From assembly GCA_934182615.1 (NCBI GenBank), contig CAKPRO010000006.1, positions 4,771 to 68,770 of the forward strand: a stretch of DNA of 64,000 bases, in the 5' to 3' direction. The stretch is from an uncultured Bacilli bacterium. Lineage in GTDB: Bacteria > Bacillota_I > Bacilli_A > RF39 > UBA660. Shown here in pieces: positions 1 to 64,000 of the stretch; within the stretch, counting starts at the first letter, position 1; each line of letters begins with the position of its first letter. Made by a program: the position numbers and the translations under genes. The notes below the pieces were generated by a model. That model saw only the letters and a program-made list of their open reading frames with translations. It had not been told where the DNA came from and did no database searches.

Positions 1-283
1 AATCTATTGGAAGACTTCTATCAGTATTATCAAATACTAAAGTAACTGAAGCACTATTAAGAGCTCTTCTACTATCACTACCAGAGAATATTACATCTAA
101 TGAATTATCTCCTCTAAGACTCTTCATAGATTGTTCTCCTAGTACCCATCTTACAGCATCTACTATATTAGATTTCCCTGATCCATTAGGTCCTACTATA
201 CCATTAATATTTTTACCAAATTCAATCGAAGTTTTATCTGCAAAAGACTTAAATCCATATGCTTTTATTTCTTTTAAATACAT
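1..283 (-). CDS. smc: SMC chromosome segregation ATPase, N-terminal fragment (gene continues past window start)
   Basis: Minus-strand ATG at 281-283. Hand translation MYLKEIKAYGFKSFADKTSIEFGKNINGIVGPNGSGKSNIVDAVRWVLGEQSMKSLRG matches an SMC head with Walker A GPNGSGKS. Absent from the ORF track because it is truncated. Confidence 0.85.
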   Translation of the reverse strand, partial: MYLKEIKAYGFKSFADKTSIEFGKNINGIVGPNGSGKSNIVDAVRWVLGEQSMKSLRGDNSLDVIFSGSDSRRALNSASVTLVFDNTDRSLPID

Positions 284-363
284 ATACTTCACATCCTACT
301 TCTTTATTTTATCAAATTTTATAATAAAAATCTAGTTAATTTATTATATTTATATATTTATTA

Positions 364-433
364 CCCTTTCAGCCTTATATAAAATAAGTCTTCTAGGGTA
401 TGAGTAAGCCTCTTAAAGAGAGTCTTCCTCATA
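364..433 (-). repeat. Twin-hairpin intergenic repeat (AGACU/AGGCU family), copy 1
   Basis: Minus strand reads UAUGAGGAAGACU-loop-AGGCUUACUCAUACC-CUAGAAGACU-loop-AGGCUGAAAGGG, matching the consensus of the copies at 2785, 8357, 10386, 16003 and 20686. Confidence 0.7.
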
Positions 434-594
434 ACAATTCACAGTAGAGTATAAGAAAAAGTACTCTATATGTTAGAGTACAAATTTTGTATTAAATTAA
501 AATTATGATTTTTATAATTTAAATTATATATTTTTTTAACTAATGTTTTTGGCTTATCTACTAATTTTTCTTTTAATATTTTTTATTCTAAATA

Positions 595-719
595 CTATTT
601 TTCATCTTTTCCTAACTTAATAATTAAATTTCATTTGATAATTTTTCAATTAAAGTATCTTTATTATAAACTTCTACTGTTCTTCTTAATATTAAATCAA
701 TTTGTTCTTTTTTATTCAT
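595..719 (-). pseudogene. tyrS: Decayed 5' remnant of a tyrosyl-tRNA synthetase gene
   Basis: ATG at 717-719 directly after the T-box leader gives MNKKEQIDLILRRTVEVYNKDTLIEKLSNEI-stop (624-626). A shifted frame continues NLIIKLGKDEK-stop. This resembles a Thermus-type TyrRS N-terminus (LLKRGAEEIVPEEEL..KL...L.VKLGADPT). No catalytic domain follows. Confidence 0.5.
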
Positions 720-721
720 TT

Positions 722-950
722 TCTTTTCCTCCTCTAATAATAAAACCGCAATAACTCTATACATAAGGACGAATTATCGCGGTACCACCTTAATTTATGA
801 TTAATAATCATACACTCAAAAGTTATAAAGTAACTAACTAATAAATTCATAATGTGTAATTCAGTTATATTATATGTTTAATTTTACCATCCTTAAACTC
901 TCTAAAATATAAATAATACAACCTACTTCTTCATTAATCATCGTTTATTT
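722..950 (-). promoter_or_regulatory. T-box riboswitch leader (probable tyrosine specifier)
   Basis: Minus strand carries the T-box sequence AAUUAAGGUGGUACCGCG (rc of 776-800). A terminator CCGCGAUAA-18nt-UUAUUGCGG plus UUUUAUUAUU lies at 736-782. An AGAGAG box and GGAUGGUAAA lie upstream. Candidate specifier is GAAU-UAC-A (UAC = rc of 856-858). Confidence 0.75.
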
Positions 951-993
951 ATCATATAACCATCATTTTTATATTTTTTAATCTTGTTAACTT

Positions 994-1581
994 TTATTTA
1001 CTACCCAAATTCAAATATTCTTCTTTCGTTATCTCGTAGCAGTAACAATCTACTTCTTCAGTTAAAATAGTATACTTAACTTTTTTAATTTTATTAGTTC
1101 TATGAAAGCCTAACTTTTCAATCACTTTCCAAGATGCTATGTTATCAGTAGCAACACAAGTTTCTATTTTATCAATTTGTACTTCTTTAAACATATAATC
1201 AAGTACTGCCTTAGCAACCTCACTACCATATCCCATACCATGATAATTAGAATCTAAAAACCAACCAACATCTCTTATATTATCACTATTTTCATTACCA
1301 AATTCATCATGACTTTTTTGGCAACTAGCCTGACCAATACATTTATTTTCTGATTTTAATATTATTGACCATTGAAATACATCTTCATTATTTGCTTTTT
1401 CTAATTTTTTATATTGCCATACCTTTTCTTTTTCCCAATCATAATTAAATTTTCCTACAAGATAATTTTTTGCTACTTTCTTATCACATAAAATACCCCA
1501 AATAACTTTTAAATCTTCTTCTTTAGTAGGTCTTAAAAGTAACCTATCTGTTTCTAACACTTTAGATCCTAAATATTTCAT
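994..1581 (-). CDS. GNAT N-acetyltransferase, RimJ/RimL-like
   Basis: 195 aa ORF. Has LETDRLLLRPTKEEDL at the N-terminus and the acetyl-CoA motif HGMGYGSEVAKAVLDYMF...ASWKVIEKLGF. Confidence 0.8.
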   Translation of the reverse strand: MKYLGSKVLETDRLLLRPTKEEDLKVIWGILCDKKVAKNYLVGKFNYDWEKEKVWQYKKLEKANNEDVFQWSIILKSENKCIGQASCQKSHDEFGNENSDNIRDVGWFLDSNYHGMGYGSEVAKAVLDYMFKEVQIDKIETCVATDNIASWKVIEKLGFHRTNKIKKVKYTILTEEVDCYCYEITKEEYLNLGSK

Positions 1582-1628
1582 TTTTCTTACCTCTTTTCTT
1601 TATTTATTAATTTTTTATTTTGATAGCA

Positions 1629-1990
1629 TTATCTATTATTTTCGGTTACTGTTATCACTTGCATATTACCATTATTAAATACTATATATTCTTTATCTCC
1701 TATTAATTCTATATCATTACTATCTATAAAGATAGTATCTTCTTCAGGTAAATAAATTACTTTTTTTCTATAGAATATTCTTTTAAATAATTTATATTAT
1801 TTTTTGTTTTAATAATATTATCATTATAATGACAAAGTAATGAATATCCAGATAAAACATCAAAACCACTTGTATCTTTTAAACCAATAATACTATTATC
1901 ATCTTCATATTTACAAATATCTATATCTTTACCAAATATAATTGCACCAGCACTTCCACCAAATACAACACCATCATTTATTATCTAATC
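1629..1990 (-). pseudogene. Peptidase S51 (PepE-like) remnant, N-terminally truncated and frameshifted
   Basis: Hand translation gives IINDGVVFGGSAGAIIFGKDIDICKYEDDNSIIGLKDTSGFDVLSGYSLLCHYNDN.., with the GGSAGA nucleophile motif. The frame breaks at an A7 run near 1762-1768. There is no start codon, and the 5' end is overlapped by the stop of the 1985-2770 gene. Confidence 0.6.
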
Positions 1991-2770
1991 ACCAATATAA
2001 AACCTATTCTTATCATTATTTAAAGTAATCTTATCTAAATAGTCAATTCTATCTTTAACAGAAACTCCTCTTAAATTATTCTCAACATCCTCAAATTCAG
2101 TAGTAGTACTATCTCTATTATAAATATATTTATCGGTATCATTATACTCATATTTTTCAATATCTTCATCTAAGAATCTATGACAATCATCATGAATAAA
2201 GAATATACCTTCTTTTATCTTTTTCGCAGGACTTCCACCATATATAGTATTTGAATTATATCTCTTATTAGTTATTAAACTTTTAGCTCCAATAACTGCT
2301 CCCGATCCTACCATAGCATTCTTTAATACCATTATTCCTTGACCAATCCAAACATGATCACCAATAAAAATACTTTTACTTTGATTTATTCTTTTCTTAG
2401 TATTAATATCATATATTATATGTGGATCTGCACTTCTAAAACAACATTCAGGAGCTATCATACAATTTTTACCAATAAACAAATTAGTTTGTTCAGATAT
2501 AACTATCTTAACTCCTTTATTTATCCAAATATTCTTTCCAAAGTAAATAGTGGAATTATTATATAGTTTTATATCTACAGTTATTTTTTCTGATGTTTTA
2601 CATAAATATACTAGTGAATTATCCCCTCTAAATTCTATACTAGAATTAACTAAAGTTATTTCATCATTAATATATAAAACATTATTACTACCTATAAACT
2701 TTACTTTAGAATTATCTAAATTAACATTACCTATTATTTTATTATTATTTTCATCTACTATTTCTTTCAT
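1985..2770 (-). CDS. Hexapeptide-repeat (left-handed beta-helix) acetyltransferase
   Basis: Hexapeptide region FIGDHVWIGQGIMVLKNAMVGSGAVIGAKSLIT. The likely true start is MKEIVDE at 2770, preceded by AAGGAGG. The track ORF start at 2842 reads through the repeat element. Confidence 0.65.
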   Translation of the reverse strand: MKEIVDENNNKIIGNVNLDNSKVKFIGSNNVLYINDEITLVNSSIEFRGDNSLVYLCKTSEKITVDIKLYNNSTIYFGKNIWINKGVKIVISEQTNLFIGKNCMIAPECCFRSADPHIIYDINTKKRINQSKSIFIGDHVWIGQGIMVLKNAMVGSGAVIGAKSLITNKRYNSNTIYGGSPAKKIKEGIFFIHDDCHRFLDEDIEKYEYNDTDKYIYNRDSTTTEFEDVENNLRGVSVKDRIDYLDKITLNNDKNRFYIGD

Positions 2771-2784
2771 GATTTCCTCCTTTT

Positions 2785-2843
2785 CCACTTCAGTCTGTAG
2801 TCTTCCGTGGTATGATAGAGCCTCTATAATAGTCTCTATCATA
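2785..2843 (-). repeat. Twin-hairpin intergenic repeat, copy 2
   Basis: Minus strand reads UAUGAUAGAGACU-auuauag-AGGCUCUAUCAUACC-ACGGAAGACU-aca-GACUGAAGUGG. It begins 5 nt after the upstream stop (2849) and is followed by AAAAGGAGG and the ATG at 2770. Confidence 0.8.
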
Positions 2844-2848
2844 ATATT

Positions 2849-3490
2849 TTATTCCATTACACCATTCTCTATAAAATAATGTTTACCTACAAAATCTATA
2901 TCATTATCTTTTACCCTAATAAAAGATTCATTAGGTAATCCTATTATTCTAGTATATTTACTAACTTCAAATACTTCATCCATATATTCTTTATTATCAA
3001 TATCAAAGTGAGGATATATATTTAAATCAATAAAACCAAGTCCTTGATAATCTACTAATTCATAATTCTTAAAATCATCTTTATATATTACTCTATCTGT
3101 TTGATTCATAGCACCAGCACTAGTGCCAATTGTAATACCATTTCTATCCCTTAATATATTAAATAAATTATATTCTATAATAGATTTCATTTCTAATTCA
3201 GGACTACCACCCATTAAATAAACTATATCTGTTTTTTCTATATATTTATAAACATCTTCTTTAGATACTCTATTATCTATTAAATGTACTTCTTTAAAAT
3301 TAATATCTATATTTTTAAATACATTAATAATTTCTTTAACCTGAGTATCATTTCTTTCATATTCATCAAATAAACTAGCTATAAAAGTAATAGACATATT
3401 ATTCTTTATATCCTCTTTTATATATTTCTTTTGATTATCATTAAACCCTTTATCCCTATCTATTCTACTAAACATATAATTAATTTTCAT
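2849..3490 (-). CDS. Peptidase S51 family (dipeptidase E-like)
   Basis: Motifs YLMGGSPE, GTSAGAM and YPHFD. Likely start is MKINYMF at 3490, after GGAGGT. Confidence 0.7.
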   Translation of the reverse strand: MKINYMFSRIDRDKGFNDNQKKYIKEDIKNNMSITFIASLFDEYERNDTQVKEIINVFKNIDINFKEVHLIDNRVSKEDVYKYIEKTDIVYLMGGSPELEMKSIIEYNLFNILRDRNGITIGTSAGAMNQTDRVIYKDDFKNYELVDYQGLGFIDLNIYPHFDIDNKEYMDEVFEVSKYTRIIGLPNESFIRVKDNDIDFVGKHYFIENGVME

Positions 3491-3552
3491 ACTTACCTCC
3501 ATTTATAATATAATTTTATCATGATATGTCATATAAGTAAATGTTTTATAAT

Positions 3553-4113
3553 TTATTTAAAATAATCATCACGAGTAATAGAATAACTAATTAAATCTAC
3601 TTGTTTTTTAGTAACTTTATCATATACTCTTTTTCTAAGAATACCATCATACTTCATTCCTACTTTTTCTAATACTTTTCCGCTAGCAGAGTTTCCTTCT
3701 ACATAATAAGCATATATAGTTTCCACCCCTACTTCTTCGAAAAAGAACTTTATTATTCTAGTTAAAGCCTCAGTACCATATCCTTTATTCCAAAAGTTTC
3801 TTCCGTAGCAGTGTCCTATTTCTACAGTATTATTATTAACATCAATATCTACTGCTCCAATTGTTCCAATAGGAACCCTTTCTTCTTTTGGTATTACCAT
3901 CCAGTTATAAAAATTATCTTCTTTATAACTATTCTCTAAATAATTAAGAAATTTTATCGTATCTTCTTCTTTTTCATAAGCATCCCATCTTAAATACTTA
4001 GTTACCTCTTTATCATTAGCCCAATTATTAAACATAGCATTAGAATCACTAATACTTGCTTTTCTAAATAGAAGCCTATTTGATTTTAACTCTACTGTTC
4101 CTATATTCTTCAT
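3553..4113 (-). CDS. GNAT N-acetyltransferase, RimJ/RimL-like
   Basis: 186 aa. Has LKSNRLLFRKASISD and NKGYGTEALTRIIKFFFEEVG...ASGKVLEKVGMKYDG. Confidence 0.8.
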   Translation of the reverse strand: MKNIGTVELKSNRLLFRKASISDSNAMFNNWANDKEVTKYLRWDAYEKEEDTIKFLNYLENSYKEDNFYNWMVIPKEERVPIGTIGAVDIDVNNNTVEIGHCYGRNFWNKGYGTEALTRIIKFFFEEVGVETIYAYYVEGNSASGKVLEKVGMKYDGILRKRVYDKVTKKQVDLISYSITRDDYFK

Positions 4114-4114
4114 A

Positions 4115-4765
4115 TTAATCTTCTACTTTTCTTTCTTCAATTTTACCATTTTTTACTACAAAATAATTGTTAATATAATAAGTACCACTATCTTTTATTA
4201 CTATACAAGAATCATTAGGTAAACCTATTATTTTATATTTATAAGAACTATCAATTATTTCATTTACTTGCTTTCTATTATTAATATCAAAATGAGGATC
4301 AATAGTTATATCAGTAAAACCTAATCCTTCATAAAAGAATGTCTTATCATAATCATCATCTTTAGAATAATACCCTATCTTACCTAAGTTCATACTACCC
4401 GCAGATATTCCAAGTAATATTTTATCTTTAAATAATTCTTTATAATCTATTCTTTTAATTATATCTAATTGTATTAAAGGATTACCTCCAAATAAATATA
4501 TAATATCTACTTTCTTTATTATATTTATCATATCGTCAACAGAAGCCCTTCCATCTATTAAATAAAATTCTTTAATACTATTAAACATACTTCTTATACC
4601 AATTTTATCACTAGTACCATCTATTAAAGTATCATTCTTACTATAATCATCACTAGCACATATAACAGCCATCCTATTATATCTATCCAATTCTTTATTT
4701 ATAACTTCCTTTATTCTAATATTAAACCCTTTTACTTTATCATAGCCACTAAATAATATTATCAT
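4115..4765 (-). CDS. Peptidase S51 family (dipeptidase E-like)
   Basis: Motifs YLFGGNPL, GISAGSMNLG and IDPHFD. Paralog of 2849-3490. Confidence 0.7.
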   Translation of the reverse strand: MIILFSGYDKVKGFNIRIKEVINKELDRYNRMAVICASDDYSKNDTLIDGTSDKIGIRSMFNSIKEFYLIDGRASVDDMINIIKKVDIIYLFGGNPLIQLDIIKRIDYKELFKDKILLGISAGSMNLGKIGYYSKDDDYDKTFFYEGLGFTDITIDPHFDINNRKQVNEIIDSSYKYKIIGLPNDSCIVIKDSGTYYINNYFVVKNGKIEERKVED

Positions 4766-4773
4766 AACATCAC

Positions 4774-5895
4774 CTACTTTTTCTTACATTTATTTAAAAC
4801 TATTAATGGTATCTTCATCTCATCTTCAGTTAAACCAGCATGAGTTGACTTATGAATATGACCAACATTCCTATATTTAAAATATTTATTACTATAGGCT
4901 AAAGCAAAATAATCTCCTAGTGAATCTCTAAAATATTTATGTTCAGTACCATTACCTAATAACTTACTATTAATAAGTTCTTCTTTAGTCATTAATACAA
5001 AATAATTACTAAAGTATTTATTAAATAGATAAACAAATTCTTCCTCTCTACCATCTTTTATTTTAAAACTACATAGTCTTCCTTCAAAAGACGTATCTCC
5101 AGCAAGAGTATCAAATATATCTTTATAATCTTCTAATATAATAGTATCACAATTAATATGACCATGATCCGCTACTACAATAAGTAATGTATCATCAGAT
5201 ATAGTATTATATAATTCTTCTACTTTTTTATTAATCAACTCAAAATAATCTCTAGTCTCTTTACTATCAGTACCAGTAATATGCATAGTAGTATCTGGTT
5301 CAGGATTATATACATAAATATAATTTTTATCTTTAACATTTAAACTACTTTTAATTTTATTTATCATATCATCAATATCTTCATATTTATTTTCATTAAA
5401 TGAAGCAATTAATTTAGCATAATGTTTTCCATCTTCATTTATTAATTCACAAATATCTTTATATGGAAAATATTTTCTAGCTAGTGATACACTATCAGCA
5501 TCTATATCAGTATCTTTAATTTTATTAGTAAACATTGTTACTATTTTATCCTCTTTTTTAAAATATAAATCCCAAGCAAGCCATCCATGTTCCACTGGTG
5601 TAAGACCAGTAAGCATTGATGTAGTTGAAGCAGTTGTAGTCGCTGGTACTACTGAAGATATTTCTTTTAACATATTTCTATAAAGAAAACTATTTTCTCC
5701 TAATAATTTTTTTATTAATCTTGATCCCATTCCATCAAATAATATAACTACTACATTTTTTGGTTTATATTCTTCTAATATTTTGTCAATATCACTTAAA
5801 GTATTATGATAGACATCAAGTTCAAAATATCTCCTAATACTAGATGCTAAACTAACAATACTATTATCATATTCTGGTAATATAAACTTATCCAT
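4774..5895 (-). CDS. Alkaline phosphatase superfamily protein (type I phosphodiesterase / nucleotide pyrophosphatase-like)
   Basis: Motifs VVILFDGMGSRL, TTASTTSMLTGLTPVEHGW and VVADHGH. Likely start is MDKFILPEY at 5895, after AAGGAAGTGG. The track start at 5949 is a TTG inside the terminator hairpin. Confidence 0.7.
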   Translation of the reverse strand: MDKFILPEYDNSIVSLASSIRRYFELDVYHNTLSDIDKILEEYKPKNVVVILFDGMGSRLIKKLLGENSFLYRNMLKEISSVVPATTTASTTSMLTGLTPVEHGWLAWDLYFKKEDKIVTMFTNKIKDTDIDADSVSLARKYFPYKDICELINEDGKHYAKLIASFNENKYEDIDDMINKIKSSLNVKDKNYIYVYNPEPDTTMHITGTDSKETRDYFELINKKVEELYNTISDDTLLIVVADHGHINCDTIILEDYKDIFDTLAGDTSFEGRLCSFKIKDGREEEFVYLFNKYFSNYFVLMTKEELINSKLLGNGTEHKYFRDSLGDYFALAYSNKYFKYRNVGHIHKSTHAGLTEDEMKIPLIVLNKCKKK

Positions 5896-5932
5896 TTTAT
5901 CCACTTCCTTTATTTTATTAATATCATATATA

Positions 5933-5977
5933 GAAAAAACCGAAGACAACTATTCCATATAAGAATAGTGACTCCGG
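5933..5977 (-). terminator. Intrinsic terminator inside the 5' leader of the phosphatase-family gene (attenuator candidate)
   Basis: Minus strand has CCGGAGUCACUAUUC-uuauaug-GAAUAGUUGUCUUCGG followed by UUUUUU. It lies between the promoter (6048-6076) and the ATG at 5895. Confidence 0.6.
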
Positions 5978-6047
5978 ATTTTATTAATTATAAAATACGT
6001 GTAGGCTTTACCCCGAGATAGCTCTATATATCTCCTCACTTGTTATA

Positions 6048-6076
6048 AATATATAATTTATTTTATATTTTGTCAA
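6048..6076 (-). promoter_or_regulatory. Sigma-A type promoter
   Basis: Minus strand has TTGACA, a 17 nt spacer, then TATATT. Confidence 0.55.
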
Positions 6077-6145
6077 TCATTTATTAAACTTTTGTAAATT
6101 ATTTAATAATTTCTTTAGTGTATTATAATATTCTCATATAAGTCC

Positions 6146-6253
6146 TAACATTTACAACCGAGATCATTTATTGCTCGCACCACCCGGAAGCGATTAACAT
6201 TTCACAACTAGGATCATTTATTGCTCGCACCACCTAGAAGCGATTAACATTTA
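6146..6253 (-). repeat. Tandem direct repeat, two units of about 50 nt plus a partial unit
   Basis: Units run 6146-6194 and 6195-6244, with a partial third. Each unit has a 5 bp stem whose two copies differ by compensatory changes (minus strand CUAGG/CCUAG versus CCGGG/CUCGG). The stem encloses an identical 20 nt loop UGGUGCGAGCAAUAAAUGAU. Confidence 0.7.
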
Positions 6254-6293
6254 TATTAAAGTATTCTTCTAAATACTTCTTAAAATATATTTT

Positions 6294-6358
6294 ATCATAG
6301 AGACTACAGGCTCTATGATACCTAATGAAGACTTAAGATTAACTTAAGGCTTCATAGG
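6294..6358 (+). repeat. Twin-hairpin repeat, inverted-orientation variant (copy 3)
   Basis: Plus strand reads AUCAUAGAGACU-aca-GGCUCUAUGAUACC-UAAUGAAGACU-uaagauuaacuuaa-GGCUUCAUAGG. It ends 4 nt from the ABC exporter stop (6362). Confidence 0.7.
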
Positions 6359-6361
6359 CAA

Positions 6362-8092
6362 TTATGAATTTAAAGATTCAGTCTCATAAAGATTTCTATA
6401 TATCTTACAACTATTTAATAATTCCTTATGTGTGCCCGTTGCTATTACCTTACCACCATCAACAACATGAATAATATCAGCATCCATAATCGTAGATAAT
6501 CTATGAGCCACTATTACAATAGTATGATCATTAACTAAATTATCAATAGTCTTCTTAATATAATCTTGAGAATTATTATCTAAAGCTGAAGTAGCTTCAT
6601 CAAATAAAATCACTTCACTACCCTTAGATAAAGTTCTAGCAATAGATAGTCTTTGTTTTTGACCACCAGATAAATTAATACCAGACTCTCCTAATACAGT
6701 ATCATACCCTTTAGGTAAAGACATAATATAATCATCTAAATAAGCCATCTTAGAATATTCTCTTATCTTCTTAAGAGATATATTCTTATTAATTAATTTA
6801 AAATTTTCTTTAATAGTTCTATTAAAAACAAAAGGTTCCTGTCTAATTATTGATATATGTTTTCTTAATTCATCTTCACTTAAGTCTTTAATATTAATAC
6901 CATCTAACAATATCTCCCCACTAGTAGTATCAAATATTCTAGTAATTAAGTTAAATAAAGTACTCTTACCCTGACCAGAAGCTCCTACTACAGCAATCTT
7001 CTTATTAGGTTCAATCTTTAAACTAAAATTATTTAATATATTACCCTCATCAGGATAATTAAAATTAACATCTTTAAATTCAATTACCCCTTTAACATTA
7101 ACTAACTTCTTATTGCCAAACTCTTCATCTTTATATAATCTATTCTCTAATATATCATTTACTCTTGATATAGATACACTAACCTTCTGATATGTCTGAG
7201 TTAAGTCATTAATATTCTCTATTAACCAAGTAAACCTATATACATAATAAGTCATAGCAATAAAAAAAGTTAAACTAATCATCTTATAATATAATAATAT
7301 AACACAAGTAGCAAATACTCCGCATTCTAATATAGATTTTAATAATCTAGTCTTTATATTAAAACTCTTCTGAATATCAATCTCTTTACTAGATTTATTA
7401 TATATATCCTTAATAATACTAGTCATATCACTAATTAAATTATTTTTAATACCTAATGTTTTAATTTCTCTTATACCTCTAATAGACTCCGTAGTTAAAG
7501 AAGTAAACTTATCTTGCTCTTTTCTTCTCTCTTTATGTATATCTTTAAGTAATGGATTATATTTCTTTAATATTAAGAATAATATTGAAACTATAAGTAG
7601 TATTTCTACTCCTACTATCCAAGAATTGATAAAAATATAGATTATGACAATTATTGATGCCACTAGTGATGATATCATATTAAGTAATCTACCAAAAGCA
7701 AAACTTAAAGTATCAGCATCACTTGTTATTCTGTTTATTATTTCTCCTGATGACATCTTTTCATAAGCAACTGAGGGTAAACATAATGCTTTCTTATAAG
7801 TATAAAATCCTAACTTTCTAGTTAACTTACTCTCTTCTTTATATAATATAGAATTAGCATAATGTAGTACTATTCCATCCATTGTTATTTCTAATACAAA
7901 ATATATTCCTAGGAATATTAAGGCATTCTTTATATCAAGTATAGTAATAAACTCTACTACTTTACCATTTAGGTAACCAGTAAAGACCTCACATATTCCA
8001 GATATAAATATTATGATACTTGCAAATATAAGTTTACTTAAATCTTCTTTAACTAATTTTAATAGAGGTTTAAATTCTTTTATACTCTTCAT
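6362..8092 (-). CDS. ABC exporter, fused permease-ATPase (MsbA/multidrug type)
   Basis: 576 aa with an N-terminal 6-TM region. Walker A GASGQGKST, signature LSGGQKQRLSIAR, Walker B ILFDEATSALD. Confidence 0.9.
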   Translation of the reverse strand: MKSIKEFKPLLKLVKEDLSKLIFASIIIFISGICEVFTGYLNGKVVEFITILDIKNALIFLGIYFVLEITMDGIVLHYANSILYKEESKLTRKLGFYTYKKALCLPSVAYEKMSSGEIINRITSDADTLSFAFGRLLNMISSLVASIIVIIYIFINSWIVGVEILLIVSILFLILKKYNPLLKDIHKERRKEQDKFTSLTTESIRGIREIKTLGIKNNLISDMTSIIKDIYNKSSKEIDIQKSFNIKTRLLKSILECGVFATCVILLYYKMISLTFFIAMTYYVYRFTWLIENINDLTQTYQKVSVSISRVNDILENRLYKDEEFGNKKLVNVKGVIEFKDVNFNYPDEGNILNNFSLKIEPNKKIAVVGASGQGKSTLFNLITRIFDTTSGEILLDGINIKDLSEDELRKHISIIRQEPFVFNRTIKENFKLINKNISLKKIREYSKMAYLDDYIMSLPKGYDTVLGESGINLSGGQKQRLSIARTLSKGSEVILFDEATSALDNNSQDYIKKTIDNLVNDHTIVIVAHRLSTIMDADIIHVVDGGKVIATGTHKELLNSCKIYRNLYETESLNS

Positions 8093-8104
8093 ATTTACAC
8101 CTCC

Positions 8105-8138
8105 AAATAAAAGAACTACTTATTTATAAAGTAGTTCC
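8105..8138 (-). terminator. Intrinsic terminator between the leader ORF and the ABC exporter (attenuator candidate)
   Basis: Minus strand has GGAACUACUU-uauaaau-AAGUAGUUC followed by UUUUAUUU, then GGAGGUG and the ATG at 8092. Confidence 0.6.
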
Positions 8139-8167
8139 AATTTAATATAATTAATTATTTTTACTTA

Positions 8168-8263
8168 TTACAAAGTATGTGAAAAACATAGAAGAATCTC
8201 ACTTTTCTTTAAAACTACTCTATCACTATTAAAATCTTTTAAACTTAAAGTCATCATCTTCAT
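8168..8263 (-). CDS. 31-aa leader ORF upstream of the ABC exporter
   Basis: SD GAGAGGAGTG then ATG at 8263. Translation is MKMMTLSLKDFNSDRVVLKKSEILLCFSHTL-stop. It lies between the promoter (8297-8325) and the terminator (8105-8138). Confidence 0.45.
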   Translation of the reverse strand: MKMMTLSLKDFNSDRVVLKKSEILLCFSHTL

Positions 8264-8296
8264 GATTTTCACTCCTCTCTCTTTAAATTCAAATTA

Positions 8297-8325
8297 AATA
8301 TACCATATTATTTTATGTATGTCAA
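8297..8325 (-). promoter_or_regulatory. Sigma-A type promoter with extended -10
   Basis: Minus strand has TTGACA, a 17 nt spacer ending in TGg, then TATATT. Confidence 0.55.
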
Positions 8326-8356
8326 CCTTTTCTTGTTACATTTATTTTTTTATATG

Positions 8357-8413
8357 CCACTTCAGCCTATGGTCTTCCGTGGTATGATGAAGCCTACTTT
8401 AATCTTCATCATA
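8357..8413 (-). repeat. Twin-hairpin intergenic repeat, copy 4
   Basis: Minus strand reads UAUGAUGAAGAUU-aaagu-AGGCUUCAUCAUACC-ACGGAAGACC-aua-GGCUGAAGUGG. It overlaps the last codons and stop of the 8362-9270 ORF. Confidence 0.8.
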
Positions 8414-9270
8414 ACATTTTTTAGTTTATCTAATAATTCTTCTAATATATTATTATCTACTATCTTAGTAATAGCAAAACACTTTTTACCTAAATCTTTA
8501 AATGAAGCACCAGAATGATATAACACTTTATTATCTATTATAACAAACCTATCATGAAATATATTAGTATTTATTATTTCTATATTACTATATTGTTTTT
8601 CATACTTATCTTTAGAAATATTATCTATATTTTCTGTATATATTTTTACTTTAACATTAATATTTCTAATAATATCAAATAATTTTTTACCAGCATAATT
8701 ATCTATTATAATTATTTCTTTCTTTGCTTTAGATAATATATCTATAAGTAATGAATATGCATCATATATCTGTCCTTCATAAAAAATATGATTATTACTT
8801 TCTTTTGAAGTTAATTTATCTAGTATTAAATTAATTTTACTATCGTGTTCTAATACTAATTTGTTAATATATTTTTGTTCTATCAGTGAAGTATTTATTA
8901 TCTTTTTCATTACTACGAATGCATCCATTATTGCAATTGTTATCTTCGTTGCTTCTTTACTTTTTAAGATTGTAGCAAGCATATATACACCTTGCTCGGT
9001 AAAAACTCTGGGATTTTTATACTTACCTCCATGTTTTTCTATTTTTTGGTCGAAAATTTCGACCAAAAGATTATCACTTTCGTTATCGGAAAGTTTAAAG
9101 CAATATCTTTCGGGAAACTTTTCTATATTATTTTTAACTGCTTCATTTATTCTTTTTGTTTCTACATTATAGAGTTTAGCCAAATCAGAATCTAACATTA
9201 CTTTTTTACCTCTAATTTCATATATCATATTTTCTATCTTTATATTATTGCTTACCATTATATTGTTCAT
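8362..9270 (-). CDS. ORF6N (KilA-N-like) domain protein
   Basis: N-terminus IENMIYEIRGKKVMLDSDLAKLYNVETKRINEAVKNNIEKFPERYCFKL is typical of the ORF6N domain. Likely start is MNNIMVSNN at 9270. The C-terminal ~17 aa are encoded by the repeat element. Confidence 0.7.
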   Translation of the reverse strand: MNNIMVSNNIKIENMIYEIRGKKVMLDSDLAKLYNVETKRINEAVKNNIEKFPERYCFKLSDNESDNLLVEIFDQKIEKHGGKYKNPRVFTEQGVYMLATILKSKEATKITIAIMDAFVVMKKIINTSLIEQKYINKLVLEHDSKINLILDKLTSKESNNHIFYEGQIYDAYSLLIDILSKAKKEIIIIDNYAGKKLFDIIRNINVKVKIYTENIDNISKDKYEKQYSNIEIINTNIFHDRFVIIDNKVLYHSGASFKDLGKKCFAITKIVDNNILEELLDKLKNVMMKIKVGFIIPRKTIG

Positions 9271-9370
9271 TATATCATCCTTTCTTTGATCTCTAAAAAG
9301 ATATATCTCTTTTATCATTGTCTTATCGTTTATGATAATATAAATACATAATGATGTCAATATAAAAATA

Positions 9371-9877
9371 CTATTTGTTAATTAACTTCTTTACATAAAT
9401 ATTCCTTGGACCCCTTTTAAAACTTCTACTACCAGTTAAAATAAAACCATCTTTAATTAAATTATTAATAGAATATATATTATCTGGATGAATAGTCCCA
9501 ATAGCAATCTTATAACCTTTACTTTTAACATATTCATCTAGATATTTTAACATTTGATACTGAAGATTATTACCAACATACTTAGGATTAACAAACATTG
9601 GTCCATAATCAATAACTTCTTTATAATCTAAATCTAAATCAAATTTTATCATATCTTCTTCATTAGAAGGAATACTCATCATAGAACATACAAAGTCATT
9701 ATTTAAATAATATAACCATATTTTGGTTCCATTATCAAGTAATTCTTTTAAATCTTCCTTAGTAAAGTCTCCTAACCACTCAGGATACTGCATATTACTT
9801 TTAGTATATTCACGATATTCTATATATTTATCTAAATTAATATTATTATCTACACACTTTAAATCTTCTAACTTCAT
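9371..9877 (-). CDS. GNAT-fold acetyltransferase (divergent)
   Basis: 168 aa. C-terminal half has VGNNLQYQMLKYLDEYVKSKGYKIAIGTIHPDNIYSINNLIKDGF. Confidence 0.55.
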   Translation of the reverse strand: MKLEDLKCVDNNINLDKYIEYREYTKSNMQYPEWLGDFTKEDLKELLDNGTKIWLYYLNNDFVCSMMSIPSNEEDMIKFDLDLDYKEVIDYGPMFVNPKYVGNNLQYQMLKYLDEYVKSKGYKIAIGTIHPDNIYSINNLIKDGFILTGSRSFKRGPRNIYVKKLINK

Positions 9878-9886
9878 AACATTACC

Positions 9887-10372
9887 TCAATTTATTTTCT
9901 TAATATCAATTAAACCTCTAGTATGATAACCATGTTTTTCGTAGAAGTTAATTCCCATTTTATTGTAGGCAAATACTTCAATAGAAATATATTCACATCC
10001 TATACTTTTAAAATACTTTTCTATCCTATTTATAAGTAAAGTACCAATACCACTACTTCTTACTTTCTTAGATACTACTAACTCTGTTACTTCACCACAT
10101 TTAGGACATTTATAATCTAAATAATCATATTCATCATAACACCTTAAACATCCCATTATTAAACCTACTACTTCATCATTATCTATTGCTAGATAACATT
10201 TGCCATTATTATTTTTTATTTCTTCTAAATCTAACATAGCCATCTTATCACGATATTCAGGATGTAACTGATCTAGATTATCTTCATCAATACTAAGAAT
10301 ATATTCTTCTAGTTCTACTAGTAAATCTTTTACATCTTCTAAATATCTATCTTCATATTCAATTATTTTCAT
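9887..10372 (-). CDS. GNAT N-acetyltransferase with an inserted Cys4-like segment
   Basis: Motif VRSSGIGTLLINRIEKYFKSIGCEYISIEVFAYNKMGINFYEKHGY. Insert is CLRCYDEYDYLDYKCPKCG. Confidence 0.75.
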   Translation of the reverse strand: MKIIEYEDRYLEDVKDLLVELEEYILSIDEDNLDQLHPEYRDKMAMLDLEEIKNNNGKCYLAIDNDEVVGLIMGCLRCYDEYDYLDYKCPKCGEVTELVVSKKVRSSGIGTLLINRIEKYFKSIGCEYISIEVFAYNKMGINFYEKHGYHTRGLIDIKKIN

Positions 10373-10385
10373 TATACCTCCTTTT

Positions 10386-10442
10386 CCACTTCAGCCAGTA
10401 GTCTTCCGTGGTATGATAAAGCCTATTCTAGTCTCTATCATA
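10386..10442 (-). repeat. Twin-hairpin intergenic repeat, copy 5
   Basis: Minus strand reads UAUGAUAGAGACU-agaau-AGGCUUUAUCAUACC-ACGGAAGACU-acu-GGCUGAAGUGG. The upstream stop TGA (10438-10440) lies inside the conserved UAUGA. It is followed by AAAAGGAGG and the ATG at 10372. Confidence 0.85.
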
Positions 10443-10932
10443 AAATCTTATTTATTATTTTTATACTTATCTTTTTATCATTAACATAATAATGAATATC
10501 ATTATCATTAATATTCTTCAAATATATACTTCTTCCTATTGGACTATTTAAAGATACCTCTTTAATTTTAACATTATTATCTATCATATATTTACCAGTT
10601 AATTTAATAGTATATTCTTCGATATCATCTATATCATATATAACTTTTATTTTAAGAATATCTCCTACATCTATTATATCATCAAAATTACTTTTTTTAT
10701 CTACTATTTTTAAATATTTTTCATCCTCTAACATTTTATTTATTCTTGAAGCAATCTTTCTACTTTCCCTCATTGTATCTTCAAAAGCAAAATTATCATG
10801 CCATCCATCTCCTACTGCATCAGCATAGGATTCACTTCCTATGCTGGCAATAGATAAACTTATATCTTTTAATCTATTTAATTCTTCATAATACTGATTA
10901 AATCCATCAGTATCTACTAATACATCTTTCAT
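10438..10932 (-). CDS. GreA/GreB-family-like protein
   Basis: The C-terminal segment EVSLNSPIGRSIYLKNINDND resembles the GreA C-terminal domain (IS..SPLG.ALLGK). The N-terminal DGWHDNFAFEDTMRE is coiled-coil-like. Confidence 0.5.
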   Translation of the reverse strand: MKDVLVDTDGFNQYYEELNRLKDISLSIASIGSESYADAVGDGWHDNFAFEDTMRESRKIASRINKMLEDEKYLKIVDKKSNFDDIIDVGDILKIKVIYDIDDIEEYTIKLTGKYMIDNNVKIKEVSLNSPIGRSIYLKNINDNDIHYYVNDKKISIKIINKIL

Positions 10933-10941
10933 AAACACCTC

Positions 10942-11721
10942 CTATGAACCTGTACTACTATAATGTTTTAAACCTATTTTAAAAGATAGAAAACATGGTA
11001 TTAAATATACTACTATTAATAATGGTGATAATAAATATAATGTATTATTAGATTTTCCTAATAAATAAAGTAAAGGATAATAATTAACTGAAGCATATGG
11101 AATAATAAAAGTAAATATAAATATAAAACCTTTTCTAAATATTCCTATTGGATACTGAGCCATTTGTTTACCACCATCAGTTAATAAATTTCTTACTTCT
11201 AAGCCATGAATAGTAATAAAACAGTATGAAGCCATTAACAAGAATATTCCAAAGAATAATATTATTGAAGATAGAAACATTGCTATTATTAATAATATAT
11301 TTATAATATTCCATTCTATATTTAAATGAATTATAGCAATAAAGAATATTATTAACGATTGAATAATTCTAGCTACTTTTACAAAATCCATTTCACTACA
11401 TATTACTTGATATAATACCCCTCTAGGTCTTACTAATAGTCTATCTAAAGAACCATCAATAATAAACTTTTCAAACTTATCTACTCCTCTAAAGAATGTT
11501 TCATTAAAAGCAAAGCCAAAATGAATAATAGAAAAACATAATAGTACTTCATATAAAGTAAAACCTTTAATATTATCAAATCTTTGAAATAAAGCTACTG
11601 TCATAAAATAATAAGTAAAAAATACTCCTATTTGGCTAATAAAAGTCAAGATAAATGATAGACGATATTCTAACTGTGATTTTAATTTAAGTTTCATTGA
11701 TTCTATATATAACTTAACCAC
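10942..11721 (-). CDS. ABC-2 type transporter permease
   Basis: 259 aa polytopic membrane protein. It overlaps the next permease gene and sits in an operon with the ATPase. Confidence 0.65.
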   Translation of the reverse strand: MVKLYIESMKLKLKSQLEYRLSFILTFISQIGVFFTYYFMTVALFQRFDNIKGFTLYEVLLCFSIIHFGFAFNETFFRGVDKFEKFIIDGSLDRLLVRPRGVLYQVICSEMDFVKVARIIQSLIIFFIAIIHLNIEWNIINILLIIAMFLSSIILFFGIFLLMASYCFITIHGLEVRNLLTDGGKQMAQYPIGIFRKGFIFIFTFIIPYASVNYYPLLYLLGKSNNTLYLLSPLLIVVYLIPCFLSFKIGLKHYSSTGS

Positions 11722-12514
11722 CTTGTATCACAGCCTTTCTAAGTGATACTCTTGATATTAAGTATCCTAATGATATTGTAATAATTATCCAAATAATAGA
11801 ACCAATAATAAGGATATATCCTTCTTCTAATGGTATACTATTAGAATATATTCTAAAGGGAAAGTCTCCAATAAACCTAAAAGGAAGAAATTCCGCTATA
11901 TGTTTTAACCATGTTGGAAAAAATGGTATCGGAACCGTTCCACCCATAAATATATCTGCAATTACACTATAAGCAGTCATAGACCCCTTTTCATCTAAAG
12001 TAAACATTGTTAAAATATGCATAAATAAATTTAAAGCTGTAACTAAGAATAATCCTAATACTAATGCTACTATAAATATTATAAAATTATTTATCGAATA
12101 AGGACCAGATAAATGAAATGGTTCTGGTAATGATATAGCAAGAATTATTAAAGGAACAAATCTAAGTAAAACTGCTACTAACCTTTTAGCTAGCATCTTA
12201 ACATACCATTTAAAATAAAAATCTTGAGGTCTTACTAATTCATAAGCTAAATTACCATTTTTAATCATATCAAGTAATTCGTTTTCTCTATCAAAGGGAT
12301 ATATTAGGGCAAAAAATGATTGCTGAAGCCATAAGTAATTAACAAGTTCTTGCCAGTTCATTGGTACATTACCACCACTTTCGTAGAAGGCTAAATATAC
12401 CATAATAAATATTAAAGCAAAGAATATTTGAGTACATATACCCGCTATTGCTTCCATTCGATATTGAAGATTAGTTATAAATCTTAATCTAAAATAACTT
12501 AAATATGATTTCAT
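11714..12514 (-). CDS. ABC-2 type transporter permease
   Basis: 266 aa polytopic membrane protein. It overlaps the stop of the ATPase gene. Confidence 0.65.
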   Translation of the reverse strand: MKSYLSYFRLRFITNLQYRMEAIAGICTQIFFALIFIMVYLAFYESGGNVPMNWQELVNYLWLQQSFFALIYPFDRENELLDMIKNGNLAYELVRPQDFYFKWYVKMLAKRLVAVLLRFVPLIILAISLPEPFHLSGPYSINNFIIFIVALVLGLFLVTALNLFMHILTMFTLDEKGSMTAYSVIADIFMGGTVPIPFFPTWLKHIAEFLPFRFIGDFPFRIYSNSIPLEEGYILIIGSIIWIIITISLGYLISRVSLRKAVIQGG

Positions 12515-13494
12515 AATTCATAGTCCTCATATAATTTAAGTATTACATCATCAATACTTTCATTATCTATTTCAATATCTTCAATATTATATTTAGTAGT
12601 AAGTTTACTTAAGAAATTAGATATACTTATTATATTAGAATCAATTATAAAATTATAACTATCTTCCTTCTTACATTTCTTTATAACACCTTTTACTTTA
12701 ATATTATCAATTTTATCCTTAGTAAATATCTTAATATTTTTATAACTACCATATTTAACTTTTAATGTTTTAATATTTCCATCATATAGTATCTTTCCAT
12801 TACCAATTAAGATAATTCTCTTAGCCAGTGCTTCAATATCATTCATATCATGAGTAGTAAGAATTACTGTTACTTTATTTTCTTTATTTATCTTTTTAAT
12901 AAAGTCTCTTACTATCTTTTTGGATATAGCATCTAATCCTATTGTAGGTTCATCTAAGAATAATATTTCTGGTTTATGTAGAAGAGATGATGCTATTTCA
13001 CACCTCATTCTCTCTCCTAAAGAAAGCGTTCTAACCGGTTTTTTTATTATTTCTTCAATACCTAAAAGTTCTACTAAATATTTCTTTGTCTTTTGATATT
13101 CATTATTATCTATTTTATAGATATCTCTTAACAAGTCAAAAGTGTCTTCCGCTGGGATATCAAAAGCAAGCTGACTTCTTTGACCAAAGACTACTCCTAT
13201 CTTAGATACATATTTTTTTCTATCTTTAATAGGATCTAAATTATTTATTTTAATGCTTCCACTAGTAGGAAGAAGTATTCCTGAAAGCATCTTAATTGTG
13301 GTACTCTTTCCGGCACCATTTGGACCAATATAACCAATTACTTCTCCTTTCTTTATTTCAAAAGATACATTTTTTACTGCTTCTACTATTTTGTATTCTC
13401 TTTTGAAAAATGATTTTAAAGCAGCTTTTAGTCCACTATTTCTTTTGGCTACTTTAAAAGTTTTTGTTATGTTATCAACTTTGATGAATGACAT
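12511..13494 (-). CDS. ABC transporter ATP-binding protein
   Basis: Walker A GPNGAGKSTT, signature LSLGERMRCEIASS, Walker B ILFLDEPTIGLD. Likely start is MSFIKVDNITK at 13494. Confidence 0.9.
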   Translation of the reverse strand: MSFIKVDNITKTFKVAKRNSGLKAALKSFFKREYKIVEAVKNVSFEIKKGEVIGYIGPNGAGKSTTIKMLSGILLPTSGSIKINNLDPIKDRKKYVSKIGVVFGQRSQLAFDIPAEDTFDLLRDIYKIDNNEYQKTKKYLVELLGIEEIIKKPVRTLSLGERMRCEIASSLLHKPEILFLDEPTIGLDAISKKIVRDFIKKINKENKVTVILTTHDMNDIEALAKRIILIGNGKILYDGNIKTLKVKYGSYKNIKIFTKDKIDNIKVKGVIKKCKKEDSYNFIIDSNIISISNFLSKLTTKYNIEDIEIDNESIDDVILKLYEDYEL

Positions 13495-13521
13495 TTTAAT
13501 ATCACATCCTTTCTGACAACG

Positions 13522-13550
13522 CAAAAAAGCCACATATTTCAAATATGTAG
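13522..13550 (-). terminator. Terminator-like hairpin in the leader of the ABC-2 operon (attenuator candidate)
   Basis: Minus strand has CUACAUAUUU-g-AAAUAUGUGG followed by CUUUUUUG. It lies between the promoter at 13601-13629 and the ATG at 13494. Confidence 0.5.
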
Positions 13551-13600
13551 TTTCATCGTGCAATTAAATATATGTTTTTTTCTTCGCAAATGTCATAATA

Positions 13601-13629
13601 AATATATAATATTTAAAATACTTTGTCAA
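13601..13629 (-). promoter_or_regulatory. Sigma-A type promoter
   Basis: Minus strand has TTGACA, a 17 nt spacer, then TATATT. Confidence 0.55.
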
Positions 13630-13639
13630 TGGTTTTATA

Positions 13640-14887
13640 TTAATTTTTACTTAATAGTTTTTCTAATGGTTTAAACTCAGTAGATTCTTCTAATTTTTCT
13701 TCATAATATTTACCATCTTGGTAGAAGCCTCTCAAAGCATATGCTTCTTTAATATTATGAGCCTTTACTTCACTAGTAATTATTCTATATTCATTATCTA
13801 CTATCTCAATACAAGAACAATTACTTAACATTATACCTACTTTATCTTTATTTTTTAATTCTTCTTTAGTAGATTCATATCTTCCATTTTCATCAGTATG
13901 AGGGGTAATGTAAGCATCAATAAAATTTAGACAATCTACACTACTAAAAGTTACATCATTATCACTAGTTACCGAGTCTGAATTACAAGAATTAAACCAG
14001 CACACTGCTCCAGCAGATACTCCACATAATACTTTACCATCATTATATGCATCAAGTAATAATTTATCAAATCCTGTTTTCTTCCATAAATTAATCATCT
14101 CTAAAGTATCACCGCCACCTTCATAAATAATATCAGCCCATGCTATTTTTTCCTTTACTACTTCCATATCATCTAGTTCAGTACTTTTTAAATTTCTACA
14201 CCTACAGCCAAACATATCACCATATATTTTTTTCATCGTTTCAAAATAACCCTCTTCGATAGCATTATTAAATGGTTGTGCATGAACCACAAATAAATAA
14301 TTAGGGTTTTCTTTACCTGTTAATCTTATTATTTCCTTATCCATAGGTTCAGTTTCATATTCACGATATTTACCATTACCTAAATATCTACCATTTTCTT
14401 TCCAAACATCAGTTAATTGTTTTCTATTTTGAATAGCTTTCATTCTCTTTGCTATCCAGTTTTCATCATAGCCTTTTGACCTATATAAATCTATAGATCT
14501 TTGCATAGCAATTGATGGATCAAATACCTCATCAATTCTCTCACTACCTAACTTAGCTAACCATTGCTTTATAGGCTCAGCATTCTTACTAGGAATAGAT
14601 TCTATTATTCTAAACATTCCTTCAATATCAGTAACATCCGTCATACGATATTTACCATCAGTAGCCTTAAGTTTCAACTGTCCGATTTTTTCGGACACTT
14701 CACTTCCTTCCGAAGTTAATTGTTTCTTTAAGTCACTCCAGTATTTTCTGGGTCTAGCACTTCCAGTTAATACTTCAATAATATCAATAATACTAACATA
14801 ATATTTCTCACTTTCTTTATTCCAAACAGTTCTAACTTTCTTATCATTAAATATTTTGTTAATCAAATATAATTTGTCTTTTTCCAT
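13640..14887 (-). CDS. Fusion protein: Bro-N/DinD-like N-terminal domain plus peptidase S51 C-terminal domain
   Basis: N-terminus KKVRTVWNKESEKYYVSIIDIIEVLTGSARPRKYWSDLKKQL...AEPIKQWLAKLGSERIDE is DinD/Bro-N-like. C-terminus has GGGDTLEM, GVSAGAVCW and ITPHTD (S51 motifs). Likely start is MEKDKLY at 14887. Confidence 0.7.
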   Translation of the reverse strand: MEKDKLYLINKIFNDKKVRTVWNKESEKYYVSIIDIIEVLTGSARPRKYWSDLKKQLTSEGSEVSEKIGQLKLKATDGKYRMTDVTDIEGMFRIIESIPSKNAEPIKQWLAKLGSERIDEVFDPSIAMQRSIDLYRSKGYDENWIAKRMKAIQNRKQLTDVWKENGRYLGNGKYREYETEPMDKEIIRLTGKENPNYLFVVHAQPFNNAIEEGYFETMKKIYGDMFGCRCRNLKSTELDDMEVVKEKIAWADIIYEGGGDTLEMINLWKKTGFDKLLLDAYNDGKVLCGVSAGAVCWFNSCNSDSVTSDNDVTFSSVDCLNFIDAYITPHTDENGRYESTKEELKNKDKVGIMLSNCSCIEIVDNEYRIITSEVKAHNIKEAYALRGFYQDGKYYEEKLEESTEFKPLEKLLSKN

Positions 14888-14995
14888 ATAACCCTCCTCT
14901 TTTCTTACATTCCCAATATAACACATATAAAATATCTAAGTCAATGAATTTTAATACATTTCTTGGTAATATTTTTACCAAAAAGAAAAAGTACT

Positions 14996-15508
14996 CTATG
15001 AGTACTTATTTCCTAAAATAAATTCATATACACATTCAGTTATATCAATACCATGTATATTAGAATGCTCTAACTCTACTACTTTACCACCTATCTTTTG
15101 ATAAAATTCATTAGCAGTATTCTCTTTTAGACATCTAATAATAACCCTTTTATATCCATCTTTTTTAAATATGTCAAAACAATATTTAATAAGTTTAGTT
15201 CCATAACCCTTTTTCTGATTATTATCTTCTATATAGATAGAATATATTTCTTTATAGTCCTTATACTTATCTCCTCTTGCGTCTCCGTAGCAGATAAATG
15301 CCTTAACCATATTATCTTCTTCTAGAAGAGCATAATTAGAACTACCTTTCCTTATAGCATTCTTAATATTTTCTACTCTAGTATTATATTCACTTTCTTG
15401 TTTATCAAATACTTCTTTTGGGAAAACATTACTATAAGTACTTCGCCAAGAATTTAAATGTATTCTAACTATTCTTGCAGCATCACTTGTATTAGCTTCT
15501 CTAATCAT
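14996..15508 (-). CDS. GNAT N-acetyltransferase
   Basis: 170 aa. Motif NQKKGYGTKLIKYCFDIFKKDGYKRVIIRCLKENTANEFYQKIGG. Confidence 0.8.
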   Translation of the reverse strand: MIREANTSDAARIVRIHLNSWRSTYSNVFPKEVFDKQESEYNTRVENIKNAIRKGSSNYALLEEDNMVKAFICYGDARGDKYKDYKEIYSIYIEDNNQKKGYGTKLIKYCFDIFKKDGYKRVIIRCLKENTANEFYQKIGGKVVELEHSNIHGIDITECVYEFILGNKYS

Positions 15509-15998
15509 CTAAATTACCATTACTAAAATATATTTCTAATCTATTATATTTACCAGTATACTTTTCTATATAATTTTTATTAGTATAATCATTTACTACC
15601 ATCTTCCAAAAAGACTCTGCCACTTTAGAATTAGGTACAGCTTTAATAGTCCAATTACCTTTATACATATCAAATACTTTAATTGCTACTTCTTTACCTA
15701 TTTTATTTCTTTTATAATTATTTAAAACAAATATTTCACTTATTTCATAATTATTATTTCCATTATCATCTATAAGTACAAAGCCTAATATATCTTTATC
15801 ACTCTTAATAAAATAAGCATAATTATCTATAAAATATTTATCTAAATCATATTCATACTGACATATATCAGAATTAAAAGTAATAGGAAAATATAAACTT
15901 AAATCATGTAAATATAATTGTAGTAATCTTTCTAATTTATTTCTATCTTCTAATCTAACTTTTTCTAATTTAATATTATTATTCACTATATCCTCCAT
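15501..15998 (-). CDS. GNAT-fold acetyltransferase (divergent)
   Basis: 165 aa. Motif YKRNKIGKEVAIKVFDMYKGNWTIKAVPNSKVAESFWKMV. Confidence 0.55.
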   Translation of the reverse strand: MEDIVNNNIKLEKVRLEDRNKLERLLQLYLHDLSLYFPITFNSDICQYEYDLDKYFIDNYAYFIKSDKDILGFVLIDDNGNNNYEISEIFVLNNYKRNKIGKEVAIKVFDMYKGNWTIKAVPNSKVAESFWKMVVNDYTNKNYIEKYTGKYNRLEIYFSNGNLDD

Positions 15999-16002
15999 AA
16001 TA

Positions 16003-16059
16003 TTTTCTTTAACCTCTTCAACCTGTAGTCTTCCGAGGTATGATGAAGCCTATTCTAGT
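16003..16059 (-). repeat. Twin-hairpin intergenic repeat, copy 6
   Basis: Minus strand reads UAUGAGGAAGACU-agaau-AGGCUUCAUCAUACC-UCGGAAGACU-aca-GGUUGAAGAGG. It ends 4 nt before the ATG region of the 15998 gene. Confidence 0.8.
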
Positions 16060-16148
16060 CTTCCTCATAATATTTTTTTGGTTAATGTCAATATATCATA
16101 TAAAATAGCCAAAGGCAATAATATATTGTTTTTTAAAGAAAATAAGTA

Positions 16149-17951
16149 CTATTTCAAGTACTTATCAATTATTTCAAATAATTTATCTTTGCTAATAGGT
16201 TTAAGTAAATAGCCACTAAAACCATATTTTAAATATTCTTCATTATATTCATATTCATTATTTCTAGTAAGTAAGATAACATTAGTTTTAAAGTTTCTAA
16301 TATCTTTAAATTTCTTCATAACAGTTACTCCATCTAATGGATCCATAACTTCATCTAGTAATATTAAATCATATTTCTCTTTACCTCTAATTTTATCTAG
16401 TGCTTCTTTACCTAAACTAACATAATCAAGTTTAATATTAGTATCACGAATTAACTTACTAATAATCTTCTCAGTAGAAATATTATCATCTACTAAAAGT
16501 ATTTTCTTTTCATCATAAAAACTTTCGTACTTATTATATTTTTCATTAGCTTCTTCTACTATCTTTTGATCAAGTACTATCTTCATAGTAGTACCATTAC
16601 CATAATTACTACTAGGAATAATAGTACCACCCATTAAAGTAATTAGTTTTCTAGCAGTAAATAAATTACTCTTCATATTACTTCCATCTATTTCTTCTTT
16701 TCTTTTATAGAAGATACTATCCATCTCATCAGGAGATATTCCTACTCCCGAATCTTCAATAGTAATAATAAGTCTTGCTATATTATTCTTAATAATCGTA
16801 TTAACATTAAGTTCAATATAACCTTCTTTAGTATACTTAATACTATTATCTAAAATACTAGTTAAAACATTTTTAAGTCCTAAATTATCTCCATATAAAT
16901 ATTCAGGTAAATCACTAGCAATATCACTTCTAAAAGTAAGACCTTTCTTACTACATTCATCACTATATAAAGTAACTATCTTTTTTAATAATAATTTAAT
17001 ATTATATTTATCATCATATACTTTAATACTAGCACTATCAATACTATCTACATCAAGTATCTCATTAGTCATCGTAGTAAATCTAGCAGTATTTTCTTTA
17101 ATAGCCCTCAAATAATCATTAACTAAATCTTTATCTACTTTCTTATTACTCATTTCATTAATCGCAGCATCAGTATTATAATTAATATCCTTAGTAATAA
17201 GTCTAATATCATTAGTCATATTATATAAAAACATAGTCTTATCTTCATTAGCATTATCACTAATCTCTTTAGCCTTATGATATTCTTCAATCATCTTAAC
17301 ATCAGGATTCTCTATTGTAAAATACATAAGGAAAGTAATAAAAGCATGAATAGGAGTAGCAAGTAATAATCCCGGATTCATATATTGAATATAAGATGCA
17401 ATACCACCAACAATTAAAAATATAAGTATTGGAAAAAATCTCTTATCTTTAATATTTTTAATATTTCTAATTAATGCAATAATACCTATAAAAGAATATA
17501 AGAAAGCTGAAAGATATATAATATTAACACTAGGGCCATAAGTATAAGCAATATATCCATCATATTTAAAGTTAAGTGGTAAGATAAAATTCAAAGTAGT
17601 AAAGATAATCATTAATACAATAGCTATATTTCTAACTACTGGTATATATCTTTCTTTCTTTTTAATACTAAGACATACAAATAGTACGTAGCAGAGTAAT
17701 ATAGTAATCCAAAGTTCTACTCCAAAAGAAAATAATCTTGCTACAAAATAACTAACATTAGGTATTTCTTTATACATAGGTCCAACAAAATCCAAAATAA
17801 GTTCTATAATAAGTTCAAAGAATGATACTACTACTAATATAGAATATACTTTATTTTCTTTACTTTTAAATACTTTCTTTCTAAAGTATACAGTCATAAG
17901 TAACATAGAATATACTATTGCTTCAATTAAAAAATAAATACCAGTATACAT
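16149..17951 (-). CDS. Membrane histidine-kinase-like / receiver hybrid protein lacking the canonical H-box histidine
   Basis: Multi-TM N-terminus. The H-box position reads FLYNMTNDIRLITK (canonical FLANMSHEIRTP). The HATPase N box is NSIKYT and the G1 box is EDSGVGI. The C-terminal receiver has LLVDDN, LILLDE and LLKP. Confidence 0.75.
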   Translation of the reverse strand: MYTGIYFLIEAIVYSMLLMTVYFRKKVFKSKENKVYSILVVVSFFELIIELILDFVGPMYKEIPNVSYFVARLFSFGVELWITILLCYVLFVCLSIKKKERYIPVVRNIAIVLMIIFTTLNFILPLNFKYDGYIAYTYGPSVNIIYLSAFLYSFIGIIALIRNIKNIKDKRFFPILIFLIVGGIASYIQYMNPGLLLATPIHAFITFLMYFTIENPDVKMIEEYHKAKEISDNANEDKTMFLYNMTNDIRLITKDINYNTDAAINEMSNKKVDKDLVNDYLRAIKENTARFTTMTNEILDVDSIDSASIKVYDDKYNIKLLLKKIVTLYSDECSKKGLTFRSDIASDLPEYLYGDNLGLKNVLTSILDNSIKYTKEGYIELNVNTIIKNNIARLIITIEDSGVGISPDEMDSIFYKRKEEIDGSNMKSNLFTARKLITLMGGTIIPSSNYGNGTTMKIVLDQKIVEEANEKYNKYESFYDEKKILLVDDNISTEKIISKLIRDTNIKLDYVSLGKEALDKIRGKEKYDLILLDEVMDPLDGVTVMKKFKDIRNFKTNVILLTRNNEYEYNEEYLKYGFSGYLLKPISKDKLFEIIDKYLK

Positions 17952-17981
17952 ATAAACAACTCCTATCTATTATCTATATTA

Positions 17982-18010
17982 AGTATACAATTTTTTTACT
18001 TTTTTTACAA
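17982..18010 (-). promoter_or_regulatory. Sigma-A type promoter (duplicated sequence, copy A)
   Basis: Minus strand has TTGTAA, a 17 nt spacer, then TATACT. It is nearly identical to 18796-18824. Confidence 0.45.
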
Positions 18011-18113
18011 GAAAAAAAAGACAATTTTCATAAATTATCCTTTTAAGTTTTATACTAACTATTGCAATTGATAACTATAGTTTATTTTTTTACAATTTAC
18101 AGTTCATAATTTC

Positions 18114-18752
18114 TTAAAATTTTCTTGTTTTAACATTTTCTCCAACCAACATTCTTTGATCATATTTTCTCATTTCATTTTCTGTTGTATAGCCAACATA
18201 TGCATATGTTCCATTAAGTTTACTTGGATTAAAGCCATATATAGTCATTCTCGAATGACCTTCAATTATTAAGAATTTTTCATTGTTACAAGTAATTAAA
18301 ATAATAGGTGGAAATTTATTTGCTTTGTTATACTCAAAACCATCAAAAAATGGTTGATTAGATACATTATATATTTCTCTTCCACTATTTATGACTTTTG
18401 CAGCTTCTACTGGTTTAGATGTTCCATTAGATAATTCATTCCAATAGTCATAATCAATATAATAGATATTATCAATATCTTTTTCATCTAATTCTAAATA
18501 TTTCCATTCGCTAATTTTGGGAAAATTTTCAAATAATCCATTATCTGGATAACCTCTAAATTTTTTCATAATGTTTAATCTATCAAGATTTTCTTTTTTA
18601 TTTTTAATATTTCCATTAAAAATTATACTTGAATCTAATCCTAAATCATTAATAATATTATCTAAACTCCCATTAAATCTTTTTGAATTTAATTCTCCTT
18701 TTAAAAATTCAAGAATCATTTCATCCTCATTTGCTTTTCTTATTAGTTTCAT
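18114..18752 (-). CDS. Hypothetical protein
   Basis: Long ORF with no motif I can assign. Likely start is MKLIRKANE. Confidence 0.5.
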   Translation of the reverse strand: MKLIRKANEDEMILEFLKGELNSKRFNGSLDNIINDLGLDSSIIFNGNIKNKKENLDRLNIMKKFRGYPDNGLFENFPKISEWKYLELDEKDIDNIYYIDYDYWNELSNGTSKPVEAAKVINSGREIYNVSNQPFFDGFEYNKANKFPPIILITCNNEKFLIIEGHSRMTIYGFNPSKLNGTYAYVGYTTENEMRKYDQRMLVGENVKTRKF

Positions 18753-18795
18753 TATAGTCACCAACTTTCATAATTAATCGTTTCCATCTATTTCA

Positions 18796-18824
18796 AGTAT
18801 ACAATTTTTTCATTTTTTTCACAA
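18796..18824 (-). promoter_or_regulatory. Sigma-A type promoter (duplicated sequence, copy B)
   Basis: Minus strand has TTGTGA, a 17 nt spacer, then TATACT. Confidence 0.45.
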
Positions 18825-18842
18825 TAGAAAAAGAAGAAAAAA

Positions 18843-20600
18843 CTATTTAAGTTCTCTCTTCTTAGTTTTATGTTCAGCTTCTTCTTTAGCAAGTTCTTCT
18901 AATAATTTATAATCAGCTTTATCAGCTTTAGTTCTAGGAATAGTATCTAAGAATGTAATAGATTCTGGTACTTCATATGGTTTTAATTGAATAGTCTCTC
19001 CTGTAATATTATTAATAATTGGTTTATAACACATATCTAGTATATAATCACTTATTTCTTTCGTAGGCATAACACCATCTTTTAATACTACATATGCCTT
19101 ATTAGTAAATAATAAATCTTTATCAGGTTTAGGAACTACTACTACACTATCTACTACATCAATTAAAGCTATAACATTTTGAATATGTTCTAAATATACT
19201 TTATTTAAGTCTGATCTAATATAATATCTACTACTTCTTCCAGTTAAAGTAAAGTATCCTTCATTATCTAAAGTACCCATATTACCAGTCTTATAATACT
19301 CTACTCCTTTATACATAAATTTAGTATTTTTAGTCATTTCTTCATTCTTATAATATCCTTTATAAATATGTTTACCTGCTATACAAAGCATTCCTTCTTC
19401 GCCATATTTAAGTTCTTCTAAAGTATCAGGATCAACAATAATAGCCTTAGTACCAACAAGCACTCTACCTACTGTTTCAGGTCTATTGAGTGAGCCAACT
19501 GCCATTGTATTAGTACCAACTGTTTCAGCATTACCAGAACCATTACATATAACAGTATTAGCTCCATGTTTTCTAAAAAATTCTACTCCATCAACATTTT
19601 GCATTGGTGATAAGAAATCCCCTCCTGATACAAAGGTATGAATACTAGATAAATCATCACTATCTTTAACATTTCTTTTAATAAGTTCAAGAAGAGCAGG
19701 ACTACCAAATACATAGTTAGGATTTTTACTTAGATAATATCTAATATTATCTTTACTTAAAGTAGGAGCAAGTACCGCTACTCTACCACATATTAAACTC
19801 ATAATAGTAGAAGTAGCAAAACCATAAGGATAAGAAAATGGTACACATACTAAACATCTTTCTCCTACTTTTGCTTTAATCTTACCAGTATTTTTCATAT
19901 AAATACCAGAAGCAAGTAAATTCTCATTAGTTAATACTACACTCTTAGGATTACCAGTAGAACCACTAGTAAATAAAATTAAAGAGTCTTCCTTACCACC
20001 ATATAAAGTATATATAGGTTTTTTATAATATTTAGCAATACTACCAATATCACTAAAAGATAAATCATCATTATATCCATTAGCACCTGTTTCTATACTA
20101 CTATAATTCTTAGTACTAATTTCATTACTATGTAAAGTAATAATATTTCTTACCTTACTACCATCTTTAATCTTTTTATTATATTCTTTATCTTTATCAA
20201 AATTAATAAATAAACTAGATTCAAATTCATTCAAATATCCTAATACTTCTTCAATTGAAGACATTGAATTAATAAAAGTAGTAATAGCCCCTATTCTGTT
20301 GCAGGCTAAATAAATAATAACTCCTTGATAATAATTAGGCATAGCAGCAGATACTATACTTCCCTTCTTTATTCCTAATTCTTTCAATGTCTTAGATAAA
20401 GTAATTGCATCTTTTAACATTTCATCATAATTTACTTTTAAATCTAAACAATCAATAGCTTCTTCTTTTCTATAGAAATTACTAATTAAATTAATAGTAT
20501 TATAAATACTCATATTAGGTATTATAGGATTTCTACTAAAAAAACTATAATCACTATTATGTATATTATCTATAGATGGATAACCTGTTAATTTTTTCAT
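18843..20600 (-). CDS. AMP-binding (adenylate-forming) enzyme, acyl-CoA synthetase-like
   Basis: 585 aa with the AMP-binding motif FTSGSTGNPKSVVLTNENL and a later GNMGTLDNEGYFTLTGR segment. Confidence 0.85.
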   Translation of the reverse strand: MKKLTGYPSIDNIHNSDYSFFSRNPIIPNMSIYNTINLISNFYRKEEAIDCLDLKVNYDEMLKDAITLSKTLKELGIKKGSIVSAAMPNYYQGVIIYLACNRIGAITTFINSMSSIEEVLGYLNEFESSLFINFDKDKEYNKKIKDGSKVRNIITLHSNEISTKNYSSIETGANGYNDDLSFSDIGSIAKYYKKPIYTLYGGKEDSLILFTSGSTGNPKSVVLTNENLLASGIYMKNTGKIKAKVGERCLVCVPFSYPYGFATSTIMSLICGRVAVLAPTLSKDNIRYYLSKNPNYVFGSPALLELIKRNVKDSDDLSSIHTFVSGGDFLSPMQNVDGVEFFRKHGANTVICNGSGNAETVGTNTMAVGSLNRPETVGRVLVGTKAIIVDPDTLEELKYGEEGMLCIAGKHIYKGYYKNEEMTKNTKFMYKGVEYYKTGNMGTLDNEGYFTLTGRSSRYYIRSDLNKVYLEHIQNVIALIDVVDSVVVVPKPDKDLLFTNKAYVVLKDGVMPTKEISDYILDMCYKPIINNITGETIQLKPYEVPESITFLDTIPRTKADKADYKLLEELAKEEAEHKTKKRELK

Positions 20601-20630
20601 ATAAAACCACTCCCTTTTTCATATGTAAGT

Positions 20631-20659
20631 ATTATATAACATTTTTATCAAAAAAGCAA
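20631..20659 (-). promoter_or_regulatory. Sigma-A type promoter
   Basis: Minus strand has TTGCTT, a 17 nt spacer, then TATAAT. It lies between repeat copy 7 and the ATG at 20600. Confidence 0.5.
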
Positions 20660-20685
20660 ACATTTATATATATTTTAGTATATTT

Positions 20686-20739
20686 CCCCTTCAGCCTGTA
20701 GTCTTCCGGGGTATGAGCAAGCCTAAAGTCTTGCTCATA
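20686..20739 (-). repeat. Twin-hairpin intergenic repeat, copy 7
   Basis: Minus strand reads UAUGAGCAAGACU-uu-AGGCUUGCUCAUACC-CCGGAAGACU-aca-GGCUGAAGGGG. Confidence 0.8.
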
Positions 20740-20776
20740 TATTTTAGCATATTAAAAGTGAATCATTAAAATTCAC

Positions 20777-21676
20777 TTATTTTCTTAATTTATCATTAGA
20801 ATCTAAATCCTTAAGTATTTTATCAACTTTATCTTTTACCAAATTCAAAAAATCTATCTCACTAGAAGGATCAACAGTAGGTAAATAATCTATTTTTCTT
20901 AAATAATCAAGTGAAGGCCATACTGAATCAGGAGCCAAATTTTTAATCCAATTTCCCAGAATAGCGGGATGGTGACAAGTTATTAACATAAACTTTTTAA
21001 ATTTATATAAACCATATTTCCCATTGGCATTAGAAAGAAGACATTCTTTATTTTCACCATAATATTTATATATTTTATCAACTATCGTATTCTTACCACT
21101 AATTGCCCATTCTCCTTGAAATATTATTAGTGTTGGTTCTAGTATTTCTATTTCTTTAATTAAATGTCTTAAACAATTTTCCTTCATAATACTAGTACTA
21201 TTAACATTAGAAACATTTTTTAATTTATCCTCATTCTGAAATGAACATCGCATCAGATTCGTTAATGCATAACTTGCATAAGCATAATCACTTTTTACAC
21301 CTAAAATATTTTCAAGAATCATTAAAGTACCTTTTATATGATTATTTTTATTTTCCCAATTAATACAGTTTAATATGTTTAAACAATTCTCTTTAAAGTT
21401 TGGAGAAGTACCATATTCCATATTTTTCATATAAGCATTCTCTTTACCAACTATTAAAATTCTAATAGGTTTTCCATTATAACTCAAATCATAAAAAGGT
21501 GTAACTCCTACTGTTCCTCCTGAATATTGTTTTACAACATTGCATTTTGTTTGAGAATTCAAACACTCTTCATAATGACTACAATGGAAATCATCTGCAT
21601 TTAATCCTTCTCTTTTATAATACTCCAATAATTTTTTACACCTATCTCTTGTTTTATCTACATCAGCACTCCACAT
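20777..21676 (-). CDS. Hypothetical protein (weak uracil-DNA-glycosylase-superfamily resemblance)
   Basis: 299 aa. ILIVGKENAY and CHHPAILG loosely resemble UDG family motifs A and B. This is not decisive. Confidence 0.4.
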   Translation of the reverse strand: MWSADVDKTRDRCKKLLEYYKREGLNADDFHCSHYEECLNSQTKCNVVKQYSGGTVGVTPFYDLSYNGKPIRILIVGKENAYMKNMEYGTSPNFKENCLNILNCINWENKNNHIKGTLMILENILGVKSDYAYASYALTNLMRCSFQNEDKLKNVSNVNSTSIMKENCLRHLIKEIEILEPTLIIFQGEWAISGKNTIVDKIYKYYGENKECLLSNANGKYGLYKFKKFMLITCHHPAILGNWIKNLAPDSVWPSLDYLRKIDYLPTVDPSSEIDFLNLVKDKVDKILKDLDSNDKLRK

Positions 21677-21794
21677 ACTATTCTCCTTTGTTATTATTAT
21701 ACTACATCATTTTAATAATAACAATTTTGTAAAGTATATTTTACAAAAAATAAATTAATTTCAAGACTACTTATGTAGGCTCGAACTAAAAAGA

Positions 21795-21816
21795 AAAAGA
21801 AGAATACTTCTTCTTT
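21795..21816 (-). terminator. Intrinsic terminator at the end of the mraZ-pbp transcription unit
   Basis: Minus strand has AAAGAAGAA-gua-UUCUUCUUU followed by UUCUUUUU. Confidence 0.6.
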
Positions 21817-21919
21817 AACTAATAATCATCTTACCAAGATATACACCAAGTACAATACATATAAGAATAATAAGTATTGTATATAAAATCTTAGATATCT
21901 CATTAGTATCTTCATCCAT
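21815..21919 (-). CDS. 34-aa small membrane protein
   Basis: SD AGGTGGTG then ATG at 21919. Translation is MDEDTNEISKILYTILIILICIVLGVYLGKMIIS-stop, with a single TM helix. Confidence 0.4.
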   Translation of the reverse strand: MDEDTNEISKILYTILIILICIVLGVYLGKMIIS

Positions 21920-21932
21920 ATAATAACACCAC

Positions 21933-24092
21933 CTAATATTTATCTTTTAATTTAATAGTAACAGTATCAGTAACATCTTCTCCTACAGGAACACTCTGTT
22001 CATATACATAACCATTACCCTCCAGTATAAAACTAACATCCATCATCTTAAGAATATTATTAGCTTCTTTATAAGAATAACCAGTTAAATCAATCATCTT
22101 CTTAGTATTACCATTAGTCTTTAATATAACCAAATCATCTTCATATATAGTACTATTAGTACTAGGATACTGACTAGTAACCTTATTACCATCTCCTAGT
22201 ACAAGAACTCTAATATTCTTACCTTCTAAATATCCTTTAGAAGTACCAATATCCATATTATAGAAAGATTCCATAACATACTTATCTTTATCCTTATTAG
22301 ACTTTTCAATATTAAGATACTTAGTAATATTCTTCTCTACCTCTTTAATCATCGGAGCAACATAATTAGTAGTATCCTTAGGTCTCTTAATCGCAGCATA
22401 TAAAATAACCTCAGGATTATCTCCAGGAAACATACCAGAGAAAGAATAAATATAATCAGATTCTCCACTCATATACCTACCCTTAGTATAATCATATATC
22501 TGTGCAGTACCAGTCTTACCAATCAAACTATAACCATCCATATGATATAAATAACCAGTAGAATTAGTATTATCACCATTAATAACACTAGTCATTAATT
22601 CTTTCATCTTCGTAACAGTAGTACTACTTACAACAGTACCAACTTTCTTACTCTTACCCTTATATATAGTCTTACCAGTATCCGTATCCACTATCTTATC
22701 AACAATATAAGGCTTTAACATCGTACCATTATTACTAATAATAGTAAGTGCCTGCAAGTGCTGTATAGGAGTAGTCGTAATACCCTGACCATAACCTGCA
22801 GTAGCAGCCTCTATCTGATAAGTATAATCTATACTACCAGCTTCTTCTCTATTCATCGTAAAACCAGTCTTACTACCAAAACCATACTTTAAGTAGCAGG
22901 CTTTCAAATCATCCTTATTAATAGTAGACTCAACAATATTAGCAACCGCTATATTAGAGGATAAAGCAAAACCTTGATCATAAGTTAATTCTCCCCATCC
23001 TTCTTTTTTCCAGTCATTAATCGTAGTCTCTTTACCATCTTCTCCTGTATAAGTCTTACTACCAGACATATACTTCGTATTACCATCATAATTACCCGAA
23101 TCAACTGCACACATATAACTAAATATCTTCATCGTCGATCCTGGTTCATAAGTTAAAGTAGCAATAGGATCAATATAAGAAGTCATATTTCTAAGATTAG
23201 GATCAAAACTAGGAGTACTAGAATATCCAAGTATCTTACCCGTCTTAGCATCCATCGCCGCCATCACAACCCATTCAGCCTCCGAATCATTTTGAGCAGT
23301 CTTAACAGCGGACTCAATAAATAACTGAATATTATTATCAATAGTAAGATAAACATCATCCCCATTATCCGCAGGTTCTGTATATTCCCTACCATTAGCT
23401 ATCTTATAACCATATTTATCTCTCTCATAAGTAATATACCCACTCTTACCTTTAAGTTCATCATTATAATATTCCTCTAATCCTAACTCACCAGTAATCC
23501 ATTTATTCTTATCATCATCTTCTTTAAGAACAGTATATCCAAGTATATAACTAGCAAAATCTCCATTAGGATAATATCTCTTAATATCTTTAAGAAAATC
23601 AATTCCCTGTAATTTTAACTTATCAATTTCTTCTTTAGTAAGTTCACTAAGACCTTTACCAATAGTACCAAATTCTACTTGATATTTATTACTCTCTTTA
23701 CCCTTAACTAATACATCTTTAATCTCTTCACTAGTAACACCTAATACGCCAGCTAATTTAGTACTAGTATCATCAATATCTTCAACATAATTCTTATTAC
23801 CCTTAGCATCTACCCTTTCATTAGATAAATAAGCAATAAGCGTATAACTAACAACATCATTAGCTAGTACATTACCATTAATATCATATATAGTACCTCT
23901 CTTAGGCATAATAATATCTTCTTTAGTATTCCTATTCTTAATAAAAGCCGCTATTGTAGAATTACCTACTTTATAGTCAACTAAACATAAATAACATAAT
24001 CTACCAATAAGTATTAAAAACAAAAAAAAGGTACCAATAATAACTAATTTACTAACTTTAAATTTGTCATTATTAACATTACCTTTTTTCAT
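21933..24092 (-). CDS. Class B penicillin-binding protein (PBP2B/FtsI/SpoVD type) with C-terminal PASTA domains
   Basis: Transpeptidase motifs STMK, SSN and KTGT are present. Position after ftsL in the dcw cluster. Likely start is MKKGNVNN. Confidence 0.9.
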   Translation of the reverse strand: MKKGNVNNDKFKVSKLVIIGTFFLFLILIGRLCYLCLVDYKVGNSTIAAFIKNRNTKEDIIMPKRGTIYDINGNVLANDVVSYTLIAYLSNERVDAKGNKNYVEDIDDTSTKLAGVLGVTSEEIKDVLVKGKESNKYQVEFGTIGKGLSELTKEEIDKLKLQGIDFLKDIKRYYPNGDFASYILGYTVLKEDDDKNKWITGELGLEEYYNDELKGKSGYITYERDKYGYKIANGREYTEPADNGDDVYLTIDNNIQLFIESAVKTAQNDSEAEWVVMAAMDAKTGKILGYSSTPSFDPNLRNMTSYIDPIATLTYEPGSTMKIFSYMCAVDSGNYDGNTKYMSGSKTYTGEDGKETTINDWKKEGWGELTYDQGFALSSNIAVANIVESTINKDDLKACYLKYGFGSKTGFTMNREEAGSIDYTYQIEAATAGYGQGITTTPIQHLQALTIISNNGTMLKPYIVDKIVDTDTGKTIYKGKSKKVGTVVSSTTVTKMKELMTSVINGDNTNSTGYLYHMDGYSLIGKTGTAQIYDYTKGRYMSGESDYIYSFSGMFPGDNPEVILYAAIKRPKDTTNYVAPMIKEVEKNITKYLNIEKSNKDKDKYVMESFYNMDIGTSKGYLEGKNIRVLVLGDGNKVTSQYPSTNSTIYEDDLVILKTNGNTKKMIDLTGYSYKEANNILKMMDVSFILEGNGYVYEQSVPVGEDVTDTVTIKLKDKY

Positions 24093-24102
24093 TATAATCA
24101 CC

Positions 24103-24390
24103 TTATTCTATAGTCTTAATATTTTCATTATTATAAGCAAGACCAAGATTTCTACTAATACTCTGAATATTATCAAGTGAAGCCATCTCATTAATCTTCA
24201 TAGCTAAACTCTCATTAGTATCCAAAGCCTTTTCTACTTTTTTATTCATATCTTGTAATTCAATATTCATCTTACTAACAGCAGTACTAGTAAATACAAT
24301 ACCTACTACTAAGAATACTATAATTACAAGAGAACTCTTATATAGAAATCTCTCTACCTTAGTAAACCCTTTCTTTTTCTTCTTTTTCAT
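24103..24390 (-). CDS. ftsL: Cell division protein FtsL
   Basis: 95 aa with a basic N-terminus, one TM and a coiled coil. It sits between rsmH and the PBP gene. Confidence 0.8.
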   Translation of the reverse strand: MKKKKKKGFTKVERFLYKSSLVIIVFLVVGIVFTSTAVSKMNIELQDMNKKVEKALDTNESLAMKINEMASLDNIQSISRNLGLAYNNENIKTIE

Positions 24391-24394
24391 AAAA

Positions 24395-25315
24395 TCAATC
24401 CTCTATTCTTTCAATAACTCTAAGTCTAGATGACCTTGCTCTATTATTTTCCTCTAACTCCTCTTTACTAGGAGTAATATTTGCTATTAATTTAAACTTA
24501 GGTAAATATTCTTTAGGTATAAATGGTAGCTTAGATAGACTACTATCAACCTTAGAATATTTATTAAATATCTCTTTAACAATCTTATCTTCTAAAGAAT
24601 GAAAAGTAATTACAGATATTCTTCCTCCAACATTTAACATCTCTATTGCTTCTTCTAAAGCATCCCTTAGAACACCAAGTTCATTATTTACTTCTATTCT
24701 AATAGCTTGAAAAGTCTTTCTCGCTGGATGACTATCTTTCATAGCCTTATATGGCATACTCTTTTTAATTACTTCAACTAACTCTAGTGTCGTTTCAATC
24801 TTTTTATTTTCTCTAGTCTTAATAATATTATTTGCAATACTACTAGCATATTTTTCTTCACCATATTCTCTTAATATTCTAACTAAATCATTATAAGAAT
24901 AAGTATTAACCACATCGTATGCTGAAAACTCTTTATCTCTATCCATTCTCATATCAAGAGGAGCATCATTATGATAACTAAAACCTCGCTCAGGAATATC
25001 AAGTTGTGGTGAAGAAACACCTAAGTCAAAGACAATTCCATCTATTTTATTAATACCCCTTTTATTTAATTCTTCTTTAAGATTAACAAAATTAGATTTA
25101 ATTATCTCATAGTTATTACCAATTTCTGATAATTTCTTATTACTATATTCTATCGCCATTTCATCTTGATCAAAGGCGAAAAGAAAGCCCCTTTTAACTC
25201 TCTTTAAAATTAAACCACTATGTCCCCCAAAGCCAAGTGTAGCATCTACATAAATTCCATCTTCTTTTACATTAAGATTATCAATGGCTTCATTTAAAAG
25301 TACTGTCTTATGCAT
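24395..25315 (-). CDS. rsmH: 16S rRNA (cytosine1402-N4)-methyltransferase RsmH
   Basis: Motifs HKTVLLNEAIDNL, DATLGFGGHS and DLGVSSPQLD. Likely start is at 25315, just after the mraZ stop. Confidence 0.95.
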   Translation of the reverse strand: MHKTVLLNEAIDNLNVKEDGIYVDATLGFGGHSGLILKRVKRGFLFAFDQDEMAIEYSNKKLSEIGNNYEIIKSNFVNLKEELNKRGINKIDGIVFDLGVSSPQLDIPERGFSYHNDAPLDMRMDRDKEFSAYDVVNTYSYNDLVRILREYGEEKYASSIANNIIKTRENKKIETTLELVEVIKKSMPYKAMKDSHPARKTFQAIRIEVNNELGVLRDALEEAIEMLNVGGRISVITFHSLEDKIVKEIFNKYSKVDSSLSKLPFIPKEYLPKFKLIANITPSKEELEENNRARSSRLRVIERIED

Positions 25316-25748
25316 CAATATCAAATCCTTCAAATAAATTCTCTGCTACTTCAGATATCTTATCCATATTACTATCAATAAGATTATCAAACTTATCCGT
25401 AGCCCATATTTCTAGGCGATCATTAACCCCAATTATTGTACATTCCTTTTTAATACCCGCATAACAAATTAATGAAGATGGCAAGTTTATTCTACCTTGC
25501 TTATCAAATTCACATACAGTAGCACCAGATAAGAAAAATCTGTTAAATGTTCTGGCATCTTGCTTAGTAAATGGAAGTGTTTTTAATTTAGATACAATAT
25601 TATCCCATTCTATCTTACTATAGACAAATAGACATCCATCTAATCCTCTAGTAACAATAAACTCATTACCAATATCTTCTCTAAATTTAGAAGGTATAAT
25701 TAATCTTCCCTTTTCATCAAGATTATGATGATATTCTCCAATTAACAT
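25308..25748 (-). CDS. mraZ: Transcriptional regulator MraZ
   Basis: MLIGEYHHNLDEKGRLIIPSKFRE, with two SpoVT/AbrB-like repeats. Confidence 0.95.
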   Translation of the reverse strand: MLIGEYHHNLDEKGRLIIPSKFREDIGNEFIVTRGLDGCLFVYSKIEWDNIVSKLKTLPFTKQDARTFNRFFLSGATVCEFDKQGRINLPSSLICYAGIKKECTIIGVNDRLEIWATDKFDNLIDSNMDKISEVAENLFEGFDIDA

Positions 25749-25971
25749 AATATCCCCCACTTTCTTCCACTTCGTGCCACTCTATGATTATATTCTACTA
25801 TAAAGTATTATCTTTGTAAATATCTTTCTTCTAATTTGACAAAAAAAGATGTAAACTTATCTAATATTTTCACCTTCCATGAAAATCCAAGGTATTTTCA
25901 TGTCTGACATAGCCTAATTCTTAGTCTATATCAGTGTCTCATTAGACCTATCATATATAAGTTAAAACCAA

Positions 25972-25999
25972 AAGAAAAAAGCTAGTCATAATAACTAGC
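25972..25999 (-). terminator. Intrinsic terminator
   Basis: Minus strand has GCUAGUUAUUAUGACUAGC followed by UUUUUUCUUUU. It overlaps the stop of the 25995-26543 gene. Confidence 0.65.
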
Positions 26000-26543
26000 C
26001 ATTTAATGTAGCATTCTTACCAGTAGCATATAAATCAAATGATAATGTTTTATTTTGCATAGTATTTGGATTAGTATAATCTTTACCATTAAACCATAAA
26101 TATAAAGTATATTTATCTGTAGTAGTATTAACTACTCTATCAGTAAATAATGTTAAAGTAGTAGTGCCACTACTAGCATAAGTTATATCTTTAAAATTAC
26201 CTTTAGTAACTAAAGTACTATCATTATAATATAATTCATATATAAATGATTCTTCTTTTAATTCACTTGGCATAGTAGTTAAATCCATATATAAACTCAT
26301 AGTACTACCTTCTTCACTTGCTATAACTGTTATATCTTTCTTAATACCTTCTTCTTTACTGTCTACTGGTATTAAAGTACCAGTAACATTACTTCCTCCA
26401 TTAAAAGTAACAGTACTGCCTTCAATACCTACACTAACATTAATATTAGAAGCACTATTCCATCTATAATAAGCATAAGTACCACCAATCATTAATATAA
26501 TTAACCCTATTATTCCTATTATTAATCCTTTATTATTTTTCAT
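25995..26543 (-). CDS. Secreted protein with SipW-type (TasA/camelysin-class) signal peptide
   Basis: N-terminus MKNNKGLIIGIIGLIILMIGGTYAYYRW. It shares a beta-rich domain with the N-terminal regions of 26557-27903 and 42498-44009 (YTLYLWF). Confidence 0.6.
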   Translation of the reverse strand: MKNNKGLIIGIIGLIILMIGGTYAYYRWNSASNINVSVGIEGSTVTFNGGSNVTGTLIPVDSKEEGIKKDITVIASEEGSTMSLYMDLTTMPSELKEESFIYELYYNDSTLVTKGNFKDITYASSGTTTLTLFTDRVVNTTTDKYTLYLWFNGKDYTNPNTMQNKTLSFDLYATGKNATLNG

Positions 26544-26556
26544 ATCTATCCTCTCA

Positions 26557-27903
26557 CTAACTTGGTTGTCCTGTAGTTACTGTTACTGCATTGTATGTAG
26601 TACTTCCTATTGTTTTAGCATTAGTAGTACCTGTTACAAATGTTGTACCTGAACTTCCATTTACTGCTTTATTCCAGTCAAACGCCTTACCAGAATTATT
26701 ATATATGATTTTTAAATTGGGATTATTTATATATTCTACACCAGCAAAAGAAGATCCAGTGTCATTCGAAGTTTCAAAAGCACTACCGGATATACTTGAT
26801 AAATTAGAACCATAATCTATTAATACATAATCCAAATTGTTATTCATAAATGCACCATAGCCTATATCAATTACTGGAGCCGGTATAATAACATCTGTTA
26901 ATTTGTTATAAGCAAATGCGTAACTATCTATTGTGGTCAATGAATTTGATAGTGTAACACTCACCAAATTATTTGACGTAAAAGATTGTTCTCCAATAGA
27001 TAATATTGTGTTAGGCATTATAACACTTGAAATATTAGTGGATTGACTGCAACTATTACCTCCAATCATAGAACTATAACTATATTCAGCACATGCAAAT
27101 CCTTCTTTTATTTTTGTTATTTTATACCCAGCAATAGTATCAGGAATAACTATATCATTAACTACTTTATATCCATTACTATTTCCTTCATAACAATTAT
27201 AACCAACTGAAGATAGTGATGCCGTTTTATTTGTTTCATCTTTATCAGTGATATTGAAACAATATTCAGGTGTAGGTTCTACATATTTACCTTGTTCTGC
27301 ATCAGCACTTATATTACCAATAAATGTTGCTGATGTTATACTATTACCTGCTAGGGCATTATCTACATAGATTACTACTAAATATTTATATATTTCTGTA
27401 TTAGATAATTGTTTGGTAAGTAGTGTTATAGTATCACTACTTGTAATACTACCAGTAGATACTATATCAAATGATTGATTAAGTAAAGAATCTACTGTTA
27501 CCGAAGATGGCGTTGTTATTGTACTAGTATTATCTAACACTACATACTTAAGTGCTCCTTTACTATCTCCAGTAGTAAATGCATCTGATATATTAGTTAC
27601 ATTTAAATATATAGAACCATATCCTTCAATAGTACAAGTAGACTTAATACCTATATTAACCGCTGATATACCTATTCCATTCTTAATAGTAAATTTATTA
27701 CTACTAATTAGATCTGATTCATTAAGTAATTTTAAATTACCACTTATATCTTGTCCTTTAGTATAATCTATAGTAAAACATCCACTTGTTAATCCTATAT
27801 TTATTTTACTACTCGTCCATGTTAGTATAGCGTATGTTAATCCCGATATAGCTAGTATTAATATTATTACTCCTAGTATTATTAATTTCTTTTTCTTTTC
27901 CAT
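26557..27903 (-). CDS. Surface protein with SipW-type signal and C-terminal BspA-like leucine-rich repeats
   Basis: Signal LAISGLTYAILTW. C-terminal LRR units include IPDTIAGYKITKI and SVTLSNSLTTIDSYAFAYNKLTDVIIP. Confidence 0.7.
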   Translation of the reverse strand: MEKKKKLIILGVIILILAISGLTYAILTWTSSKINIGLTSGCFTIDYTKGQDISGNLKLLNESDLISSNKFTIKNGIGISAVNIGIKSTCTIEGYGSIYLNVTNISDAFTTGDSKGALKYVVLDNTSTITTPSSVTVDSLLNQSFDIVSTGSITSSDTITLLTKQLSNTEIYKYLVVIYVDNALAGNSITSATFIGNISADAEQGKYVEPTPEYCFNITDKDETNKTASLSSVGYNCYEGNSNGYKVVNDIVIPDTIAGYKITKIKEGFACAEYSYSSMIGGNSCSQSTNISSVIMPNTILSIGEQSFTSNNLVSVTLSNSLTTIDSYAFAYNKLTDVIIPAPVIDIGYGAFMNNNLDYVLIDYGSNLSSISGSAFETSNDTGSSFAGVEYINNPNLKIIYNNSGKAFDWNKAVNGSSGTTFVTGTTNAKTIGSTTYNAVTVTTGQPS

Positions 27904-27922
27904 GATATCTTCCTTTCTGACA

Positions 27923-27975
27923 TAGTAAAAAGACTATGAAAGACTAGTATTACTACTAGTTACTTCATAGTCTTT
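27923..27975 (-). terminator. Conserved leader terminator, copy 1
   Basis: Minus strand has AAAGACUAUGAAG-(nested hairpin)-CUUUCAUAGUCUUU followed by UUACU, about 20 nt before the ATG at 27903. Confidence 0.7.
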
Positions 27976-28003
27976 ATCTATATTATTATTTAATTTATTT
28001 AAG

Positions 28004-28066
28004 TTAGTTTTGTGCCCCCCCCCTAATTAACTTCTGGTTAACGTTTTTGCATAGTTCTTTATTCAT
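28004..28066 (-). CDS. Leader ORF 1 (20 aa as sequenced) containing the G9 tract
   Basis: SD AAAGGAGG, 9 nt, then the ATG at 28066. Translation is MNKELCKNVNQKLIRGGAQN-stop. With 8 or 11 G the frame continues to the TAG inside the 3' arm of the terminator. Confidence 0.5.
   Translation of the reverse strand: MNKELCKNVNQKLIRGGAQN
28015..28023 (-). repeat. Homopolymeric G9 tract (C9 on plus strand)
   Basis: Counted directly. The equivalent tracts are G6 (44119-44124) and G10 (46190-46199) in the paralogous leaders. Confidence 0.9.
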
Positions 28067-28088
28067 GGTGGGAGGCCTCCTTTCACTG

Positions 28089-28152
28089 TTGATTTGCGAA
28101 TTAATTGGGATCGAAAACTATCGAATTATTTGGGATCTCAATTGCAAATCAA
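28089..28152 (-). promoter_or_regulatory. Conserved imperfect palindrome / 5'-UTR stem-loop, copy 1
   Basis: TTGATTTGCGAATTAATTGGGATC ... GGATCTCAATTGCAAATCAA. The same arms are found at 44203-44240 and 46259-46330. Confidence 0.6.
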
Positions 28153-28171
28153 TTCTCTTACTTATGAATAA

Positions 28172-28200
28172 ATAATACCATAAGTTTAAATAAATTACAA
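28172..28200 (-). promoter_or_regulatory. Sigma-A type promoter with extended -10 (leader 1)
   Basis: Minus strand has TTGTAA, a 17 nt spacer ending in TGg, then TATTAT. Confidence 0.55.
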
Positions 28201-28215
28201 TATAAAAATTTAAAT

Positions 28216-29277
28216 TTAACTAGAAAATATTTGAACCCAATAATATTGATTATTAATTTTTTGAACTCCTATTCCTATTTTTTTAAATTTAGAAGAAATT
28301 ATATTTTGGTAGTGGCCACTTGAAGAACGCCAACCTTCCATAACACTTGAAGCACTTTTATAACCATAAGCTATATTTTCTCCCGCAGCACCATAAGATA
28401 TTCCTAAATCAGATAAAACAGTAAAACAACTTGTTCCATTAGGTCGATCATGAGAAAACTTACCACTACCTGCAATTTCTATTGCTCGTACCATCGCAGC
28501 AGTTTCTAATTGTGAATCTAATGTCAAAGAAGATTCATTTACCATAGAACGATATCTATTTGTTGTTTCATATACTTCGTTTACTAATGAAGAATATCTA
28601 TCTTTATTTTGTATTGCTTCTTCTACCATATCATTCGTAGACATATTACTATTATATTTTATACCAGTTACTGTAATATCAGTATTATCTGTATAAGTAT
28701 TTATATCTTCAGTAGAAGATACTATTGTAAGCTTCGTAGTCATTTCTGTTTGATTATCACTTTCGTCTTTAGCAATAATAGTTATATTATAAGTACCTAC
28801 TTCTTTATATGTATATTTATCTTGAAATGAAAGAATACAATCCTCTTCACTATTATCACTACAACTAGTAATAAAATCTTTAATATTATATTCTTCTCCC
28901 TCATTAATAACTAATTCTTTTAATACTAAATCAGGACTCTTAGTATCAGTAACATTTAAAATACTTTTATATTCTTTGTCTCTATATTTAATAACTATAT
29001 CATACTTACCTAATTTATTATACTTAGTATCAAATTTAATTTCTTTTCCATTATCATAATATTTAATTAAAGTATTACCAAGAGGATACCCCAATATATC
29101 ACTAATATCTAAAACATTACTCATAAGTTCAACATCTATATTACTTTTAATATTAATATCATTACTAAAAGTACCACTACCAGTAGTTATACTCTTATAA
29201 CTAATAACTATTATTATTATAAATAAAATAATAATAGTTAAAAGACTACCCCCTTCAATTAATGTTTTCTTATTCAT
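28216..29277 (-). CDS. Membrane-anchored CAP/SCP (YkwD-like) domain protein
   Basis: N-terminal TM. The C-terminus has the CAP-domain signature LTLDSQLETAAMVRAIEIAGSGKFSHDRPNG...GENIAYGY...EGWRSSSGHYQNI. Confidence 0.75.
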   Translation of the reverse strand: MNKKTLIEGGSLLTIIILFIIIIVISYKSITTGSGTFSNDINIKSNIDVELMSNVLDISDILGYPLGNTLIKYYDNGKEIKFDTKYNKLGKYDIVIKYRDKEYKSILNVTDTKSPDLVLKELVINEGEEYNIKDFITSCSDNSEEDCILSFQDKYTYKEVGTYNITIIAKDESDNQTEMTTKLTIVSSTEDINTYTDNTDITVTGIKYNSNMSTNDMVEEAIQNKDRYSSLVNEVYETTNRYRSMVNESSLTLDSQLETAAMVRAIEIAGSGKFSHDRPNGTSCFTVLSDLGISYGAAGENIAYGYKSASSVMEGWRSSSGHYQNIISSKFKKIGIGVQKINNQYYWVQIFSS

Positions 29278-29318
29278 AAATTATTCACTCCCATGAAAAA
29301 AGAGTATTATTACTCTTC

Positions 29319-30599
29319 TTATATATATCTTCTTTTCTTTATCTTTCTTTTTTCTTCTTCATTTAAAGGAACAAAACTATTAAATAATTTAGTACTAATT
29401 CTATTTCTCATATAAAAACCATTTTTCTTAATCATATTAATTAATTTTTCATCTTTAGTTAAATTATAATATGCTTCTATATATAATTTTTTTATTATAT
29501 TAAAATAATAAGTTACAATATCTTTTTGATTAGTTCCTTCTAATTTATATTCTTCATCATTATAACTAAGTATTTCTTTAACAAAGAAATAAGATATTGA
29601 AGCCATCAACTCATAATTCCCATTTATATTAATAGCTTCTTCTTCCTGATCATAATTCATTAAATCATATGTAGAATCAAGTGCATACATAAATCTATAT
29701 TTACTAAAAATAAGTTCATCTCTTAATTCTTCATTTCTAACATTATCTATTTCTTTATCTAATAATCTTAATAATTCTAAACAAAAATTAATTTTTGATA
29801 TATCATTAATACTAAATACTTTTTTCTTTTTCTTTAAATTATTTTTCATTCTATCTTTTAATGCATATTTTGAAACTGATTCATTTAAAAATAGTGCTCT
29901 ATTCATTGGATCATCTAGTAGAAAGCTATAATCAAATTCTGGAGAATAGAATAATTTTATTTGTCCCATTTCTCCTTGCATACTTTTAGCGTTATCCGTA
30001 GCATATAATATTAAATTTCTTTGTTCTGTTTCATTAAGATTATTATCAATATTTATATACATAGTATTAATAAGTGTTTTTAATATCTTTACTCTTTTAC
30101 TTGAAATAAAACTTCTCATTTCAGAAAAAGCATCTCTATAACTAAGTTCTAAATATTCACTTTCTAATTCTTCTTCTATTCTTAATATAGTATCATAAAT
30201 ATCTGTATTTATTTTTATATCTAAAATATTTAAAAAACAAGAATTACTATTAATTATATCATGTATATCATAAATGAATTCCATATCATAAAAATTCTTA
30301 GCCCCTGCTTTTTTTATTAAGTCTTTTAATTCTTCAAGTGAAGCATTTTCGTCAAAAATAATATTCCCATTATCGTCCATTTCAAAATAGTCTTCATTGT
30401 CTTCTAAAAAGAAAGCTAGTTCACTTACAAAATCAAATTCAAATATCATATCTTCTAATGCTTCTGGTTCAAATTCAAGTAAATTTATTAATCTTTTTAA
30501 ATACATAACTAGTTTATCTTTACTAATTTTCGTTTCTTTTTTATTTTCTTTTAATGTAAGCATAATATCTAATATTATGTAATCTAGTGGCATACTCAT
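29319..30599 (-). CDS. Hypothetical protein
   Basis: 426 aa ORF with no recognisable motif. Confidence 0.5.
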   Translation of the reverse strand: MSMPLDYIILDIMLTLKENKKETKISKDKLVMYLKRLINLLEFEPEALEDMIFEFDFVSELAFFLEDNEDYFEMDDNGNIIFDENASLEELKDLIKKAGAKNFYDMEFIYDIHDIINSNSCFLNILDIKINTDIYDTILRIEEELESEYLELSYRDAFSEMRSFISSKRVKILKTLINTMYINIDNNLNETEQRNLILYATDNAKSMQGEMGQIKLFYSPEFDYSFLLDDPMNRALFLNESVSKYALKDRMKNNLKKKKKVFSINDISKINFCLELLRLLDKEIDNVRNEELRDELIFSKYRFMYALDSTYDLMNYDQEEEAININGNYELMASISYFFVKEILSYNDEEYKLEGTNQKDIVTYYFNIIKKLYIEAYYNLTKDEKLINMIKKNGFYMRNRISTKLFNSFVPLNEEEKRKIKKRRYI

Positions 30600-30879
30600 A
30601 AAACCCTCCCTTTTTTCATATAAAATATACTATCACATATCCAAAGAAAAATCAATAAATTTAAATGATATTCACTACTTTGTAATATTGACAGTACCAA
30701 GGTACTTCCCGAGGAGAATACAAGCGTGGATTACCTGCTAATCATGGAACTTCTTTTGATATTAAGTAAAGCATCTACCTAAACTATATAATAAAATAAG
30801 TAGTAATGACTAAAATCATTATCCACTTTTTTCAGGCAAAAAGAAAAGACTTACAAAGTGTAAGGCTTTCAAAGTCAAA

Positions 30880-30956
30880 TGGTCGGGAAGACAGGATTTG
30901 AACCTGCGACCTCTACGTCCCAAGCGTAGCGCTCTACCAAGCTAAGCTACTTCCCG
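30880..30956 (-). tRNA. tRNA-Pro (anticodon UGG)
   Basis: rc reads CGGGAAGTAGCTTAGCTTGGTAGAGCGCTACGCTTGGGACGTAGAGGTCGCAGGTTCAAATCCTGTCTTCCCGACCA. It folds as a cloverleaf with anticodon loop CUUGGGA and an encoded CCA. Confidence 0.95.
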
Positions 30957-30963
30957 AAAAAAA

Positions 30964-31040
30964 TGGTGGAGAATGAGGGACTCGAACCCTTGACCCTCTG
31001 CGTGCAAGGCAGATGCTCTAGCCAACTGAGCTAATTCCCC
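30964..31040 (-). tRNA. tRNA-Ala (anticodon UGC)
   Basis: rc reads GGGGAATTAGCTCAGTTGGCTAGAGCATCTGCCTTGCACGCAGAGGGTCAAGGGTTCGAGTCCCTCATTCTCCACCA. It has the G3:U70 identity pair and anticodon loop CUUGCAC. Confidence 0.95.
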
Positions 31041-31102
31041 ACGGACAATATAAATTATATCAGTAATTTATATTGTTGTCAATACTTTTTTATAAGTTTT
31101 AA

Positions 31103-31393
31103 TTATTTAGTCTCATATACACTAACTTGTTTTCTATCTCTACCAAGTCTAGAGTATTTAACATATCCAGAAATCTTAGCAAATAAAGTATCATCTGTGC
31201 CTCTACCTACATTAGTTCCAGGATGAATTTTAGTTCCTCTTTGACGATATATAATAGAACCTGCAGTTACATATTCACCATCAGAAGCTTTTGCTCCAAG
31301 TCTTCTACCAGCAGAATCTCTTCCATTACTAGTAGATGATTGACCTTTTTTGTGGGCAAATAATTGTATATTAAATTCCATTAATCTATTCAT
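31103..31393 (-). CDS. rpmA: 50S ribosomal protein L27 with N-terminal propeptide
   Basis: The sequence ..[21 protein letters not shown].. contains the Prp cleavage context F/AHKKG. Confidence 0.95.
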
Positions 31394-31700
31394 TATTTTC
31401 CTCCTTAATTTTTATATTCTTAGGATATGCTTTTTCTAATTCATATAAATTAGTTACCATAACATTAATAATTTTAGTAGTCACTTCATCATCTTTTAAA
31501 ACTTTAATATCAAGTCCGTTCTTATCTTCATAACTAATCGATTCATTATCAATAGCTAAACAAGAATTAACTGAAGTAATTACTGTACTACTAACCGCAG
31601 CACATACAATATCTTTACCAAAATCATCATAATTAGCATGTCCCGTAATAATAATTCTTTTATAATAATTATTATTCTTAGTAAGTTTTACTTTAATCAT
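31386..31700 (-). CDS. prp: Ribosomal-processing cysteine protease Prp
   Basis: 104 aa between rplU and rpmA. Motifs GHANY and DIVCAAVSS. Confidence 0.85.
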
Positions 31701-31709
31701 AAAACCACC

Positions 31710-32006
31710 TTATTTGATCTTTTTAATCTCTACTTTAGTATATGGTTGTCTGTGTCCTTTTTTAACTCTAGTAGATCTCTTATTAGGTTTGTATCTAAAT
31801 ATAGTTAATTTCTTTTGTTTACCTTGTTTTAAGATAACACCTTCTATTTTAGAAGAAACATAAGGATTACCTACTACACCATTTGCCATAAGAACCTTGT
31901 CAAAAACAACTTTATCTCCTTCGTTACCATCTAGTTTTTCAACATAGATAACTGTTCCTTCAGATACATAATATTGTTTTCCACCAGTTTCAATAATTGC
32001 TTTCAT
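31710..32006 (-). CDS. rplU: 50S ribosomal protein L21
   Basis: [42 protein letters not shown]. Confidence 0.95.
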
Positions 32007-32112
32007 CTCATTCCCTCCTTTATATATTTGTAAGACTCACTCTTAAGGTGTCATAATGATCTTATAACCTTTTCAATGTGGTTGAGATATTCAACTTGGC
32101 GTCTTTCAAAAC
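32007..32112 (-). promoter_or_regulatory. Structured 5' leader of rplU (possible L21 leader)
   Basis: About 105 nt UTR with hairpins (GUUGAAUAUCUCAAC and others). It occupies the position of the known Firmicute L21 leader. I did not verify the consensus. Confidence 0.3.
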
Positions 32113-32118
32113 AATTTA

Positions 32119-32147
32119 ATTCTACCATAAATAAATACTAAAGTCAA
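32119..32147 (-). promoter_or_regulatory. Sigma-A type promoter of rplU-prp-rpmA
   Basis: Minus strand has TTGACT, a 17 nt spacer ending in TGg, then TAGAAT. Confidence 0.55.
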
Positions 32148-32152
32148 ATAAA

Positions 32153-32923
32153 TTAAGGCTTTTTCTCAAAAAAAGTACTAATATATTCTTTTTCATTTAT
32201 TAATTTACCCTTGTCATTAAATGAATGTTCTTTATTTTTATACATTTTATTTATATTTTTAATAACTTTTTTATCTTTATAATTAAATTTAAATAAATAT
32301 CTTTCTAATATAAATCTATTATATATATAAGAAATATCTTTATAAAACTTATATATATTTTGCATAAGAACTCCTACTACTAAGATAATACTATAATTAT
32401 TTTCATATATATCACTATATAAAAATACCACTATCATAATAAGTGAAATAACTACACTAATATAATTAGAAGTATTAAAGCTAAAATATTTCGATAATAT
32501 TAAATTAACTATCTTAGCACCATCTAATGGATATATAGGAAGTAAATTAAAAATAAGCATACTCTTATGATATAAAAAAAATAAATCATAGATATATTCT
32601 CTTACAATACCATTTCTATATAAAAAAAAGATAATACCAAAATAAATACTTTGTATAACCACTCCTGAAATAGCTACTAATAAATCATTTTCTATCTTAG
32701 TATTAATCTTTGTATCAATATTAGTAATTCCCCCATATGGATAAATAATAATTTTATTCACTTTATACTTCATTATAATAGCCATTATTACATGACCTAA
32801 TTCATGAATAATAATAAGTGATGTAAAAATAATCAAGTTAATAAAATGCCCCGTAATAACAAGACCAAATGCTATAATTATATAAGTATAATGAAATTCT
32901 ATTTTATTTAAGATATTCTTCAT
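32153..32923 (-). CDS. spoIVFB: Site-2 (M50) metalloprotease, SpoIVFB-like
   Basis: Motifs HELGHVIMA and NLLPIYPLDGAKI. Polytopic. Synteny with spoIVFA-spoIVFB-rplU as in Bacillus. Confidence 0.75.
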   Translation of the reverse strand: MKNILNKIEFHYTYIIIAFGLVITGHFINLIIFTSLIIIHELGHVIMAIIMKYKVNKIIIYPYGGITNIDTKINTKIENDLLVAISGVVIQSIYFGIIFFLYRNGIVREYIYDLFFLYHKSMLIFNLLPIYPLDGAKIVNLILSKYFSFNTSNYISVVISLIMIVVFLYSDIYENNYSIILVVGVLMQNIYKFYKDISYIYNRFILERYLFKFNYKDKKVIKNINKMYKNKEHSFNDKGKLINEKEYISTFFEKKP

Positions 32924-33515
32924 AATCTAAATATTTATCACCTTTACTAAATACTAAATATAATTTATCATTTACTTCTCCAACTAGTGTACCTTTATTA
33001 ACATAATCATATAATTTTAAAGAAGTATTATCAATATTACCATACCAATTATATACTCCATCCAAATCTTCAATAATAACAGTATTACCATATCCTTCTT
33101 TATTACCAACAAAAACAACCATACCTTCTTTTAATGCTGGTACTAAGTAATTAGAAGTTACTTCTAACTTAACACCATCTAAATATACACTAGAAGAACT
33201 ATATTTAAGTTTCTCATTAAATACTTTCTCTGTATTTACTTCTTTCTTAACTGGAAGAATTCCTCCTAAATATTTATCATAAATATTTTTTATCTTAGTA
33301 AAAGATATATCATCACTATATAAATAATTAGTAATCTTCTCTTTTAAGAAATCACTTCTTTTACAAGTAATTGCTAAAGAAGTAAATAACACTAAAACAA
33401 TAAAAGTTTTAAGAAAAAACTTCTTTACATATTTACCAAATTCAAATTCTTTATCTATATTATTATTCTTTTTATTAATAATATCCATATACTTCTTCTT
33501 ATCTATTTCATTCAT
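32904..33515 (-). CDS. SpoIVFA-like protein with degenerate LytM/M23 domain
   Basis: One TM. The C-terminus GMVVFVGNKEGYGNTVIIEDLDGVYNWYGNI lacks the catalytic His motifs. It overlaps the spoIVFB start. Confidence 0.6.
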   Translation of the reverse strand: MNEIDKKKYMDIINKKNNNIDKEFEFGKYVKKFFLKTFIVLVLFTSLAITCKRSDFLKEKITNYLYSDDISFTKIKNIYDKYLGGILPVKKEVNTEKVFNEKLKYSSSSVYLDGVKLEVTSNYLVPALKEGMVVFVGNKEGYGNTVIIEDLDGVYNWYGNIDNTSLKLYDYVNKGTLVGEVNDKLYLVFSKGDKYLDYEEYLK

Positions 33516-33559
33516 AAATATCACCACTAAAATATATGAATAAAAAAAGAAAAAAGAAT

Positions 33560-33910
33560 TTATTTTTCCTTTTTTCTAACTTTATTAGTATATAATTTAA
33601 TAACAGAATCAACAGTAACTGGTATTGTAATAGTCCTTGAAGCAAATATTTCTCTTTCTTCATCAGTTAATTCATCAAATAAATAGAATAAAGACCACCT
33701 CATTTTTGTACCATGATAGTTAATTGGAAGTTCTGTAAAATAAACATTATCTTCTCTTCTCTCTAACATTCTAGGCATACAAGACATATTCTTAATCTCT
33801 TCTCTTGATAAATTATCTACTACTACACTTTTGCATTTATTATTTTCTACTATTGTTTTTCTTTTTACTAAAGGAACTACCTTCATATTATATACTTCAA
33901 TATTTTCCAT
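33560..33910 (-). CDS. Hypothetical protein
   Basis: 116 aa ORF with no motif. Confidence 0.45.
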   Translation of the reverse strand: MENIEVYNMKVVPLVKRKTIVENNKCKSVVVDNLSREEIKNMSCMPRMLERREDNVYFTELPINYHGTKMRWSLFYLFDELTDEEREIFASRTITIPVTVDSVIKLYTNKVRKKEK

Positions 33911-33924
33911 TATACCACCCTCCT

Positions 33925-34752
33925 TTATTTTAAATATCTAGTAATAATTTCTGAATTGAAATCATTATCAAAAAATAAATTTCTTAAATTTTTCTTATTA
34001 TAAACAAGTACTAAAGATTTATTCTCTATATACATACTAATTATATGATCAAAATCCTCTACTATTCCATTTATATATTCACTTTCTCTTCTTTCTATAT
34101 CTTCTTTAGTAAGAGAAATATTCGTATTTTTATCAATAACAACTTGCCCATTACCAATAATAAGATCTTCGTCAAATATCTTTTCTGCTATATATTCTTT
34201 AGTATAATTATATTTTTTAAGCATATCTTCATCACTAAGAACTTTACCAGTACCTAAATCTATATTAGTAGTAATTACATATTTTTTAATATTATCATCA
34301 AATATACTATTATCTAAATTAAAATCCAATTCATAATATATAGATAAAATAGTATTATTAATTTGCATTTTAATTGAACTAATAACCTCACTATTAGGAG
34401 TATACTCACTATTATCAGTATTAATTTCATCGTAATAAGAAGTAATATATTCTATAAGTTTATTCTCTTGATCCATAAAGCTTTTAATACTATCATTATT
34501 TAAATTTTTCAAAACAACCTTTGATACATTTACCTTACTATATACATTACTATAATCATTAAATACTACCGGTGTTGTTTCTACATAATCCTTAATATCA
34601 TAATTAACTATTTTTTTACTAGTAGTATCTTTATTTATACCCTGATATTCAAATAATTTATATAATCCAAAACCTGTGAGTAAAAGAAATACTGCACTAA
34701 CTACCACTAATGTTTTAGCAGTCTTCTCACTCATTACTTTATCTTTCATCAT
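33925..34752 (-). CDS. Membrane-anchored hypothetical protein
   Basis: 275 aa with an N-terminal TM (LVVVSAVFLLLTGFGLY) and an extracytoplasmic domain of unknown family. Confidence 0.5.
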   Translation of the reverse strand: MMKDKVMSEKTAKTLVVVSAVFLLLTGFGLYKLFEYQGINKDTTSKKIVNYDIKDYVETTPVVFNDYSNVYSKVNVSKVVLKNLNNDSIKSFMDQENKLIEYITSYYDEINTDNSEYTPNSEVISSIKMQINNTILSIYYELDFNLDNSIFDDNIKKYVITTNIDLGTGKVLSDEDMLKKYNYTKEYIAEKIFDEDLIIGNGQVVIDKNTNISLTKEDIERRESEYINGIVEDFDHIISMYIENKSLVLVYNKKNLRNLFFDNDFNSEIITRYLK

Positions 34753-34814
34753 ATTACCTTCTTCCTACCTATAATTATAATATAATTAAAAGGAAAAGTA
34801 AATAAAAAAAGAAT

Positions 34815-34946
34815 CTATCTTTCGAGATAGACATAATCATTTTCTATACTAAGATTATTCTTAGTATTATTAACTACCACTAAACTAATAATAATTAGTA
34901 GAAGATAAAATATAATTACCCCTTTATTATTTTTAACAAATTCCAT
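34815..34946 (-). CDS. 43-aa small membrane protein divergent from lexA (SOS-box controlled)
   Basis: SD AAGGAGAAGTG then ATG at 34946. Translation is MEFVKNNKGVIIFYLLLIIISLVVVNNTKNNLSIENDYVYLER-stop. The promoter carries a LexA box. Confidence 0.55.
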   Translation of the reverse strand: MEFVKNNKGVIIFYLLLIIISLVVVNNTKNNLSIENDYVYLER

Positions 34947-34971
34947 ATCTATCACTTCTCCTTACGCTTTT

Positions 34972-35000
34972 ATACTATCACATACTTATGTTCGTGTCAA
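34972..35000 (-). promoter_or_regulatory. Promoter of the small divergent ORF
   Basis: Minus strand has TTGACA, a 17 nt spacer, then TAGTAT. The LexA box occupies the spacer. Confidence 0.6.
34981..34994. promoter_or_regulatory. LexA (Cheo) box 1
   Basis: rc reads CGAACATAAGTATG, against the Firmicute consensus CGAAC-N4-GTTCG. Confidence 0.6.
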
Positions 35001-35019
35001 TACAAAAATGATGTTTTAA

Positions 35020-35033
35020 CGAATAATTGTTTG
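35020..35033. promoter_or_regulatory. LexA (Cheo) box 2, overlapping the lexA -35
   Basis: CGAATAATTGTTTG, against the consensus CGAAC-N4-GTTCG. Confidence 0.55.
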
Positions 35034-35059
35034 ACATTTTACACTTTATGTGTTAATAT
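35031..35059 (+). promoter_or_regulatory. lexA promoter
   Basis: TTGACA, a 17 nt spacer, then TAATAT. Confidence 0.6.
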
Positions 35060-35080
35060 TATAAATGAAAGGAGAGTATT

Positions 35081-35707
35081 ATGGCTAAAGAAGGAAGATT
35101 AACAAAAAGACAGAAGGAAATACTAGAATATATTAAGAAATATTCTGCACAAAAAAAATATCCTCCATCAATTAGAGAGATATCTGCTAACTTCAACTTA
35201 AGTTCGCCTGCTACTGCTCATGTTCATGTAAAAAAGCTAATTGAAAAAGGATACTTAAAGAGAGGTAAAACAAGTAATCACTTACTTGAACTTCAAGTAC
35301 CTAATGAATTTGAAACCAAAAGTGATGATGTTGTTACTGTTCCATTATTAGGAAAAGTAACTGCAGGTAATCCTATTGAAGCAATTGAAGTACCTAACGA
35401 AGTTATTACTCTGCCAGCATATTTACTTCCTAAAAGAAAAGAAGTATTTACAATCAAAGTAGAAGGAGATTCTATGATTAATGCTGGTATCTTAGATAAA
35501 GATATTGTTATCGTAGAAAGATGTAAAACAGCTAAAAATGGTGATATAGTAGTAGCCATGGATGAAGAAAATCAAGTTACTATTAAAAGATTCTTTAGAG
35601 AAAATGATTATATAAGATTACAACCCGAAAACGATTACATGCTACCTATAATATTAAAAGATATTTCTATCTTAGGTAAAGCAATTGGTTTATATAGAAA
35701 ATTCTAA
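35081..35707 (+). CDS. lexA: LexA repressor
   Basis: Winged-helix N-terminus LTKRQKEILEYIKKY..GYPPSIREI. Autocleavage region GKVTAGNP, Ser in VEGDSMINAGI, Lys in VTIKRF. Confidence 0.95.
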   Translation: MAKEGRLTKRQKEILEYIKKYSAQKKYPPSIREISANFNLSSPATAHVHVKKLIEKGYLKRGKTSNHLLELQVPNEFETKSDDVVTVPLLGKVTAGNPIEAIEVPNEVITLPAYLLPKRKEVFTIKVEGDSMINAGILDKDIVIVERCKTAKNGDIVVAMDEENQVTIKRFFRENDYIRLQPENDYMLPIILKDISILGKAIGLYRKF

Positions 35708-35737
35708 AAAAATGTCAGTTAATTCTGACATTTTTTT
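35705..35737. terminator. Bidirectional terminator between convergent lexA and the 35736 gene
   Basis: AAAAAATGTCAG-ttaatt-CTGACATTTTTTT. Confidence 0.75.
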
Positions 35738-37403
35738 AATCTTCTTTTTTATATAAAGTAACTATTTCTACTCTACTACTATTAATAGTACTAGGCTCAA
35801 ATCCAGTTTGAGGAGGCATTATATCACCAGTACCAGTATTCTTATCATAGTAGTAAGTAACATATATTGTACCATCAATATATTCTCCACTAGTAGGTCC
35901 TTCTACCATAATAAATGTATATCCATCAAATTCTTTCTTAACAGTAGTATATTCATTACCTACTTTATCAGTAATAGTTATTTCATCAGTTAGTTTATTA
36001 CCATCACTATCTACATAATTAATAACTACAGTACCTTCCTTAATAGAATACGTAAATTGCATATTAACCATAAAGTCAAAACCAATATAAGAGTTTGGGG
36101 TATATCTACCAATATTCTTTAGTACACCTGATATAGTAGAAGTACTACTACTCTTAAGAATACCAGCACGTTCTGATATTTCACTATTACCTTTAGATTC
36201 ATCTCTCATATATGAACCTATAGAATAATCAGTACCAGTAACATTACTATTACTTAAATCTTTATTTTCTTTATATTCACCAGTATTCTCATCCTTTTCG
36301 TCAAAGTAGAAAGATAATCCTTCATTATAGAAATAATTGTATGCAAGTGCTAATACAGTACTATTTGTTTCAGTAGCAAAATCATAACCACCATCTTCAG
36401 TTCCACCAAAGCCAAATAAATCGTTAACAGCTGTTTCATTTAATTCAGATAAATTATTTGCTATACATTCACCATTACAATTAAATTTGTCATTATTATT
36501 ATAGAAATATAATAAATATTGTACTGGACTAGTAAATTCAGTATTTTTAATAGCAGTATCAATCGCCTTTTTAGCAGTATTATATCTTCTCAAATCTATC
36601 ATATCTAATCCAAGCGCAGCATATGCTGAATTATATGCATAAATAGGATCAGTATCAGATAGTATCTCTCTAATTATACCTTTTGAAAAAGAATCTAATC
36701 TACTATAATTAGTATTATATTTTTTATTATAAAAATCTAATAAATATTTAGCATAATCTTCTATTCCATTATAACCATTTTCTTTTAAAGCCTCATCAAT
36801 ATTTTCATCAGTCATATTTCTACCTGAAGAATTAGGCACAAGTTCTTTAAGAGCTGTATTATAATTTCTTCTAAAAGTAAAACCATTAGGTATATCTATT
36901 TGATTAAAGAATTTATCTCCAGTATTTCCTTCTACTTTATCATATACTACAGGTTCAGTCGGAAATATTTCAAAAGAAGTATCATCAAAGTAATAATCAT
37001 TTTTAGAATAATTATTTATAACAATATTAACTCTAATTTTATCCCCTGATTGAAATGGATTTGAATATTGAATATTATCTTCATCAATACGTTCATATCC
37101 TATTTTTTTATTGTAATCATATACTGCTTTTGCTATTTTTTGAAATACTTCAGGAGCAATAACGATACTTTTTTCATTATAATTTTCTGTAAGTGTTATA
37201 TTAACAGTAACAGCACCACCTATATACCAACCAAATTTTATCTTTGATAAATCATATTCTACTATAAAATTATCATTAGATTCAGAAACTAATTTTTCTG
37301 GATTAATTGTATCCCACTTAGATTCTGCTAAAACAGTAGAATTAAACATTAACCCTATTACTAAAACTAGTAATAATCTGCTTATTTTTTTCATTCTATT
37401 CAC
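35736..37403 (-). CDS. Secreted surface protein with C-terminal MucBP-like domain and PPQTG tail
   Basis: Signal peptide ..NSTVLAESK. The C-terminus reads VVINYVDSDGNKLTDEITITDKVGNEYTTVKKEFDGYTF..NTGTGDIMPPQTGFEPSTINSSRVEIVTLYKKED. Confidence 0.7.
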   Translation of the reverse strand: MNRMKKISRLLLVLVIGLMFNSTVLAESKWDTINPEKLVSESNDNFIVEYDLSKIKFGWYIGGAVTVNITLTENYNEKSIVIAPEVFQKIAKAVYDYNKKIGYERIDEDNIQYSNPFQSGDKIRVNIVINNYSKNDYYFDDTSFEIFPTEPVVYDKVEGNTGDKFFNQIDIPNGFTFRRNYNTALKELVPNSSGRNMTDENIDEALKENGYNGIEDYAKYLLDFYNKKYNTNYSRLDSFSKGIIREILSDTDPIYAYNSAYAALGLDMIDLRRYNTAKKAIDTAIKNTEFTSPVQYLLYFYNNNDKFNCNGECIANNLSELNETAVNDLFGFGGTEDGGYDFATETNSTVLALAYNYFYNEGLSFYFDEKDENTGEYKENKDLSNSNVTGTDYSIGSYMRDESKGNSEISERAGILKSSSTSTISGVLKNIGRYTPNSYIGFDFMVNMQFTYSIKEGTVVINYVDSDGNKLTDEITITDKVGNEYTTVKKEFDGYTFIMVEGPTSGEYIDGTIYVTYYYDKNTGTGDIMPPQTGFEPSTINSSRVEIVTLYKKED

Positions 37404-37456
37404 CTTTCTTTAACTAGTTATAAATAGAATGCCTATTTATAACCAAAACCCATAAA

Positions 37457-39166
37457 TTAATCTTCTTTTTTATATACAGTAATAACTTCTACTCTACTAC
37501 TATTAATAGTACTAGGCTCAAATCCAGTTTGAGGAGGCATTATATCACCAGTACCAGTATTCTTATCATAATAGTAAGTAACATATATTGTATCAAAATC
37601 ATATTCTCCACTAGTAGGTCCTTCTACCATAATGAATGTATAATCATCAAATTCTTTCTTAATAGTAGTATATTCACTACCTACTTCACCAGTAATAGTA
37701 ACTTCTTCAGTTAATTTATTACTATCACTATCTAAATAGTTAATAACTACTTTACCAATATTATCATGAGCAGCCTTAATAGCTAAAGCACCAGCTATTT
37801 CTCCATCTTCAGTAACTGAAGTATATTCTCCACCTTCAATTAAATCAATATGAAGATTCTCTTTATCATGTGCTTCCCATCTACTATTTTCAGCATCATC
37901 GTACCAACCATTTATTTTATGTTCACAATCATCAAGAATCCAATCTTCTCCTACATTACTAAAAGTAACAGTACCAATATTATAGATATCATCACCAGCT
38001 AATCTAGCATGATTGTTATATAATTTAACATTCTTACTAATTGTCATAATACCAGTATTATAAATACCACCACCATATTGAGGAATCATTTTTCCATCAA
38101 TAGTAACTAAACCATTATTCATAATCTCAGTCATACTACCAACATAAACTTCACCTCTATTAGTAATGCCTCTTGTATAATTATTATTAATTTTTACAGT
38201 AGCATTATCTTCAAAAACTACTTTAGCATTTCCATAGTAATTAGCAATGTTAATAGTAGCTCCATTATATTTACCAACAGAATCAAGTCCTCTACCAAAA
38301 CCATTACCAGTCATATTTAAAGTACCATTATCTTTAATTCTAACTTCACCACCATATTGCCAAATACCAACACTACTATTATTATTAATATTTAATGTTG
38401 TACCTTCATTAACAATAACATAATCTAATTCATATAAAGTAAAACCAATTTCATTACTACTATAGTCAGCAGTACTACCATTCTTAAGTTCTAATCTTCC
38501 ACCAACAAGTCCTTGTCTAGCACAATCAGTAACTGAAATATGTGAGTTATCTGCAGTTATATCAAACCAATTTGTACCATTACCAGCACTTGAATTACTA
38601 ATATCACTTATCTTAAGTAATGAATTATTAAATAAATTAATATAAGCATATTTATCTTCAACATCACCTTGCATAAATGCAGTATAAGTCATATCTTTAG
38701 CTATTAATTTAGAATTATTTAAGTTAATAGTAGCTTCTGGAGAAGCATATAAGCCATGTATTCTTAGTGTATATGTTGAATCATTTAAATTAAGTACACC
38801 AGTTGAAGACATATAAACACTCCAAGCATTTTGATTATCATTATCATTAGCATGATCTACAGTAACATTATTTAAAGTAACATTACTTGAAATACTAAGT
38901 CTGCCATCATCACTAGGTAACTTAGAAATAGTAATAGTTTTATTATTACCATTAATTGTAATACTATTATTTATTGCAATAGTAGTTTCAATAGAAGCAT
39001 CATTGATAAGTTCAATAACATCACCATCTTTAGCCTCTTCAATAGCGGCATCTAATGTATTATATTCATTATCCCCTATTTTAGCAGTTACTTCTTCTGC
39101 TTTAACACCAGTAATACAAAAACATAGAGATATTAAAGCAAGTAAAAATAATTTTGTTTTTTTCAT
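37457..39166 (-). CDS. Secreted surface protein (beta-helix-like repeats) with C-terminal MucBP-like domain and PPQTG tail
   Basis: Signal peptide ..CITGVKAEEV. The central region is Asn/Gly-rich and repetitive. The last ~95 aa are nearly identical to 35736-37403. Confidence 0.7.
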   Translation of the reverse strand: MKKTKLFLLALISLCFCITGVKAEEVTAKIGDNEYNTLDAAIEEAKDGDVIELINDASIETTIAINNSITINGNNKTITISKLPSDDGRLSISSNVTLNNVTVDHANDNDNQNAWSVYMSSTGVLNLNDSTYTLRIHGLYASPEATINLNNSKLIAKDMTYTAFMQGDVEDKYAYINLFNNSLLKISDISNSSAGNGTNWFDITADNSHISVTDCARQGLVGGRLELKNGSTADYSSNEIGFTLYELDYVIVNEGTTLNINNNSSVGIWQYGGEVRIKDNGTLNMTGNGFGRGLDSVGKYNGATINIANYYGNAKVVFEDNATVKINNNYTRGITNRGEVYVGSMTEIMNNGLVTIDGKMIPQYGGGIYNTGIMTISKNVKLYNNHARLAGDDIYNIGTVTFSNVGEDWILDDCEHKINGWYDDAENSRWEAHDKENLHIDLIEGGEYTSVTEDGEIAGALAIKAAHDNIGKVVINYLDSDSNKLTEEVTITGEVGSEYTTIKKEFDDYTFIMVEGPTSGEYDFDTIYVTYYYDKNTGTGDIMPPQTGFEPSTINSSRVEVITVYKKED

Positions 39167-39355
39167 TCCAAAACATCCTCCATCAAATATTTCAAAAGAC
39201 TAATTATTAAATATAATTAACTTCTTTCATTATTATCTCTGACTAAAAAATGATCTAGAATTATTTTAACCAAAAACCCATAACAAAAGAGTATATCATA
39301 TTCGTCCCTTGTTAGTCGTATATAATATACTCATTTTCTTATTTTGTCAAGCCTT

Positions 39356-40483
39356 TTATCTTCTAAAATAACCATTTAATACACCTGGATAAGTATTAAA
39401 ATATCTAGGATTTAATGTATAACTGCTAAAATCATTAACATGAAAGCCCTCTACTACTACATAATGAAGATGTGCCCCTTTTGTTCCTTTGTCATAACCA
39501 CCATTAATATAAGCTGTCGATTCTCCTCCTACTAAACCTATTACTGTATCAGTATCAACTACATCACCAACATTTACTTTAACCTCAAGTAAGTGTCCAT
39601 AGATAGTAGTATACTGTTTGCCCCCAATAATATGATAAATGTAAACTATATTTCCTCCATAAGTAGCTTTATAAGTAATAGAACTAACTACTCCTTTAGC
39701 GGAACTATATACATTAGTCCCCTCCCCGTTACAGGCTAAATCTATACCTTTATGATTAGATAAATAATCTTGGCTTACGCATCCCTTATCCAAAGGAAAT
39801 ATAAAATTACCTCCATCTCTAATATTTAAACATGCTGATATATCCATGTATCTAGAACAACCTATACTTTCATATAAAGCAATTTCCTTTTTAATACTAG
39901 TAATATCATCATCAATGCTACTATTAATACTATCACTGTCTAAGTAACTAACACTCTTAAGAATAACTTCCAATTCCCGGTACTTACTTCTCTCCTTACC
40001 AAGTTTATTAATCTTTTCATTTAATTCTTCTTTTTTCTTATTTAATTCTTCTATCCCTTTATTCATCTCTTCTATCATAGTATTATTATAATTACTAATT
40101 TGTTCTGCTATCATATATCTATATACCATATCTGAATATGTTTCAGCAGCAAATATATATTCTAAATATATATTCTCTCCTTGACTAACTTGATTATAAA
40201 CCATAACATTATCAATTTCTTCTTTTAAAGAATTAATAAATTCTTCCTTACTAGTAATTTCTTTATCAAGTTCATTAATCTCATCATTTAAAGAATCAAT
40301 AATCATTTGTATATCTAATCCATTATTAGATAAAGATTTAATATCATCACTATTTAGATAAGAATATAAATTCTTTTGACTTTCTAAAGCATTTAACTCA
40401 CTATATAAGTCATTAATACTCTTACCATTAACTATTGGTATAAATAAAATAAATGTTAAAATAAATACTGTTACTTTCTTCAT
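39356..40483 (-). CDS. M23 family metallopeptidase with N-terminal coiled coil
   Basis: Signal peptide and coiled coil. M23 motifs HKGIDLA and GAHLHY. Confidence 0.8.
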   Translation of the reverse strand: MKKVTVFILTFILFIPIVNGKSINDLYSELNALESQKNLYSYLNSDDIKSLSNNGLDIQMIIDSLNDEINELDKEITSKEEFINSLKEEIDNVMVYNQVSQGENIYLEYIFAAETYSDMVYRYMIAEQISNYNNTMIEEMNKGIEELNKKKEELNEKINKLGKERSKYRELEVILKSVSYLDSDSINSSIDDDITSIKKEIALYESIGCSRYMDISACLNIRDGGNFIFPLDKGCVSQDYLSNHKGIDLACNGEGTNVYSSAKGVVSSITYKATYGGNIVYIYHIIGGKQYTTIYGHLLEVKVNVGDVVDTDTVIGLVGGESTAYINGGYDKGTKGAHLHYVVVEGFHVNDFSSYTLNPRYFNTYPGVLNGYFRR

Positions 40484-40622
40484 AATACTCCTTAATAATC
40501 AATATCTATTTTAACCTAGAATACTATAGTTGTCAATTTACATTTGTAATATTTTTAGTATTTTATAGTGTAAACACTTTACACTTTTACTACAATTAAC
40601 AAAGTGTAAACTAAAAAAGAAG

Positions 40623-41183
40623 CTATTTAAGTAATAACTTAAGTGCTTCTTTAATTTGATTCTCTAAGTCAAGAGTAGGATCAACCTTACTAACAATCTT
40701 TTTAACATCAGCTTGCTTATATCCAAGTCCTACTAATGCATCAAATAACTCACCAGAATGATCTTCTCTCTTAAATAATCCTGTGTTAATAACATTTAAT
40801 TTACCCTTCAAATCAAGTACTAATTGTCTAGCAACCTTATCACCAATTTTAGGGAATTTCTTTAAGTAATTAATATTTTCTGTTTCAATAGCCTCTTCAA
40901 TCATACTAATAGATCCAGTAGCAAGCATTGGAAGTGCCATTTTAGGCCCAAGTCCTTTAACAGAAATAAGTTTTAAAAATAATTCTTTTTCTTCTTTAGT
41001 TTTAAATCCATATAGAGCATATTCATCTTCAGCTACTTTAGTATAAGTATATATCGTATATTCCCTCTCCATCATAAAACCATATGGATTAGGAACATAG
41101 ATTAAATAACCAATACCATTATTTTCAAGTATAACATAACTAGGTTCAATATCCGTTATCTTACCTTTAATATAACCATACAT
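40623..41183 (-). CDS. ruvA: Holliday junction helicase subunit RuvA
   Basis: MYGYIKGKITDIEPSYVILENNGIGY..LISVKGLGPKMAL. Confidence 0.95.
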   Translation of the reverse strand: MYGYIKGKITDIEPSYVILENNGIGYLIYVPNPYGFMMEREYTIYTYTKVAEDEYALYGFKTKEEKELFLKLISVKGLGPKMALPMLATGSISMIEEAIETENINYLKKFPKIGDKVARQLVLDLKGKLNVINTGLFKREDHSGELFDALVGLGYKQADVKKIVSKVDPTLDLENQIKEALKLLLK

Positions 41184-42331
41184 TATTTCATATTCCTTAC
41201 ATCTTTACTAGTAACTTTTTTAAATAACTGATCATCATTAGAATGAATCATTTTAGCCTCTTTATGAATTTTATCTATTGCTTCTTTAATCATAATACCA
41301 AGTAATTCTCTATAATCAATATTTTTATCTTCAAACAAATGATGTGAAAAGAAATTAGGAATAGTATTAATTTCATTAATATATAATTTTTTATTCTTAG
41401 TATCATAAATATAATCAATTCTCGCAACACCACCAAGTGATAAAGAACTGTATGCCTTTTTAGCGGTCTTACATATTTCTTCAGTTAAAGCTTTTGATAT
41501 ATCTGCAGGATATGTTCTCTTAAAAGTATCATCATTATCATCATCTTTATGATATTTATCATAATAACTACAGAATCCATCTTTTTCAATTTCTTCTACT
41601 AAAGAATCAATAAGCTTACCTTTACTTCTAAGAATAGCCACATTAAATTCTCTTCTATCTTTAATATATTCCTCTACTAAAACATGAGTATCACATTCCA
41701 TAACTTTCTCAATAGAAGACTCCAATTCTTCTTTTCTATTAACTATCTCAATACCAATACCACTTCCACCTCTAGCAGGTTTTATAATTAGCGGATATGT
41801 TAATTTATCAATTTGTTTAAAAATATCTTCCTTATCTAAATTATAATCATCATCAGTAAAATGAACATAATCAGTAACTGCAATACCATTAGCCATTAAT
41901 AATTCTTTAGTAAATACTTTCTCTTGACATACACTAGAAGCATAAATATCACTACCCACAAATGGTATACCAAGTGTTTCTAGATAACCAATTATACCTC
42001 CATCTTCAGTATTCTTACCATGTACCATTGGAAAAGCAAGATGTATTTCTTTATAATCTCTCTTTAATCCTTTAGCTCTTTGTAATATAAACTTACCATT
42101 TCTATTTATTAAATTAACTTTAACAGCATATCTTTCTATTAATCTAAAATCTTTATAACTATCTATATATCTAAGCATACCACCACTATAAATAGTTAAA
42201 TCTTTAGTAATATATATAGGAACAACTTCATATCTTTCTTTATCAATATTATCCATAGCTTGAACAGCAGTTAATATAGATAATTCATGTTCTAGACTAT
42301 TACCACCAAATATTACACCAATACTTAATTT
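41183..42331 (-). CDS. ddl: D-alanine--D-alanine ligase
   Basis: IGVIFGGNSLEHELSILTA..ATP-grasp region IIKPARGGSGIGI..INEINTIPNF. Likely start is MKLSIGV. Confidence 0.9.
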   Translation of the reverse strand, partial: KLSIGVIFGGNSLEHELSILTAVQAMDNIDKERYEVVPIYITKDLTIYSGGMLRYIDSYKDFRLIERYAVKVNLINRNGKFILQRAKGLKRDYKEIHLAFPMVHGKNTEDGGIIGYLETLGIPFVGSDIYASSVCQEKVFTKELLMANGIAVTDYVHFTDDDYNLDKEDIFKQIDKLTYPLIIKPARGGSGIGIEIVNRKEELESSIEKVMECDTHVLVEEYIKDRREFNVAILRSKGKLIDSLVEEIEKDGFCSYYDKYHKDDDNDDTFKRTYPADISKALTEEICKTAKKAYSSLSLGGVARIDYIYDTKNKKLYINEINTIPNFFSHHLFEDKNIDYRELLGIMIKEAIDKIHKEAKMIHSNDDQLFKKVTSKDVRNMK

Positions 42332-42385
42332 CATTTCTACCACCTCTACATATATTATAATATATATTTCTTTATTTTAAAAGAA

Positions 42386-42425
42386 AAAACTACCTAACTT
42401 TACACAAGTTATGTAGTTTTTATAT
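42386..42425 (-). terminator. Intrinsic terminator after the 42498-44009 gene
   Basis: Minus strand has AAAAACUACAUAAC-loop-GUUAGGUAGUUUUUU followed by CUUUU. Confidence 0.6.
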
Positions 42426-42497
42426 TATTTATAGCCTCTTATGAGTCTATAAATAAATAGTTATAAGATATCATAGTCGGGGTTAAGTACTTTCTAA

Positions 42498-44009
42498 CTA
42501 GGATATATGTAAATTATATGGACTACCACTAGTACCATCACCACTACTTATAGATACATCTTTATCTAAATATACTGTTGGATATACATAAGTTCCGTTT
42601 GAATATGCATAAGCAGATCTTAATTGTCCATCTGAAGCCAAGCGAAAAAGAGAAGTTTTATCATAAGCAAGTATAGCTAATAACCACTTATAATCACCAG
42701 TATAAAGCCAATTATTACTCCTACACTCATAATTATTATTACTACTATTATAATTATAAATAGTAAGACCATTACATTTACTAAGATCTGCTGCATAACC
42801 ATAATCACTTGGAGATGCTAAAGCAACGTAACCATTCCATTCAGTATCATTTCCTGCATAAACGTTACCAGATACTCTCTCAGTATTATAATAAACATTA
42901 GGAAACATATCAATAGAAGTTGTGCCTCTTAAGTACCAAGTACTTTCACTTATCATATTTCTAGTAGTGTCATTTTTTAAACCAATGTTACCCATATTAC
43001 ACGTACTAATATTATCAACTGAAGTCGCACCAGAATAGCAACTACCATCTTGCCTATTCCAATATAAACTGCCACCATATTCACTTTCATAATTTGGATT
43101 TAATAATTTCATAAGTCTAGAAGATGGCCAATTACTATTTCCAGTAGTAGCAACATTACCACTATTATCCCAAGAATAAATTCCAATATTATCTTTTCTT
43201 ACAATTTTTACTTTACCATCAACAATACCAATAATTCTCCATAATTCACAAGTACTTGAAGATTGATTACCATAATTATCACAATTAAAATAAACATAAT
43301 TATTAGGATTAGCACCATAATACCTAATATTACCACTTGCATCTGTCATTAGACCATTAGATTCAGTATATTGATAATTAATATTATTATTAATAACAAT
43401 TTTTTTAGAATCATTCTTATTTAATCTTTTAATCTTATAAATAATAGAATTAGAATATATTTCATCATCTATAACTTTCATTGAAGCCTCACACCTAACA
43501 GTAGCACTAATAGTAGCATCCTCTGCTGAAGAAGCATTTTCAACAGTTTCATCAAACCACAAGTATACAGTATACATAGTAGTAGTAGCTTTCAAAGGAA
43601 TATTAACTGCTAATAAATAAGATTCATTTGAAGAAACACCACCTAAAGTACCTTCCGATATTTTACTAGTCCCCTCTACTACAACATACTTTAAAGCATT
43701 ACTACCACTAAGAGCAGAACTAATTTTTGTAATATCTAAATATATATGGCCATATATATCATAAGTATTATCTTTTTTATACAAAGATATATCTATACTA
43801 TTTCCACCAGTATATTCAGTACTTGGATTTAAAATACTCGATGTAATATCAGTTCCTTTTGTATAATTAATATAATAATCCAAACCCTTAGTAATAGTAT
43901 TAACATTAACCGAAGCAAGTACATATTTATAATAAGCATAAGTACTTCCAACTATCGAAATAATTAATACAGTAATTCCAAATATCATATATATTTTATA
44001 TTTATTCAT
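42498..44009 (-). CDS. Secreted protein with SipW-type signal peptide
   Basis: Signal IISIVGSTYAYYKY. The N-terminal domain is shared with the 25995 and 26557 proteins (ALKYVVVEG, YTVYLWF). Likely start is the ATG at 44009. The track GTG at 44021 is the SD. Confidence 0.65.
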   Translation of the reverse strand: MNKYKIYMIFGITVLIISIVGSTYAYYKYVLASVNVNTITKGLDYYINYTKGTDITSSILNPSTEYTGGNSIDISLYKKDNTYDIYGHIYLDITKISSALSGSNALKYVVVEGTSKISEGTLGGVSSNESYLLAVNIPLKATTTMYTVYLWFDETVENASSAEDATISATVRCEASMKVIDDEIYSNSIIYKIKRLNKNDSKKIVINNNINYQYTESNGLMTDASGNIRYYGANPNNYVYFNCDNYGNQSSSTCELWRIIGIVDGKVKIVRKDNIGIYSWDNSGNVATTGNSNWPSSRLMKLLNPNYESEYGGSLYWNRQDGSCYSGATSVDNISTCNMGNIGLKNDTTRNMISESTWYLRGTTSIDMFPNVYYNTERVSGNVYAGNDTEWNGYVALASPSDYGYAADLSKCNGLTIYNYNSSNNNYECRSNNWLYTGDYKWLLAILAYDKTSLFRLASDGQLRSAYAYSNGTYVYPTVYLDKDVSISSGDGTSGSPYNLHIS

Positions 44010-44026
44010 TCTTTTCTCCACACAAA

Positions 44027-44076
44027 AAAGACTATGAAAAAATACTAATACTTCTATTAGTTATTTCATAGTCTTT
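44027..44076 (-). terminator. Conserved leader terminator, copy 2
   Basis: Minus strand has AAAGACUAUGAAA-loop-UUUCAUAGUCUUU followed by UUUGUG. Confidence 0.7.
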
Positions 44077-44184
44077 ATTTATATTATTATTTATTATACT
44101 TAGATTAGATTTTTGAATCCCCCCAACACGTACAAAGGTACTAGTTAACAAGTGGCTAACTTTCGTTATTTTTCTCTCGTTCAT
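44032..44184 (-). CDS. Leader ORF 2 (50 aa, open frame through the terminator)
   Basis: SD GAGGAGGTG then ATG at 44184. Translation is MNERKITKVSHLLTSTFVRVGGIQKSNLSIINNNINKDYEITNRSISIFS-stop. The stop TAG lies in the 3' arm of the terminator. Confidence 0.5.
   Translation of the reverse strand: MNERKITKVSHLLTSTFVRVGGIQKSNLSIINNNINKDYEITNRSISIFS
44119..44124 (-). repeat. Homopolymeric G6 tract
   Basis: Counted directly (C6 on the plus strand). Confidence 0.9.
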
Positions 44185-44202
44185 AGGGGCACCTCCTCTC
44201 TG

Positions 44203-44240
44203 TTGATTTGCGAATTAATTGATATATTTTCGTAAATCAA
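44203..44240 (-). promoter_or_regulatory. Conserved imperfect palindrome / 5'-UTR stem-loop, copy 2
   Basis: TTGATTTGCGAA-ttaattgatatatt-TTCGTAAATCAA. Confidence 0.6.
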
Positions 44241-44262
44241 ACTCATCTTACCCTACATATCA

Positions 44263-44291
44263 ATAGTATCACAAAATTAAACATTTATCAA
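44263..44291 (-). promoter_or_regulatory. Sigma-A type promoter with extended -10 (leader 2)
   Basis: Minus strand has TTGATA, a 17 nt spacer ending in TGa, then TACTAT. Confidence 0.55.
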
Positions 44292-44328
44292 TATCAAATA
44301 AACACTTTAATCAGAAATAATCATATTA

Positions 44329-46083
44329 TTAACTAACAACTATAACATTAGTCAAATTACTAAAATTAGTATTAATCCATTGTTTCTCAGTATTACTTTT
44401 TACATATATTGCAGCATTATTTGGTATCATATAAAACATCATACTAACATTAGTCAGAGCACTTCCAAAAGTCATATTTCGCATATCGATAAGCATTAGT
44501 TTACTATCATAACTAAACATTGAACTCATATTAGTTACATTTGATGTATCAAAGCCACTTATATTCAGTTTAGTAAGTGATGTACAATACTGAAACATAT
44601 TAAGCATTGTCGTAACTTTAGAAGTATTAAAGTTACTTAAGTCTAACTCTTTAAGTGCATTACATTTTACAAATACTGCATTCATATTAGTCACATTTGA
44701 TGTATCAAAATTAGATAAGTCTATACTTTCTAACGAATTACAATTATAAAACATTTGATACATACTTGTGATTTTGGATGTATTAAAGCTAGATAAATTT
44801 ATACTTGTTAATTTATAACAATGAGCAAACATAACAGTCATATTAGCTACATTTGATGTATTGAAATTGCTTAAATTCAAATTCGTTAATGATTCACAAT
44901 GTGAAAACATACCTTCCATATTAATTACACTTAATGTATTAAAACTACTTATATTTAAGTCTGTAAGTGAAGTACAATATTTGAAAAGGTATTGCATATT
45001 CGTTACATTTGATGTATCAAAATTAGATAAATTCAAACTTTTTATTGAAATACAATTTGCAAACATATACTTCATATCTATTACACTTGATGTATCAAAA
45101 CTAGATAAATCTATGTTTCCCAAACTAACACAATCATTAAACATATAATATATATTTTTAACTTTAGAAGTATTAAAACTACTTACATTTACAGAGGTTA
45201 ATTTTGCACAACCATTAAATAATTCTTCCATACTGGTTACTTTACTTGTATCAAACATACTTAGATCCAAACTAACTACTGATTCACTTTTTTTAAACAT
45301 TTTTACCATATATGTAGTATTTGATGTATCAAAGCCAGTAAAATCCATAGAAATAGTATTAGTTAAATAACTAAAAAGTGAATAACAATTACTAGGAGCA
45401 TATACCTTTCCACTCTCGCCGCCTATATATACATTATATAAATTATCACTGCTTCCCTTTGTGTACCATAACATGACACTACCATCGCCATTTTGTGATA
45501 CATCAAAATTTCCTATAGCATCAGCTGGTACAATATTATCATTAGCTATTGTAAGTGTTTCTATAGTATTTCTAACTAAAGTTGTGCCAAGAAAGTTAGA
45601 AGTTGCACTAACACCACTTTCAGCATTTCTTAATGTATTTATTTGTTTAACTTTATTTTTTACTAAAGTAACACCACTTGGCACTATTAAGTCTCCACCA
45701 TTTTCATAACCCAATATCGTACTTAAAGTAACAGTACTACTTGTAGTTCCATTATTTATTAATTTTAATTTAACAAATTTATTTTCCCCATAATTTATTA
45801 ATCCAGTTTCTGCATCTTTAGTATCTTCATATACTTTGACATCTATATTAGTTCCAGAGTATCCAACTCCATATTTTACAATCCCTTTATTAGCATTATT
45901 CACTTTATAATATACTTTTTTTGATGTTCTAGCAGGTAATTCTATACTAGTACTATCATTAACATCTATTATATAAGTATCATTTTCACCACTAGCAACA
46001 CTGGAAATTGCAAAAGTTTGATATAAAAATCCTATTAGAACTAATATAACAATTGTCAATATAATAATTACTCTCTTTTTCAT
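44329..46083 (-). CDS. BspA-family leucine-rich repeat surface protein (DUF285-type 26-residue repeats)
   Basis: More than 10 repeats of the type F..C.SL.SLDLSNFDTSNVTNM..MF. N-terminal signal/anchor. Likely start is the ATG at 46083. The track GTG at 46095 is the SD. Confidence 0.85.
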   Translation of the reverse strand: MKKRVIIILTIVILVLIGFLYQTFAISSVASGENDTYIIDVNDSTSIELPARTSKKVYYKVNNANKGIVKYGVGYSGTNIDVKVYEDTKDAETGLINYGENKFVKLKLINNGTTSSTVTLSTILGYENGGDLIVPSGVTLVKNKVKQINTLRNAESGVSATSNFLGTTLVRNTIETLTIANDNIVPADAIGNFDVSQNGDGSVMLWYTKGSSDNLYNVYIGGESGKVYAPSNCYSLFSYLTNTISMDFTGFDTSNTTYMVKMFKKSESVVSLDLSMFDTSKVTSMEELFNGCAKLTSVNVSSFNTSKVKNIYYMFNDCVSLGNIDLSSFDTSSVIDMKYMFANCISIKSLNLSNFDTSNVTNMQYLFKYCTSLTDLNISSFNTLSVINMEGMFSHCESLTNLNLSNFNTSNVANMTVMFAHCYKLTSINLSSFNTSKITSMYQMFYNCNSLESIDLSNFDTSNVTNMNAVFVKCNALKELDLSNFNTSKVTTMLNMFQYCTSLTKLNISGFDTSNVTNMSSMFSYDSKLMLIDMRNMTFGSALTNVSMMFYMIPNNAAIYVKSNTEKQWINTNFSNLTNVIVVS

Positions 46084-46099
46084 TTTTGCCTCCACAAAA

Positions 46100-46149
46100 A
46101 AAGACTATGAAAAAGCACTAATACTTCTATTAGTTATTTCATAGTCTTT
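46100..46149 (-). terminator. Conserved leader terminator, copy 3
   Basis: Minus strand has AAAGACUAUGAAA-loop-UUUCAUAGUCUUU followed by UUUUGUG. Confidence 0.7.
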
Positions 46150-46172
46150 ATTTATATTATTATTTATTATAC

Positions 46173-46241
46173 TTAGATTAGATTTTTGACCCCCCCCCCA
46201 ATTAACTTGTGGTTAACTTTTATAAATAATACTTTTTCCAT
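46173..46241 (-). CDS. Leader ORF 3 (22 aa as sequenced) containing the G10 tract
   Basis: SD AAAGGAGG then ATG at 46241. Translation is MEKVLFIKVNHKLIGGGVKNLI-stop. With 8 or 11 G the frame continues to the TAG in the terminator 3' arm. Confidence 0.5.
   Translation of the reverse strand: MEKVLFIKVNHKLIGGGVKNLI
46190..46199 (-). repeat. Homopolymeric G10 tract
   Basis: Counted directly (C10 on the plus strand). Confidence 0.9.
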
Positions 46242-46258
46242 AAGAGGGGCCTCCTTTC

Positions 46259-46330
46259 TGATTTGCGAATTAATTGAGATCAAAACTCTCGAATTATTTA
46301 GAATCTTTTTGGTAAAATTTTGCAAATCAA
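46259..46330 (-). promoter_or_regulatory. Conserved imperfect palindrome / 5'-UTR stem-loop, copy 3
   Basis: TGATTTGCGAATTAATTGAGATC ... TTTTGCAAATCA. Confidence 0.55.
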
Positions 46331-46360
46331 TTATCAATATCTTTTCTATCTTACATATCA

Positions 46361-46389
46361 ATAATATCATAATTAATTTTAAAATGCAA
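46361..46389 (-). promoter_or_regulatory. Sigma-A type promoter with extended -10 (leader 3)
   Basis: Minus strand has TTGCAT, a 17 nt spacer ending in TGa, then TATTAT. Confidence 0.55.
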
Positions 46390-46465
46390 TATTAATTTTT
46401 AAATTATTTATTTACAATAAATATCATTTTTGTTATACTATATATAGAGAATAAGGAGGAACATT

Positions 46466-47173
46466 ATGAGTAATTATATAGAATTTCTAATGCAAATAAT
46501 AGTCTGTTTCTTACTTAGTGCTTGTATCGGTATTGAAAGACAATACCGAAGAAGATCAGTAGGATTAAGAACAATAATATTAGTAAGCCTAGGAGCCTTT
46601 CTTTTTACTAGATACTCCTATTCATTTCCTAATTCAGATATGAATAGAATAGCATCTCAAGTAGTCGCAGGTATCGGTTTTCTAGGAGCAGGAGTAATAA
46701 TAAAAGATGGTAAAGCTGTTAAAGGATTAACCACCGCAGCCACTTTGTGGTGTTCTGCTGCTATCGGAATATTATGTTCTGCCAACCTTCTAGTAGAAGC
46801 CATAACTGGTACCCTATTCATATTATTTACTAATATAATACTAAGAACAGTAAATAGTAAAATAAATCATTTAAGTGGCAATATCAATTATAACTTATAT
46901 AATTTCAGTGTAATTGCAGAAGAACATAAAGAAAAAGAAATAACTAGAATAATCAAAGATATCGTTAAAGAAAATAATAGTACTATTACTAATTTAGAAA
47001 TAAATGATACCGAAAATGGTAATATTAAAATAGACTTATGCGTTACTGTTGATTCTGATAATGATAATCTATCTAATGAAATGATGCAAAGATTATTAAA
47101 TAAAAAAGAAGTAATATCCATAAGTTTAAATAAAAAAGATAAAAGATTTTTATTTGAAGAAGAAGAATTATAG
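46466..47173 (+). CDS. MgtC/SapB family membrane protein
   Basis: 235 aa. N-terminal membrane domain with GIERQYRRRSVGLRT and GAGVIIKDG. Soluble C-terminal domain. Confidence 0.8.
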   Translation: MSNYIEFLMQIIVCFLLSACIGIERQYRRRSVGLRTIILVSLGAFLFTRYSYSFPNSDMNRIASQVVAGIGFLGAGVIIKDGKAVKGLTTAATLWCSAAIGILCSANLLVEAITGTLFILFTNIILRTVNSKINHLSGNINYNLYNFSVIAEEHKEKEITRIIKDIVKENNSTITNLEINDTENGNIKIDLCVTVDSDNDNLSNEMMQRLLNKKEVISISLNKKDKRFLFEEEEL

Positions 47174-47194
47174 AGATTACAAAAGTAATCTCTA
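47171..47194. terminator. Bidirectional hairpin between convergent mgtC-like gene and sigE
   Basis: TAGAGATTAC-aaaa-GTAATCTCTA. Confidence 0.55.
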
Positions 47195-47881
47195 TAATTT
47201 TATTATATTAGATAATTTTTTAATAACTTTCTTTTCAATTCTAGATATATAAGACTGTGATATTCCAAGTAAATTAGCTACTTCCTTCTGTGTCATTTCC
47301 TTTTTACCATTAAGTCCATATCTAAGTTCAATAATTTCTTTATCCCTTTTACCTAACTTATCTACTTCTTTATACATCAAATATTTATCAAGTTCATCTT
47401 CAATAGGCTTAGTAACAATATCTTCTTTAGTACCAAGAACATCTTCTAAATGAAGTTCATTACCTTCTGAATCAAAAGATAAAGAATCCTCAAATGATAC
47501 TTCAGTTCTTTTTTTCTTTGTTTTCCTAAGATACATAAGTATCTCATTATCTATACATCTAGAAGCATAAGTAGCAAGTTTAATATTCTTATCATTCTGA
47601 TAAGTATTAACTCCCTTAATTAATCCTATTGTCCCAATAGATACTAAATCTTCTAAATCTATCTTAGTATTTTCATATTTCTTAGCTAAAAATACTACTA
47701 ATCTAAGATTATGTTCTATAAGTTTATCCCTCGCATTCATATCACCATTTAAAAACATATTAACATATTTTTCTTCTTCTTCTTTACTAAAAGGTTCTGG
47801 TAATATATCTGTACTTCCTACAAAAAACAAATAATTAAGTTTACTAAATATTCTTCTAAGTAATTTAAGCATTCTCTTCAC
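47192..47881 (-). CDS. sigE: Sporulation sigma factor SigE (pro-sigma-E)
   Basis: Pro-sequence followed by YFVGSTDILPEPFSKEEE..HNLRLVVFLAKKYENT..ISIGTIGLIKGVNTY..KLATYASRCIDNEILMYLRK. Immediately downstream of spoIIGA. Confidence 0.85.
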   Translation of the reverse strand: MKRMLKLLRRIFSKLNYLFFVGSTDILPEPFSKEEEEKYVNMFLNGDMNARDKLIEHNLRLVVFLAKKYENTKIDLEDLVSIGTIGLIKGVNTYQNDKNIKLATYASRCIDNEILMYLRKTKKKRTEVSFEDSLSFDSEGNELHLEDVLGTKEDIVTKPIEDELDKYLMYKEVDKLGKRDKEIIELRYGLNGKKEMTQKEVANLLGISQSYISRIEKKVIKKLSNIIKL

Positions 47882-48618
47882 CCTTTCATAATATCTTTAT
47901 GTAATATAACATCTACTCCATCAATAAGTTTAGGACTATCAGAAAAACCTATTAAAATATTTCCCTTATACCCTATTCCATCAATAAATATAATATCTGG
48001 TTTAATACATTTAAGTAATCCTTCTCCACTCATAGTATAATAAGGAACTAATATATAATTATCTTCTCTAATATATTTATTAGATAATAATATAATAGGT
48101 CTCTTTTTATAAGGATCATATAAATTATTCCCCGTATCTACAAAACCTACTACTGATATCTTACTTTTATCTTTAAAATATATGTCTACCTTATAATAAT
48201 TATTATAAATATTTTTAATCTTTCTACTTTCTTTAATATATAATATTAAAACTAAACTACTAATAACAATTATAATAAAATAATTAATAAATATATTATT
48301 AGATACCTTAACATTAAATAAATATATAATACCCCCTATCAAAGTACTAAGTAAATACATATAAAATATATTTCTAAGTACATATTTAACTCCCTTATAT
48401 CCAAAAGATATAAGTACCATAATAATAATACTTATAACTTCAATTAATATCTTATTAATATTATTAAATAATAATACTGAAGAAATACCTCCTATCAAAG
48501 ATGAAATTATAATTCTAATAAGATTACTATTTCTCTTTAATATAATTGAAGTACCAAGTATAATCATAAAATCCATAATAGTATTAAACAAAAAAAATAA
48601 ATCAATATATATTCTCAT
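47878..48618 (-). CDS. spoIIGA: Sigma-E processing aspartic peptidase SpoIIGA
   Basis: MRIYIDLFFLFNTIMDFMIILGTSIILKR matches the SpoIIGA N-terminus. Has the VDTGN aspartic protease motif. The start is uncertain (48618 ATG or the 48669 GTG of the track). Confidence 0.8.
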   Translation of the reverse strand: MRIYIDLFFLFNTIMDFMIILGTSIILKRNSNLIRIIISSLIGGISSVLLFNNINKILIEVISIIIMVLISFGYKGVKYVLRNIFYMYLLSTLIGGIIYLFNVKVSNNIFINYFIIIVISSLVLILYIKESRKIKNIYNNYYKVDIYFKDKSKISVVGFVDTGNNLYDPYKKRPIILLSNKYIREDNYILVPYYTMSGEGLLKCIKPDIIFIDGIGYKGNILIGFSDSPKLIDGVDVILHKDIMKG

Positions 48619-48668
48619 ATATTGATTATAAAAAAAAGAATATAAATATCTTGTCGATTTATATTCCA

Positions 48669-48884
48669 CTATTCAAATAATTTATTCTCATCTCCAGAGC
48701 AATAGCCACCGCCTACTTTAGCACCTTCAACATATTCCTTACCAGAAATATTACATCCCATCTTAGTAACAGCATCTTGTAAATATCCTCCAAAGATTTT
48801 TACTAATCCTATTGCTACTACTGTAATTAAAGATATAATAAGTACATATTCTACTAATGTTTGACCTTTTCTATTCAACTTCAT
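48669..48884 (-). CDS. Flp-family (type IVb) prepilin-like protein
   Basis: MKLNRKGQTLVEYVLIISLITVVAIGLV matches the class III signal G/(Q)TLVEY motif plus a hydrophobic helix. Likely start is at 48884. Confidence 0.6.
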   Translation of the reverse strand: MKLNRKGQTLVEYVLIISLITVVAIGLVKIFGGYLQDAVTKMGCNISGKEYVEGAKVGGGYCSGDENKLFE

Positions 48885-49050
48885 ACTATCGTCCTTTCGT
48901 ATTCTTAACATAATTGTACTATATTTTTCAAAATAAAGCAACATTTATTTATCTTCTTTTTCAATTTCTAAATCAAAACAAATAATTATTCCATCAATAT
49001 ATTAATATCTATCTATTTCTTAAATATATCCAACACTTAAAATAATTTAT

Positions 49051-49116
49051 AATAGAGACTATTATATAGGCTCTATTATACAACATAAAACTTAAGTTTA
49101 CTTAAGGTTGAAGTGG
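49051..49116 (+). repeat. Twin-hairpin repeat, inverted-orientation variant (copy 8)
   Basis: Plus strand reads AAUAGAGACU-auuaua-UAGGCUCUAUU-AUACAAC-..CUUAAGuuuaCUUAAG-GUUGAAGUGG. It ends 16 nt from the pnp stop. Confidence 0.6.
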
Positions 49117-49131
49117 ATAAAGAAAAAGAAC

Positions 49132-51267
49132 TTATTTAAGTAAGTCCTTTCTTGATAAATTAAGTTTACCCTTCTTATCATATCCAGTAGCAATAGCAAT
49201 AACTTCATCTCCTACTTTAAATAAATCACTAGGTTTATCAACTCTCTTAGTATCTAATTGCGATACATGAATAAGTCCTTCACATCCAGGCCATAACTCA
49301 ACAAAGATACCAAAATCTTGAATAGATACAACCTTACAAGTATAAGTCTTACCAATCTCTACTTCTCTAGCAATATTCTTAATTCTATCGGCAGTTCTAT
49401 TAATAACATCCCTATCAGTATGATAAATAATAACTCTACCATCATCTTCAAGATCAACTTTAACAGCATTAATATCATTAACAGTATTAACATTACTACA
49501 TTCCAAGATAATCTTCGTAATCATTTCTCCACCACGACCAATAACATCTTTAATCTTATCTGGATTAATCATAAATACTTCAGTCTTAGGAGCATACTTA
49601 GATACATCTTCTCTAGGTTTAGATATTTGTTTCTCAATAACATCTAATATCTCAAATCTAGCTTTCTTAGCTTGTGCTAAAGCCTCTTTTAATATTTCTC
49701 TATTAATACCATCAATCTTAATATCCATTTGAAGAGCAGTAATACCATCACGAGTTCCCGCTACCTTAAAGTCCATATCACCAAGATGATCTTCCATACC
49801 TTGAATATCAGTAAGAATAGTATAATCATTCTCATGAGTAATAAGTCCCATAGCAATACCCGCTACTGGCTTCTTAATAGGAACACCCGCTGCCATAAGA
49901 GCCATCGTACCCGCACAAATAGTAGCCTGACTACTAGAACCATTACTCTCTAGTATCTCACTAACAACTCTTATCGTATAAGGAAATTCTTCTTCACTAG
50001 GAATAACATAAGAAAGTGCTCTCTCTCCTAATGCACCATGACCAATTTCTCTTCTACCAGGAGCCCCATATCTACCAGTTTCACCTACTGAGAATGGTGG
50101 GAAGTTATAATGTAACATAAATCTCTTAGCATCTTCAATTCCAAGTCCATCAAGGATTTGATGTTCTCCAAGTGCTCCAAGAGTTACTGTTGCTAAACTT
50201 TGAGTTTGTCCTCTAGTAAATAAAGCACTACCATGACATCTAGGTAATAAATCAATATCTGTAGATAATGGTCTAATCTCATCCATTCTTCTACCATCTG
50301 CTCTAGTCTTCTCTTTAACAACAATATTTCTAAATAGTTCATACTCAATACCATGGAATATTAAAGCCACCTTAGTAAGTAATTCCTTTAATTCTTCAGG
50401 TTTCATCGTATCTTCATTTTCACTCTTATACTTTTCTATTACTTCTTCTTCTAAGTCATCAATAGCACCATATTTCTCTAACTTATCTTTAATTCTAAGA
50501 GCCTTATCAAGTCTCTCTCTAACAATACTATCTACTTCACTTCTAAGTTCTGAAGATATTTCTAACTTCTCATATTCCATCTTCTCTACGCCAATAGCAC
50601 TAATAACTTCTTCCTCAAAAGCAATTAACTTCTTAATAGCCTCATGTCCAAACATTAATGCTTCAAGCATATCATCTTCTAAGGCCTCTCTAGCTCCAGC
50701 CTCAACCATATTAATAGCGTCTTTTGTTCCCGCTACTGTAAGGTCAATATCAGACTTCTCACTTTGTTCTACAGTAGGATTAATAACAAACTCCCCATCA
50801 ACTCTACCAACTTTAACCGCTGCTACTGGACCATTAAAAGGTATCTTACTAATACAAGTAGCAAGTGAAGATCCAAATAATGCTGTAAGTTCAGGTGAAT
50901 TGTCTTGGTCTACTGATAACACTGTATTAACAATTTGTACTTCATTCTTAAAATCCTCTGGAAATAATGGTCTAAGAGGTCTATCAATCATACGAGCCGC
51001 AAGTGTTGCCGCATCAGTAGGTCTACCCTCTCTCTTAATAAATCCTCCAGGTATCTTACCTACAGAATATAACTTTTCTTGGTATAAAACCATAAGTGGA
51101 AAGAAATCAGATAATAGATTAGCACTCTTACTAACAACAGCAGTTGATAGTACTACAGTATCTCCATATCTAACAAGTACTGCTCCATCTGCTTGTTTAG
51201 CAACTTGTCCATGTTCTACTACTATCTTTCTTCCATAAAAATCTAACTCAAATACTTTCTTATCCAT
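49132..51267 (-). CDS. pnp: Polyribonucleotide nucleotidyltransferase (PNPase)
   Basis: 711 aa with two RNase PH domains, a KH domain and an S1 domain ([20 protein letters not shown]). Confidence 0.97.
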
Positions 51268-51271
51268 ATCT

Positions 51272-51604
51272 CTACTCCTTTTCTTTTACTTGATTCTTAT
51301 AATCATTAAATTTTTTAAGTATTCTTCTTTTACTCATATTTTGTTTTTCAACAGATATAATATCACTAAAAGGTATAAATGGGCCATTAATAAATAGACA
51401 TCCTATTTCATTTTCACAACTTGTTAAAGCACCAAAAACTTTATATTTTTTCCCAGTTAATAAATCAATATACCTATTACTTTTTGTGGGTTTAACTATC
51501 GTTTGTCTAATAGCCTCATGATAGTAAGCAGTTTCTCCATTTCTTCTATACTCTTTTTTAGTTATCATACTTATATTAGCAAAATACAAATCATTTATAT
51601 TCAT
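51272..51604 (-). CDS. Hypothetical protein between rpsO and pnp
   Basis: 110 aa ORF with no motif. Confidence 0.45.
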
Positions 51605-51658
51605 AAAAACCTCCCAATAAATATAAAGACACTCAAAAAAGAGTGCCTACTTTATTAA

Positions 51659-51928
51659 TTATTTTCTTAATCCTAATTTTGCAACTACATCTCTGTATCT
51701 CTTAACATCAGTCTTAACAAGATAGTTTAATAAACTTCTTCTTTTACCAACTTTAATTAAAAGTCCTCTCTTAGAAGCTTTATCTTGTTTATTATTCTTA
51801 AGATGTTCAGTTAAAGCATTAATCTCATTGGTAAGAATAGCTATTTGTACTTCAGGAGATCCTGTATCTTTACTATCTCTAGCAAACTCTTTAATGATTT
51901 GTGCTTTCTTATCTTTATTTAAAGCCAT
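51659..51928 (-). CDS. rpsO: 30S ribosomal protein S15
   Basis: [46 protein letters not shown]. Confidence 0.95.
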
Positions 51929-52057
51929 TATATTTTCCTCCTTATCTTATTTTCACCTTTAACCTAGTTATGGTAAGAGGTACCAATAACAAAGTTCAAG
52001 GAACATATTAATAATACACTATATTTTACGATTTGTAAATAGTTTTTATGAATTTTC

Positions 52058-53836
52058 TCATCTTTCCAAGTATTTATTAATCTTATTAATAAAAATATCT
52101 TCATCAATAGGTTCTGATATAACATCACTAAAACCATATTTATCATAACTATCAATATACTCATTATTACTACTAAGTAATATAACCTTAGTATTAAAAG
52201 ACTTAATCATTAATAGCTTCTTCATAATAATTATCCCACTAAGTGGCTTAATATTATCTTCAATTAATATTAAATCATATTTCTTTTTACCCCTAATCTT
52301 ATCTAAAGCCTCTTTACCAAGTTCTATTATTTCTAAATTAATATTCTTATCTTTAACAATATCTTTAATTATCTTACTATTTAAATTACCAATTAATAAT
52401 ACATCTTTCTTATCAATTACCTTTTCATATTCATTTAACTTATTATCACTAACTACCAATCTCTGATCTAATATAATCTTCATCTTAGTACCAATTCCAT
52501 ATATACTACTAGGAACAATAGTACCATTCATTAAAGTAATAATCTTCTTAACATTATATAAAGTATCATTTAAATCATAATTCTCTTCTTTATAATCCTT
52601 CTCATTAACAAATAAACTACCTAACTTATCACTTTCAATACCAATACCAGAATCCTCTACAGTTATAATAAGTCTAACTATATCATTCTTAATAATAGTA
52701 TTAACATCTAACTCTATATAACCATTATTAGTATACTTAACACTATTATCTAACAAAATATCAATAACTTTCTTCAAATTAATACCATCACCATATAAAA
52801 ATTCTGGCATATCACTATTAATATTACTTCTAAAAACAATATTCTTATCATTACATCTCTTCTTATAAGTATTAATCAAACTCTTAAGTATCAACTTAAT
52901 ATTATATTTTTCATCATACACTCTAATACTAGCCCCATCCATATTAGAAACATCTAATATTTCATTAGTTATAGTAGTAAACTTAGCAGTACTACCCTTT
53001 ATCTCTCTAGCAGAATCTTCAATAACTTCTACATTAACTTTCTTATTATCAGTCTCATCCAAGATATTATCAGCTTCTTTATTAATATCTTTAGTAATAC
53101 CCCTTATCTCATTAGTCATATTATATAAGAATAAAGTCTTCTCTTCATTAGCATTATCACTAATTTCCTTAGCCCTATGTATCTCTTCAATTGTCTTCAT
53201 ATCAGGATTCTCTATTGTAAAATACATAACAACAGTAACTAATACTTCTAAAGGACTAACTAAAAATAATTCTGGATATTTTATCTGAAGAAGCAAAGCA
53301 ACTCCTCCAAATAAAAGGAATATAAACATAGGTATATACTTCTTATTACCAAGTTTTTTAATATTAATAACTGAATTAATAACAATTACTAAAATAGCAA
53401 TTATAGCAATTAAATAAGTAAAATTAACTGCTAAACCACTAGTATACATAATATTATTTTTATAATAATAATTAATTGGTAATATTGATATCAAAAATGC
53501 AATCAAAACATATACTACCCAAAATATTTTATATAATTTTTTAGACTTAAAATCTGAAGATATTGAAATAACATATAACATAAAGAATAATATCCAACTA
53601 TCTAAAGATATTAAATATAATACATTAATTATTCTTGTAATATAAGCCATACTATCTATATTAATAATAAATATATAACTAACCATTCCTAATAATAACT
53701 CTACAAATGTAGATATAAGAAGTAAACTATATATCTTATTTTCTTTAGATTTAATTCTTTTTCTCTTAAAATATATAATAATTATAAGTAATATATAAAC
53801 CATCCCTGAAAATGTTAAACCTAAATTAAAATTCAT
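52058..53836 (-). CDS. Membrane histidine-kinase-like / degenerate receiver hybrid (paralog of 16149-17951)
   Basis: The H-box position reads FLYNMTNEIRGITK (His replaced by Asn). HATPase motifs NSVKYT and EDSGIGI. The receiver is degenerate (LLIGNLN, LILIED, ISEP). Confidence 0.75.
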   Translation of the reverse strand: MNFNLGLTFSGMVYILLIIIIYFKRKRIKSKENKIYSLLLISTFVELLLGMVSYIFIINIDSMAYITRIINVLYLISLDSWILFFMLYVISISSDFKSKKLYKIFWVVYVLIAFLISILPINYYYKNNIMYTSGLAVNFTYLIAIIAILVIVINSVINIKKLGNKKYIPMFIFLLFGGVALLLQIKYPELFLVSPLEVLVTVVMYFTIENPDMKTIEEIHRAKEISDNANEEKTLFLYNMTNEIRGITKDINKEADNILDETDNKKVNVEVIEDSAREIKGSTAKFTTITNEILDVSNMDGASIRVYDEKYNIKLILKSLINTYKKRCNDKNIVFRSNINSDMPEFLYGDGINLKKVIDILLDNSVKYTNNGYIELDVNTIIKNDIVRLIITVEDSGIGIESDKLGSLFVNEKDYKEENYDLNDTLYNVKKIITLMNGTIVPSSIYGIGTKMKIILDQRLVVSDNKLNEYEKVIDKKDVLLIGNLNSKIIKDIVKDKNINLEIIELGKEALDKIRGKKKYDLILIEDNIKPLSGIIIMKKLLMIKSFNTKVILLSSNNEYIDSYDKYGFSDVISEPIDEDIFINKINKYLER

Positions 53837-53851
53837 ACTACTACCACCTTT

Positions 53852-55708
53852 TTATTTCTTTATCAATTTTTTACCCTTACTAGGCATAACTATATCATAA
53901 TAACCAAGTCCCATATTAGTCTCATGACAAACAATACTAATCTCACTTCCATCAATACCATCTTCTTTTATCTTCTTATAGTCTTTCTTTAAAGCCGTTG
54001 TATATGGTAACTCGTCCACTACTTTCCATTTAGCAGGTATATCACGAAACGACATATTATTATTACTTAAAATATAATTATCAATAATACTCTTTATAAT
54101 ATCTTTTATATCAATACCTTTACTCTCTTTAGATAAAACAACATATATAAGAGGCATAGCACCAAAGTTATTTTCATCATAATATTCAGATATCATAACA
54201 TCTTCTACATAAGAAGAACTAGTAACAGCATTTTCTAAAGCATTAGGATATATCTTATAACCATCATATCTAGATATCATACCACTTGCTCTTCCTTCAA
54301 AAAAGTATTCCCCTCTAGCATTTTTTTTCATTATATCTCCAGTATCAATATACTCTCTTCCATCAATATTAATTGTTTTATGTAATACTTCTCCATCAAA
54401 TTCGCATACTGGATTACTACCCTTACTATAATATAAATGACCAAGTTCTCCACGACTCAATTCTTTCATAGTGTCAGGATCAATAATAATACCATTTCCA
54501 CCAGGTAAATCAATTCCACAACTACCAGGAGTAGACATAAAAGGATCTTCTAGTATACAAGTACCATTAAATTCACTCATACCATAACCAGTTCTAAGTA
54601 AACACTTAGCATTATGTGATATTAAAAATCTATTAATATTAGCTAGTTGCATAATAGTAAGTGTACCACCGCCATATACCGCTTCTTCAAGAAAAGATAA
54701 ATCAGCATTATTATATTTATCACTACCTATAAGTCTAAGCCAAAAAGAAGGTGTACCAAATAAACAATTAGCCTTAGTCTTAAGTAAAATATCAATAATA
54801 TTTTCCTGTGAAAATATTGGTATTTCTATCATTTCTAATCCTAAACTATGACCCAAATGCATCGAATCAGAAAAACCAAACTGAGCAAAACCAGGAAGTA
54901 CATGTAAAAATGTTTTAACTCTACTATAATCTATATTTGATATTTGATGTTGAAAAGCAATAAAATTAACATTTTCATTAGTTGAAGGAATAGTCTTAGG
55001 TACTCCTGTTGTACCAGAAGAATGGCATATTGTAGCTACTTCATTTTCTACATATGGGTTAGTATAACATACTTGATATCTTGAATCCTTAAGAAATCTA
55101 TCTACTCCAAATATATTAATATTACCATACGAAGTACTTACTCTCTTAACAATATCTTCATCCCTAAATTTCATTCTATACATAACACTTTCAATCATAG
55201 GTAAAGAATCAGTAATCTTAGTAATTAATACTTTATCAATATTTAATTCATTATAAATATAATCCTCAATAGGTTTAATTGAAGTTTCATATACCTTATC
55301 AAAGCATACAATAGCATTTACTTTTTCTTTCTCTAAAAAATATTTCATTCTATCTTCCTTACTAGTAGGATCAATATTATCTGAAATAGCCCCAATCTTA
55401 TTTAAAGCATATATAATAATAGTAGACTCTGGTAAATTAGGAAGTAAAAGTGCTACTCTATCACCTTTTCTAATCCCCATAGCGGCAAATCCCTTAGCAT
55501 ACCTATCTATTAAATCAATAAATTCCCCATAAGTATACCTTTTTCTTCCAAATCTAAGTGCATATCTATCTAAATTATTCTTATTACACTCCCTAATATA
55601 TCCATACATAGTATATTTAGGAATATTATTAAGAATAATATCAAAACTATCACTAGGATTATTCTGTATTTCCCTTTTTAATTCTTCTATTCTTTTTAGT
55701 AATTCCAT
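53852..55708 (-). CDS. AMP-binding (adenylate-forming) enzyme, acyl-CoA synthetase-like
   Basis: 618 aa. AMP-binding motif HSSGTTGVPKTIPSTNENV. It ends 15 nt before the kinase-like gene. Confidence 0.85.
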   Translation of the reverse strand: MELLKRIEELKREIQNNPSDSFDIILNNIPKYTMYGYIRECNKNNLDRYALRFGRKRYTYGEFIDLIDRYAKGFAAMGIRKGDRVALLLPNLPESTIIIYALNKIGAISDNIDPTSKEDRMKYFLEKEKVNAIVCFDKVYETSIKPIEDYIYNELNIDKVLITKITDSLPMIESVMYRMKFRDEDIVKRVSTSYGNINIFGVDRFLKDSRYQVCYTNPYVENEVATICHSSGTTGVPKTIPSTNENVNFIAFQHQISNIDYSRVKTFLHVLPGFAQFGFSDSMHLGHSLGLEMIEIPIFSQENIIDILLKTKANCLFGTPSFWLRLIGSDKYNNADLSFLEEAVYGGGTLTIMQLANINRFLISHNAKCLLRTGYGMSEFNGTCILEDPFMSTPGSCGIDLPGGNGIIIDPDTMKELSRGELGHLYYSKGSNPVCEFDGEVLHKTINIDGREYIDTGDIMKKNARGEYFFEGRASGMISRYDGYKIYPNALENAVTSSSYVEDVMISEYYDENNFGAMPLIYVVLSKESKGIDIKDIIKSIIDNYILSNNNMSFRDIPAKWKVVDELPYTTALKKDYKKIKEDGIDGSEISIVCHETNMGLGYYDIVMPSKGKKLIKK

Positions 55709-55770
55709 CTAAACCACCCTTTACAAAATTTCCCCTCTAAAACACTAATATTATACCATAATCAAAAGCT

Positions 55771-55802
55771 AAAAAAAATGTACCATTTGTGTACATTTTT
55801 TC
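55771..55802 (-). terminator. Intrinsic terminator
   Basis: Minus strand has AAAAAAUGUAC-acaaaug-GUACAUUUUUUUU. Confidence 0.65.
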
Positions 55803-55841
55803 AGTTCGTAAAATGACATAAGTTTACTATAAGTTAACCAT

Positions 55842-57014
55842 TTATTTGCCCTTTCCACTTGCAATATCTGGTAAATATAAAGAAAACTTTTTATTAATTA
55901 CTTTCATAACATTACTATCATATTTCATAGGTAATACTACTTCATAATAATATTCTCTAAGTATATCATCTGAAACATTATATCTAGAAATAACTTCATC
56001 TAAACTATCTAAATTAATAAGAAATTTATTATATTCTTCTTCATTATATGGAGGAATATTATTTTTTTGTCTATATAACCCCTTATTAATACATTTAAAT
56101 CTTATTCCCATTCGTTTAAGACTAATATACTCTCCTAGTAACATATCACATCCATTACTAAGAAGTAAAGCTCCTACAGCTCTTGTTTTAGTTCTATCTA
56201 ATACTACTTCATTAGTTTGACTATTATATCTATATAACTCTCCACTATCTTTTAATTCCCTTTGAATACTTAATTCTTCTATCATTTTAGGACTACTAAT
56301 TGAAGTAACAGAACTTTCCATATCATTAGTATAACCAACCTTAATATAATGTTTATTTCCATTAACATCAATTTCTTTTAAAGTATTAAAATCAGCCTCA
56401 GTAGTTTCTCTAGTAACAGAATCAACAAAAGAAGAAGCAATATAACTATCACCATTAACATCCATAACAAATAATGCTTTAACATCTCTAAAAGTATTAA
56501 GTTCTCTACCTGATATTAAAGAGCAAGATAAGTATTGTTTACTATACTCATTATCATGATAATTTAATTCTCCCTTTACACCAGGTTCTAAATAACTAGC
56601 ATGAATTACTGTCATAAAGTCTTCTCCATTAGTAATATTATCATAATTAGTAATATCTCTTTCCCATAACTTAACAGAATAGTCTCTGCATTTCTCTTCT
56701 AAATCAAATATCTCTTTTAAATCCTTTTCAAATTCTAATCCTACTAGTGAAGCATCATCTTTATATTTACCATACTTAAAACAATACTCTACATTATCAC
56801 TACTAGTTAAATCATTTAGTATTCTATTATAAATACCATATAAATCAGAATATTTACTTTTAAATTCTTTTAATTTCCTATAAGTATCTATATAAATATC
56901 ATTGTTAACTTCCATATCAATAAGCATAGCAAGTTTTTTCTCTAACTCTGTAATATAACCTCTTACACTAGAATTAATTAAAGCGTAATCAGTAATATAA
57001 CTAAATTTTCTCAT
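55842..57014 (-). CDS. Hypothetical protein
   Basis: 390 aa ORF with no motif. Confidence 0.5.
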   Translation of the reverse strand: MRKFSYITDYALINSSVRGYITELEKKLAMLIDMEVNNDIYIDTYRKLKEFKSKYSDLYGIYNRILNDLTSSDNVEYCFKYGKYKDDASLVGLEFEKDLKEIFDLEEKCRDYSVKLWERDITNYDNITNGEDFMTVIHASYLEPGVKGELNYHDNEYSKQYLSCSLISGRELNTFRDVKALFVMDVNGDSYIASSFVDSVTRETTEADFNTLKEIDVNGNKHYIKVGYTNDMESSVTSISSPKMIEELSIQRELKDSGELYRYNSQTNEVVLDRTKTRAVGALLLSNGCDMLLGEYISLKRMGIRFKCINKGLYRQKNNIPPYNEEEYNKFLINLDSLDEVISRYNVSDDILREYYYEVVLPMKYDSNVMKVINKKFSLYLPDIASGKGK

Positions 57015-57230
57015 AACACACTCCTATCTAAATAAACATATCATTATTTTAACTCTTCAATTTATCAGTATTTCTGACAAGTTAAAATTCTATCAAATTT
57101 TCCATCATTCAAATTATAATAACATATTCAATTAACCATCTCTTTCAGTTGTTGCATTTTTTACAATAACTGAAATTAATTTCTTTACTCAGTGGTTATC
57201 CCAAAATTTGCATATACCACCAAAAGCTTT

Positions 57231-57285
57231 ATTTCAAAGACTTAATGGCTTTGAAATACCCTACAAGACCTTAGACTTGTAGGGC
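57231..57285 (+). repeat. Twin-hairpin repeat, inverted-orientation variant (copy 9)
   Basis: Plus strand reads AUUUCAAAGACU-uaa-UGGCUUUGAAAUACC-CUACAAGACC-uu-AGACUUGUAGGG. It ends 9 nt from the ruvB stop. Confidence 0.6.
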
Positions 57286-57293
57286 ATAATATA

Positions 57294-58283
57294 TTAATCT
57301 TTCTTAATACCTAAATATTCATAAGTCTTATCAGTAACAACTCTACCTCTAGCAGTTCTCTTTAAATAACCCTGTTGTAATAAATAAGGTTCATATACAT
57401 CTTCAATAGTAGAAGCTTCTTCTCCAATTGAAGAAGCAAGAGCCTCAAGTCCTACTGGTCCCCCATTAAATCTTTCTACAATAGCTAAAAGTAAATTATA
57501 ATCAGTATCATCAAGTCCAGTCTTATCTACTTTTAATCTATCCAAAGAATTATCAAGAATCTCTTTATTAATAATACCATCACCATATACCAAAGCAAAA
57601 TCCCTAACTCTCTTAAATAACCTATTAGCAATTCTCGGAGTACCCCTACTTCTCTTAGCTAGTTCTCTAGCAGCATCATCAGTAATAGGAGTATCAAGTA
57701 CCCTAGAAGTTCTCTTAATAATCTGATATAATTCATCCTCAGTATAAAAATTAAGTTTAGAAATAATACCAAATCTATCTCTTAAAGGACTAGATAAATC
57801 ACCTGCTCTAGTAGTAGCTCCTACTAAAGTAAAATGTGGTAAATTAATCTTAATATTTCTTGAAGAACCCTCACTACCTACTATTATATCTAAGTAAAAA
57901 TCCTCCATCGCTGGATATAAAATCTCTTCAATATATCTAGGAATTCTATGAATCTCATCAATAAATAGAACATCCCCTTCTTCTAAAGTAGATAGTATTG
58001 CAGCTAAGTCCCCACTCTTCTCAATCGAAGGCCCACTAGCAGTCTTAATATTAGTACCAAGTTCATTAGCAATAATATAAGCAAGAGTAGTCTTACCAAG
58101 CCCAGGAGGACCATATAATAAAATATGATCTAAAGTCTCTCCTCTCATAACTGAAGACTTAATAAATACCCCTAAATTCTCTTTAATCTCACTTTGACCA
58201 ACATACTCATTTAAAGATACTGGTCTAATAGTCATATCCTTATCCTCTTTAAATTCTTCACTACTCATTATTCTATCATTCAT
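57294..58283 (-). CDS. ruvB: Holliday junction helicase RuvB
   Basis: Motifs [16 protein letters not shown] and the sensor/arginine regions. 329 aa. Confidence 0.97.
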
Positions 58284-58838
58284 CTATTCCCCCTCCTTGT
58301 ATATAGTATTATATAAATCTTTAGTCCCCTTTTCTTCCATATCTAATTCAATTTTAGGTAAATCATCCTTACTACCAAGCCCAAAATAATCCAAAAACTC
58401 ATCAGTAGTCTTATATAAAGTAGGTCTACCAATAGTATCAGCCTTACCACACTCTTTAATAAGCCCTTTAGCCAGTAACCTTCTCATAACATAAGCCGAA
58501 TCTACTCCTCTTAAAGAATCAACATTACCCCTAGTAATAGGTTCATTGTAGGCAATAATAGCAAGTGTCTCTAAAGCCGACTGTGACAAACTATTCGAAG
58601 TAGGCTCTTCAAGTAACTTCTGATAATATTCCTTATGTTCTTCTCTAGTCGTAAGTTTAATCGTATTACCTAAAAAATTAATTCTAAGACCCCTCTTATT
58701 ATCATCATAATAATTCTTTAAACTAAGAACAATCCTCTTAGCCTCTTCCTCATCAATTTCTAATATTCTCTCAATATCATTCAAAGTAATACCCATATCA
58801 CCTTGAACATATAAAAGTCCTTCTACTACACTTTCCAT
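58284..58838 (-). CDS. scpB: Segregation and condensation protein B
   Basis: VEGLLYVQGDMGITL..SQSALETLAIIAYNEPITRGNVDSLRGV. Confidence 0.9.
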   Translation of the reverse strand: MESVVEGLLYVQGDMGITLNDIERILEIDEEEAKRIVLSLKNYYDDNKRGLRINFLGNTIKLTTREEHKEYYQKLLEEPTSNSLSQSALETLAIIAYNEPITRGNVDSLRGVDSAYVMRRLLAKGLIKECGKADTIGRPTLYKTTDEFLDYFGLGSKDDLPKIELDMEEKGTKDLYNTIYKEGE

Positions 58839-58839
58839 C

Positions 58840-59556
58840 TTAATTCCTCAATTCTATTAATATCTTATCAAAATTCTTATCTTGATTAATAACAACATCT
58901 TTCTCTTTAACCATTTCTAATATTGATAAAAAAGTAACAACCACTATCGGTCTATTATACTCTTCAAATAAATCATCTAAATAAGCCTTCTTCTTAGTTA
59001 TAAGAATCTTCTTAATATTATTCTTTCTCTCCCTAACCGAATACTCTCTTTTAGTAACAGTAGTTTCTAAAGGTTTATCAAGTTCTTTTCTCTCTAAAAA
59101 CTTCTTAAAAGCCTCAAGTAAATTATCAATCGTATCTTCGCCACTAAGAGTACTCTCAGTATAATTACTAACCTTCTCCGGAGCCTTAATATATATCTTC
59201 TTTCTTTCTTCCTCTAACTCTTTAAATACCGGTGTCATCTCTTTATATTTCTTATATTCAAGTAATTTATTAATAAGATTCTCTCTCGTAATCTCTTCAT
59301 CTTCTTCACTATTATCTTCTTCTTTCTTATTACTAGGAAGTAATAGTTTAGACTTCAAATACATAAGTTCCGCCGCCATAACTAAATACGAAGAAGAAAT
59401 ATTAATATTAAGATTCTCTTCATGATTAATATAATCCAAATATTTATCCGTAATCTCTTCTACTTTAATATCAAAAATATCTATATTAGACTCTTTTACT
59501 AAATGTAAAAGTAAATCTAAAGGTCCTTCAAAATTATCTATTGATATATAATCCAT
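58840..59556 (-). CDS. scpA: Segregation and condensation protein A
   Basis: NFEGPLDLLLHLVKESNIDIFDIKVEEITDKYL. Confidence 0.9.
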   Translation of the reverse strand: MDYISIDNFEGPLDLLLHLVKESNIDIFDIKVEEITDKYLDYINHEENLNINISSSYLVMAAELMYLKSKLLLPSNKKEEDNSEEDEEITRENLINKLLEYKKYKEMTPVFKELEEERKKIYIKAPEKVSNYTESTLSGEDTIDNLLEAFKKFLERKELDKPLETTVTKREYSVRERKNNIKKILITKKKAYLDDLFEEYNRPIVVVTFLSILEMVKEKDVVINQDKNFDKILIELRN

Positions 59557-59753
59557 ATATCCACCATCCTACCTAATTATATCATGTATTTAACCATTAG
59601 TAAATAAAGAATTACTCCCAAAACTATTGCTTTTATATAAAATATATAGTATCATATATAATGCAGTAAATGATACACTGCCGTATTTGTAACCAAATAA
59701 GTTACATATTTTATCAAAAAGAAGTAGTATAATAATCTTACAGGAGGAAAATT

Positions 59754-60005
59754 ATGATTGAACCAAAGTCGCGTATTATACCAGACGATATTTTTGAAGA
59801 AGTAAATGCAGTAACTCATGAACTAATCAAATATGAAAATCCAAATAATTTAAATTGGATGCCAGCATATGAAGATGTTCTAACTAAAATGGATAAAAAA
59901 GAACAATATCATAACCCAAGGTTACTTACCTTCATCGTAAGAAGAATAAGTGAATTAGGCTATGATATCAATGATCATCCATTTAAACTAACTAGATATA
60001 GATAA
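59754..60005 (+). CDS. Hypothetical protein
   Basis: 83 aa with SD CAGGAGG upstream and its own terminator. Confidence 0.5.
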   Translation: MIEPKSRIIPDDIFEEVNAVTHELIKYENPNNLNWMPAYEDVLTKMDKKEQYHNPRLLTFIVRRISELGYDINDHPFKLTRYR

Positions 60006-60027
60006 AAAGACCCCAGTGGTCTTTTTT
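60004..60027 (+). terminator. Intrinsic terminator
   Basis: AAAAAGACC-ccagt-GGTCTTTTTTT. Confidence 0.75.
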
Positions 60028-60264
60028 TCGTTTCAAAAATTATAAATATATCAAAAAAGAGAATACCTTTATAATTGTACACCTTACACCATTAATAATT
60101 CTACTTTCAAAAAAATTTTCATTAAAAATTAAGTTTTCCTCTTTAAAATTTAGTAAATTTGTTATACAATTAGATAAAGACATTAATTACACACCCGTAC
60201 TTTCTATTTTGACTATATATATTGTACCAGAAATGTGTGTTAATGTCTTTATTTTTTTGTAACA

Positions 60265-60304
60265 AAAAACTAGTTCACATCACATCATTTTGAACTAGTT
60301 TTTA
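60265..60304 (-). terminator. Intrinsic (bidirectional) terminator after the 60380 gene
   Basis: AAAAAACTAGTTCA-12nt-TGAACTAGTTTTT. Confidence 0.7.
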
Positions 60305-60379
60305 TCTAGGTCCCCTTAATTTCAAAGAACCCCAAATATAGTATCCTCAAATCCCCTCATTATAGAAAAACCCTTTTTA

Positions 60380-60625
60380 TTATAAATGATTCTCAAACAA
60401 AGGTAATATCTTTTTCAAAGCATCTACCCCAGTAACTTCTTTAATAATTCTTCTATTATTATCTAAATCAATAATATAAATAAGTTTATAATTATTTTCA
60501 ATATCTGTTCTAGTATCATTAAGTTTAGCAATATAATAATATTCCTTATCCTCATAATAAACTTTATCTAAAACTAAATACTCTTCTTCATTTTCTAATA
60601 CTATAACTTTATCAATATCTATCAT
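60380..60625 (-). CDS. Hypothetical small protein
   Basis: Likely start is MIDIDKVIV at 60625, after AGGAGTG. Confidence 0.45.
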   Translation of the reverse strand: MIDIDKVIVLENEEEYLVLDKVYYEDKEYYYIAKLNDTRTDIENNYKLIYIIDLDNNRRIIKEVTGVDALKKILPLFENHL

Positions 60626-60635
60626 ATCGTCACTC

Positions 60636-62456
60636 CTAACTATTAATATCTGGAAAACCAAAATTATCTTTCATATCTGAAAAATTACCACTATTAAGAG
60701 GAATATTAATATTAGGAAAATCCTTAGTATCTAGTTTAGAATCAGATACAGGTATCCAAAAAGCATTATTATCCAGAGTAGGTTCAATATCAATCTTATT
60801 AATATCCTTATCTTCCTTATCAGTAGGTCCTCTAATAGAATTACTATCGTTATCCATATTAACAACTACACCACTATTAATATTATCCGTAACTCCCCAT
60901 ACAGGTACATTATCCTCTACTACTTTAATATCAGTATCAGAAGTAGGAACTTCCCATATTGGTTCTACCGCTTCCTCTATCTTACTTTCTTCTACCCTAT
61001 TTTCTTCTACCTTAGGAGTATCCTCTTTAACATTATCTTCCTTAACAGTATCCACTTTAGTAGCAATCTCTTTATCCTCTGCATCAGAAGCCACTTCTAT
61101 ATTCTTAGGTTCTAAAGATACATTCTTAGTAAAATCATCAAAAATATTCATTCTAGGCTTAGGATTCAATTTCTTATTAACATTCTCCCTAACACTCTCA
61201 CCCTTAAGTTTAGCAAGTCCTAAATTAAGTGTTCTTGGATAATCAATAACCTCTTTAATACAATAAGGATCAACCGTATCATTAACAATATCCTCAAGTA
61301 CTGCTTCTTCCTCTTTAGGAGGTTCCTCTTCCTCTTGTACTTCTTCTTTTACTTCTTCTGGTATATCTTCTTCTAAATTATCATAAGACTCTATAATACC
61401 ATACTCTCTTAATATAGTAAGAATATCATAAGAATTAATAACCTCTTCAAGTTCTTCAAGTCTCTCTTCTTTAAACTTAATTCTACTATTATAATTAATA
61501 ATATTATCAAGTACTTCTTTCTCTTTATTCAAAGTACTCTTTTGTTCTTCTACTAAACTTTCAAAACTTAATAACTCATCACTATCTTCAATATGAAGTT
61601 TATTCTTAATATGATTCCTATCCTCAAGTAAATCTCTTATCTTATCTCTCTTACAACACATCTGTTCAAAATCTTCTTCAAAAGAAATAACAAGTTCATA
61701 TATTTCTAAAATAATCTCCCTATTCTTCCATATATAATAACTCTTCTCAGCATCTTCAACATAAGAAGAATAATCATCATCAGCACCATTACTAACAAGA
61801 CTCTTAACACTATCTAAAGTAACCTCTAAAGTTTCTTCATTCTCTTTAACCCTCTCACTAGCAGCCTTAAGTTCTTCATTATAATTATCTTCATTAATCT
61901 TATTAAAGTATTCATCATTCTTTATACATTTAACAAGTTCAGAATATAGAATATCTTCCATAATCTTATTCTTTTTAACATATTCATCTTTTTCATTCTC
62001 AAGTTCTATCAAAGAATCCTTAAGTTTACCATTACTAGAAGTAATCTCATCAATTTCATTCTTCGTAGTTAAATATCTCTCAATAAGATCAAGTCTATTT
62101 TTCTTTTCTTCTAATTCTTCATCAGATACAACAAGTTGAAATCCATCAATATATCTACCAGTAGATTCATAAAACTTATCTTCTAACTCTCTTCTTTTAT
62201 CAAGTCTATCTTCAAGTAATTTAATAAGCTTCTTTAATCTACCTTCTTCTTTCTCTAAAGTAACCTCTGGTGAAATCAAACTTCTAATTTCCTTCTCAAA
62301 CTCTTTATTATATACAGCATCAATCTTCTTAGAATATTTTTCATAATTATCAATAACATCACTAGGAGTCTTAACACCCTTCTCTTTATCAAGTTTAATT
62401 CTCATTTCAAAAATTTTACACAAATTTTCAAAAGAACTTATAGAGTTTCCTTCCAT
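60636..62456 (-). CDS. Acidic coiled-coil protein of unknown function
   Basis: 606 aa, Glu/Lys/Asp-rich, with long heptad-like segments. It overlaps the upstream ORF by 19 nt. Confidence 0.55.
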   Translation of the reverse strand: MEGNSISSFENLCKIFEMRIKLDKEKGVKTPSDVIDNYEKYSKKIDAVYNKEFEKEIRSLISPEVTLEKEEGRLKKLIKLLEDRLDKRRELEDKFYESTGRYIDGFQLVVSDEELEEKKNRLDLIERYLTTKNEIDEITSSNGKLKDSLIELENEKDEYVKKNKIMEDILYSELVKCIKNDEYFNKINEDNYNEELKAASERVKENEETLEVTLDSVKSLVSNGADDDYSSYVEDAEKSYYIWKNREIILEIYELVISFEEDFEQMCCKRDKIRDLLEDRNHIKNKLHIEDSDELLSFESLVEEQKSTLNKEKEVLDNIINYNSRIKFKEERLEELEEVINSYDILTILREYGIIESYDNLEEDIPEEVKEEVQEEEEPPKEEEAVLEDIVNDTVDPYCIKEVIDYPRTLNLGLAKLKGESVRENVNKKLNPKPRMNIFDDFTKNVSLEPKNIEVASDAEDKEIATKVDTVKEDNVKEDTPKVEENRVEESKIEEAVEPIWEVPTSDTDIKVVEDNVPVWGVTDNINSGVVVNMDNDSNSIRGPTDKEDKDINKIDIEPTLDNNAFWIPVSDSKLDTKDFPNINIPLNSGNFSDMKDNFGFPDINS

Positions 62457-64000
62457 AACACTTCACCATCCTTCTTATTCAAATCTGGAAATGACATATT
62501 ATCACTACTAATAATCTCCGGTTTCAACTTATTATTCTCAATAACAGGTATACCTTTCTTATTATTACTACTATCAGTAGTCTTCCAGATAATATTACTA
62601 TTATTCTCTAACAAATCATAAATACTAGATTCTTTTTTAGAAGGTGTATTATCTTTCTTATTATCAGAAACTTCCATCTTCTTAGTAGTATCTTCTTCTT
62701 TAAACAAAGTCTCTTCCTTCTTAGGAGAAATCTCTTTCTTAATAGGAATTTCTTTTTCTATCTTAGGAGGATCTATCTTTTTCTCTTCTACTTTAGTCTC
62801 TTCCCATAAAGGAAATTCCGTATCCTCTGCTATACTACTCTCTGCTTCCTTAAGTAAACTATTCTCTAATGGCTTATTAGGAGTTATCCTAGTATTCTCA
62901 AATAATTCATCAGTATCAAAATCACTACTAAAAGACATAACCTCATCTAATGTCTTATTCTTAAGAGGATTCTTAATATCAACTCTATCTTCCTTAACAT
63001 CACTCTCTTTAGGTAAAATATTATCATATTCACTAGAAGTATTTATCTTTTTATCATTATTCTTCTTAATAACAGTCTCATCTTGTAATTTCTTCATTTT
63101 CTCTGCTACTTCTAACTGCTCTTTAAGTTTAGCCTCTTCAATAAGTTTTTGTCTTCTTACTCTAGCAGCTTCAATCTTTTGCTCTTCTGCTATCTTCTTT
63201 TGTCTTTCAACTTGTTCTTCATGTCTAGCCTTCTTAATCTGTTCTTCTTTTTGTCTATTTTCATTCTTAATAAGTTCTTCTAATACATTTTTAAATTCCT
63301 TAGAATTATTCTCTTCATCTATCTCATATAAAAGTTTATTTCTCTTTTCCCTTTCTTCTTTTAAGTATTCATAATTCTTAATATCATTACTCTCTAACTT
63401 AATAGTATTATATTGTTTAAACAATTCACTACTTATATTTTTATATAACTCAGTACCAGTAATATTCTTTAATATATTATCAATAGTATTTCTCTTATCT
63501 AATAATTCATCATAATTAGCAGTCTTCTTATCATATATATTAATTAAATTAATAATATTAACATCTTCATTATATCTAGTATATAACATATTAACATCAT
63601 TAAGAATATTATTACACTCTAAAATATATTCTGAATCAGATAATTCATTAGCGGTCTTCAAATTCTCTTTAGCTAAAGAAACAGCATATTTAAATTCAGC
63701 ATGTTTTCTTAAAATATCCTCTTTCTTATCCATAAGTCTATATAGACCTTGTTTTTCTAAAGAAGAACCCACTAATGTAATCATTTTCTTCTCTAAACTC
63801 TCATTAAGTCTAGTATTAGCCTTAACATTTCTAGAAGCTTCACTAATCTTAACATCAAGAATTTTCATTTCTCTAATAATTTTTTCTTGTTTAGCCTTAT
63901 TCTCCTCATATTTTTCTATAATAGATAATCTCTTTTCATAAGTATCTAATTTATCTTCACCCAAAAAAGAAGTAAGTTCAACTAGTGAACCAGTTATCTT
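62438..64000 (-). CDS. Acidic coiled-coil protein of unknown function (5' end may lie beyond the window)
   Basis: The frame stays open to position 64000 (..KITGSLVELTSFLGEDKL..). The track start at 63964 is a TTG. Confidence 0.5.
   Translation of the reverse strand, partial: KITGSLVELTSFLGEDKLDTYEKRLSIIEKYEENKAKQEKIIREMKILDVKISEASRNVKANTRLNESLEKKMITLVGSSLEKQGLYRLMDKKEDILRKHAEFKYAVSLAKENLKTANELSDSEYILECNNILNDVNMLYTRYNEDVNIINLINIYDKKTANYDELLDKRNTIDNILKNITGTELYKNISSELFKQYNTIKLESNDIKNYEYLKEEREKRNKLLYEIDEENNSKEFKNVLEELIKNENRQKEEQIKKARHEEQVERQKKIAEEQKIEAARVRRQKLIEEAKLKEQLEVAEKMKKLQDETVIKKNNDKKINTSSEYDNILPKESDVKEDRVDIKNPLKNKTLDEVMSFSSDFDTDELFENTRITPNKPLENSLLKEAESSIAEDTEFPLWEETKVEEKKIDPPKIEKEIPIKKEISPKKEETLFKEEDTTKKMEVSDNKKDNTPSKKESSIYDLLENNSNIIWKTTDSSNNKKGIPVIENNKLKPEIISSDNMSFPDLNKKDGEVLWKETL

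Follow-up and report, generated by a model that had tools for sequence, protein, structure and literature searches.

Gene content of the locus

The window, a stretch of 64,000 nt, comes from the genome of an uncultured gut Bacilli bacterium, which is small (1.22 Mb), host-associated and has a G+C content of 25%. Positions 994-15998 make up 1.2% of this genome, yet they hold six of its ten GNAT matches (five firm, one divergent) and all three of its S51 matches. As the initial annotation had stated, a hexapeptide acyltransferase, an ABC exporter of the multidrug (MsbA) type and an ABC-2 transporter are also present, each with Pfam matches, together with a C-terminal S51 remnant. All listed genes lie on the minus strand.

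630-764, minus: tyrS2 stub, the initial 45 codons left from a second tyrosyl-tRNA synthetase gene that has been deleted (similarity to the TyrRS of congener G014)
762-950, minus: T-box leader, now orphan (Rfam RF00230, 84.5 bits against a gathering score of 93; E 2e-17)
994-1581, minus: GNATb, Acetyltransf_3, RimJ/RimL class (PF13302, E 2e-28)
1629-1984, minus: S51 remnant, C-terminal half in two frames (stop-to-stop frames 1757-1984 and 1629-1796)
1985-2770, minus: hexapeptide-repeat acyltransferase, left-handed beta-helix (PF00132, E 5e-7; ORF 1985-2842)
2772-2856, minus: twin-hairpin copy (CM R1, 84.7 bits)
2849-3502, minus: S51b serine peptidase (PF03575, E 2e-19)
3553-4113, minus: GNATa, Acetyltransf_3, RimJ/RimL class, between two S51 genes (PF13302, E 1e-32)
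4115-4765, minus: S51a serine peptidase (PF03575, E 9e-14)
4774-5949, minus: type I phosphodiesterase/nucleotide pyrophosphatase (PF01663, E 5e-20)
6151-6250, minus: orphan CptI-like type III antitoxin array, 2 x 50 nt (match to G000:C8:7890-7982)
6280-6371, plus: twin-hairpin copy, opposite orientation (CM R1, 53 bits)
6362-8092, minus: MsbA/SmdA-type ABC exporter, fused TMD-NBD (PF00664 and PF00005)
8112-8325, minus: promoter, leader ORF and terminator hairpin ahead of the exporter (read from the sequence)
8344-8426, minus: twin-hairpin copy (CM R1, 89.4 bits), overlapping the last codons of the ORF6N gene
8362-9360, minus: ORF6N-domain protein (PF10543, E 5e-31; PADLOC candidate PDC-S05, PDLC04869, E 6e-92)
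9371-9877, minus: probable divergent sixth GNAT (PF00583, E 0.009; blastp E 0.004 to its neighbour)
9887-10372, minus: GNAT, Acetyltransf_1 (PF00583, E 2e-18)
10373-10455, minus: twin-hairpin copy (CM R1, 85.8 bits), directly 5' of the ribosome-binding site of the GNAT gene 9887-10372
10438-10938, minus: GreA-like small protein (NCBIfam GreA, E 1e-10, under cut-off)
10942-13563, minus: ABC-2 transporter, two permeases and a DrrA-like ATPase (PF06182, PF12698, PF00005)
13640-14926, minus: chimeric Bro-N and S51 ORF (PF02498 and PF03575; PADLOC candidate PDC-S13, PDLC04920, E 2e-68)
14996-15998, minus: two overlapping GNAT genes, Acetyltransf_1 (14996-15508 and 15501-15998; PF00583)
16000-16082, minus: twin-hairpin copy (CM R1, 83.9 bits)

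These 15 kb had been described as a possible detoxification arsenal. They are not one coherent arsenal: promoter and terminator sites divide them into about six separate transcription units, accompanied by defence and toxin-antitoxin debris. The phosphodiesterase gene opens a phosphodiesterase-S51-GNAT-S51 unit with a gap of 8 nt to S51a, and one promoter-like site (6076-6048) was found for the phosphodiesterase-S51-GNAT unit. Another such site (13629-13601) belongs to the ABC-2 system, and a terminator (15007-14989) lies at the end of the GNAT pair 14996-15998. The exporter leader contains a 31-codon ORF (8168-8263) and a terminator hairpin (8138-8112); judged from this arrangement, it is probably an attenuator.

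Peptidases and acetyltransferases

No enzyme of 994-15998 reached the cut-off of an NCBIfam curated family model, including the GNAT and S51 paralogs for which HMM annotation had been suggested. S51a and S51b share 35% identity, and S51b matches the S51 half of a fusion protein from congeners at 54% identity. An AlphaFold model of S51b (pLDDT 96) superimposes in Foldseek on all solved S51 structures with TM scores of 0.65-0.72. The S51 proteins are nevertheless far from every one of these structures, with E values of 0.017 or worse by sequence and 14-22% identity by fold. The catalytic Ser and His do not vary across 98 family members. Where PepE has Glu192 and MccG has Asp196 in the alignment, two thirds of the family carry a seemingly invariant Asn, and the acid follows at the next residue.

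Three intact S51 genes and one remnant had been claimed. S51a, S51b and the remnant are real; the remnant begins at the GGSAGA serine motif, carries a frameshift and matches the fused S51 domain with a blastp E of 0.001. The third gene (13640-14926) is a deletion chimera rather than a native gene, in which a 2.26-kb deletion has fused Bro-N in frame with an S51 gene. In congener G014 the two halves are still separated by Bro-N, a PNP_UDP_1 phosphorylase and another Bro-N, and the other members of the 90% cluster of this ORF are mostly 263 aa long among the members listed.

The count of six GNATs, two of them RimJ/RimL-like, was correct. GNATa and GNATb (28% identity) belong to Acetyltransf_3, and the weak sixth member (9371-9877) has top clusters in the ESM Atlas that are all GNAT (0.98-0.99); its comparison with the Acetyltransf_3 profile by hhalign was negative. 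The hexapeptide transferase (1985-2770) scored well under the cut-offs of the WbbJ, maltose O-acetyltransferase, CatB and Vat models. Its true start is probably 2770, directly preceded by a ribosome-binding site, which in turn comes after the twin hairpin.

Pairing and fusion of S51 and GNAT

The conserved pairing of S51 with an Acetyltransf_3 GNAT is the main new result. The start of GNATa (4113) abuts the stop of S51a (4115), a junction described as a one-base overlap, and the second pair, S51b and GNATb, is split by the hexapeptide transferase and the S51 remnant. A repeated pairing had been noted initially, and the adjacency is indeed kept in other genomes, even as one polypeptide: in congeners G012, G024 and G009 both domains form a single protein of 420-424 aa. 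Such fusions are abundant in metagenomes, where one variant occurs on 652 contigs and divergent representatives were found at 49%, 30% and 25% identity. Because the two domains form one polypeptide in congeners and many gut Bacilli, they most likely share a substrate class.

Of 79 species loci that carry an S51 ORF from this subfamily, the GNAT is fused in 18 and adjacent in 11, against a baseline of 9/384 for genes two or more positions from S51; 46 of the 79 have no GNAT nearby. The sampled species are related, and these counts overstate independence. On the S51 tree the fused state requires at least three independent changes. Next to members of the subfamily, across 80 species, APH kinases, further GNATs, methyltransferases, NUDIX proteins and nucleotide pyrophosphatases (Phosphodiest) are overrepresented, gene classes that fit a detoxification or house-cleaning theme. 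In G014 an APH kinase takes the place of GNATa between the same two S51 genes. S51 genes are present in 11 of 24 congeners, pseudogenes and remnants occur, and some species have tandem arrays of 4-5 copies.

Possible function of the S51-GNAT module

S51 enzymes of the MccG type hydrolyse processed microcin C and give resistance, standalone MccG homologues protect against McC, and MccE2-type GNATs acetylate the amino group of processed microcin C (PMC9239234). Since MccG cleaves and MccE2 acetylates the same compound, inactivation by both routes is plausible for the module. The link to microcin C, raised in the initial annotation, is favoured because the GNAT-S51 adjacency is conserved. By analogy, we prefer the tentative reading that the S51-GNAT module is a dual inactivator of amino-acid-linked toxic molecules such as processed microcin C. 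The compounds targeted would contain an Asp-type amino acid whose alpha-amino group is free and which an amide bond joins to a nucleotide or another warhead, as in processed peptide-nucleotide antibiotics of the microcin C type. In the manner of MccG, the S51 domain would hydrolyse this aminoacyl amide bond; like MccE2, the GNAT would place an acetyl group on the alpha-amine. The nucleotide pyrophosphatase, which is co-transcribed, and the exporters nearby may provide additional disposal routes. This comparison suggests both the substrate and the physiological role.

The island S51s share the Pfam/MEROPS family and the Ser/His motifs with MccG from Nocardia vaccinii and M. abscessus and the B. 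subtilis homologue (PMC9239234). Like MccG, they may hydrolyse an Asp-nucleotide carboxamide bond. Most MccG homologues are standalone and outside any mcc cluster, and so are the island S51s; a search of the genome for mcc-type producer genes found none. The triad acid is D at the aligned position in MccG, whereas the S51s here have N-[D/E]. Pairing or fusion with a GNAT is described only for the latter and is not mentioned in PMC9239234. Within S51, E. coli PepE and two basal MccG-clade proteins give no protection against McC (PMC9239234).

GNATa has PF13302 in common with RimL and the C-terminal domain of MccE2/MccE (PDB 3R95, 1S7K), and a corresponding N-acetylation of the free alpha-amino group of an aminoacyl compound appears possible. 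MccE is itself a two-domain fusion, like S51::GNAT. The proposed defence by modification and cleavage is supported as regards the conserved pairing and the MccG/MccE2 precedent (PMC9239234), but not as regards an MccE-type GNAT: the profile similarity is moderate (E 3.9e-10 for MccE, 4e-8 for RimL), 25 PDB entries outrank both, and 3FBU, YdaF, RimJ, PA3944 and SpeG stand nearer to GNATa. Two inactivating activities against one drug class are likewise combined in one polypeptide in AAC(6')-Ie/APH(2'')-Ia, a logic that is echoed by the exchange of GNAT for APH in G014 and may also apply to S51::GNAT. The latter, however, is a hydrolase plus acetyltransferase and has no aminoglycoside link; its substrate is suggested by analogy.

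A variable and partly decayed island

The region is a variable, partly decayed accessory island whose content differs within the genus. Its genes are interspersed with the twin hairpin, which had been associated with these enzymes. This element is a genus-specific dispersed repeat of 69 copies and not specific to them, nor is it a riboswitch. Seven of the ten copies in the window lie in its first 21 kb, where about 1.2 would be expected from 69 copies per 1.22 Mb. On the minus strand, the copy at 6280-6371 reads as the terminator of the exporter (terminator-like site 6320-6293).

A recombination-permissive, repeat-bounded site at which dispensable genes without a common function pile up and decay would explain this density and the six or so separate units. 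It would also account for the mosaic gene content of congeners with gene-level indels, one of which ends exactly at a repeat copy: the GNAT pair 14996-15998 is missing from G014, with the breakpoint at the twin hairpin at 16000. The deletion chimera, the S51 remnant, the orphan T-box and the orphan antitoxin point in the same direction. Behind the tandem pair matching this antitoxin array (G000:C8:7890-7982) come a terminator and then a CptN homologue of 166 aa (PDB 4RMO, E 1e-21), whereas the toxin gene of the island array is deleted and the syntenic place in G014 has a frameshifted toxin. Only the S51-GNAT link would then be meaningful, and the hexapeptide transferase, the transporters and the remaining GNATs would be unrelated passengers. 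We regard this account as possible but rather improbable, as it leaves unexplained both the gathering of six of ten GNATs and the same enzyme classes beside the S51 subfamily in distant species. It is compatible with dual inactivation by the module.

The type members of S51, PepE aspartyl dipeptidase and cyanophycinase CphB, share the fold and the Ser/His motifs with the island S51s, and the model of S51b matches all solved S51 structures about equally. The S51s could hence be ordinary aspartyl dipeptidases that allow a peptide-dependent gut bacterium with a small, reduced genome to use Asp-X dipeptides, while the GNAT would modify a polyamine or the N-terminus of a peptide or protein for unrelated reasons, or else the released product. 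GNATa matches SpeG polyamine acetyltransferases and RimJ well, and PepE of B. subtilis cleaves Asp-pNA, its natural substrate being unknown (PMC9239234). Such a nutritional or housekeeping role is nonetheless unlikely. The island genes are accessory, not core, and the presence in fewer than half of the congeners, the pseudogenisation and the tandem copies do not suit it; nor do the repeated fusion to a GNAT and a neighbourhood in which APH, GNAT, methyltransferase and NUDIX genes predominate, not peptidases or peptide transporters.

A phage-defence island whose S51, GNAT and transferase genes would be undescribed anti-phage effectors that modify, for instance, aminoacyl-tRNA or nucleotides during infection is very improbable. 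The two PADLOC candidates, the CptIN-type remnant and the variable presence among congeners would suit it, but no PADLOC model matches S51, either Acetyltransf_3 GNAT, the hexapeptide transferase or the phosphodiesterase. In the loci examined, neither an integrase nor other phage genes nor any known defence effector adjoin the S51::GNAT fusions, and a search of 72,556 plasmids gave no full-length match to the fusion query.

Auxiliary aminoacyl-tRNA synthetase genes are also found among the neighbours of the S51 subfamily across species. The tyrS2 stub is 89% identical to the N-terminus of an intact 413-aa TyrRS at the syntenic place in G014, and the housekeeping tyrS lies elsewhere (G000:C1:44290). 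We read the specifier of the orphan T-box as UAC (Tyr). In G014 the T-box precedes tyrS2, and a T-box-controlled second TyrRS adjoins the S51 module.

Gene content of the island

The region 994-15998 had been described in the initial annotation as a possible detoxification arsenal; all genes between 994 and 17951 lie on the minus strand. This interpretation is partly supported by the present analysis. A module of S51 peptidases and GNAT acetyltransferases is real, conserved and fusable, whereas outside this module the 15 kb are a patchwork.

Features of the island (window coordinates, strand)
994-1581 (-), GNAT of family Acetyltransf_3, GNATb (Pfam PF13302, E 2e-28)
1629-1984 (-), C-terminal remnant of an S51 domain, frameshifted
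1985-2842 (-), hexapeptide transferase; start probably 2770, which is preceded by a ribosome-binding site after a copy of the twin-hairpin repeat
2849-3502 (-), S51 domain, S51b (Pfam PF03575)
3553-4113 (-), GNAT of family Acetyltransf_3, GNATa (Pfam PF13302, E 1e-32)
4115-4765 (-), S51 domain, S51a (Pfam PF03575)
6362-8092 (-), MsbA-type exporter (Pfam)
9371-9877 (-), sixth GNAT, on weaker evidence than the other five
9887-10372 (-), GNAT of family Acetyltransf_1 (Pfam)
10942-13563 (-), ABC-2 system (Pfam)
13640-14926 (-), third S51 domain, chimeric (Pfam PF03575)
14996-15508 (-), GNAT of family Acetyltransf_1 (Pfam)
15501-15998 (-), GNAT of family Acetyltransf_1 (Pfam)

Of the six GNATs originally counted, two of them as RimJ/RimL-like, five were recovered by Pfam and two belong to Acetyltransf_3. 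The sixth (9371-9877) is weakly supported and gave no match to the Acetyltransf_3 profile with hhalign. The hexapeptide transferase, the ABC exporter and the ABC-2 transporter were each confirmed by Pfam. All three S51 domains exceed the PF03575 cut-off of 23.9 bits (S51b 70.4, S51a 52.0 and 13640-14926 125.6), and the remnant was found as well. The third domain, however, is not an intact gene but one half of a deletion chimera. The genome comprises 1.22 Mb on 26 contigs and is 92.6% complete; the window (contig C6:4771-68770) has a G+C content of ~25% and a strong strand bias, and close relatives originate from human, goat and rabbit gut. The island makes up 1.2% of the genome, yet it contains six of ten GNAT matches and all three S51 matches found genome-wide. 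Hence, this enrichment is not a matter of chance.

No model of the curated NCBIfam collection reached its cut-off for any of the listed island proteins, so that specific enzyme names would be guesses. The hexapeptide transferase scored at best 36-44 bits against the Vat/CatB xenobiotic acetyltransferase equivalogs (cut-offs 300-475), and its top NCBIfam match was WbbJ-like (61.7 bits, cut-off 243). Next to the island lies a hybrid histidine kinase (16149-17951).

Pairing and fusion of S51 and GNAT domains

In the direction of transcription the gene order is a nucleotide pyrophosphatase (PDE, 4774-5949), S51a, GNATa, S51b, a twin hairpin, the hexapeptide transferase, the S51 remnant and GNATb. 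PDE and S51a are separated by 8 nt, S51a and GNATa overlap, and a strong promoter-like site is located upstream (6076-6048). Among the 24 congeneric genomes, 11 yielded a match to S51b. For G012, G024 and G009 this match lies within an open frame of 420-424 aa that consists of an N-terminal S51 and a C-terminal Acetyltransf_3 domain (Pfam, E 1e-26 to 1e-28 for the GNAT domains). Metagenomes contain this fusion frequently: a single variant, annotated by JGI as 'RimJ/RimL family protein N-acetyltransferase/peptidase E', is present on 652 contigs, and when the representatives at 50% identity were searched exhaustively, more fusions emerged at 49%, 30% and 25% identity. On 72,556 plasmids no full-length match to the fusion was found.

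For a wider survey, 80 species loci were scanned with purpose-built HMMs, and an S51 ORF was detected in 79. It is fused to a GNAT in 18 of the 79 loci, and in 11 more an Acetyltransf_3 gene is directly adjacent on the same strand, compared with a background of 9 in 384 genes at least two positions away; the surveyed species are related and these counts are not independent. GNAT-S51 adjacency, whose absence from other genomes would have counted against the initial annotation, is thus conserved. A fast maximum-likelihood phylogeny built from the S51 domains (IQ-TREE) places the fused forms in several clades with good support, among which unfused forms are interspersed. At least three changes of state are forced by well-supported branches, and parsimony yields seven. 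This repeated fusion or fission argues strongly, despite the non-independent counts, for cooperation of the two enzymes. Even if the substrate is set aside, we regard the fusion as strong evidence that both activities cooperate.

Some loci from uncultured Bacilli MAGs (L063, L064) carry tandem arrays of four to five S51 paralogues, some on very long branches, which indicates amplification of the subfamily. Other S51 loci come from records that name Muribaculaceae, Paludibacteraceae or Bacteroides helcogenes in the title (L016, L024, L026, L029, L040, L048, L049, L058, L062 and L083). Their S51 sequences fall within those of Bacilli MAGs or are up to ~89% identical to them, and the records are probably mis-binned or mislabelled MAG contigs rather than cases of gene transfer.

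Genes next to the S51 subfamily

Pfam families were tallied over 144 genes flanking the S51 subfamily. Most frequent among those noted are APH kinases and other GNATs (nine each), followed by SAM methyltransferases (7), class I LysRS (6), NUDIX (6), nucleotide pyrophosphatases (5) and TyrRS/TrpRS (2). In the congener G014 an APH-family kinase of 347 aa takes the place of GNATa between S51a and S51b (L122, G014:C37:6500-7900), a like-for-like swap of the modifying enzyme. S51b is followed by an APH and a histidine phosphatase in G010, and in G012 an HD phosphohydrolase and a CYTH protein reside beside the fusion. The recurring theme is that of group-transfer enzymes together with nucleotide or phosphate hydrolases, and it fits inactivation of small molecules better than peptide nutrition.

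Active site of the S51 subfamily

The Ser of the GxSAG motif and the His of the PH motif are invariant in 98 aligned members including all three copies of the window, and align to Ser120 and His157 of PepE. The third triad residue is an acid in the reference enzymes, Glu192 in PepE and, aligned by eye, Asp196 in MccG. This column is occupied by Asn in 65, Asp in 25 and Glu in 8 of the 98 members; in 66 an Asp or Glu comes next. At these two positions S51b has Asn-Glu and S51a Asn-Asp, and the chimeric copy has Asn-Cys, without an acid at either. The AlphaFold model of S51b (pLDDT 96.1) found S51 structures as its top 18 Foldseek matches in the PDB (7UQV, 7FFP, 3EN0, 1FY2, 6A4R, 6A4T, 3L4E). 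None is close, with TM scores of 0.65-0.72 and identities of 14-22% to every solved S51 structure.

Microcin C precedent and proposed function

MccG-type S51 peptidases and MccE/RimL-type GNATs are known as distinct, alternative means of immunity to peptide-nucleotide antibiotics. Pairing of S51 and GNAT would unite these two mechanisms. The initial annotation had speculatively linked both families to toxins resembling microcin C (McC), and for each half this link has an experimental precedent. MccG, an S51 enzyme from a Nocardia mcc cluster, hydrolyses the carboxamide bond of processed McC and protects E. coli (Yagmurov et al. 2022, PMC9239234). [quoted passage not shown] That article speaks neither of GNATs nor of a fusion or of adjacent genes (PMC9239234).

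On the acetyltransferase side, MccE and RimL were not borne out as the nearest characterised relatives. A profile of 12 S51-associated GNATs was searched against the PDB and matched 3FBU (1.6e-27), 1NSL (4e-20), 3IGR (7e-17), PA3944 (1e-14) and SpeG (~1e-14), with MccE (3.9e-10) and RimL (4.4e-8) at lower ranks. YdaF and RimJ also outrank both.

Self-immunity of a producer was rejected, since the genome lacks an MccB-type gene; its sole ThiF match, at C3:72524 on a different contig, is an open frame of 228 aa. Whatever part the module plays would then be in defence against foreign compounds. We propose that the S51 domain would cleave an Asp-type aminoacyl-linked toxin and that the GNAT would acetylate the same class of compound. 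Such a dual inactivation, with a putative substrate, is the best current explanation, but a tentative one that falls somewhat short of an even chance. McC-like compounds specifically are a less probable, candidate target. With similarly low probability, the fused and split forms represent an undescribed bifunctional immunity enzyme, which would cleave and acetylate aminoacyl-nucleotide (McC-like) or aminoacyl-nucleoside antibiotics and would be widespread and repeatedly re-formed in gut Bacilli with reduced genomes.

If this holds true, Trojan-horse inhibitors of aminoacyl-tRNA synthetases (aaRS) would exert major selection in the gut. In the literature searched nothing was found on S51-GNAT fusions, and the recurrent pairing and fusion of both folds in uncultured gut bacteria is new relative to it. 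Confirmation of the substrate would reveal what a 'hypothetical' protein that is very common in gut metagenomes does, and would make a natural bifunctional enzyme available to structural work. It would also widen the resistome against aaRS-targeting Trojan-horse antibiotics, which is relevant to the proposed use of McC in animals.

Variability and decay of the island

The congener G015 is colinear with the island at 89-94% identity; G014, G010, G004 and G012 are mosaics. The GNATs at 14996-15998 are absent from G014, and the breakpoint coincides precisely with the twin-hairpin copy at 16000. The third S51 copy (13640-14926) is a 428-aa ORF in which a Bro-N and an S51 domain are joined in frame. 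In G014 (L120, G014:C3:5600-8950) the two halves are 2.26 kb apart, and the segment in between encodes the remainder of Bro-N, a nucleoside phosphorylase (PNP_UDP_1) and a further Bro-N protein. The proteins listed for the 90% cluster of the chimera mostly have 263 aa. A meaningful regulatory Bro-N::S51 fusion is thereby ruled out in favour of a deletion chimera. The Bro-N half (14400-14926) matches the PADLOC candidate single-gene defence family PDC-S13 (E 2e-68), and the ORF6N protein (8362-9360) matches the corresponding candidate family PDC-S05 (E 6e-92). For the ORF6N as well as the Bro-N gene, congeners contain multiple paralogous matches at the DNA level.

An orphan T-box (762-950), whose specifier was read as Tyr, lies next to the first 45 codons of a second TyrRS (630-764), all that is left of this gene in the window. 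In G014 the T-box precedes an intact second TyrRS (L121:929-2170), located beside the GNAT and sharing only 30% identity with the housekeeping TyrRS. Auxiliary aaRS copies classically confer resistance to aaRS inhibitors.

A tandem repeat of 2 x 50 nt (6151-6250) has its counterpart in a pair of repeats on contig C8. The pair belongs to an intact system (G000:C8:7890-8604, L123), with a promoter-like sequence upstream of it and, downstream, a terminator followed by a homologue of the CptN toxin (PDB 4RMO, E 1e-21). By its match to this intact locus, the repeat is an orphan type III antitoxin array of the CptI type, which rules out a tandem riboswitch for the PDE operon. At the syntenic place in G014 the CptN toxin is kept but frameshifted (L124), and in the window the toxin gene is deleted. 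The CptN family has >2,600 unnamed relatives and is without a Pfam or PADLOC model.

Between 8112 and 8325, ahead of the ribosome-binding site of the ABC exporter, a promoter, a leader ORF of 31 codons (8168-8263) and an intrinsic-terminator hairpin were identified. From this layout we infer a probable ribosome-mediated attenuator of the exporter. It resembles that of antibiotic-induced resistance genes, e.g. bmrBCD-type exporters.

The twin-hairpin repeat

Several gene borders of the island carry a repeat of ~60 nt that folds into two hairpins. Both stems covary: across 24 copies, pairing is kept in 96.5% of cells, with double changes at 12 of 18 pairs. Each apex displays a conserved GAC...GGC motif.

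Copies of the twin hairpin in the window
351-446
2772-2856
8344-8426
10373-10455
16000-16082
20673-20752
25865-25946
6280-6371 (+)
49035-49129 (+)
57217-57297 (+)

No Rfam family matched the repeat, short inputs included. A covariance model detected 69 copies in this genome and 1-70 in 23 of 24 congeners, but none in 16 genomes of other genera of the class. The genes downstream of the copies are unrelated (SMC, deformylase, RecU, AMP-binding enzymes, GNATs), and some copies lack a downstream gene or are oppositely oriented. Consequently, while copies do sit between island genes as first noted, they are not specific to them. Integron attC sites were dismissed, as the copies are scattered over many contigs and not arrayed, and so was a RAYT-mobilised REP, given that the genome has no Y1 transposase. 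A riboswitch uniting the genes under one ligand was ruled out by the missing Rfam match, the mixed downstream genes and the copy number. The twin hairpin is a genus-specific dispersed REP/MITE-like repeat and not a regulator of island genes.

Seven of the ten copies lie within the first 21 kb of the window, where ~1.2 would be expected, a ~6-fold enrichment in the variable island. Together with the copy at the indel boundary, this suggests that the region tolerates insertions or that the repeat has a role in rearrangements. Two AMP-binding (acyl/aryl-CoA ligase-like) genes, at 18843-20600 in the window and at G000:C4:40690-42528, are each preceded by a twin hairpin.

What the first reader, a model, noticed from the sequence alone, without database searches (positions are those of the whole stretch)
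16149..20600. Duplicated module: adenylate-forming enzyme next to a membrane kinase-like/receiver protein that lacks the phospho-acceptor histidine
Two loci (18843-20600 with 16149-17951, and 53852-55708 with 52058-53836) pair an AMP-binding enzyme with a paralogous multi-TM protein. Its DHp H-box reads FLYNMT-N-(D/E)IR where the canonical motif is ..MSHE(L/I)RTP, so the autophosphorylation His is replaced by Asn in both copies. The ATP-binding N and G1 boxes are retained. The fused receiver looks intact in copy 1 (DD, D, T, K-P). In copy 2 it has lost the acidic pocket, the Asp and the Lys. In the second locus the two genes are 15 nt apart, so probably co-transcribed. Repeated synteny suggests a functional couple, for example an acyl-adenylate or acyl-CoA linked signalling or transport device, rather than a classical two-component system.
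Basis: partly seen in the sequence, partly recalled or inferred. Interest (0 to 1): 0.65.

Follow-up and report, generated by a model that had tools for sequence, protein, structure and literature searches.

The report
Ligase-paired seven-helix pseudo-kinase receptors
Two gene pairs in this uncultured gut bacterium each join an acid-activating (adenylate-forming) enzyme to a seven-helix membrane receptor whose histidine-kinase part has lost its catalytic residues; in relatives the enzyme gene and the sensor half are exchanged together as one cassette, which suggests an undescribed, phosphorylation-free way of sensing fatty-acid-like molecules.

Summary
Both membrane proteins (16149-17951 and 52058-53836) align to histidine kinases with Asn where the phospho-accepting His should be. 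N and G1 boxes are kept. The receiver is intact in copy 1 and degenerate in copy 2.

This is a family trait. Of 141 full-length cluster representatives sharing the 7-TM sensor, 87 lack the His (Gln 54, Asn 14), and 86 of those 87 lack G2. Canonical relatives carry His, G2, receiver and a downstream HPt(-REC) gene. No His-less locus has that gene.

An adenylate-forming enzyme gene lies directly upstream in 33 of 37 His-less loci and 28 of 43 canonical loci. The other four His-less loci have a PlsC-type acyltransferase there.

Enzyme divergence tracks the TM domain (partial Mantel r 0.59), not the cytoplasmic core (0.03). In five pairs the cores are 97-100% identical while enzyme and TM are about 30% identical. 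The breakpoints fall at the invariant FTIENPD junction.

dN/dS of 0.07-0.23 shows the proteins are maintained.

Best reading: a ligand-matched enzyme and 7-TM receptor pair for a membrane-soluble carboxylic acid, in a lineage that has abandoned the phosphorelay. The output is unknown.

The parts
18843..20600 (-). AMP1: adenylate-forming (ANL superfamily) enzyme, 585 aa
   Evidence: Pfam AMP-binding 1.6e-51 plus AMP-binding_C. The A3 P-loop, A5 Glu, A8 Arg and A10 Lys are present. A7 reads TGN where the family has TGD. The best PDB relatives are generic ANL enzymes, E about 1e-26.
18114..18764 (-). Intervening 216-aa ORF of unknown function; a lineage-specific insertion between AMP1 and the receptor gene
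   Evidence: No hit in Pfam, NCBIfam, PHROGs or PADLOC. Absent from all 80 related loci. Flanked by a 47-nt direct repeat.
16149..17951 (-). HK1: 7-TM pseudo hybrid histidine kinase, 600 aa (7TM, DHp, degenerate CA, intact-looking REC)
   Evidence: AF2 model with mean pLDDT 85.8. Foldseek matches ShkA, YycG, HK853, RetS, the ETR1 CA domain and DivL.
17313..17951 (-). 7-TM sensor domain of HK1 (residues 1-213), N-out/C-in, outer loops of 4-15 aa
   Evidence: Hydropathy and the positive-inside rule. AF2 TM-only model: pLDDT 90.2, pTM 0.86. Only generic 7-TM bundle similarity in PDB. No Pfam model matches.
17301..17321 (-). Invariant junction motif FTIENPD at the end of TM7; marks the recombination boundary between the sensor cassette and the signalling core
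   Evidence: Invariant or nearly invariant in A2 and A4. Translation checked. The 97%-identical tract shared with L003 begins at 17342. Four other pairs have equivalent breakpoints.
17211..17213 (-). Asn247 codon at the phospho-acceptor His position of the H box (FLYNMT-N-DIR)
16542..17021 (-). Degenerate CA (ATP-binding) domain of HK1: N-box Asn369 and G1 D400/G402/G404 kept, F/G2 lid lost
   Evidence: The AF2 model has low confidence at residues 419-427, where the lid would be.
16152..16514 (-). Receiver domain of HK1 with all five signature residues (D488, D489, D533, T562, K584)
   Evidence: Pfam Response_reg 1e-19; residue table.
53852..55708 (-). AMP2: adenylate-forming enzyme, 618 aa, 27% identical to AMP1
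   Evidence: Pfam AMP-binding 7.3e-50. Identity. Motifs A3, A5, A7 (TGD), A8 and A10 are all present.
52058..53836 (-). HK2: second 7-TM pseudo hybrid kinase, 592 aa. Asn242 (codon 53111-53113) sits at the His position, G2 is lost, and the receiver is degenerate (GN / E / S / E)
   Evidence: It starts 15 nt after the AMP2 stop codon, with a ribosome-binding site. The ortholog in L012 is 97% identical, with dN/dS 0.23.
17972..18018 (-). Promoter-like element (TTGTAA-17-TATACT) upstream of HK1; one copy of the 47-nt direct repeat, the other being 18786-18832 upstream of the inserted ORF
   Evidence: The same element lies in the AMP-HK spacer of L001 and L004. This is a consensus match only.
55750..55758 (-). 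Extended -10-like TGGTATAAT upstream of AMP2. It follows a hairpin plus T-run (about 55771-55801) that ends the preceding gene. This suggests AMP2 and HK2 form one two-gene transcription unit
   Evidence: Read directly from the sequence. This is an inference, not a test.

Best explanation
Each locus is a two-gene module. A soluble ANL enzyme activates a carboxylic acid as an acyl-adenylate. The neighbouring genes and the membrane-buried sensor suggest a fatty-acid-like, membrane-partitioning acid. The partner is a 7-TM receptor whose helical bundle recognises the same compound or its acyl product. Enzyme and sensor half are inherited and exchanged together as a specificity cassette.

In the ancestral form, still present in other lineages, ligand binding controls a His-Asp-His-Asp phosphorelay: HisKA/CA, then REC, then HPt(-REC). 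In the lineage of this window the relay has been abandoned. The phospho-His, the ATP lid and the HPt partner gene are gone, and the receiver is decaying (copy 2). The dimeric DHp scaffold, the adenine-nucleotide pocket (N box, G1) and the sensor stay under purifying selection.

The two proteins therefore act as ligand-gated pseudokinases. Their output is conformational, through protein-protein contact. The most economical target is the adjacent enzyme itself, by membrane recruitment or feedback control of acyl activation.

Shown: the loss of catalytic motifs, the conserved synteny, the enzyme-TM covariation with a fixed breakpoint, and purifying selection. Inferred: the chemical class of the ligand, that enzyme and sensor share a ligand, and the nature of the output.
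For: 1. Dead kinase. Asn replaces His in both copies. G2 is absent in 86 of 87 His-less representatives and present in 47 of 54 His-containing ones. No alternative His lies nearby.
2. Phosphorelay partner lost. An HPt-REC or HPt gene lies directly downstream in 32 ORFs of canonical loci and in none of 38 His-less loci. No sampled assembly holds both types (0 of 72).
3. Not relics. dN/dS is 0.07-0.23 overall and below 0.7 in every domain. N-box Asn is kept in 76 of 87, G1 Asp in 84 of 87 and G1 Gly in 78 and 83 of 87. The TM domain is as conserved in the His-less group as in the canonical group (29% against 25%).
4. Coupling to the enzyme. An ANL gene lies directly upstream, on the same strand, with a gap of mostly 14-100 nt, in 33 of 37 His-less and 28 of 43 canonical genes. 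The remaining 4 His-less loci have a PlsC-type acyltransferase at that position. The ANL catalytic motifs are conserved: A3 Lys 57/57, A5 Glu 57/57, A8 Arg 56/57, A10 Lys 56/57.
5. Matching to the sensor half. Partial Mantel AMP~TM|core gives r=0.59 (0 of 999 permutations reach it); AMP~core|TM gives r=0.03. Five pairs have cores 97-100% identical but TM 30-34% and enzyme 19-33% identical. Their breakpoints lie 18-33 nt upstream of the ENPD codons. L008 and L011 share both flanks, with enzyme and TM replaced. Conversely, the AMP1/TM1 cassette occurs on a canonical kinase core in L021: enzyme 62%, TM 53%, core 33%.
6. Link to lipids. PlsC acyltransferases and HAD/NT5C domains are fused to or adjacent to these genes. 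The 7-TM bundle has outer loops of only 4-15 residues, which implies that sensing happens within the membrane.
Against: There is no experimental datum for any member; every relative is a metagenome-assembled genome.

The ligand is unknown. The ANL enzymes have no close characterised relative: the best PDB E-values are about 1e-26 to generic family members, and NCBIfam scores fall far below cut-offs.

The enzyme-TM covariation could arise from physical linkage alone. The enzyme gene abuts the TM-coding end, and the only conserved recombination site is the FTIENPD junction.

The output is unidentified, and no conserved downstream partner gene was found in His-less loci.

The receiver of copy 1 is intact, and 56 of 87 His-less relatives keep the Asp. 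Phosphorylation in trans therefore cannot be excluded.

AMP1 and its clade carry TGN/TGT in place of the ribose-binding TGD of motif A7, so its adenylation activity is not certain.

The finding that no assembly holds both types rests on the best 80 of at least 588 hits.
Confidence: 0.5

Rival explanations
1. Signal synthase plus receptor (a pherotype-like cell-cell signalling system). The ANL enzyme, in some loci together with a PlsC-type acyltransferase, makes a diffusible lipid-like signal. The cognate 7-TM domain detects it. The exchangeable enzyme+sensor cassettes are specificity alleles, as in the agrB-D-C or comC-comD hypervariable regions and the luxM-luxN or cqsA-cqsS gene pairs.
For: The variable region covers a biosynthetic-type gene plus the TM half of the receptor, with a conserved kinase half and a sharp boundary. 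Alleles are replaced between conserved flanks in close relatives: L008/L011, and the window against L003 with 92-97% identical flanks. Several divergent pairs occur per genome. The gene order is enzyme first, then receptor. The agr hypervariable region runs from agrB to agrC (PMC6834553). The Vibrio gene pairs are cited from my own knowledge.
Against: To my knowledge no ANL enzyme is an established autoinducer synthase; in the DSF system the ANL enzyme RpfB consumes the signal. No export function lies in the neighbourhood. In this lineage the receptor cannot relay by phosphorylation. Cassette variation can also reflect different nutrient or host acids.
Confidence: 0.22
2. Phospho-sink or modulator of other two-component systems. 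The His-less proteins are phosphorylated on their receiver Asp in trans, or bind other kinases through the DHp (RetS/GacS-like). They would tune a phosphorelay encoded elsewhere.
For: The HK1 receiver has all five signature residues, and 56 of 87 His-less relatives keep the Asp. The DHp is the most conserved cytoplasmic part between HK1 and HK2, at 64%. RetS and DivL appear among the structural matches.
Against: HK2 and many relatives have lost the acidic pocket, the Asp and the Lys, yet remain under purifying selection. None of the 72 assemblies sampled holds both canonical and His-less family members. The phosphatase residue at H+4 (Thr/Asn) is not conserved. No HPt or response-regulator gene lies nearby.
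Confidence: 0.13
3. Still an active kinase that uses a non-canonical acceptor, for example His225 or a Ser/Thr, as some plant ethylene receptors do.
For: The N box and G1 box are kept. A His at position 225 is present in both window copies.
Against: His225 occurs in only 16 of 87 His-less relatives and lies 22 residues upstream, near the membrane. The ATP lid (G2) is missing in 86 of 87.
Confidence: 0.04
4. Decaying gene remnants next to an unrelated housekeeping ligase, with the adjacency due to chance.
For: Catalytic residues are lost in three domains.
Against: The reading frames are intact and about 600 aa long in at least 87 clusters at 50% identity. dN/dS is 0.07-0.23. The adjacency is conserved in 61 of 80 family genes.
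Confidence: 0.02

Closest known systems
Rpf/DSF system of Xanthomonas (RpfC hybrid kinase with RpfB fatty acyl-CoA ligase)
   Same: A multi-TM hybrid kinase senses a fatty acid through its short sensor and TM region. An ANL-family fatty acyl-CoA ligase encoded in the same gene cluster acts on that same fatty acid (10.1101/2022.01.03.474871; PMC9040794).
   Different: RpfC has 5 TM helices, a functional His, a receiver and an HPt, and it signals to RpfG. No RpfF-type synthase was seen among the conserved neighbours here. There is no sequence relationship beyond the generic kinase and ANL folds. The window proteins lack the His and G2.
agr (AgrB/AgrD/AgrC) and com (ComC/ComD) specificity alleles of Gram-positive cocci
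   Same: The hypervariable segment covers the signal-producing gene(s) plus the TM sensor half of the kinase, while the cytoplasmic kinase half is conserved (agrB to agrC: PMC6834553; the rest from my own knowledge). The same pattern occurs here, with the break at FTIENPD.
   Different: Those systems use ribosomal peptides, HPK10-type kinases and separate response regulators. Here the variable partner is an ANL enzyme and the receptor core is catalytically dead.
LuxM/LuxN and CqsA/CqsS of Vibrio (my own knowledge)
   Same: A gene for an acyl-derived signal synthase lies next to a multi-TM hybrid kinase with a fused receiver, which relays through an HPt protein. The canonical relatives here have the same layout: enzyme, then 7TM-HK-REC, then HPt(-REC).
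   Different: The enzyme families differ (LuxM type; PLP-dependent CqsA), as do the TM domains. The window copies have lost the relay.
Pseudo-histidine kinases: DivL, RetS, RcsD, and subfamily-2 plant ethylene receptors (ETR2/ERS2/EIN4)
   Same: The kinase fold is kept while catalytic residues are lost, and output is through protein-protein contact. Ethylene receptors also sense a hydrophobic ligand inside a TM bundle and exist in both canonical and degenerate forms (my own knowledge). DivL, RetS and the ETR1 CA domain are structural matches. RcsD is a weak NCBIfam match.
   Different: There is no orthology. None of these is paired with an ANL enzyme. Here the His is replaced by Gln or Asn, G2 is lost across the clade, and the degenerate and canonical forms were not found in the same genome.
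Aas/LplT lysophospholipid re-acylation module of E. coli (my own knowledge)
   Same: An ANL acyl-activating domain works with a PlsC-type acyltransferase and a polytopic membrane protein that handles the lipid substrate. AMP1 matches the Aas model PRK08633 at 1.5e-37. PlsC-type genes sit in the same position in 13 of 80 loci.
   Different: LplT is an MFS flippase, not a 7-TM kinase-type receptor. The score is far below the model cut-off (129 against 1221 bits).

Membership tests
Functional HisKA-type sensor histidine kinase | Phospho-acceptor His in the H box of the DHp helix | tested here: not met
   Asn247 in HK1 and Asn242 in HK2 align with the His of GacS and 7p8e. No compensating His is nearby.
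Functional HisKA-type sensor histidine kinase | Complete ATP-binding CA domain (N, G1, F and G2 boxes) | tested here: not met
   N and G1 are present. F/G2 (GxGxG) is absent in both window copies and in 86 of 87 His-less relatives.
Functional HisKA-type sensor histidine kinase | DHp four-helix-bundle plus Bergerat-fold architecture | tested here: met
   The AF2 model shows a helical hairpin at 218-298 and an alpha/beta CA domain. Foldseek gives E of 1e-11 to 1e-14 against HK853, YycG and ShkA. NCBIfam hybrid-kinase models align from residue 220 onward.
Hybrid kinase phosphorelay (TorS/ArcB/BarA type) | Receiver with DD, D, T/S and K | tested here: inconclusive
   HK1 has all five residues. HK2 has GN / E / S / E and no Pfam receiver hit.
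Hybrid kinase phosphorelay (TorS/ArcB/BarA type) | HPt domain, fused or encoded next door | tested here: not met
   Neither window protein carries an HPt domain. HPt or HPt-REC genes follow canonical relatives only, and none of 38 His-less loci. The rest of the genome could not be searched.
Pseudo-histidine kinase (functional class, not a homology family) | Kinase fold retained, catalytic residues lost, gene maintained by selection | tested here: met
   dN/dS 0.07-0.23.
ANL superfamily adenylate-forming enzyme | Core motifs A3 (P-loop Lys), A5 (Glu), A7 (TGD), A8 (Arg hinge) and A10 (catalytic Lys) | tested here: met
   AMP2 has all five. AMP1 has all except A7, which reads TGN. Enzyme activity was not tested.
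Specific fatty-acid--CoA ligase / Aas / DltA / MenE equivalogs | Score above the NCBIfam curated cut-off | tested here: not met
   The best scores are 190 bits against a cut-off of 476 (PRK06187) for AMP1 and 153 against 705 for AMP2. The substrate cannot be assigned.
agr/com-type signal-receptor specificity cassette | Variable segment covering the partner gene plus the sensor TM half, with a conserved kinase half | tested here: met
agr/com-type signal-receptor specificity cassette | A secreted self-made signal that activates the cognate receptor | not testable with these tools
   Needs culture or heterologous expression.
Known bacterial 7-TM sensor modules (7TMR-DISM and others in Pfam) | Match to a Pfam TM-sensor model | tested here: not met
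   No Pfam family matches residues 1-320 at E up to 1. Foldseek finds only generic 7-TM bundles: AdipoR1 at E 8e-4, and GPCRs with TM-scores of 0.5-0.65.

The most novel reading that the evidence does not exclude
The enzyme+7TM cassettes are specificity alleles of an undescribed lipid-based signalling system of uncultured gut Bacilli. The ANL enzyme makes or consumes the ligand. The receptor transduces without any phosphotransfer. Its lid-less Bergerat domain may have been re-used to read the adenine nucleotide or acyl-adenylate state of the partner enzyme. If so, this is a kinase-derived receptor class that works as an allosteric partner of an adenylating enzyme.
Probability: 0.2. Interest if true: 0.85.

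Novelty: new variant of a known kind. Interest (0 to 1): 0.7.

Why it matters
Public annotation calls these proteins ordinary 'hybrid sensor histidine kinase/response regulator'. At least 87 of the 141 closest full-length sequence clusters cannot be kinases.

The family is abundant. At least 588 copies occur in species-representative genomes, with several per genome. The exact window protein is found on hundreds of human-gut contigs. It belongs to small-genome, uncultured gut Bacilli whose physiology is largely unknown.

A conserved pairing of an acyl-activating enzyme with a matched intramembrane sensor gives a testable handle on how these organisms perceive or handle fatty-acid-like compounds from host, diet or neighbours.

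Canonical and degenerate versions share the same sensor and the same enzyme cassette, for example L021 against the window. That makes a natural experiment on how a phosphorelay receptor is converted into a phosphorylation-independent one.

Tried and rejected
- The first homolog search with HK1 returned only 99-100% identical sequences and gave no diversity. The representative-library search was needed.
- Pfam, at E up to 1, finds no model for the TM domain.
- Foldseek on the whole model is dominated by the kinase core. The TM-only model gives only generic 7-TM bundles, so no homology claim is made.
- A mirror-tree test on whole receptor proteins was weak (Pearson 0.29, Spearman 0.04). The signal appeared only after splitting the TM part from the core.
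- Multiple independent His losses were considered. The crude NJ tree is compatible with one or a few losses and does not decide the question.
- The RetS-like decoy model was considered and down-weighted, because no sampled assembly holds both canonical and His-less copies.
- The conserved RNA-like motif upstream of AMP1 was checked as a possible part of the module. It occurs in only 3 of 80 loci and mostly precedes acetyltransferase genes, so it is reported separately.
- Rfam found nothing there.
- PADLOC and PHROGs gave nothing for the module or for the neighbouring unknown ORFs.
- Literature searches found no description of this pairing or of this His-less clade.

Full report
**What is in the window.**
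All four genes lie on the minus strand. Locus 1 holds an ANL adenylate-forming enzyme (AMP1, 18843-20600, 585 aa), a 216-aa ORF of unknown function (18114-18764), and a 600-aa membrane protein (HK1, 16149-17951). Locus 2 holds a second ANL enzyme (AMP2, 53852-55708, 618 aa) followed 15 nt later by a 592-aa paralog of HK1 (HK2, 52058-53836), which has its own ribosome-binding site. Pfam finds AMP-binding domains in both enzymes. It finds HATPase_c plus Response_reg in HK1 and HATPase_c alone in HK2, with no HisKA hit in either. NCBIfam hybrid-kinase models (TorS, ArcB, BarA, LuxQ) align from about residue 220 to the end of both proteins, far below their cut-offs.

**The observation checked.**
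- phmmer against PDB kinases aligns 'FLyNMtNdIR' of HK1 with 'FLaNMSHEIR' of GacS (7z8n) and with 7p8e. Asn247 (HK1) and Asn242 (HK2) therefore occupy the phospho-His position.
- The N-box Asn and G1 DxGxG are present.
- HK1's receiver has DD, D, T and K. HK2 has GN, E, S and E at those positions.
HK1 has '...SNMKSNLFTARKLI...' where canonical relatives have 'EGTGLGLAITK'. The AF2 model is disordered at that spot, residues 419-427.
- The 'duplicated module' is not a recent duplication. The enzymes are 27% identical. The TM domains are 31% identical, and the cytoplasmic parts 51-64%.
- In locus 1 the 216-aa ORF is an insertion. It is flanked by a 47-nt direct repeat that carries a promoter-like element, and it is absent from all 80 related loci, where the enzyme-receptor spacer is about 75 nt.

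**A family trait, not a private mutation.**
A profile-free HMMER search of 1.84 billion cluster representatives returned 150 best hits. Almost all were about 600 aa and matched along their full length, the TM region included.
- In a MAFFT alignment, the His column of the 141 full-length members reads His 54, Gln 54, Asn 14, and Asp, Glu, Lys, Ser, Thr, Ala or Tyr in the rest.
- Loss of His goes with loss of G2. GxGxG is absent in 86 of 87 His-less members and present in 47 of 54 His-containing members. Seven His-containing members with a degenerate G2 look like intermediates.
- His-less members keep the N-box Asn (76/87) and the G1 Asp (84/87) and Gly residues (78 and 83 of 87). Their receivers decay variably: the Asp is kept in 56 of 87.
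- No other His lies within 8 residues of the H-box position in 84 of 87.
- Canonical relatives are complete phosphorelay kinases: 7TM, HisKA, HATPase_c, REC (sometimes two) and HPt.

**The sensor.**
Hydropathy with the positive-inside rule, and two AF2 models (whole protein pLDDT 85.8; TM-only pLDDT 90.2, pTM 0.86), agree on the topology. There are seven TM helices, N-out/C-in, with outer loops of 4-15 residues and one small beta-hairpin carrying a conserved YxYGPSxN motif. An invariant FTIENPD motif sits where TM7 leaves the membrane. No Pfam model matches. Foldseek finds only generic 7-TM bundles: AdipoR1 at E 8e-4, and GPCRs with TM-scores of 0.5-0.65. With so little exposed outside the membrane, the ligand is most likely perceived within it. 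This is an inference.

**Synteny.**
A scan of one genome per species found at least 588 relatives. The best 80 loci are all uncultured gut 'Bacilli/Tenericutes/Mollicutes' MAGs, several with two or three copies. 'Firmicutes bacterium CAG:321' (MNTB01) is nearly the window's species: L012 matches window 51618-60006 at 96.7% DNA identity.
- Among family genes with enough upstream DNA, an ANL gene lies directly upstream on the same strand in 33 of 37 His-less and 28 of 43 canonical cases, with a gap of mostly 14-100 nt.
- The four remaining His-less loci have a PlsC-type acyltransferase (PF01553) at that position. In several canonical loci an acyltransferase sits between the ANL gene and the receptor, often with an N-terminal HAD/NT5C-like domain. 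Some ANL proteins carry that domain too.
- Canonical loci are followed by an HPt-REC (about 258 aa) or HPt (118 aa) gene. None of the 38 His-less loci is.
- None of the 72 assemblies sampled holds both canonical and His-less copies.
- The ANL enzymes keep their catalytic motifs: A3 Lys 57/57, A5 Glu 57/57, A8 Arg 56/57, A10 Lys 56/57. The AMP1 clade has TGN/TGT in place of the A7 TGD.

**The enzyme goes with the sensor half.**
Comparing HK1 with its counterpart in L003 gave 99%, 96% and 100% identity in DHp, CA and REC, but 32% in the TM domain. The neighbouring enzyme is 27% identical to AMP1. At the DNA level, the 97%-identical tract starts at window 17342, 30 nt upstream of the ENPD codons. 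The downstream flank is 92-94% identical, and nothing upstream of the junction matches.

The same pattern recurs in four other pairs:
- L016 and L020, from one MAG
- the two tandem copies in L079
- L019 and L026
- L008 and L011

In each, the cores are 97-100% identical, TM 30-34% and enzyme 19-33%, and the tract begins 18-33 nt before ENPD. L008 and L011 share both flanks at about 96%, with only the enzyme and TM replaced. Conversely, the AMP1/TM1 cassette sits on a canonical kinase core in L021: enzyme 62%, TM 53%, core 33%.

Over 59 pairs, the partial Mantel correlation of enzyme distance with TM distance, controlling for the core, is 0.59 (0 of 999 permutations reach it). With the core, controlling for TM, it is 0.03. 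A caveat applies: the enzyme gene abuts the TM-coding end of the receptor gene, so linkage alone could produce this pattern. The deep conservation of the adjacency is the more robust sign of functional coupling.

**Selection.**
Nei-Gojobori dN/dS is 0.23 for HK2 against L012 and L013, and 0.07 for HK1 against L001. Values are below 0.7 in every domain, including the degenerate DHp, CA and REC. The enzymes give 0.12-0.18. These are maintained proteins, not relics.

**Interpretation.**
The module is an ancient enzyme-receptor pair tied to acyl metabolism. The most likely mechanism is that enzyme and 7-TM bundle recognise the same membrane-partitioning carboxylic acid, or the enzyme's acyl product. 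In the ancestral form this gates a His-Asp-His-Asp relay whose terminal element is a bare receiver. That already suggests output by protein contact rather than by transcription.

In the window's lineage the relay has been given up. The sensor, the dimerisation scaffold and the adenine-nucleotide pocket are kept. The two window proteins are therefore best described as ligand-gated pseudokinases. The adjacent enzyme is the simplest candidate target.

Rivals:
- A self-made lipid signal with pherotype-like cassettes. The agr-like architecture of the variation argues for this (PMC6834553). No known ANL synthase precedent and the dead relay argue against it.
- A phospho-sink or modulator role through the receiver or DHp. 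HK1's receiver is intact, which argues for this. HK2's degeneracy and the absence of canonical paralogs in the sampled assemblies argue against it.
- Residual kinase activity on another residue, which is unlikely.

The nearest characterised analogue in logic is Xanthomonas RpfC/RpfB. There a multi-TM hybrid kinase senses a fatty acid through its TM region, and an ANL fatty acyl-CoA ligase acts on the same molecule (10.1101/2022.01.03.474871). There is no specific sequence relationship.

**Novelty.**
Pseudo-histidine kinases and enzyme-sensor gene pairs are both known. I found no description of this 7-TM family, of its large His-less clade, or of its ANL pairing and cassette exchange. Public names treat these proteins as ordinary hybrid kinases. 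I rate it a new variant of a known kind. Interest is fairly high because of its abundance in human-gut metagenomes and because canonical and degenerate versions on the same cassette offer a direct experimental comparison.

Noticed in passing
window 2775-2845, 8347-8417, 10376-10446, 16003-16073, 20676-20743 (all minus strand): A conserved two-hairpin RNA-like motif of about 60 nt: UUAUGAUnAAGACUAnAAUAGGCUUnAUCAUA-CCnCGGAAGACUACAGGCUGAAGnGG. It lies in 5' leaders, usually 0-20 nt before the start codon. Both stems show compensatory changes (P2 pair: A-U 52, U-A 10, C-G 6; several fully complementary P1 variants). There is no Rfam 15 match. It occurs at least 120 times in human-gut metagenome contigs. 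The downstream genes are mostly GNAT or hexapeptide acetyltransferases, HAD hydrolases, an ABC exporter and a few ANL enzymes, AMP1 among them. It is a candidate riboswitch or protein-binding leader.
   Followed up: partly
window 17972-18018 and 18786-18832, flanking ORF 18114-18764: The 216-aa ORF between AMP1 and HK1 is an insertion of about 814 bp. It is bounded by a 47-nt direct repeat (85% identical) of the ancestral AMP-HK spacer, which carries a TTGTAA/TTGTGA-17-TATACT promoter-like element. The ORF has no family match and is absent from all 80 related loci.
   Followed up: partly
window 18843-20600 (AMP1, residues about 437-440) and loci L001, L004, L020, L021, L028, L037, L051, L072: The AMP1 clade replaces the near-universal ribose-binding Asp of ANL motif A7 (TGD) with Asn or Thr, while keeping A3, A5, A8 and A10. 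It pairs with both canonical and His-less receptors. The consequence for adenylation is unknown.
   Followed up: no
L036 8045-8821, L063 2580-2936 and 30 similar ORFs in canonical loci: The phosphorelay of the canonical relatives ends in an HPt fused to a bare receiver with no output domain, or in a stand-alone HPt. Even the ancestral pathway therefore seems to signal by protein contact rather than through a DNA-binding regulator encoded in the operon.
   Followed up: partly
P0159, P0195, P0210, P0238, P0241, P0256, P0266 (family representatives): Seven members keep the H-box His but have a degenerate G2 box. One (P0216) has Gln at the His position in an otherwise canonical protein. These may be intermediate stages of kinase decay.
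   Followed up: no
window 13640-14926 (minus strand): A 428-aa ORF joins a BRO-N / phrog_15286-like N-terminal part to a peptidase S51 domain. A metagenomic relative (L136) has the same N-terminal 180 residues continuing into a different C-terminus, so the window gene may be a fusion created by a deletion. The ORF at 8362-9360 is an ORF6N anti-repressor-like protein.
   Followed up: no
L016 and L020 (same MAG, CAKOQC01); L079 4730-5950 and 8646-9867: The cytoplasmic cores of paralogs within one genome are 98-99.6% identical at the DNA level, while their sensor cassettes are unrelated. This indicates gene conversion, or concerted evolution, of the signalling core.
   Followed up: partly
L047 6940-7929, L059 6939-7916, L069 6805-7806: In three canonical loci the gene directly upstream of the receptor is a conserved protein of about 325 aa with no Pfam match, in the place of the ANL or acyltransferase gene. 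It may be a third kind of partner enzyme.
   Followed up: no

What the first reader, a model, noticed from the sequence alone, without database searches (positions are those of the whole stretch)
27904..28200. Conserved surface-protein leader with a G tract in a leader ORF that can read into a terminator: candidate slipped-strand phase switch (copy 1, G9, frame closed)
Three surface-protein loci (genes starting at 27903, 44009 and 46083) share the same ~250 nt minus-strand leader. Each has an extended -10 promoter, a palindromic stem-loop, a strong SD with an ATG leader ORF, and a homopolymeric G tract inside that ORF. A long perfect hairpin (AAAGACUAUGAA...UUCAUAGUCUUU plus a U run) sits about 20 nt before the SD of the main gene. 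The G tracts are 9, 6 and 10 nt in otherwise alignable sequence, and such runs stand out in this extremely AT-rich DNA. In copy 1 the G9 frame stops at 28004-28006, about 30 nt before the terminator, and G10 also stops early. With G8 or G11 the ORF reads ..GGHKTNLNKLNNNIDKDYEVTSSNTSLS-stop and ends at the conserved UCA-UAG inside the 3' arm of the terminator. One tract-length class in three would therefore put a translating ribosome on the terminator hairpin, giving predicted read-through or coupling (ON). The other two classes leave the hairpin free to form (OFF). I do not know of a described switch combining homopolymer slippage with leader-peptide antitermination.
Basis: partly seen in the sequence, partly recalled or inferred. 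Interest (0 to 1): 0.9.

Follow-up and report, generated by a model that had tools for sequence, protein, structure and literature searches.

The report
Poly-G leader-peptide terminator phase switch
A run of G's inside a tiny upstream reading frame changes length between otherwise identical strains, and only one length class in three carries ribosomes into a transcription stop hairpin and is predicted to switch on the surface-protein gene behind it. This type of switch has been shown experimentally once, in Streptococcus gallolyticus, and appears here as a multi-copy cassette in uncultured human-gut bacteria.

Summary
Three minus-strand leaders share a promoter, a 5' hairpin, GGAGG plus ATG, a GTTAAC hairpin, a G tract (G9, G6, G10) and a -20 to -23 kcal/mol terminator.

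About 70 homologous leaders were recovered from related gut MAGs and metagenomes. In most of those that run through to the terminator, exactly one frame after the tract stays open into the terminator hairpin.

The decisive result comes from the window's own copy-3 locus. Contigs from different samples are identical over 2,400 flanking bases but carry G9, G10 or G11. G11 gives the 51-aa ORF that ends at TCA-TAG in the terminator's 3' arm. The G6 tract of copy 2 never varies and is always in the long frame.

It is not unprecedented: the pil1/pil3 loci of Streptococcus gallolyticus use GCAGA repeats in a leader peptide with translation-mediated anti-termination (PMC3894217).

This is a homopolymer, multi-locus variant of that kind. 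Extra unexplained RNA features are a helix between the leader ribosome-binding site and the tract, and an invariant GUUAAC hairpin. Read-through itself is inferred, not shown.

The parts
28172..28200 (-). Copy 1 promoter: -35 TTGTAA, 17-nt spacer, TG-extended -10 TATTAT
   Evidence: The same layout is conserved in homologous leaders.
28089..28152 (-). Copy 1 5' hairpin (P1). Arms are TTGATTTGC and GCAAATCAA. The loop holds 1-3 copies of a GATCCCAAATAATTCG-like unit.
   Evidence: MFE folds. Arms are kept with variable inserts in homologues. Function unknown.
28064..28080 (-). Leader ORF ribosome-binding site: GGAGG, pyrimidine spacer CCTCCCACC, ATG
   Evidence: GGAGG and ATG are invariant in 45 unique leaders (GGAGG was part of the search pattern, ATG was not). 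The spacer is complementary to the G tract.
28004..28066 (-). Leader ORF as assembled (G9): MNKELCKNVNQKLIRGGAQN, stop TAA 28006-28004, 28 nt before the terminator stem. This is the predicted OFF phase.
28026..28042 (-). GTTAAC-N5-GTTAAT hairpin inside the leader ORF. Stem sequence is invariant, loop is variable.
   Evidence: No synonymous variation in the stem codons, so the constraint is at nucleotide level.
28015..28023 (-). Copy 1 G9 tract (hypermutable repeat that sets the frame)
27934..28014 (-). Long-frame extension read only with G8 or G11: HKTNLNKLNNNIDKDYEVTSSNTSLS, stop TAG 27936-27934 in the terminator's 3' arm
   Evidence: The equivalent frame is open in nearly all homologues.
27924..27975 (-). 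Copy 1 intrinsic terminator: AAAGACUAUGAA...UUCAUAGUCUUU with an inner stem and a U run
   Evidence: Compensatory base changes in homologues.
26557..27903 (-). Controlled gene 1: 448-aa BspA-type LRR surface protein. A 182-aa gene follows at 25995-26543.
44010..44291 (-). Copy 2 leader. Promoter 44291-44263, GGAGG 44196-44192, ATG 44184-44182, G6 44124-44119, terminator 44076-44027. The 50-aa leader ORF ends at TAG 44034-44032. This copy is locked in the long frame.
   Evidence: G6ATT is invariant in the window and all 11 other contigs.
42498..44009 (-). Controlled gene 2: 503-aa secreted protein with no Pfam domain
46084..46389 (-). Copy 3 leader. -35 TTGCAT 46389-46384, -10 TATTAT 46366-46361 (my reading from the sequence; the scan lists a shifted pairing, TTAATA-18-TATGAT at 46395-46366), GGAGG 46254-46250, ATG 46241-46239, G10 46199-46190, native stop 46175-46173, terminator 46149-46100.
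   Evidence: The same locus in other samples carries G9, G10 or G11.
44329..46083 (-). Controlled gene 3: 584-aa DUF285/PARCEL-repeat surface protein

Best explanation
Each leader is a phase-variable transcription attenuator.

A sigma-A-type promoter starts a roughly 270-nt leader. A strong GGAGG-N7-9-ATG site loads a ribosome onto a short leader ORF that contains the G tract.

Slipped-strand mispairing during DNA replication changes the tract by plus or minus 1 G. This is shown at the population level.

In two of the three length classes the ribosome meets a stop 2-7 codons after the tract, 23-28 nt before the hairpin. It leaves, the -20 to -27 kcal/mol terminator folds, and most transcripts end before the surface-protein gene (OFF).

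In the third class the ORF stays open across the terminator's 5' arm and stops inside the hairpin, usually at the TAG of the 3' arm. A ribosome following the polymerase occupies the 5' arm, the hairpin cannot form, and transcription continues into the gene (ON).

The ON/OFF assignment and the read-through are inferred from the anatomy and from the experimentally dissected S. gallolyticus pil1 switch. The tract variability, the frame architecture and the terminator are shown.
For: 1. Hypermutability. At the copy-3 locus L081, L084 and L087 have 0 mismatches in 400 nt upstream and 2,000 nt downstream of the tract, but carry G9, G10 and G11. Across nine contigs the counts are G9 x5, G10 x1, G11 x3.

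2. In five contigs that are 99-100% identical, the only indel is G9/G10. An ortholog set of 15 shows G7, G8, G9 and G10.

3. Length dependence. The G6ATT tract of copy 2 is invariant in the same contigs.

4. G/C runs of 7 or more are confined to these leaders: 63 of 65 in 529 kb of related 26-35% G+C DNA.

5. Frame architecture. In diverged leader types one frame reaches the terminator (stop at -1, -11/-13 or -26 relative to the 3' arm). The other two frames stop within 2-7 codons of the tract.

6. The terminator's 5' arm is read as KDY in some types and KTI in others, so openness is kept rather than peptide sequence.

7. Five indels in the ORF are multiples of 3: +9 and +12 (L010 type), +18 (copy 2), -6 (L030), +9 (L004). 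Two downstream of the tract are not (see evidence against).

8. Short or decayed tracts are in the long frame in 19 of 22 contig instances. Tracts of 7 or more are in it in 8 of 52.

9. L063 and L067 carry a deletion that fuses the leader ATG in frame to the terminator's 5' arm.

10. The terminator shows compensatory changes at 3 pairs and z-scores of -5 to -7.

11. Precedent. The same logic was proven by delta-terminator, ATG and stop-codon mutants in S. gallolyticus pil1, where the short peptide stops 39 bp before a -18.7 kcal/mol hairpin (PMC3894217).
Against: - No expression, read-level or ribosome data are available.
- Taken singly, an open frame from tract to terminator is not rare in shuffles (P = 0.15-0.5 per leader type).
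- The leader types are homologous, so they are not independent trials.
- The N-terminal part of the ORF shows no third-position excess of variation.
- Long tracts are ON in only 15% of contigs, against the 33% expected at random.
- Some decayed tracts are fixed OFF (L024/L044, L036, L061, L073).
- Two indels downstream of the tract are not multiples of 3: an 11-nt insert in one leader type still leaves an open frame into the terminator, and the +2 insert in L071 leaves no open frame in any phase.
- The spacer:tract helix would occlude the leader's own ribosome-binding site.
- Tight transcription-translation coupling is not general in Firmicutes (my own knowledge of B. subtilis), although the streptococcal precedent shows it can work.
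- Homopolymer length errors in short-read assemblies cannot be fully excluded. However, the same alleles recur in 3-5 independent samples.
Confidence: 0.65

Rival explanations
1. The leader is a structured regulatory RNA, riboswitch-like or protein-binding. The G tract is simply one strand of a helix with the pyrimidine spacer. The ORF is incidental, and tract length changes are neutral or only tune helix stability.
For: - All three MFE folds pair the C/U spacer with the tract.
- The duplex is -9 to -21 kcal/mol in all 36 distinct spacer/tract combinations.
- Decayed tracts keep the pairing: AAGAGGGG is the exact Watson-Crick complement of CCCCUCUU, and L061 pairs a C in the tract with a G in the spacer.
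- The GUUAAC hairpin stem is invariant at nucleotide level.
Against: - No Rfam family matches.
- The own-versus-swapped pairing test is only marginal (P = 0.04).
- This reading does not explain why indels in the ORF are multiples of 3, why one frame always runs into the terminator, why short tracts sit in that frame, or why G11 alleles recreate exactly the long ORF.
- It can coexist with the main model as a second layer.
Confidence: 0.1
2. The tract acts without DNA change. RNA polymerase slippage or ribosomal frameshifting on G9-G11 puts a constant fraction of ribosomes into the long frame. This gives graded rather than heritable ON/OFF expression.
For: - Tracts cluster at 9-10 nt. By my own knowledge this is about the length of the RNA:DNA hybrid at which transcriptional slippage becomes efficient.
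- Most assembled alleles are out of frame.
Against: - Heritable DNA length alleles are directly seen.
- The direction of shift needed differs between copies: -1 nt for copy 1, +1 nt for copy 3.
- No downstream stimulatory structure is evident.
- It may add leakiness to the genetic switch.
Confidence: 0.1
3. Translation of the long frame acts after transcription. It opens the hairpin just upstream of the main Shine-Dalgarno sequence, or stabilises the mRNA, rather than preventing termination.
For: The long ORF stops about 25-30 nt before the main ATG, and the hairpin ends about 10-15 nt before the main SD.
Against: - The hairpin does not include the main SD.
- It has the form of an intrinsic terminator with a U run.
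- In the S. gallolyticus system the effect was on transcript level (PMC3894217).
Confidence: 0.08
4. The roughly 50-aa long-frame product is itself a phase-variable small protein. The hairpin is simply that small gene's own terminator.
For: Gene callers annotate the 50-51-aa ORF when it is in frame.
Against: - The C-terminal half is read in different frames in different leader types (KDY vs KTI), so its sequence is not conserved.
- There is no room for a separate promoter between the hairpin and the main gene.
- There is no codon-position signature.
Confidence: 0.03

Closest known systems
Streptococcus gallolyticus pil1 and pil3 leader-peptide phase-variable attenuator (Danne et al. 2014, PMC3894217)
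   Same: - Same order of parts: promoter, RBS plus ATG leader ORF that contains a slippage-prone repeat, then a premature stem-loop terminator (-18.7 and -28.2 kcal/mol there, -20 to -27 here), then surface-structure genes.
- The short peptide stops tens of nt before the hairpin (low expression).
- The frame-shifted longer peptide stops in the hairpin (high expression).
- Repeat number differs between isolates.
   Different: - The repeat is a homopolymeric G tract (unit of 1 nt, 6-11 nt in total), not 13-22 GCAGA units.
- One frame in three is long here, against two in three there.
- There is no sequence homology.
- The cassette is multi-copy (3 in the window, at least 6 on the contigs recovered from one MAG) and drives BspA-LRR and DUF285/PARCEL proteins rather than sortase pili.
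- Extra conserved RNA features are present: a 5' hairpin, a helix between the leader RBS spacer and the tract, and an invariant GUUAAC hairpin.
- The host is an uncultured small-genome gut Bacilli lineage.
- Nothing here has been tested experimentally.
E. coli pyrBI and pyrE (rph) attenuators (my own knowledge)
   Same: - A leader or upstream ORF runs into or close to an intrinsic terminator.
- A ribosome close behind the polymerase suppresses hairpin formation.
- The rph-1 frameshift of K-12 shows that an upstream frame change increases termination.
   Different: Those systems respond to UTP-dependent polymerase pausing, not to a hypermutable repeat, and they are not stochastic switches.
Haemophilus influenzae hmw1A 5'-UTR repeat hairpin (PMC12721329)
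   Same: A phase-variable repeat is transcribed into the 5' UTR and pairs with a complementary purine/pyrimidine-biased segment of the same leader.
   Different: That system acts through a long hairpin cut by RNase III, with graded dependence on repeat number. It has no leader ORF or terminator logic. The helix here is only 8-11 bp.
Poly-G tracts in the 5' UTRs of Mycoplasma agalactiae spma surface-protein genes (PMC2824730)
   Same: Long G runs (up to G13) lie upstream of each member of a surface-protein gene family in a very AT-rich genome. The lineage is related and also carries DUF285 proteins.
   Different: The mechanism there is unknown. No leader ORF or terminator has been reported. I could not inspect those sequences.
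Classical repeat-mediated phase variation (poly-G in coding regions of Campylobacter or Neisseria; tracts in promoter spacers) and the Clostridioides difficile cwpV invertible leader (my own knowledge)
   Same: All give stochastic, heritable ON/OFF control of surface proteins. The tract lengths of G8-G11 resemble Campylobacter contingency loci. In cwpV the variable element also decides whether a leader terminator forms.
   Different: The tract here is neither in the structural gene nor between -35 and -10. It lies about 150 nt downstream of the -10. cwpV switches by site-specific inversion, not by slippage or translation.

Membership tests
Repeat-in-leader-peptide attenuation switch (S. gallolyticus pil1/pil3 type; a mechanistic class, not a homology family) | Promoter followed by a leader ORF that has its own ribosome-binding site and start codon | tested here: met
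   Extended -10 promoter. GGAGG-N7-9-ATG is invariant in 45 unique leaders.
Repeat-in-leader-peptide attenuation switch (S. gallolyticus pil1/pil3 type; a mechanistic class, not a homology family) | A simple repeat inside the leader ORF whose length differs between isolates or populations | tested here: met
   G9, G10 and G11 occur in contigs identical over 2,400 nt. G9/G10 is the only indel in contigs that are 99-100% identical.
Repeat-in-leader-peptide attenuation switch (S. gallolyticus pil1/pil3 type; a mechanistic class, not a homology family) | A premature stem-loop terminator between the leader ORF start and the structural gene | tested here: met
   Hairpins of -20 to -27 kcal/mol with a U run and z-scores of -5 to -7. 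Compensatory pairs are present. Termination itself was not measured.
Repeat-in-leader-peptide attenuation switch (S. gallolyticus pil1/pil3 type; a mechanistic class, not a homology family) | Frame-dependent stop position: the short peptide ends well upstream of the hairpin, and the long peptide ends within or after it | tested here: met
   Short frames stop 23-28 nt before the stem. The long frame stops at the TAG in the 3' arm, or 11-26 nt before it.
Repeat-in-leader-peptide attenuation switch (S. gallolyticus pil1/pil3 type; a mechanistic class, not a homology family) | Downstream transcription rises with the long frame and depends on leader translation | not testable with these tools
   This needs reporters or RT-qPCR with tract, ATG, stop and terminator mutants, as in PMC3894217.
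Repeat-in-leader-peptide attenuation switch (S. gallolyticus pil1/pil3 type; a mechanistic class, not a homology family) | GCAGA pentanucleotide repeats, or sequence similarity to the pil1 leader | tested here: not met
   The repeat here is a G homopolymer and no GCAGA array is present. This is therefore an analogue, not a homologue.
Known RNA families (riboswitches, T-box, leaders) in Rfam 15 | A match to a curated covariance model | tested here: not met
   Only two tRNAs reach gathering score in the window. The leaders give nothing better than E = 0.25 against unrelated miRNA and snoRNA models.
Promoter-spacer phase variation by repeat slippage | The repeat lies between or just upstream of the -35 and -10 elements | tested here: not met
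   The tract lies about 150 nt downstream of the -10, within the transcribed leader.
Translational phase variation by a repeat within the coding region | The repeat lies inside the structural gene | tested here: not met
   The tract is 112 nt upstream of the main ATG in copy 1, and the terminator lies between them.

The most novel reading that the evidence does not exclude
The cassette is a two-input device rather than a plain copy of the pil1 logic.

The G tract sets the reading frame, and it is also the 3' strand of a helix that closes the leader's own ribosome-binding site. Only a ribosome that loads in the roughly 55-nt window before the tract is transcribed can escort the polymerase through the terminator.

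The nucleotide-invariant GUUAAC-N5-GUUAAU hairpin and the 5' hairpin with its repeat units would then be docking sites for an unknown factor. This would make even frame-locked copies conditionally regulated.

The same design may explain the unexplained poly-G tracts in the 5' UTRs of Mollicutes surface-protein families.
Probability: 0.25. Interest if true: 0.7.

Novelty: new variant of a known kind. Interest (0 to 1): 0.55.

Why it matters
- In the literature I could search, this would be the second example of a phase-variable leader-peptide attenuator. It would also be the first built on a homopolymer.
- It is not a one-off. It is a portable roughly 270-nt cassette placed in front of many surface-protein genes (BspA-LRR, DUF285/PARCEL) in an uncultured, small-genome lineage of the human gut.
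- It gives a sequence-only way to read the ON/OFF state of these genes from metagenomes.
- It suggests how such bacteria vary their surface in the host.
- It offers a testable mechanism for the poly-G tracts noted upstream of Mycoplasma surface-protein genes.

Tried and rejected
- **Rfam.** Searches at gathering and permissive thresholds found no family for the leader.
- **Antiterminator.** I looked for an alternative pairing with the terminator's 5' arm. Some leader types have AUAGUCU after the tract (5-7 bp), but it is not conserved and is absent from the window's type. I dropped it after reading.
- **Internal promoter.** A TATAAT lies between the tract and the terminator, but it has no usable -35 and its transcript would still contain the terminator.
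- **G-quadruplex.** A single G run cannot form one within a single molecule.
- **Shuffle test of the open frame.** This is weak: P = 0.15-0.5 per leader type.
- **Codon-position entropy of the leader ORF.** It shows no coding signature.
- **RNAalifold.** It did not recover the spacer:tract helix, because tract gaps break the alignment. I used duplex energies instead.
- **Copy-1 alleles.** The exact-protein look-up for the copy-1 gene found nothing, so copy 1 itself has only three sightings, all G9 (window, L002, L028).
- **SipW-type signal peptide.** This guess was not confirmed by NCBIfam.
- **Chance hits and chimeras.** L011, L033, L043, L054 and L055 were chance hits. L058 and L066 look chimeric.

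Full report
**1. The observation**

For copy 1 the parts are:
- a TG-extended promoter, TTGTAA-17-TATTAT, at 28200-28172;
- a hairpin with arms TTGATTTGC (28152-28144) and GCAAATCAA (28097-28089);
- GGAGG at 28080-28076, the spacer CCTCCCACC, and ATG at 28066-28064;
- a GTTAAC-N5-GTTAAT hairpin;
- G9 at 28023-28015;
- the native stop TAA at 28006-28004;
- a hairpin AAAGACTATGAA...TTCATAGTCTTT at 27975-27929 followed by a T run;
- the main ATG at 27903.

The hairpins fold at -22.7, -19.7 and -22.1 kcal/mol, with z-scores of -5 to -6.

The window is 26.2% G+C, and its only three G/C runs of 6 or more are these tracts. The 17-mer AATTAATTCGCAAATCA and the terminator pattern each occur exactly three times.

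The frame arithmetic is right. G9 and G10 stop early. G8 or G11 read ...HKTNLNKLNNNIDKDYEVTSSNTSLS to the TAG at 27936-27934 in the 3' arm. Copy 2 (G6) is natively in this long frame and gives a 50-aa ORF.

**2. What surrounds it**

The three downstream genes encode:
- a BspA-type LRR protein of 448 aa, with a 182-aa partner gene;
- a 503-aa secreted protein with no Pfam domain;
- a 584-aa DUF285/PARCEL-repeat surface protein.

The neighbourhood is chromosomal: mraZ-rsmH-ftsL-pbp, ddl, ruvA, and spoIIGA-sigE. Related contigs are labelled uncultured Bacilli, 'Tenericutes' and Clostridium sp. CAG:302, all from the human gut. No Rfam family matches the leader.

**3. Relatives**

I scanned species-representative genomes and metagenomes with one pattern taken from the 3' arm of the first hairpin plus GGAGG.
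- The genome scan gave 15 loci, one of them a chance hit.
- The metagenome scan gave 62 loci, with 4 chance hits and 2 apparent chimeras.
- A profile search of everything held added one more copy.

One MAG (CAKPIH01) carries at least six copies. Many contigs end at or inside a leader, as expected for a repeated element.

The scan required GGAGG and the hairpin arm, so conservation of those two features is not independent evidence. The ATG, the tract, the frames and the terminator were not part of the pattern.

**4. Frame architecture**

In most recovered leaders that run through to the terminator, exactly one of the three frames after the tract stays open into the terminator hairpin. Its stop is usually the TAG of the 3' arm. 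In some types the stop lies 11-13 or 26 nt before that arm. The other two frames stop 2-7 codons after the tract.

The 5' arm AAAGACUAU is read as KDY in some leader types and as KTI in others. What is kept is therefore an open path for a ribosome, not a peptide sequence.

Five indels inside the ORF are multiples of three: +9 and +12 in the L010 type, +18 in copy 2, -6 in L030 and +9 in L004. Two downstream of the tract are not: an 11-nt insert in one leader type, which still leaves an open frame into the terminator, and the +2 insert in L071.

L063 and L067 carry a deletion that fuses the leader ATG, in frame, directly to the terminator's 5' arm.

The caveats are these:
- Taken singly, an open frame of this length is not rare in shuffles (P = 0.15-0.5).
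- The leader types are homologous.
- The N-terminal ORF shows no third-position excess of variation.
- L071 has no open frame in any phase.

**5. Is the tract hypermutable?**

Yes. A look-up of the exact 584-aa product of the window's copy-3 gene returned contigs from other samples.

Nine of them share one leader type and are identical over the 2,000 bases downstream of the tract. Seven could also be compared over 400 bases upstream, with 0-3 mismatches. They carry:
- G9 in L081, L085, L086, L088 and L090;
- G10 in L084;
- G11 in L082, L087 and L089.

L081, L084 and L087 differ at nothing else.

G11 yields a 51-aa ORF that ends at TCA-TAG in the terminator. The public gene calls list that ORF only in the G11 contigs. 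In the same contigs the G6ATT tract of copy 2 never varies.

Elsewhere:
- Five contigs that are 99-100% identical differ only by G9/G10.
- An ortholog set of 15 shows G7, G8, G9 and G10, with the G8 allele in the long frame.
- In one leader type, G6 and G9 are both in frame and G10 is out (L010, L059, L080).
- In 529 kb of related AT-rich DNA, 63 of 65 G/C runs of 7 or more lie in leaders.

Counting contig instances, tracts of 7 or more are in the long frame in 8 of 52. Short or decayed tracts (G6, AAGAGGGG, AAGAAGGG) are in it in 19 of 22. These instances are not phylogenetically independent, and 12 of the 19 are the same copy-2 locus.

**6. Mechanism**

Slippage sets the frame of a translated leader ORF. 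Two frames release the ribosome 23-28 nt before the hairpin, and the terminator forms. The third frame carries the ribosome over the 5' arm, and termination is suppressed.

Shown:
- the heritable length alleles;
- the frame architecture;
- the terminator, with compensatory pairs.

Inferred:
- that the ORF is translated;
- that the hairpin terminates transcription;
- that the long frame means ON.

The inference leans on a direct experimental precedent (section 8).

**7. A second layer**

The pyrimidine spacer between GGAGG and ATG is odd for a 26% G+C genome. It is complementary to the tract in every leader.
- The duplex is 8-11 bp and -9 to -21 kcal/mol.
- It includes the last Gs of the SD and the A of the AUG.
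- Decayed tracts keep the pairing. AAGAGGGG is the exact complement of CCCCUCUU, and L061 has a C in the tract opposite a G in the spacer.

A permutation test of own against swapped partners is only marginal (P = 0.04). So the tract probably also closes the leader's ribosome-binding site once it is transcribed. What that achieves is unknown.

The GUUAAC-N5-GUUAAU stem is invariant with a free loop and shows no synonymous change. This points to a constraint at nucleotide level. That feature and the 5' hairpin remain unexplained.

**8. What is known**

Danne et al. (PMC3894217) showed the following in S. gallolyticus:
- GCAGA repeats inside a leader-peptide gene vary in number.
- The short peptide stops 39 bp before a -18.7 kcal/mol stem-loop, and pil1 expression is low.
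- Out-of-frame changes give a longer peptide that ends in or after the hairpin, and expression is high.
- Delta-terminator, ATG and stop-codon mutants confirmed this. pil3 works the same way.
- The switch also worked in Lactococcus lactis.

It was the only paper in the library holding 'leader peptide', 'slipped-strand' and 'anti-termination' together. Other searches found nothing closer.

The present case meets the four sequence-level features of that mechanistic class and fails only sequence homology and repeat type. Functional dependence on translation could not be tested.

Other comparators:
- The hmw1A 5' UTR of H. influenzae pairs a transcribed repeat with a G-rich arm (PMC12721329).
- M. 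agalactiae has unexplained poly-G tracts in the 5' UTRs of spma surface-protein genes (PMC2824730).
- pyrBI/pyrE attenuation and the cwpV inversion are analogues from my own knowledge.

**9. Verdict**

The claim of a previously undescribed type of switch is not.

This is a new variant of a known kind: a homopolymer repeat, a multi-copy cassette, extra RNA features, and an uncultured gut lineage.

Interest is 0.55. Confidence in the full mechanism is 0.65, and confidence that the tract is a hypermutable contingency repeat is above 0.9.

Noticed in passing
window 46200-46400 (-) compared with L081-L089 positions about 1190-1500: The 5' half of the leader at the copy-3 locus is mosaic. Most samples carry the copy-2-type half (MNERKITKVSHLLTSTFVRV...) in front of the identical 584-aa gene. 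The window and L083 carry the MEKVLFIKVNHKLI type. This points to recombination or gene conversion between paralogous leaders.
   Followed up: partly
window 28098-28143 (-); L009, L016, L018 and L008 upstream of the matched pattern: The loop of the 5' hairpin holds one to three direct copies of a roughly 24-nt unit (GATCCCAAATAATTCG plus a few bases). The copy number differs between leaders, and copy 2 lacks it. Function unknown.
   Followed up: no
window 28026-28042, 44138-44154 and 46203-46219 (-): The GTTAAC-N5-GTTAAT(C) stem is identical in 44 of 45 unique leaders, while its 5-nt loop varies freely. There is no synonymous variation in the Val, Asn and Leu codons it overlaps. This suggests a sequence-specific binding site on RNA or DNA.
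   Followed up: partly
L063:6544-6623 (-) and L067:124-203 (+): A deletion variant lacks the ORF body, the GTTAAC hairpin, the tract and the spacer. The leader ATG is fused in frame to the ATGAAA of the terminator's 5' arm, giving a 12-codon ORF (MKITNSNISIFS) that still ends at TCA-TAG. The hairpin is shortened but still present.
   Followed up: partly
L048 (contig end), L070:11599-11666 (contig end), L090:30 (contig start): Three contigs end or start exactly in the G tract. Many others end inside a leader. This is consistent with repeat-induced assembly breaks or tract heterogeneity within a sample.
   Followed up: no
L058:1466- and L066:436-: Two contigs join the first codons of the leader ORF to unrelated coding sequence. 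In L058 this is a lipoprotein-like ORF, and in L066 a GatB-like sequence. These are probably assembly chimeras at the shared ATGAAAAAAGTA... start.
   Followed up: no
whole window: The window is 74% A+T, yet it has no A or T run of 9 or more (48 runs of 7 or more, 9 runs of 8 or more). It keeps G9 and G10 in the leaders. Long homopolymers seem to be avoided except where they act as switches.
   Followed up: no
window 47192-48669 (-); 30883-31040 (-): spoIIGA (Peptidase_U4) and a sigE-like sigma factor lie next to the copy-3 locus. The lineage has a related complete MAG of only 1.46 Mb, and some related records are labelled Tenericutes. Two tRNA genes lie at 30883-30956 and 30967-31040.
   Followed up: no
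window 27820-27903, 43930-44009 and 26460-26543 (-): The controlled proteins share an N-terminal signal-anchor that ends in a (G/S)(L/T)TYA(Y/I) motif. This recalled SipW-type signal peptides (my own knowledge), but NCBIfam gave no such hit.
   Followed up: partly
literature: PMC2824730: Mycoplasma agalactiae 5632 has poly-G tracts (up to G13) in the 5' UTR of each spma surface-protein gene, and their role is unknown. These are worth checking for the same design of leader ORF plus terminator.
   Followed up: no
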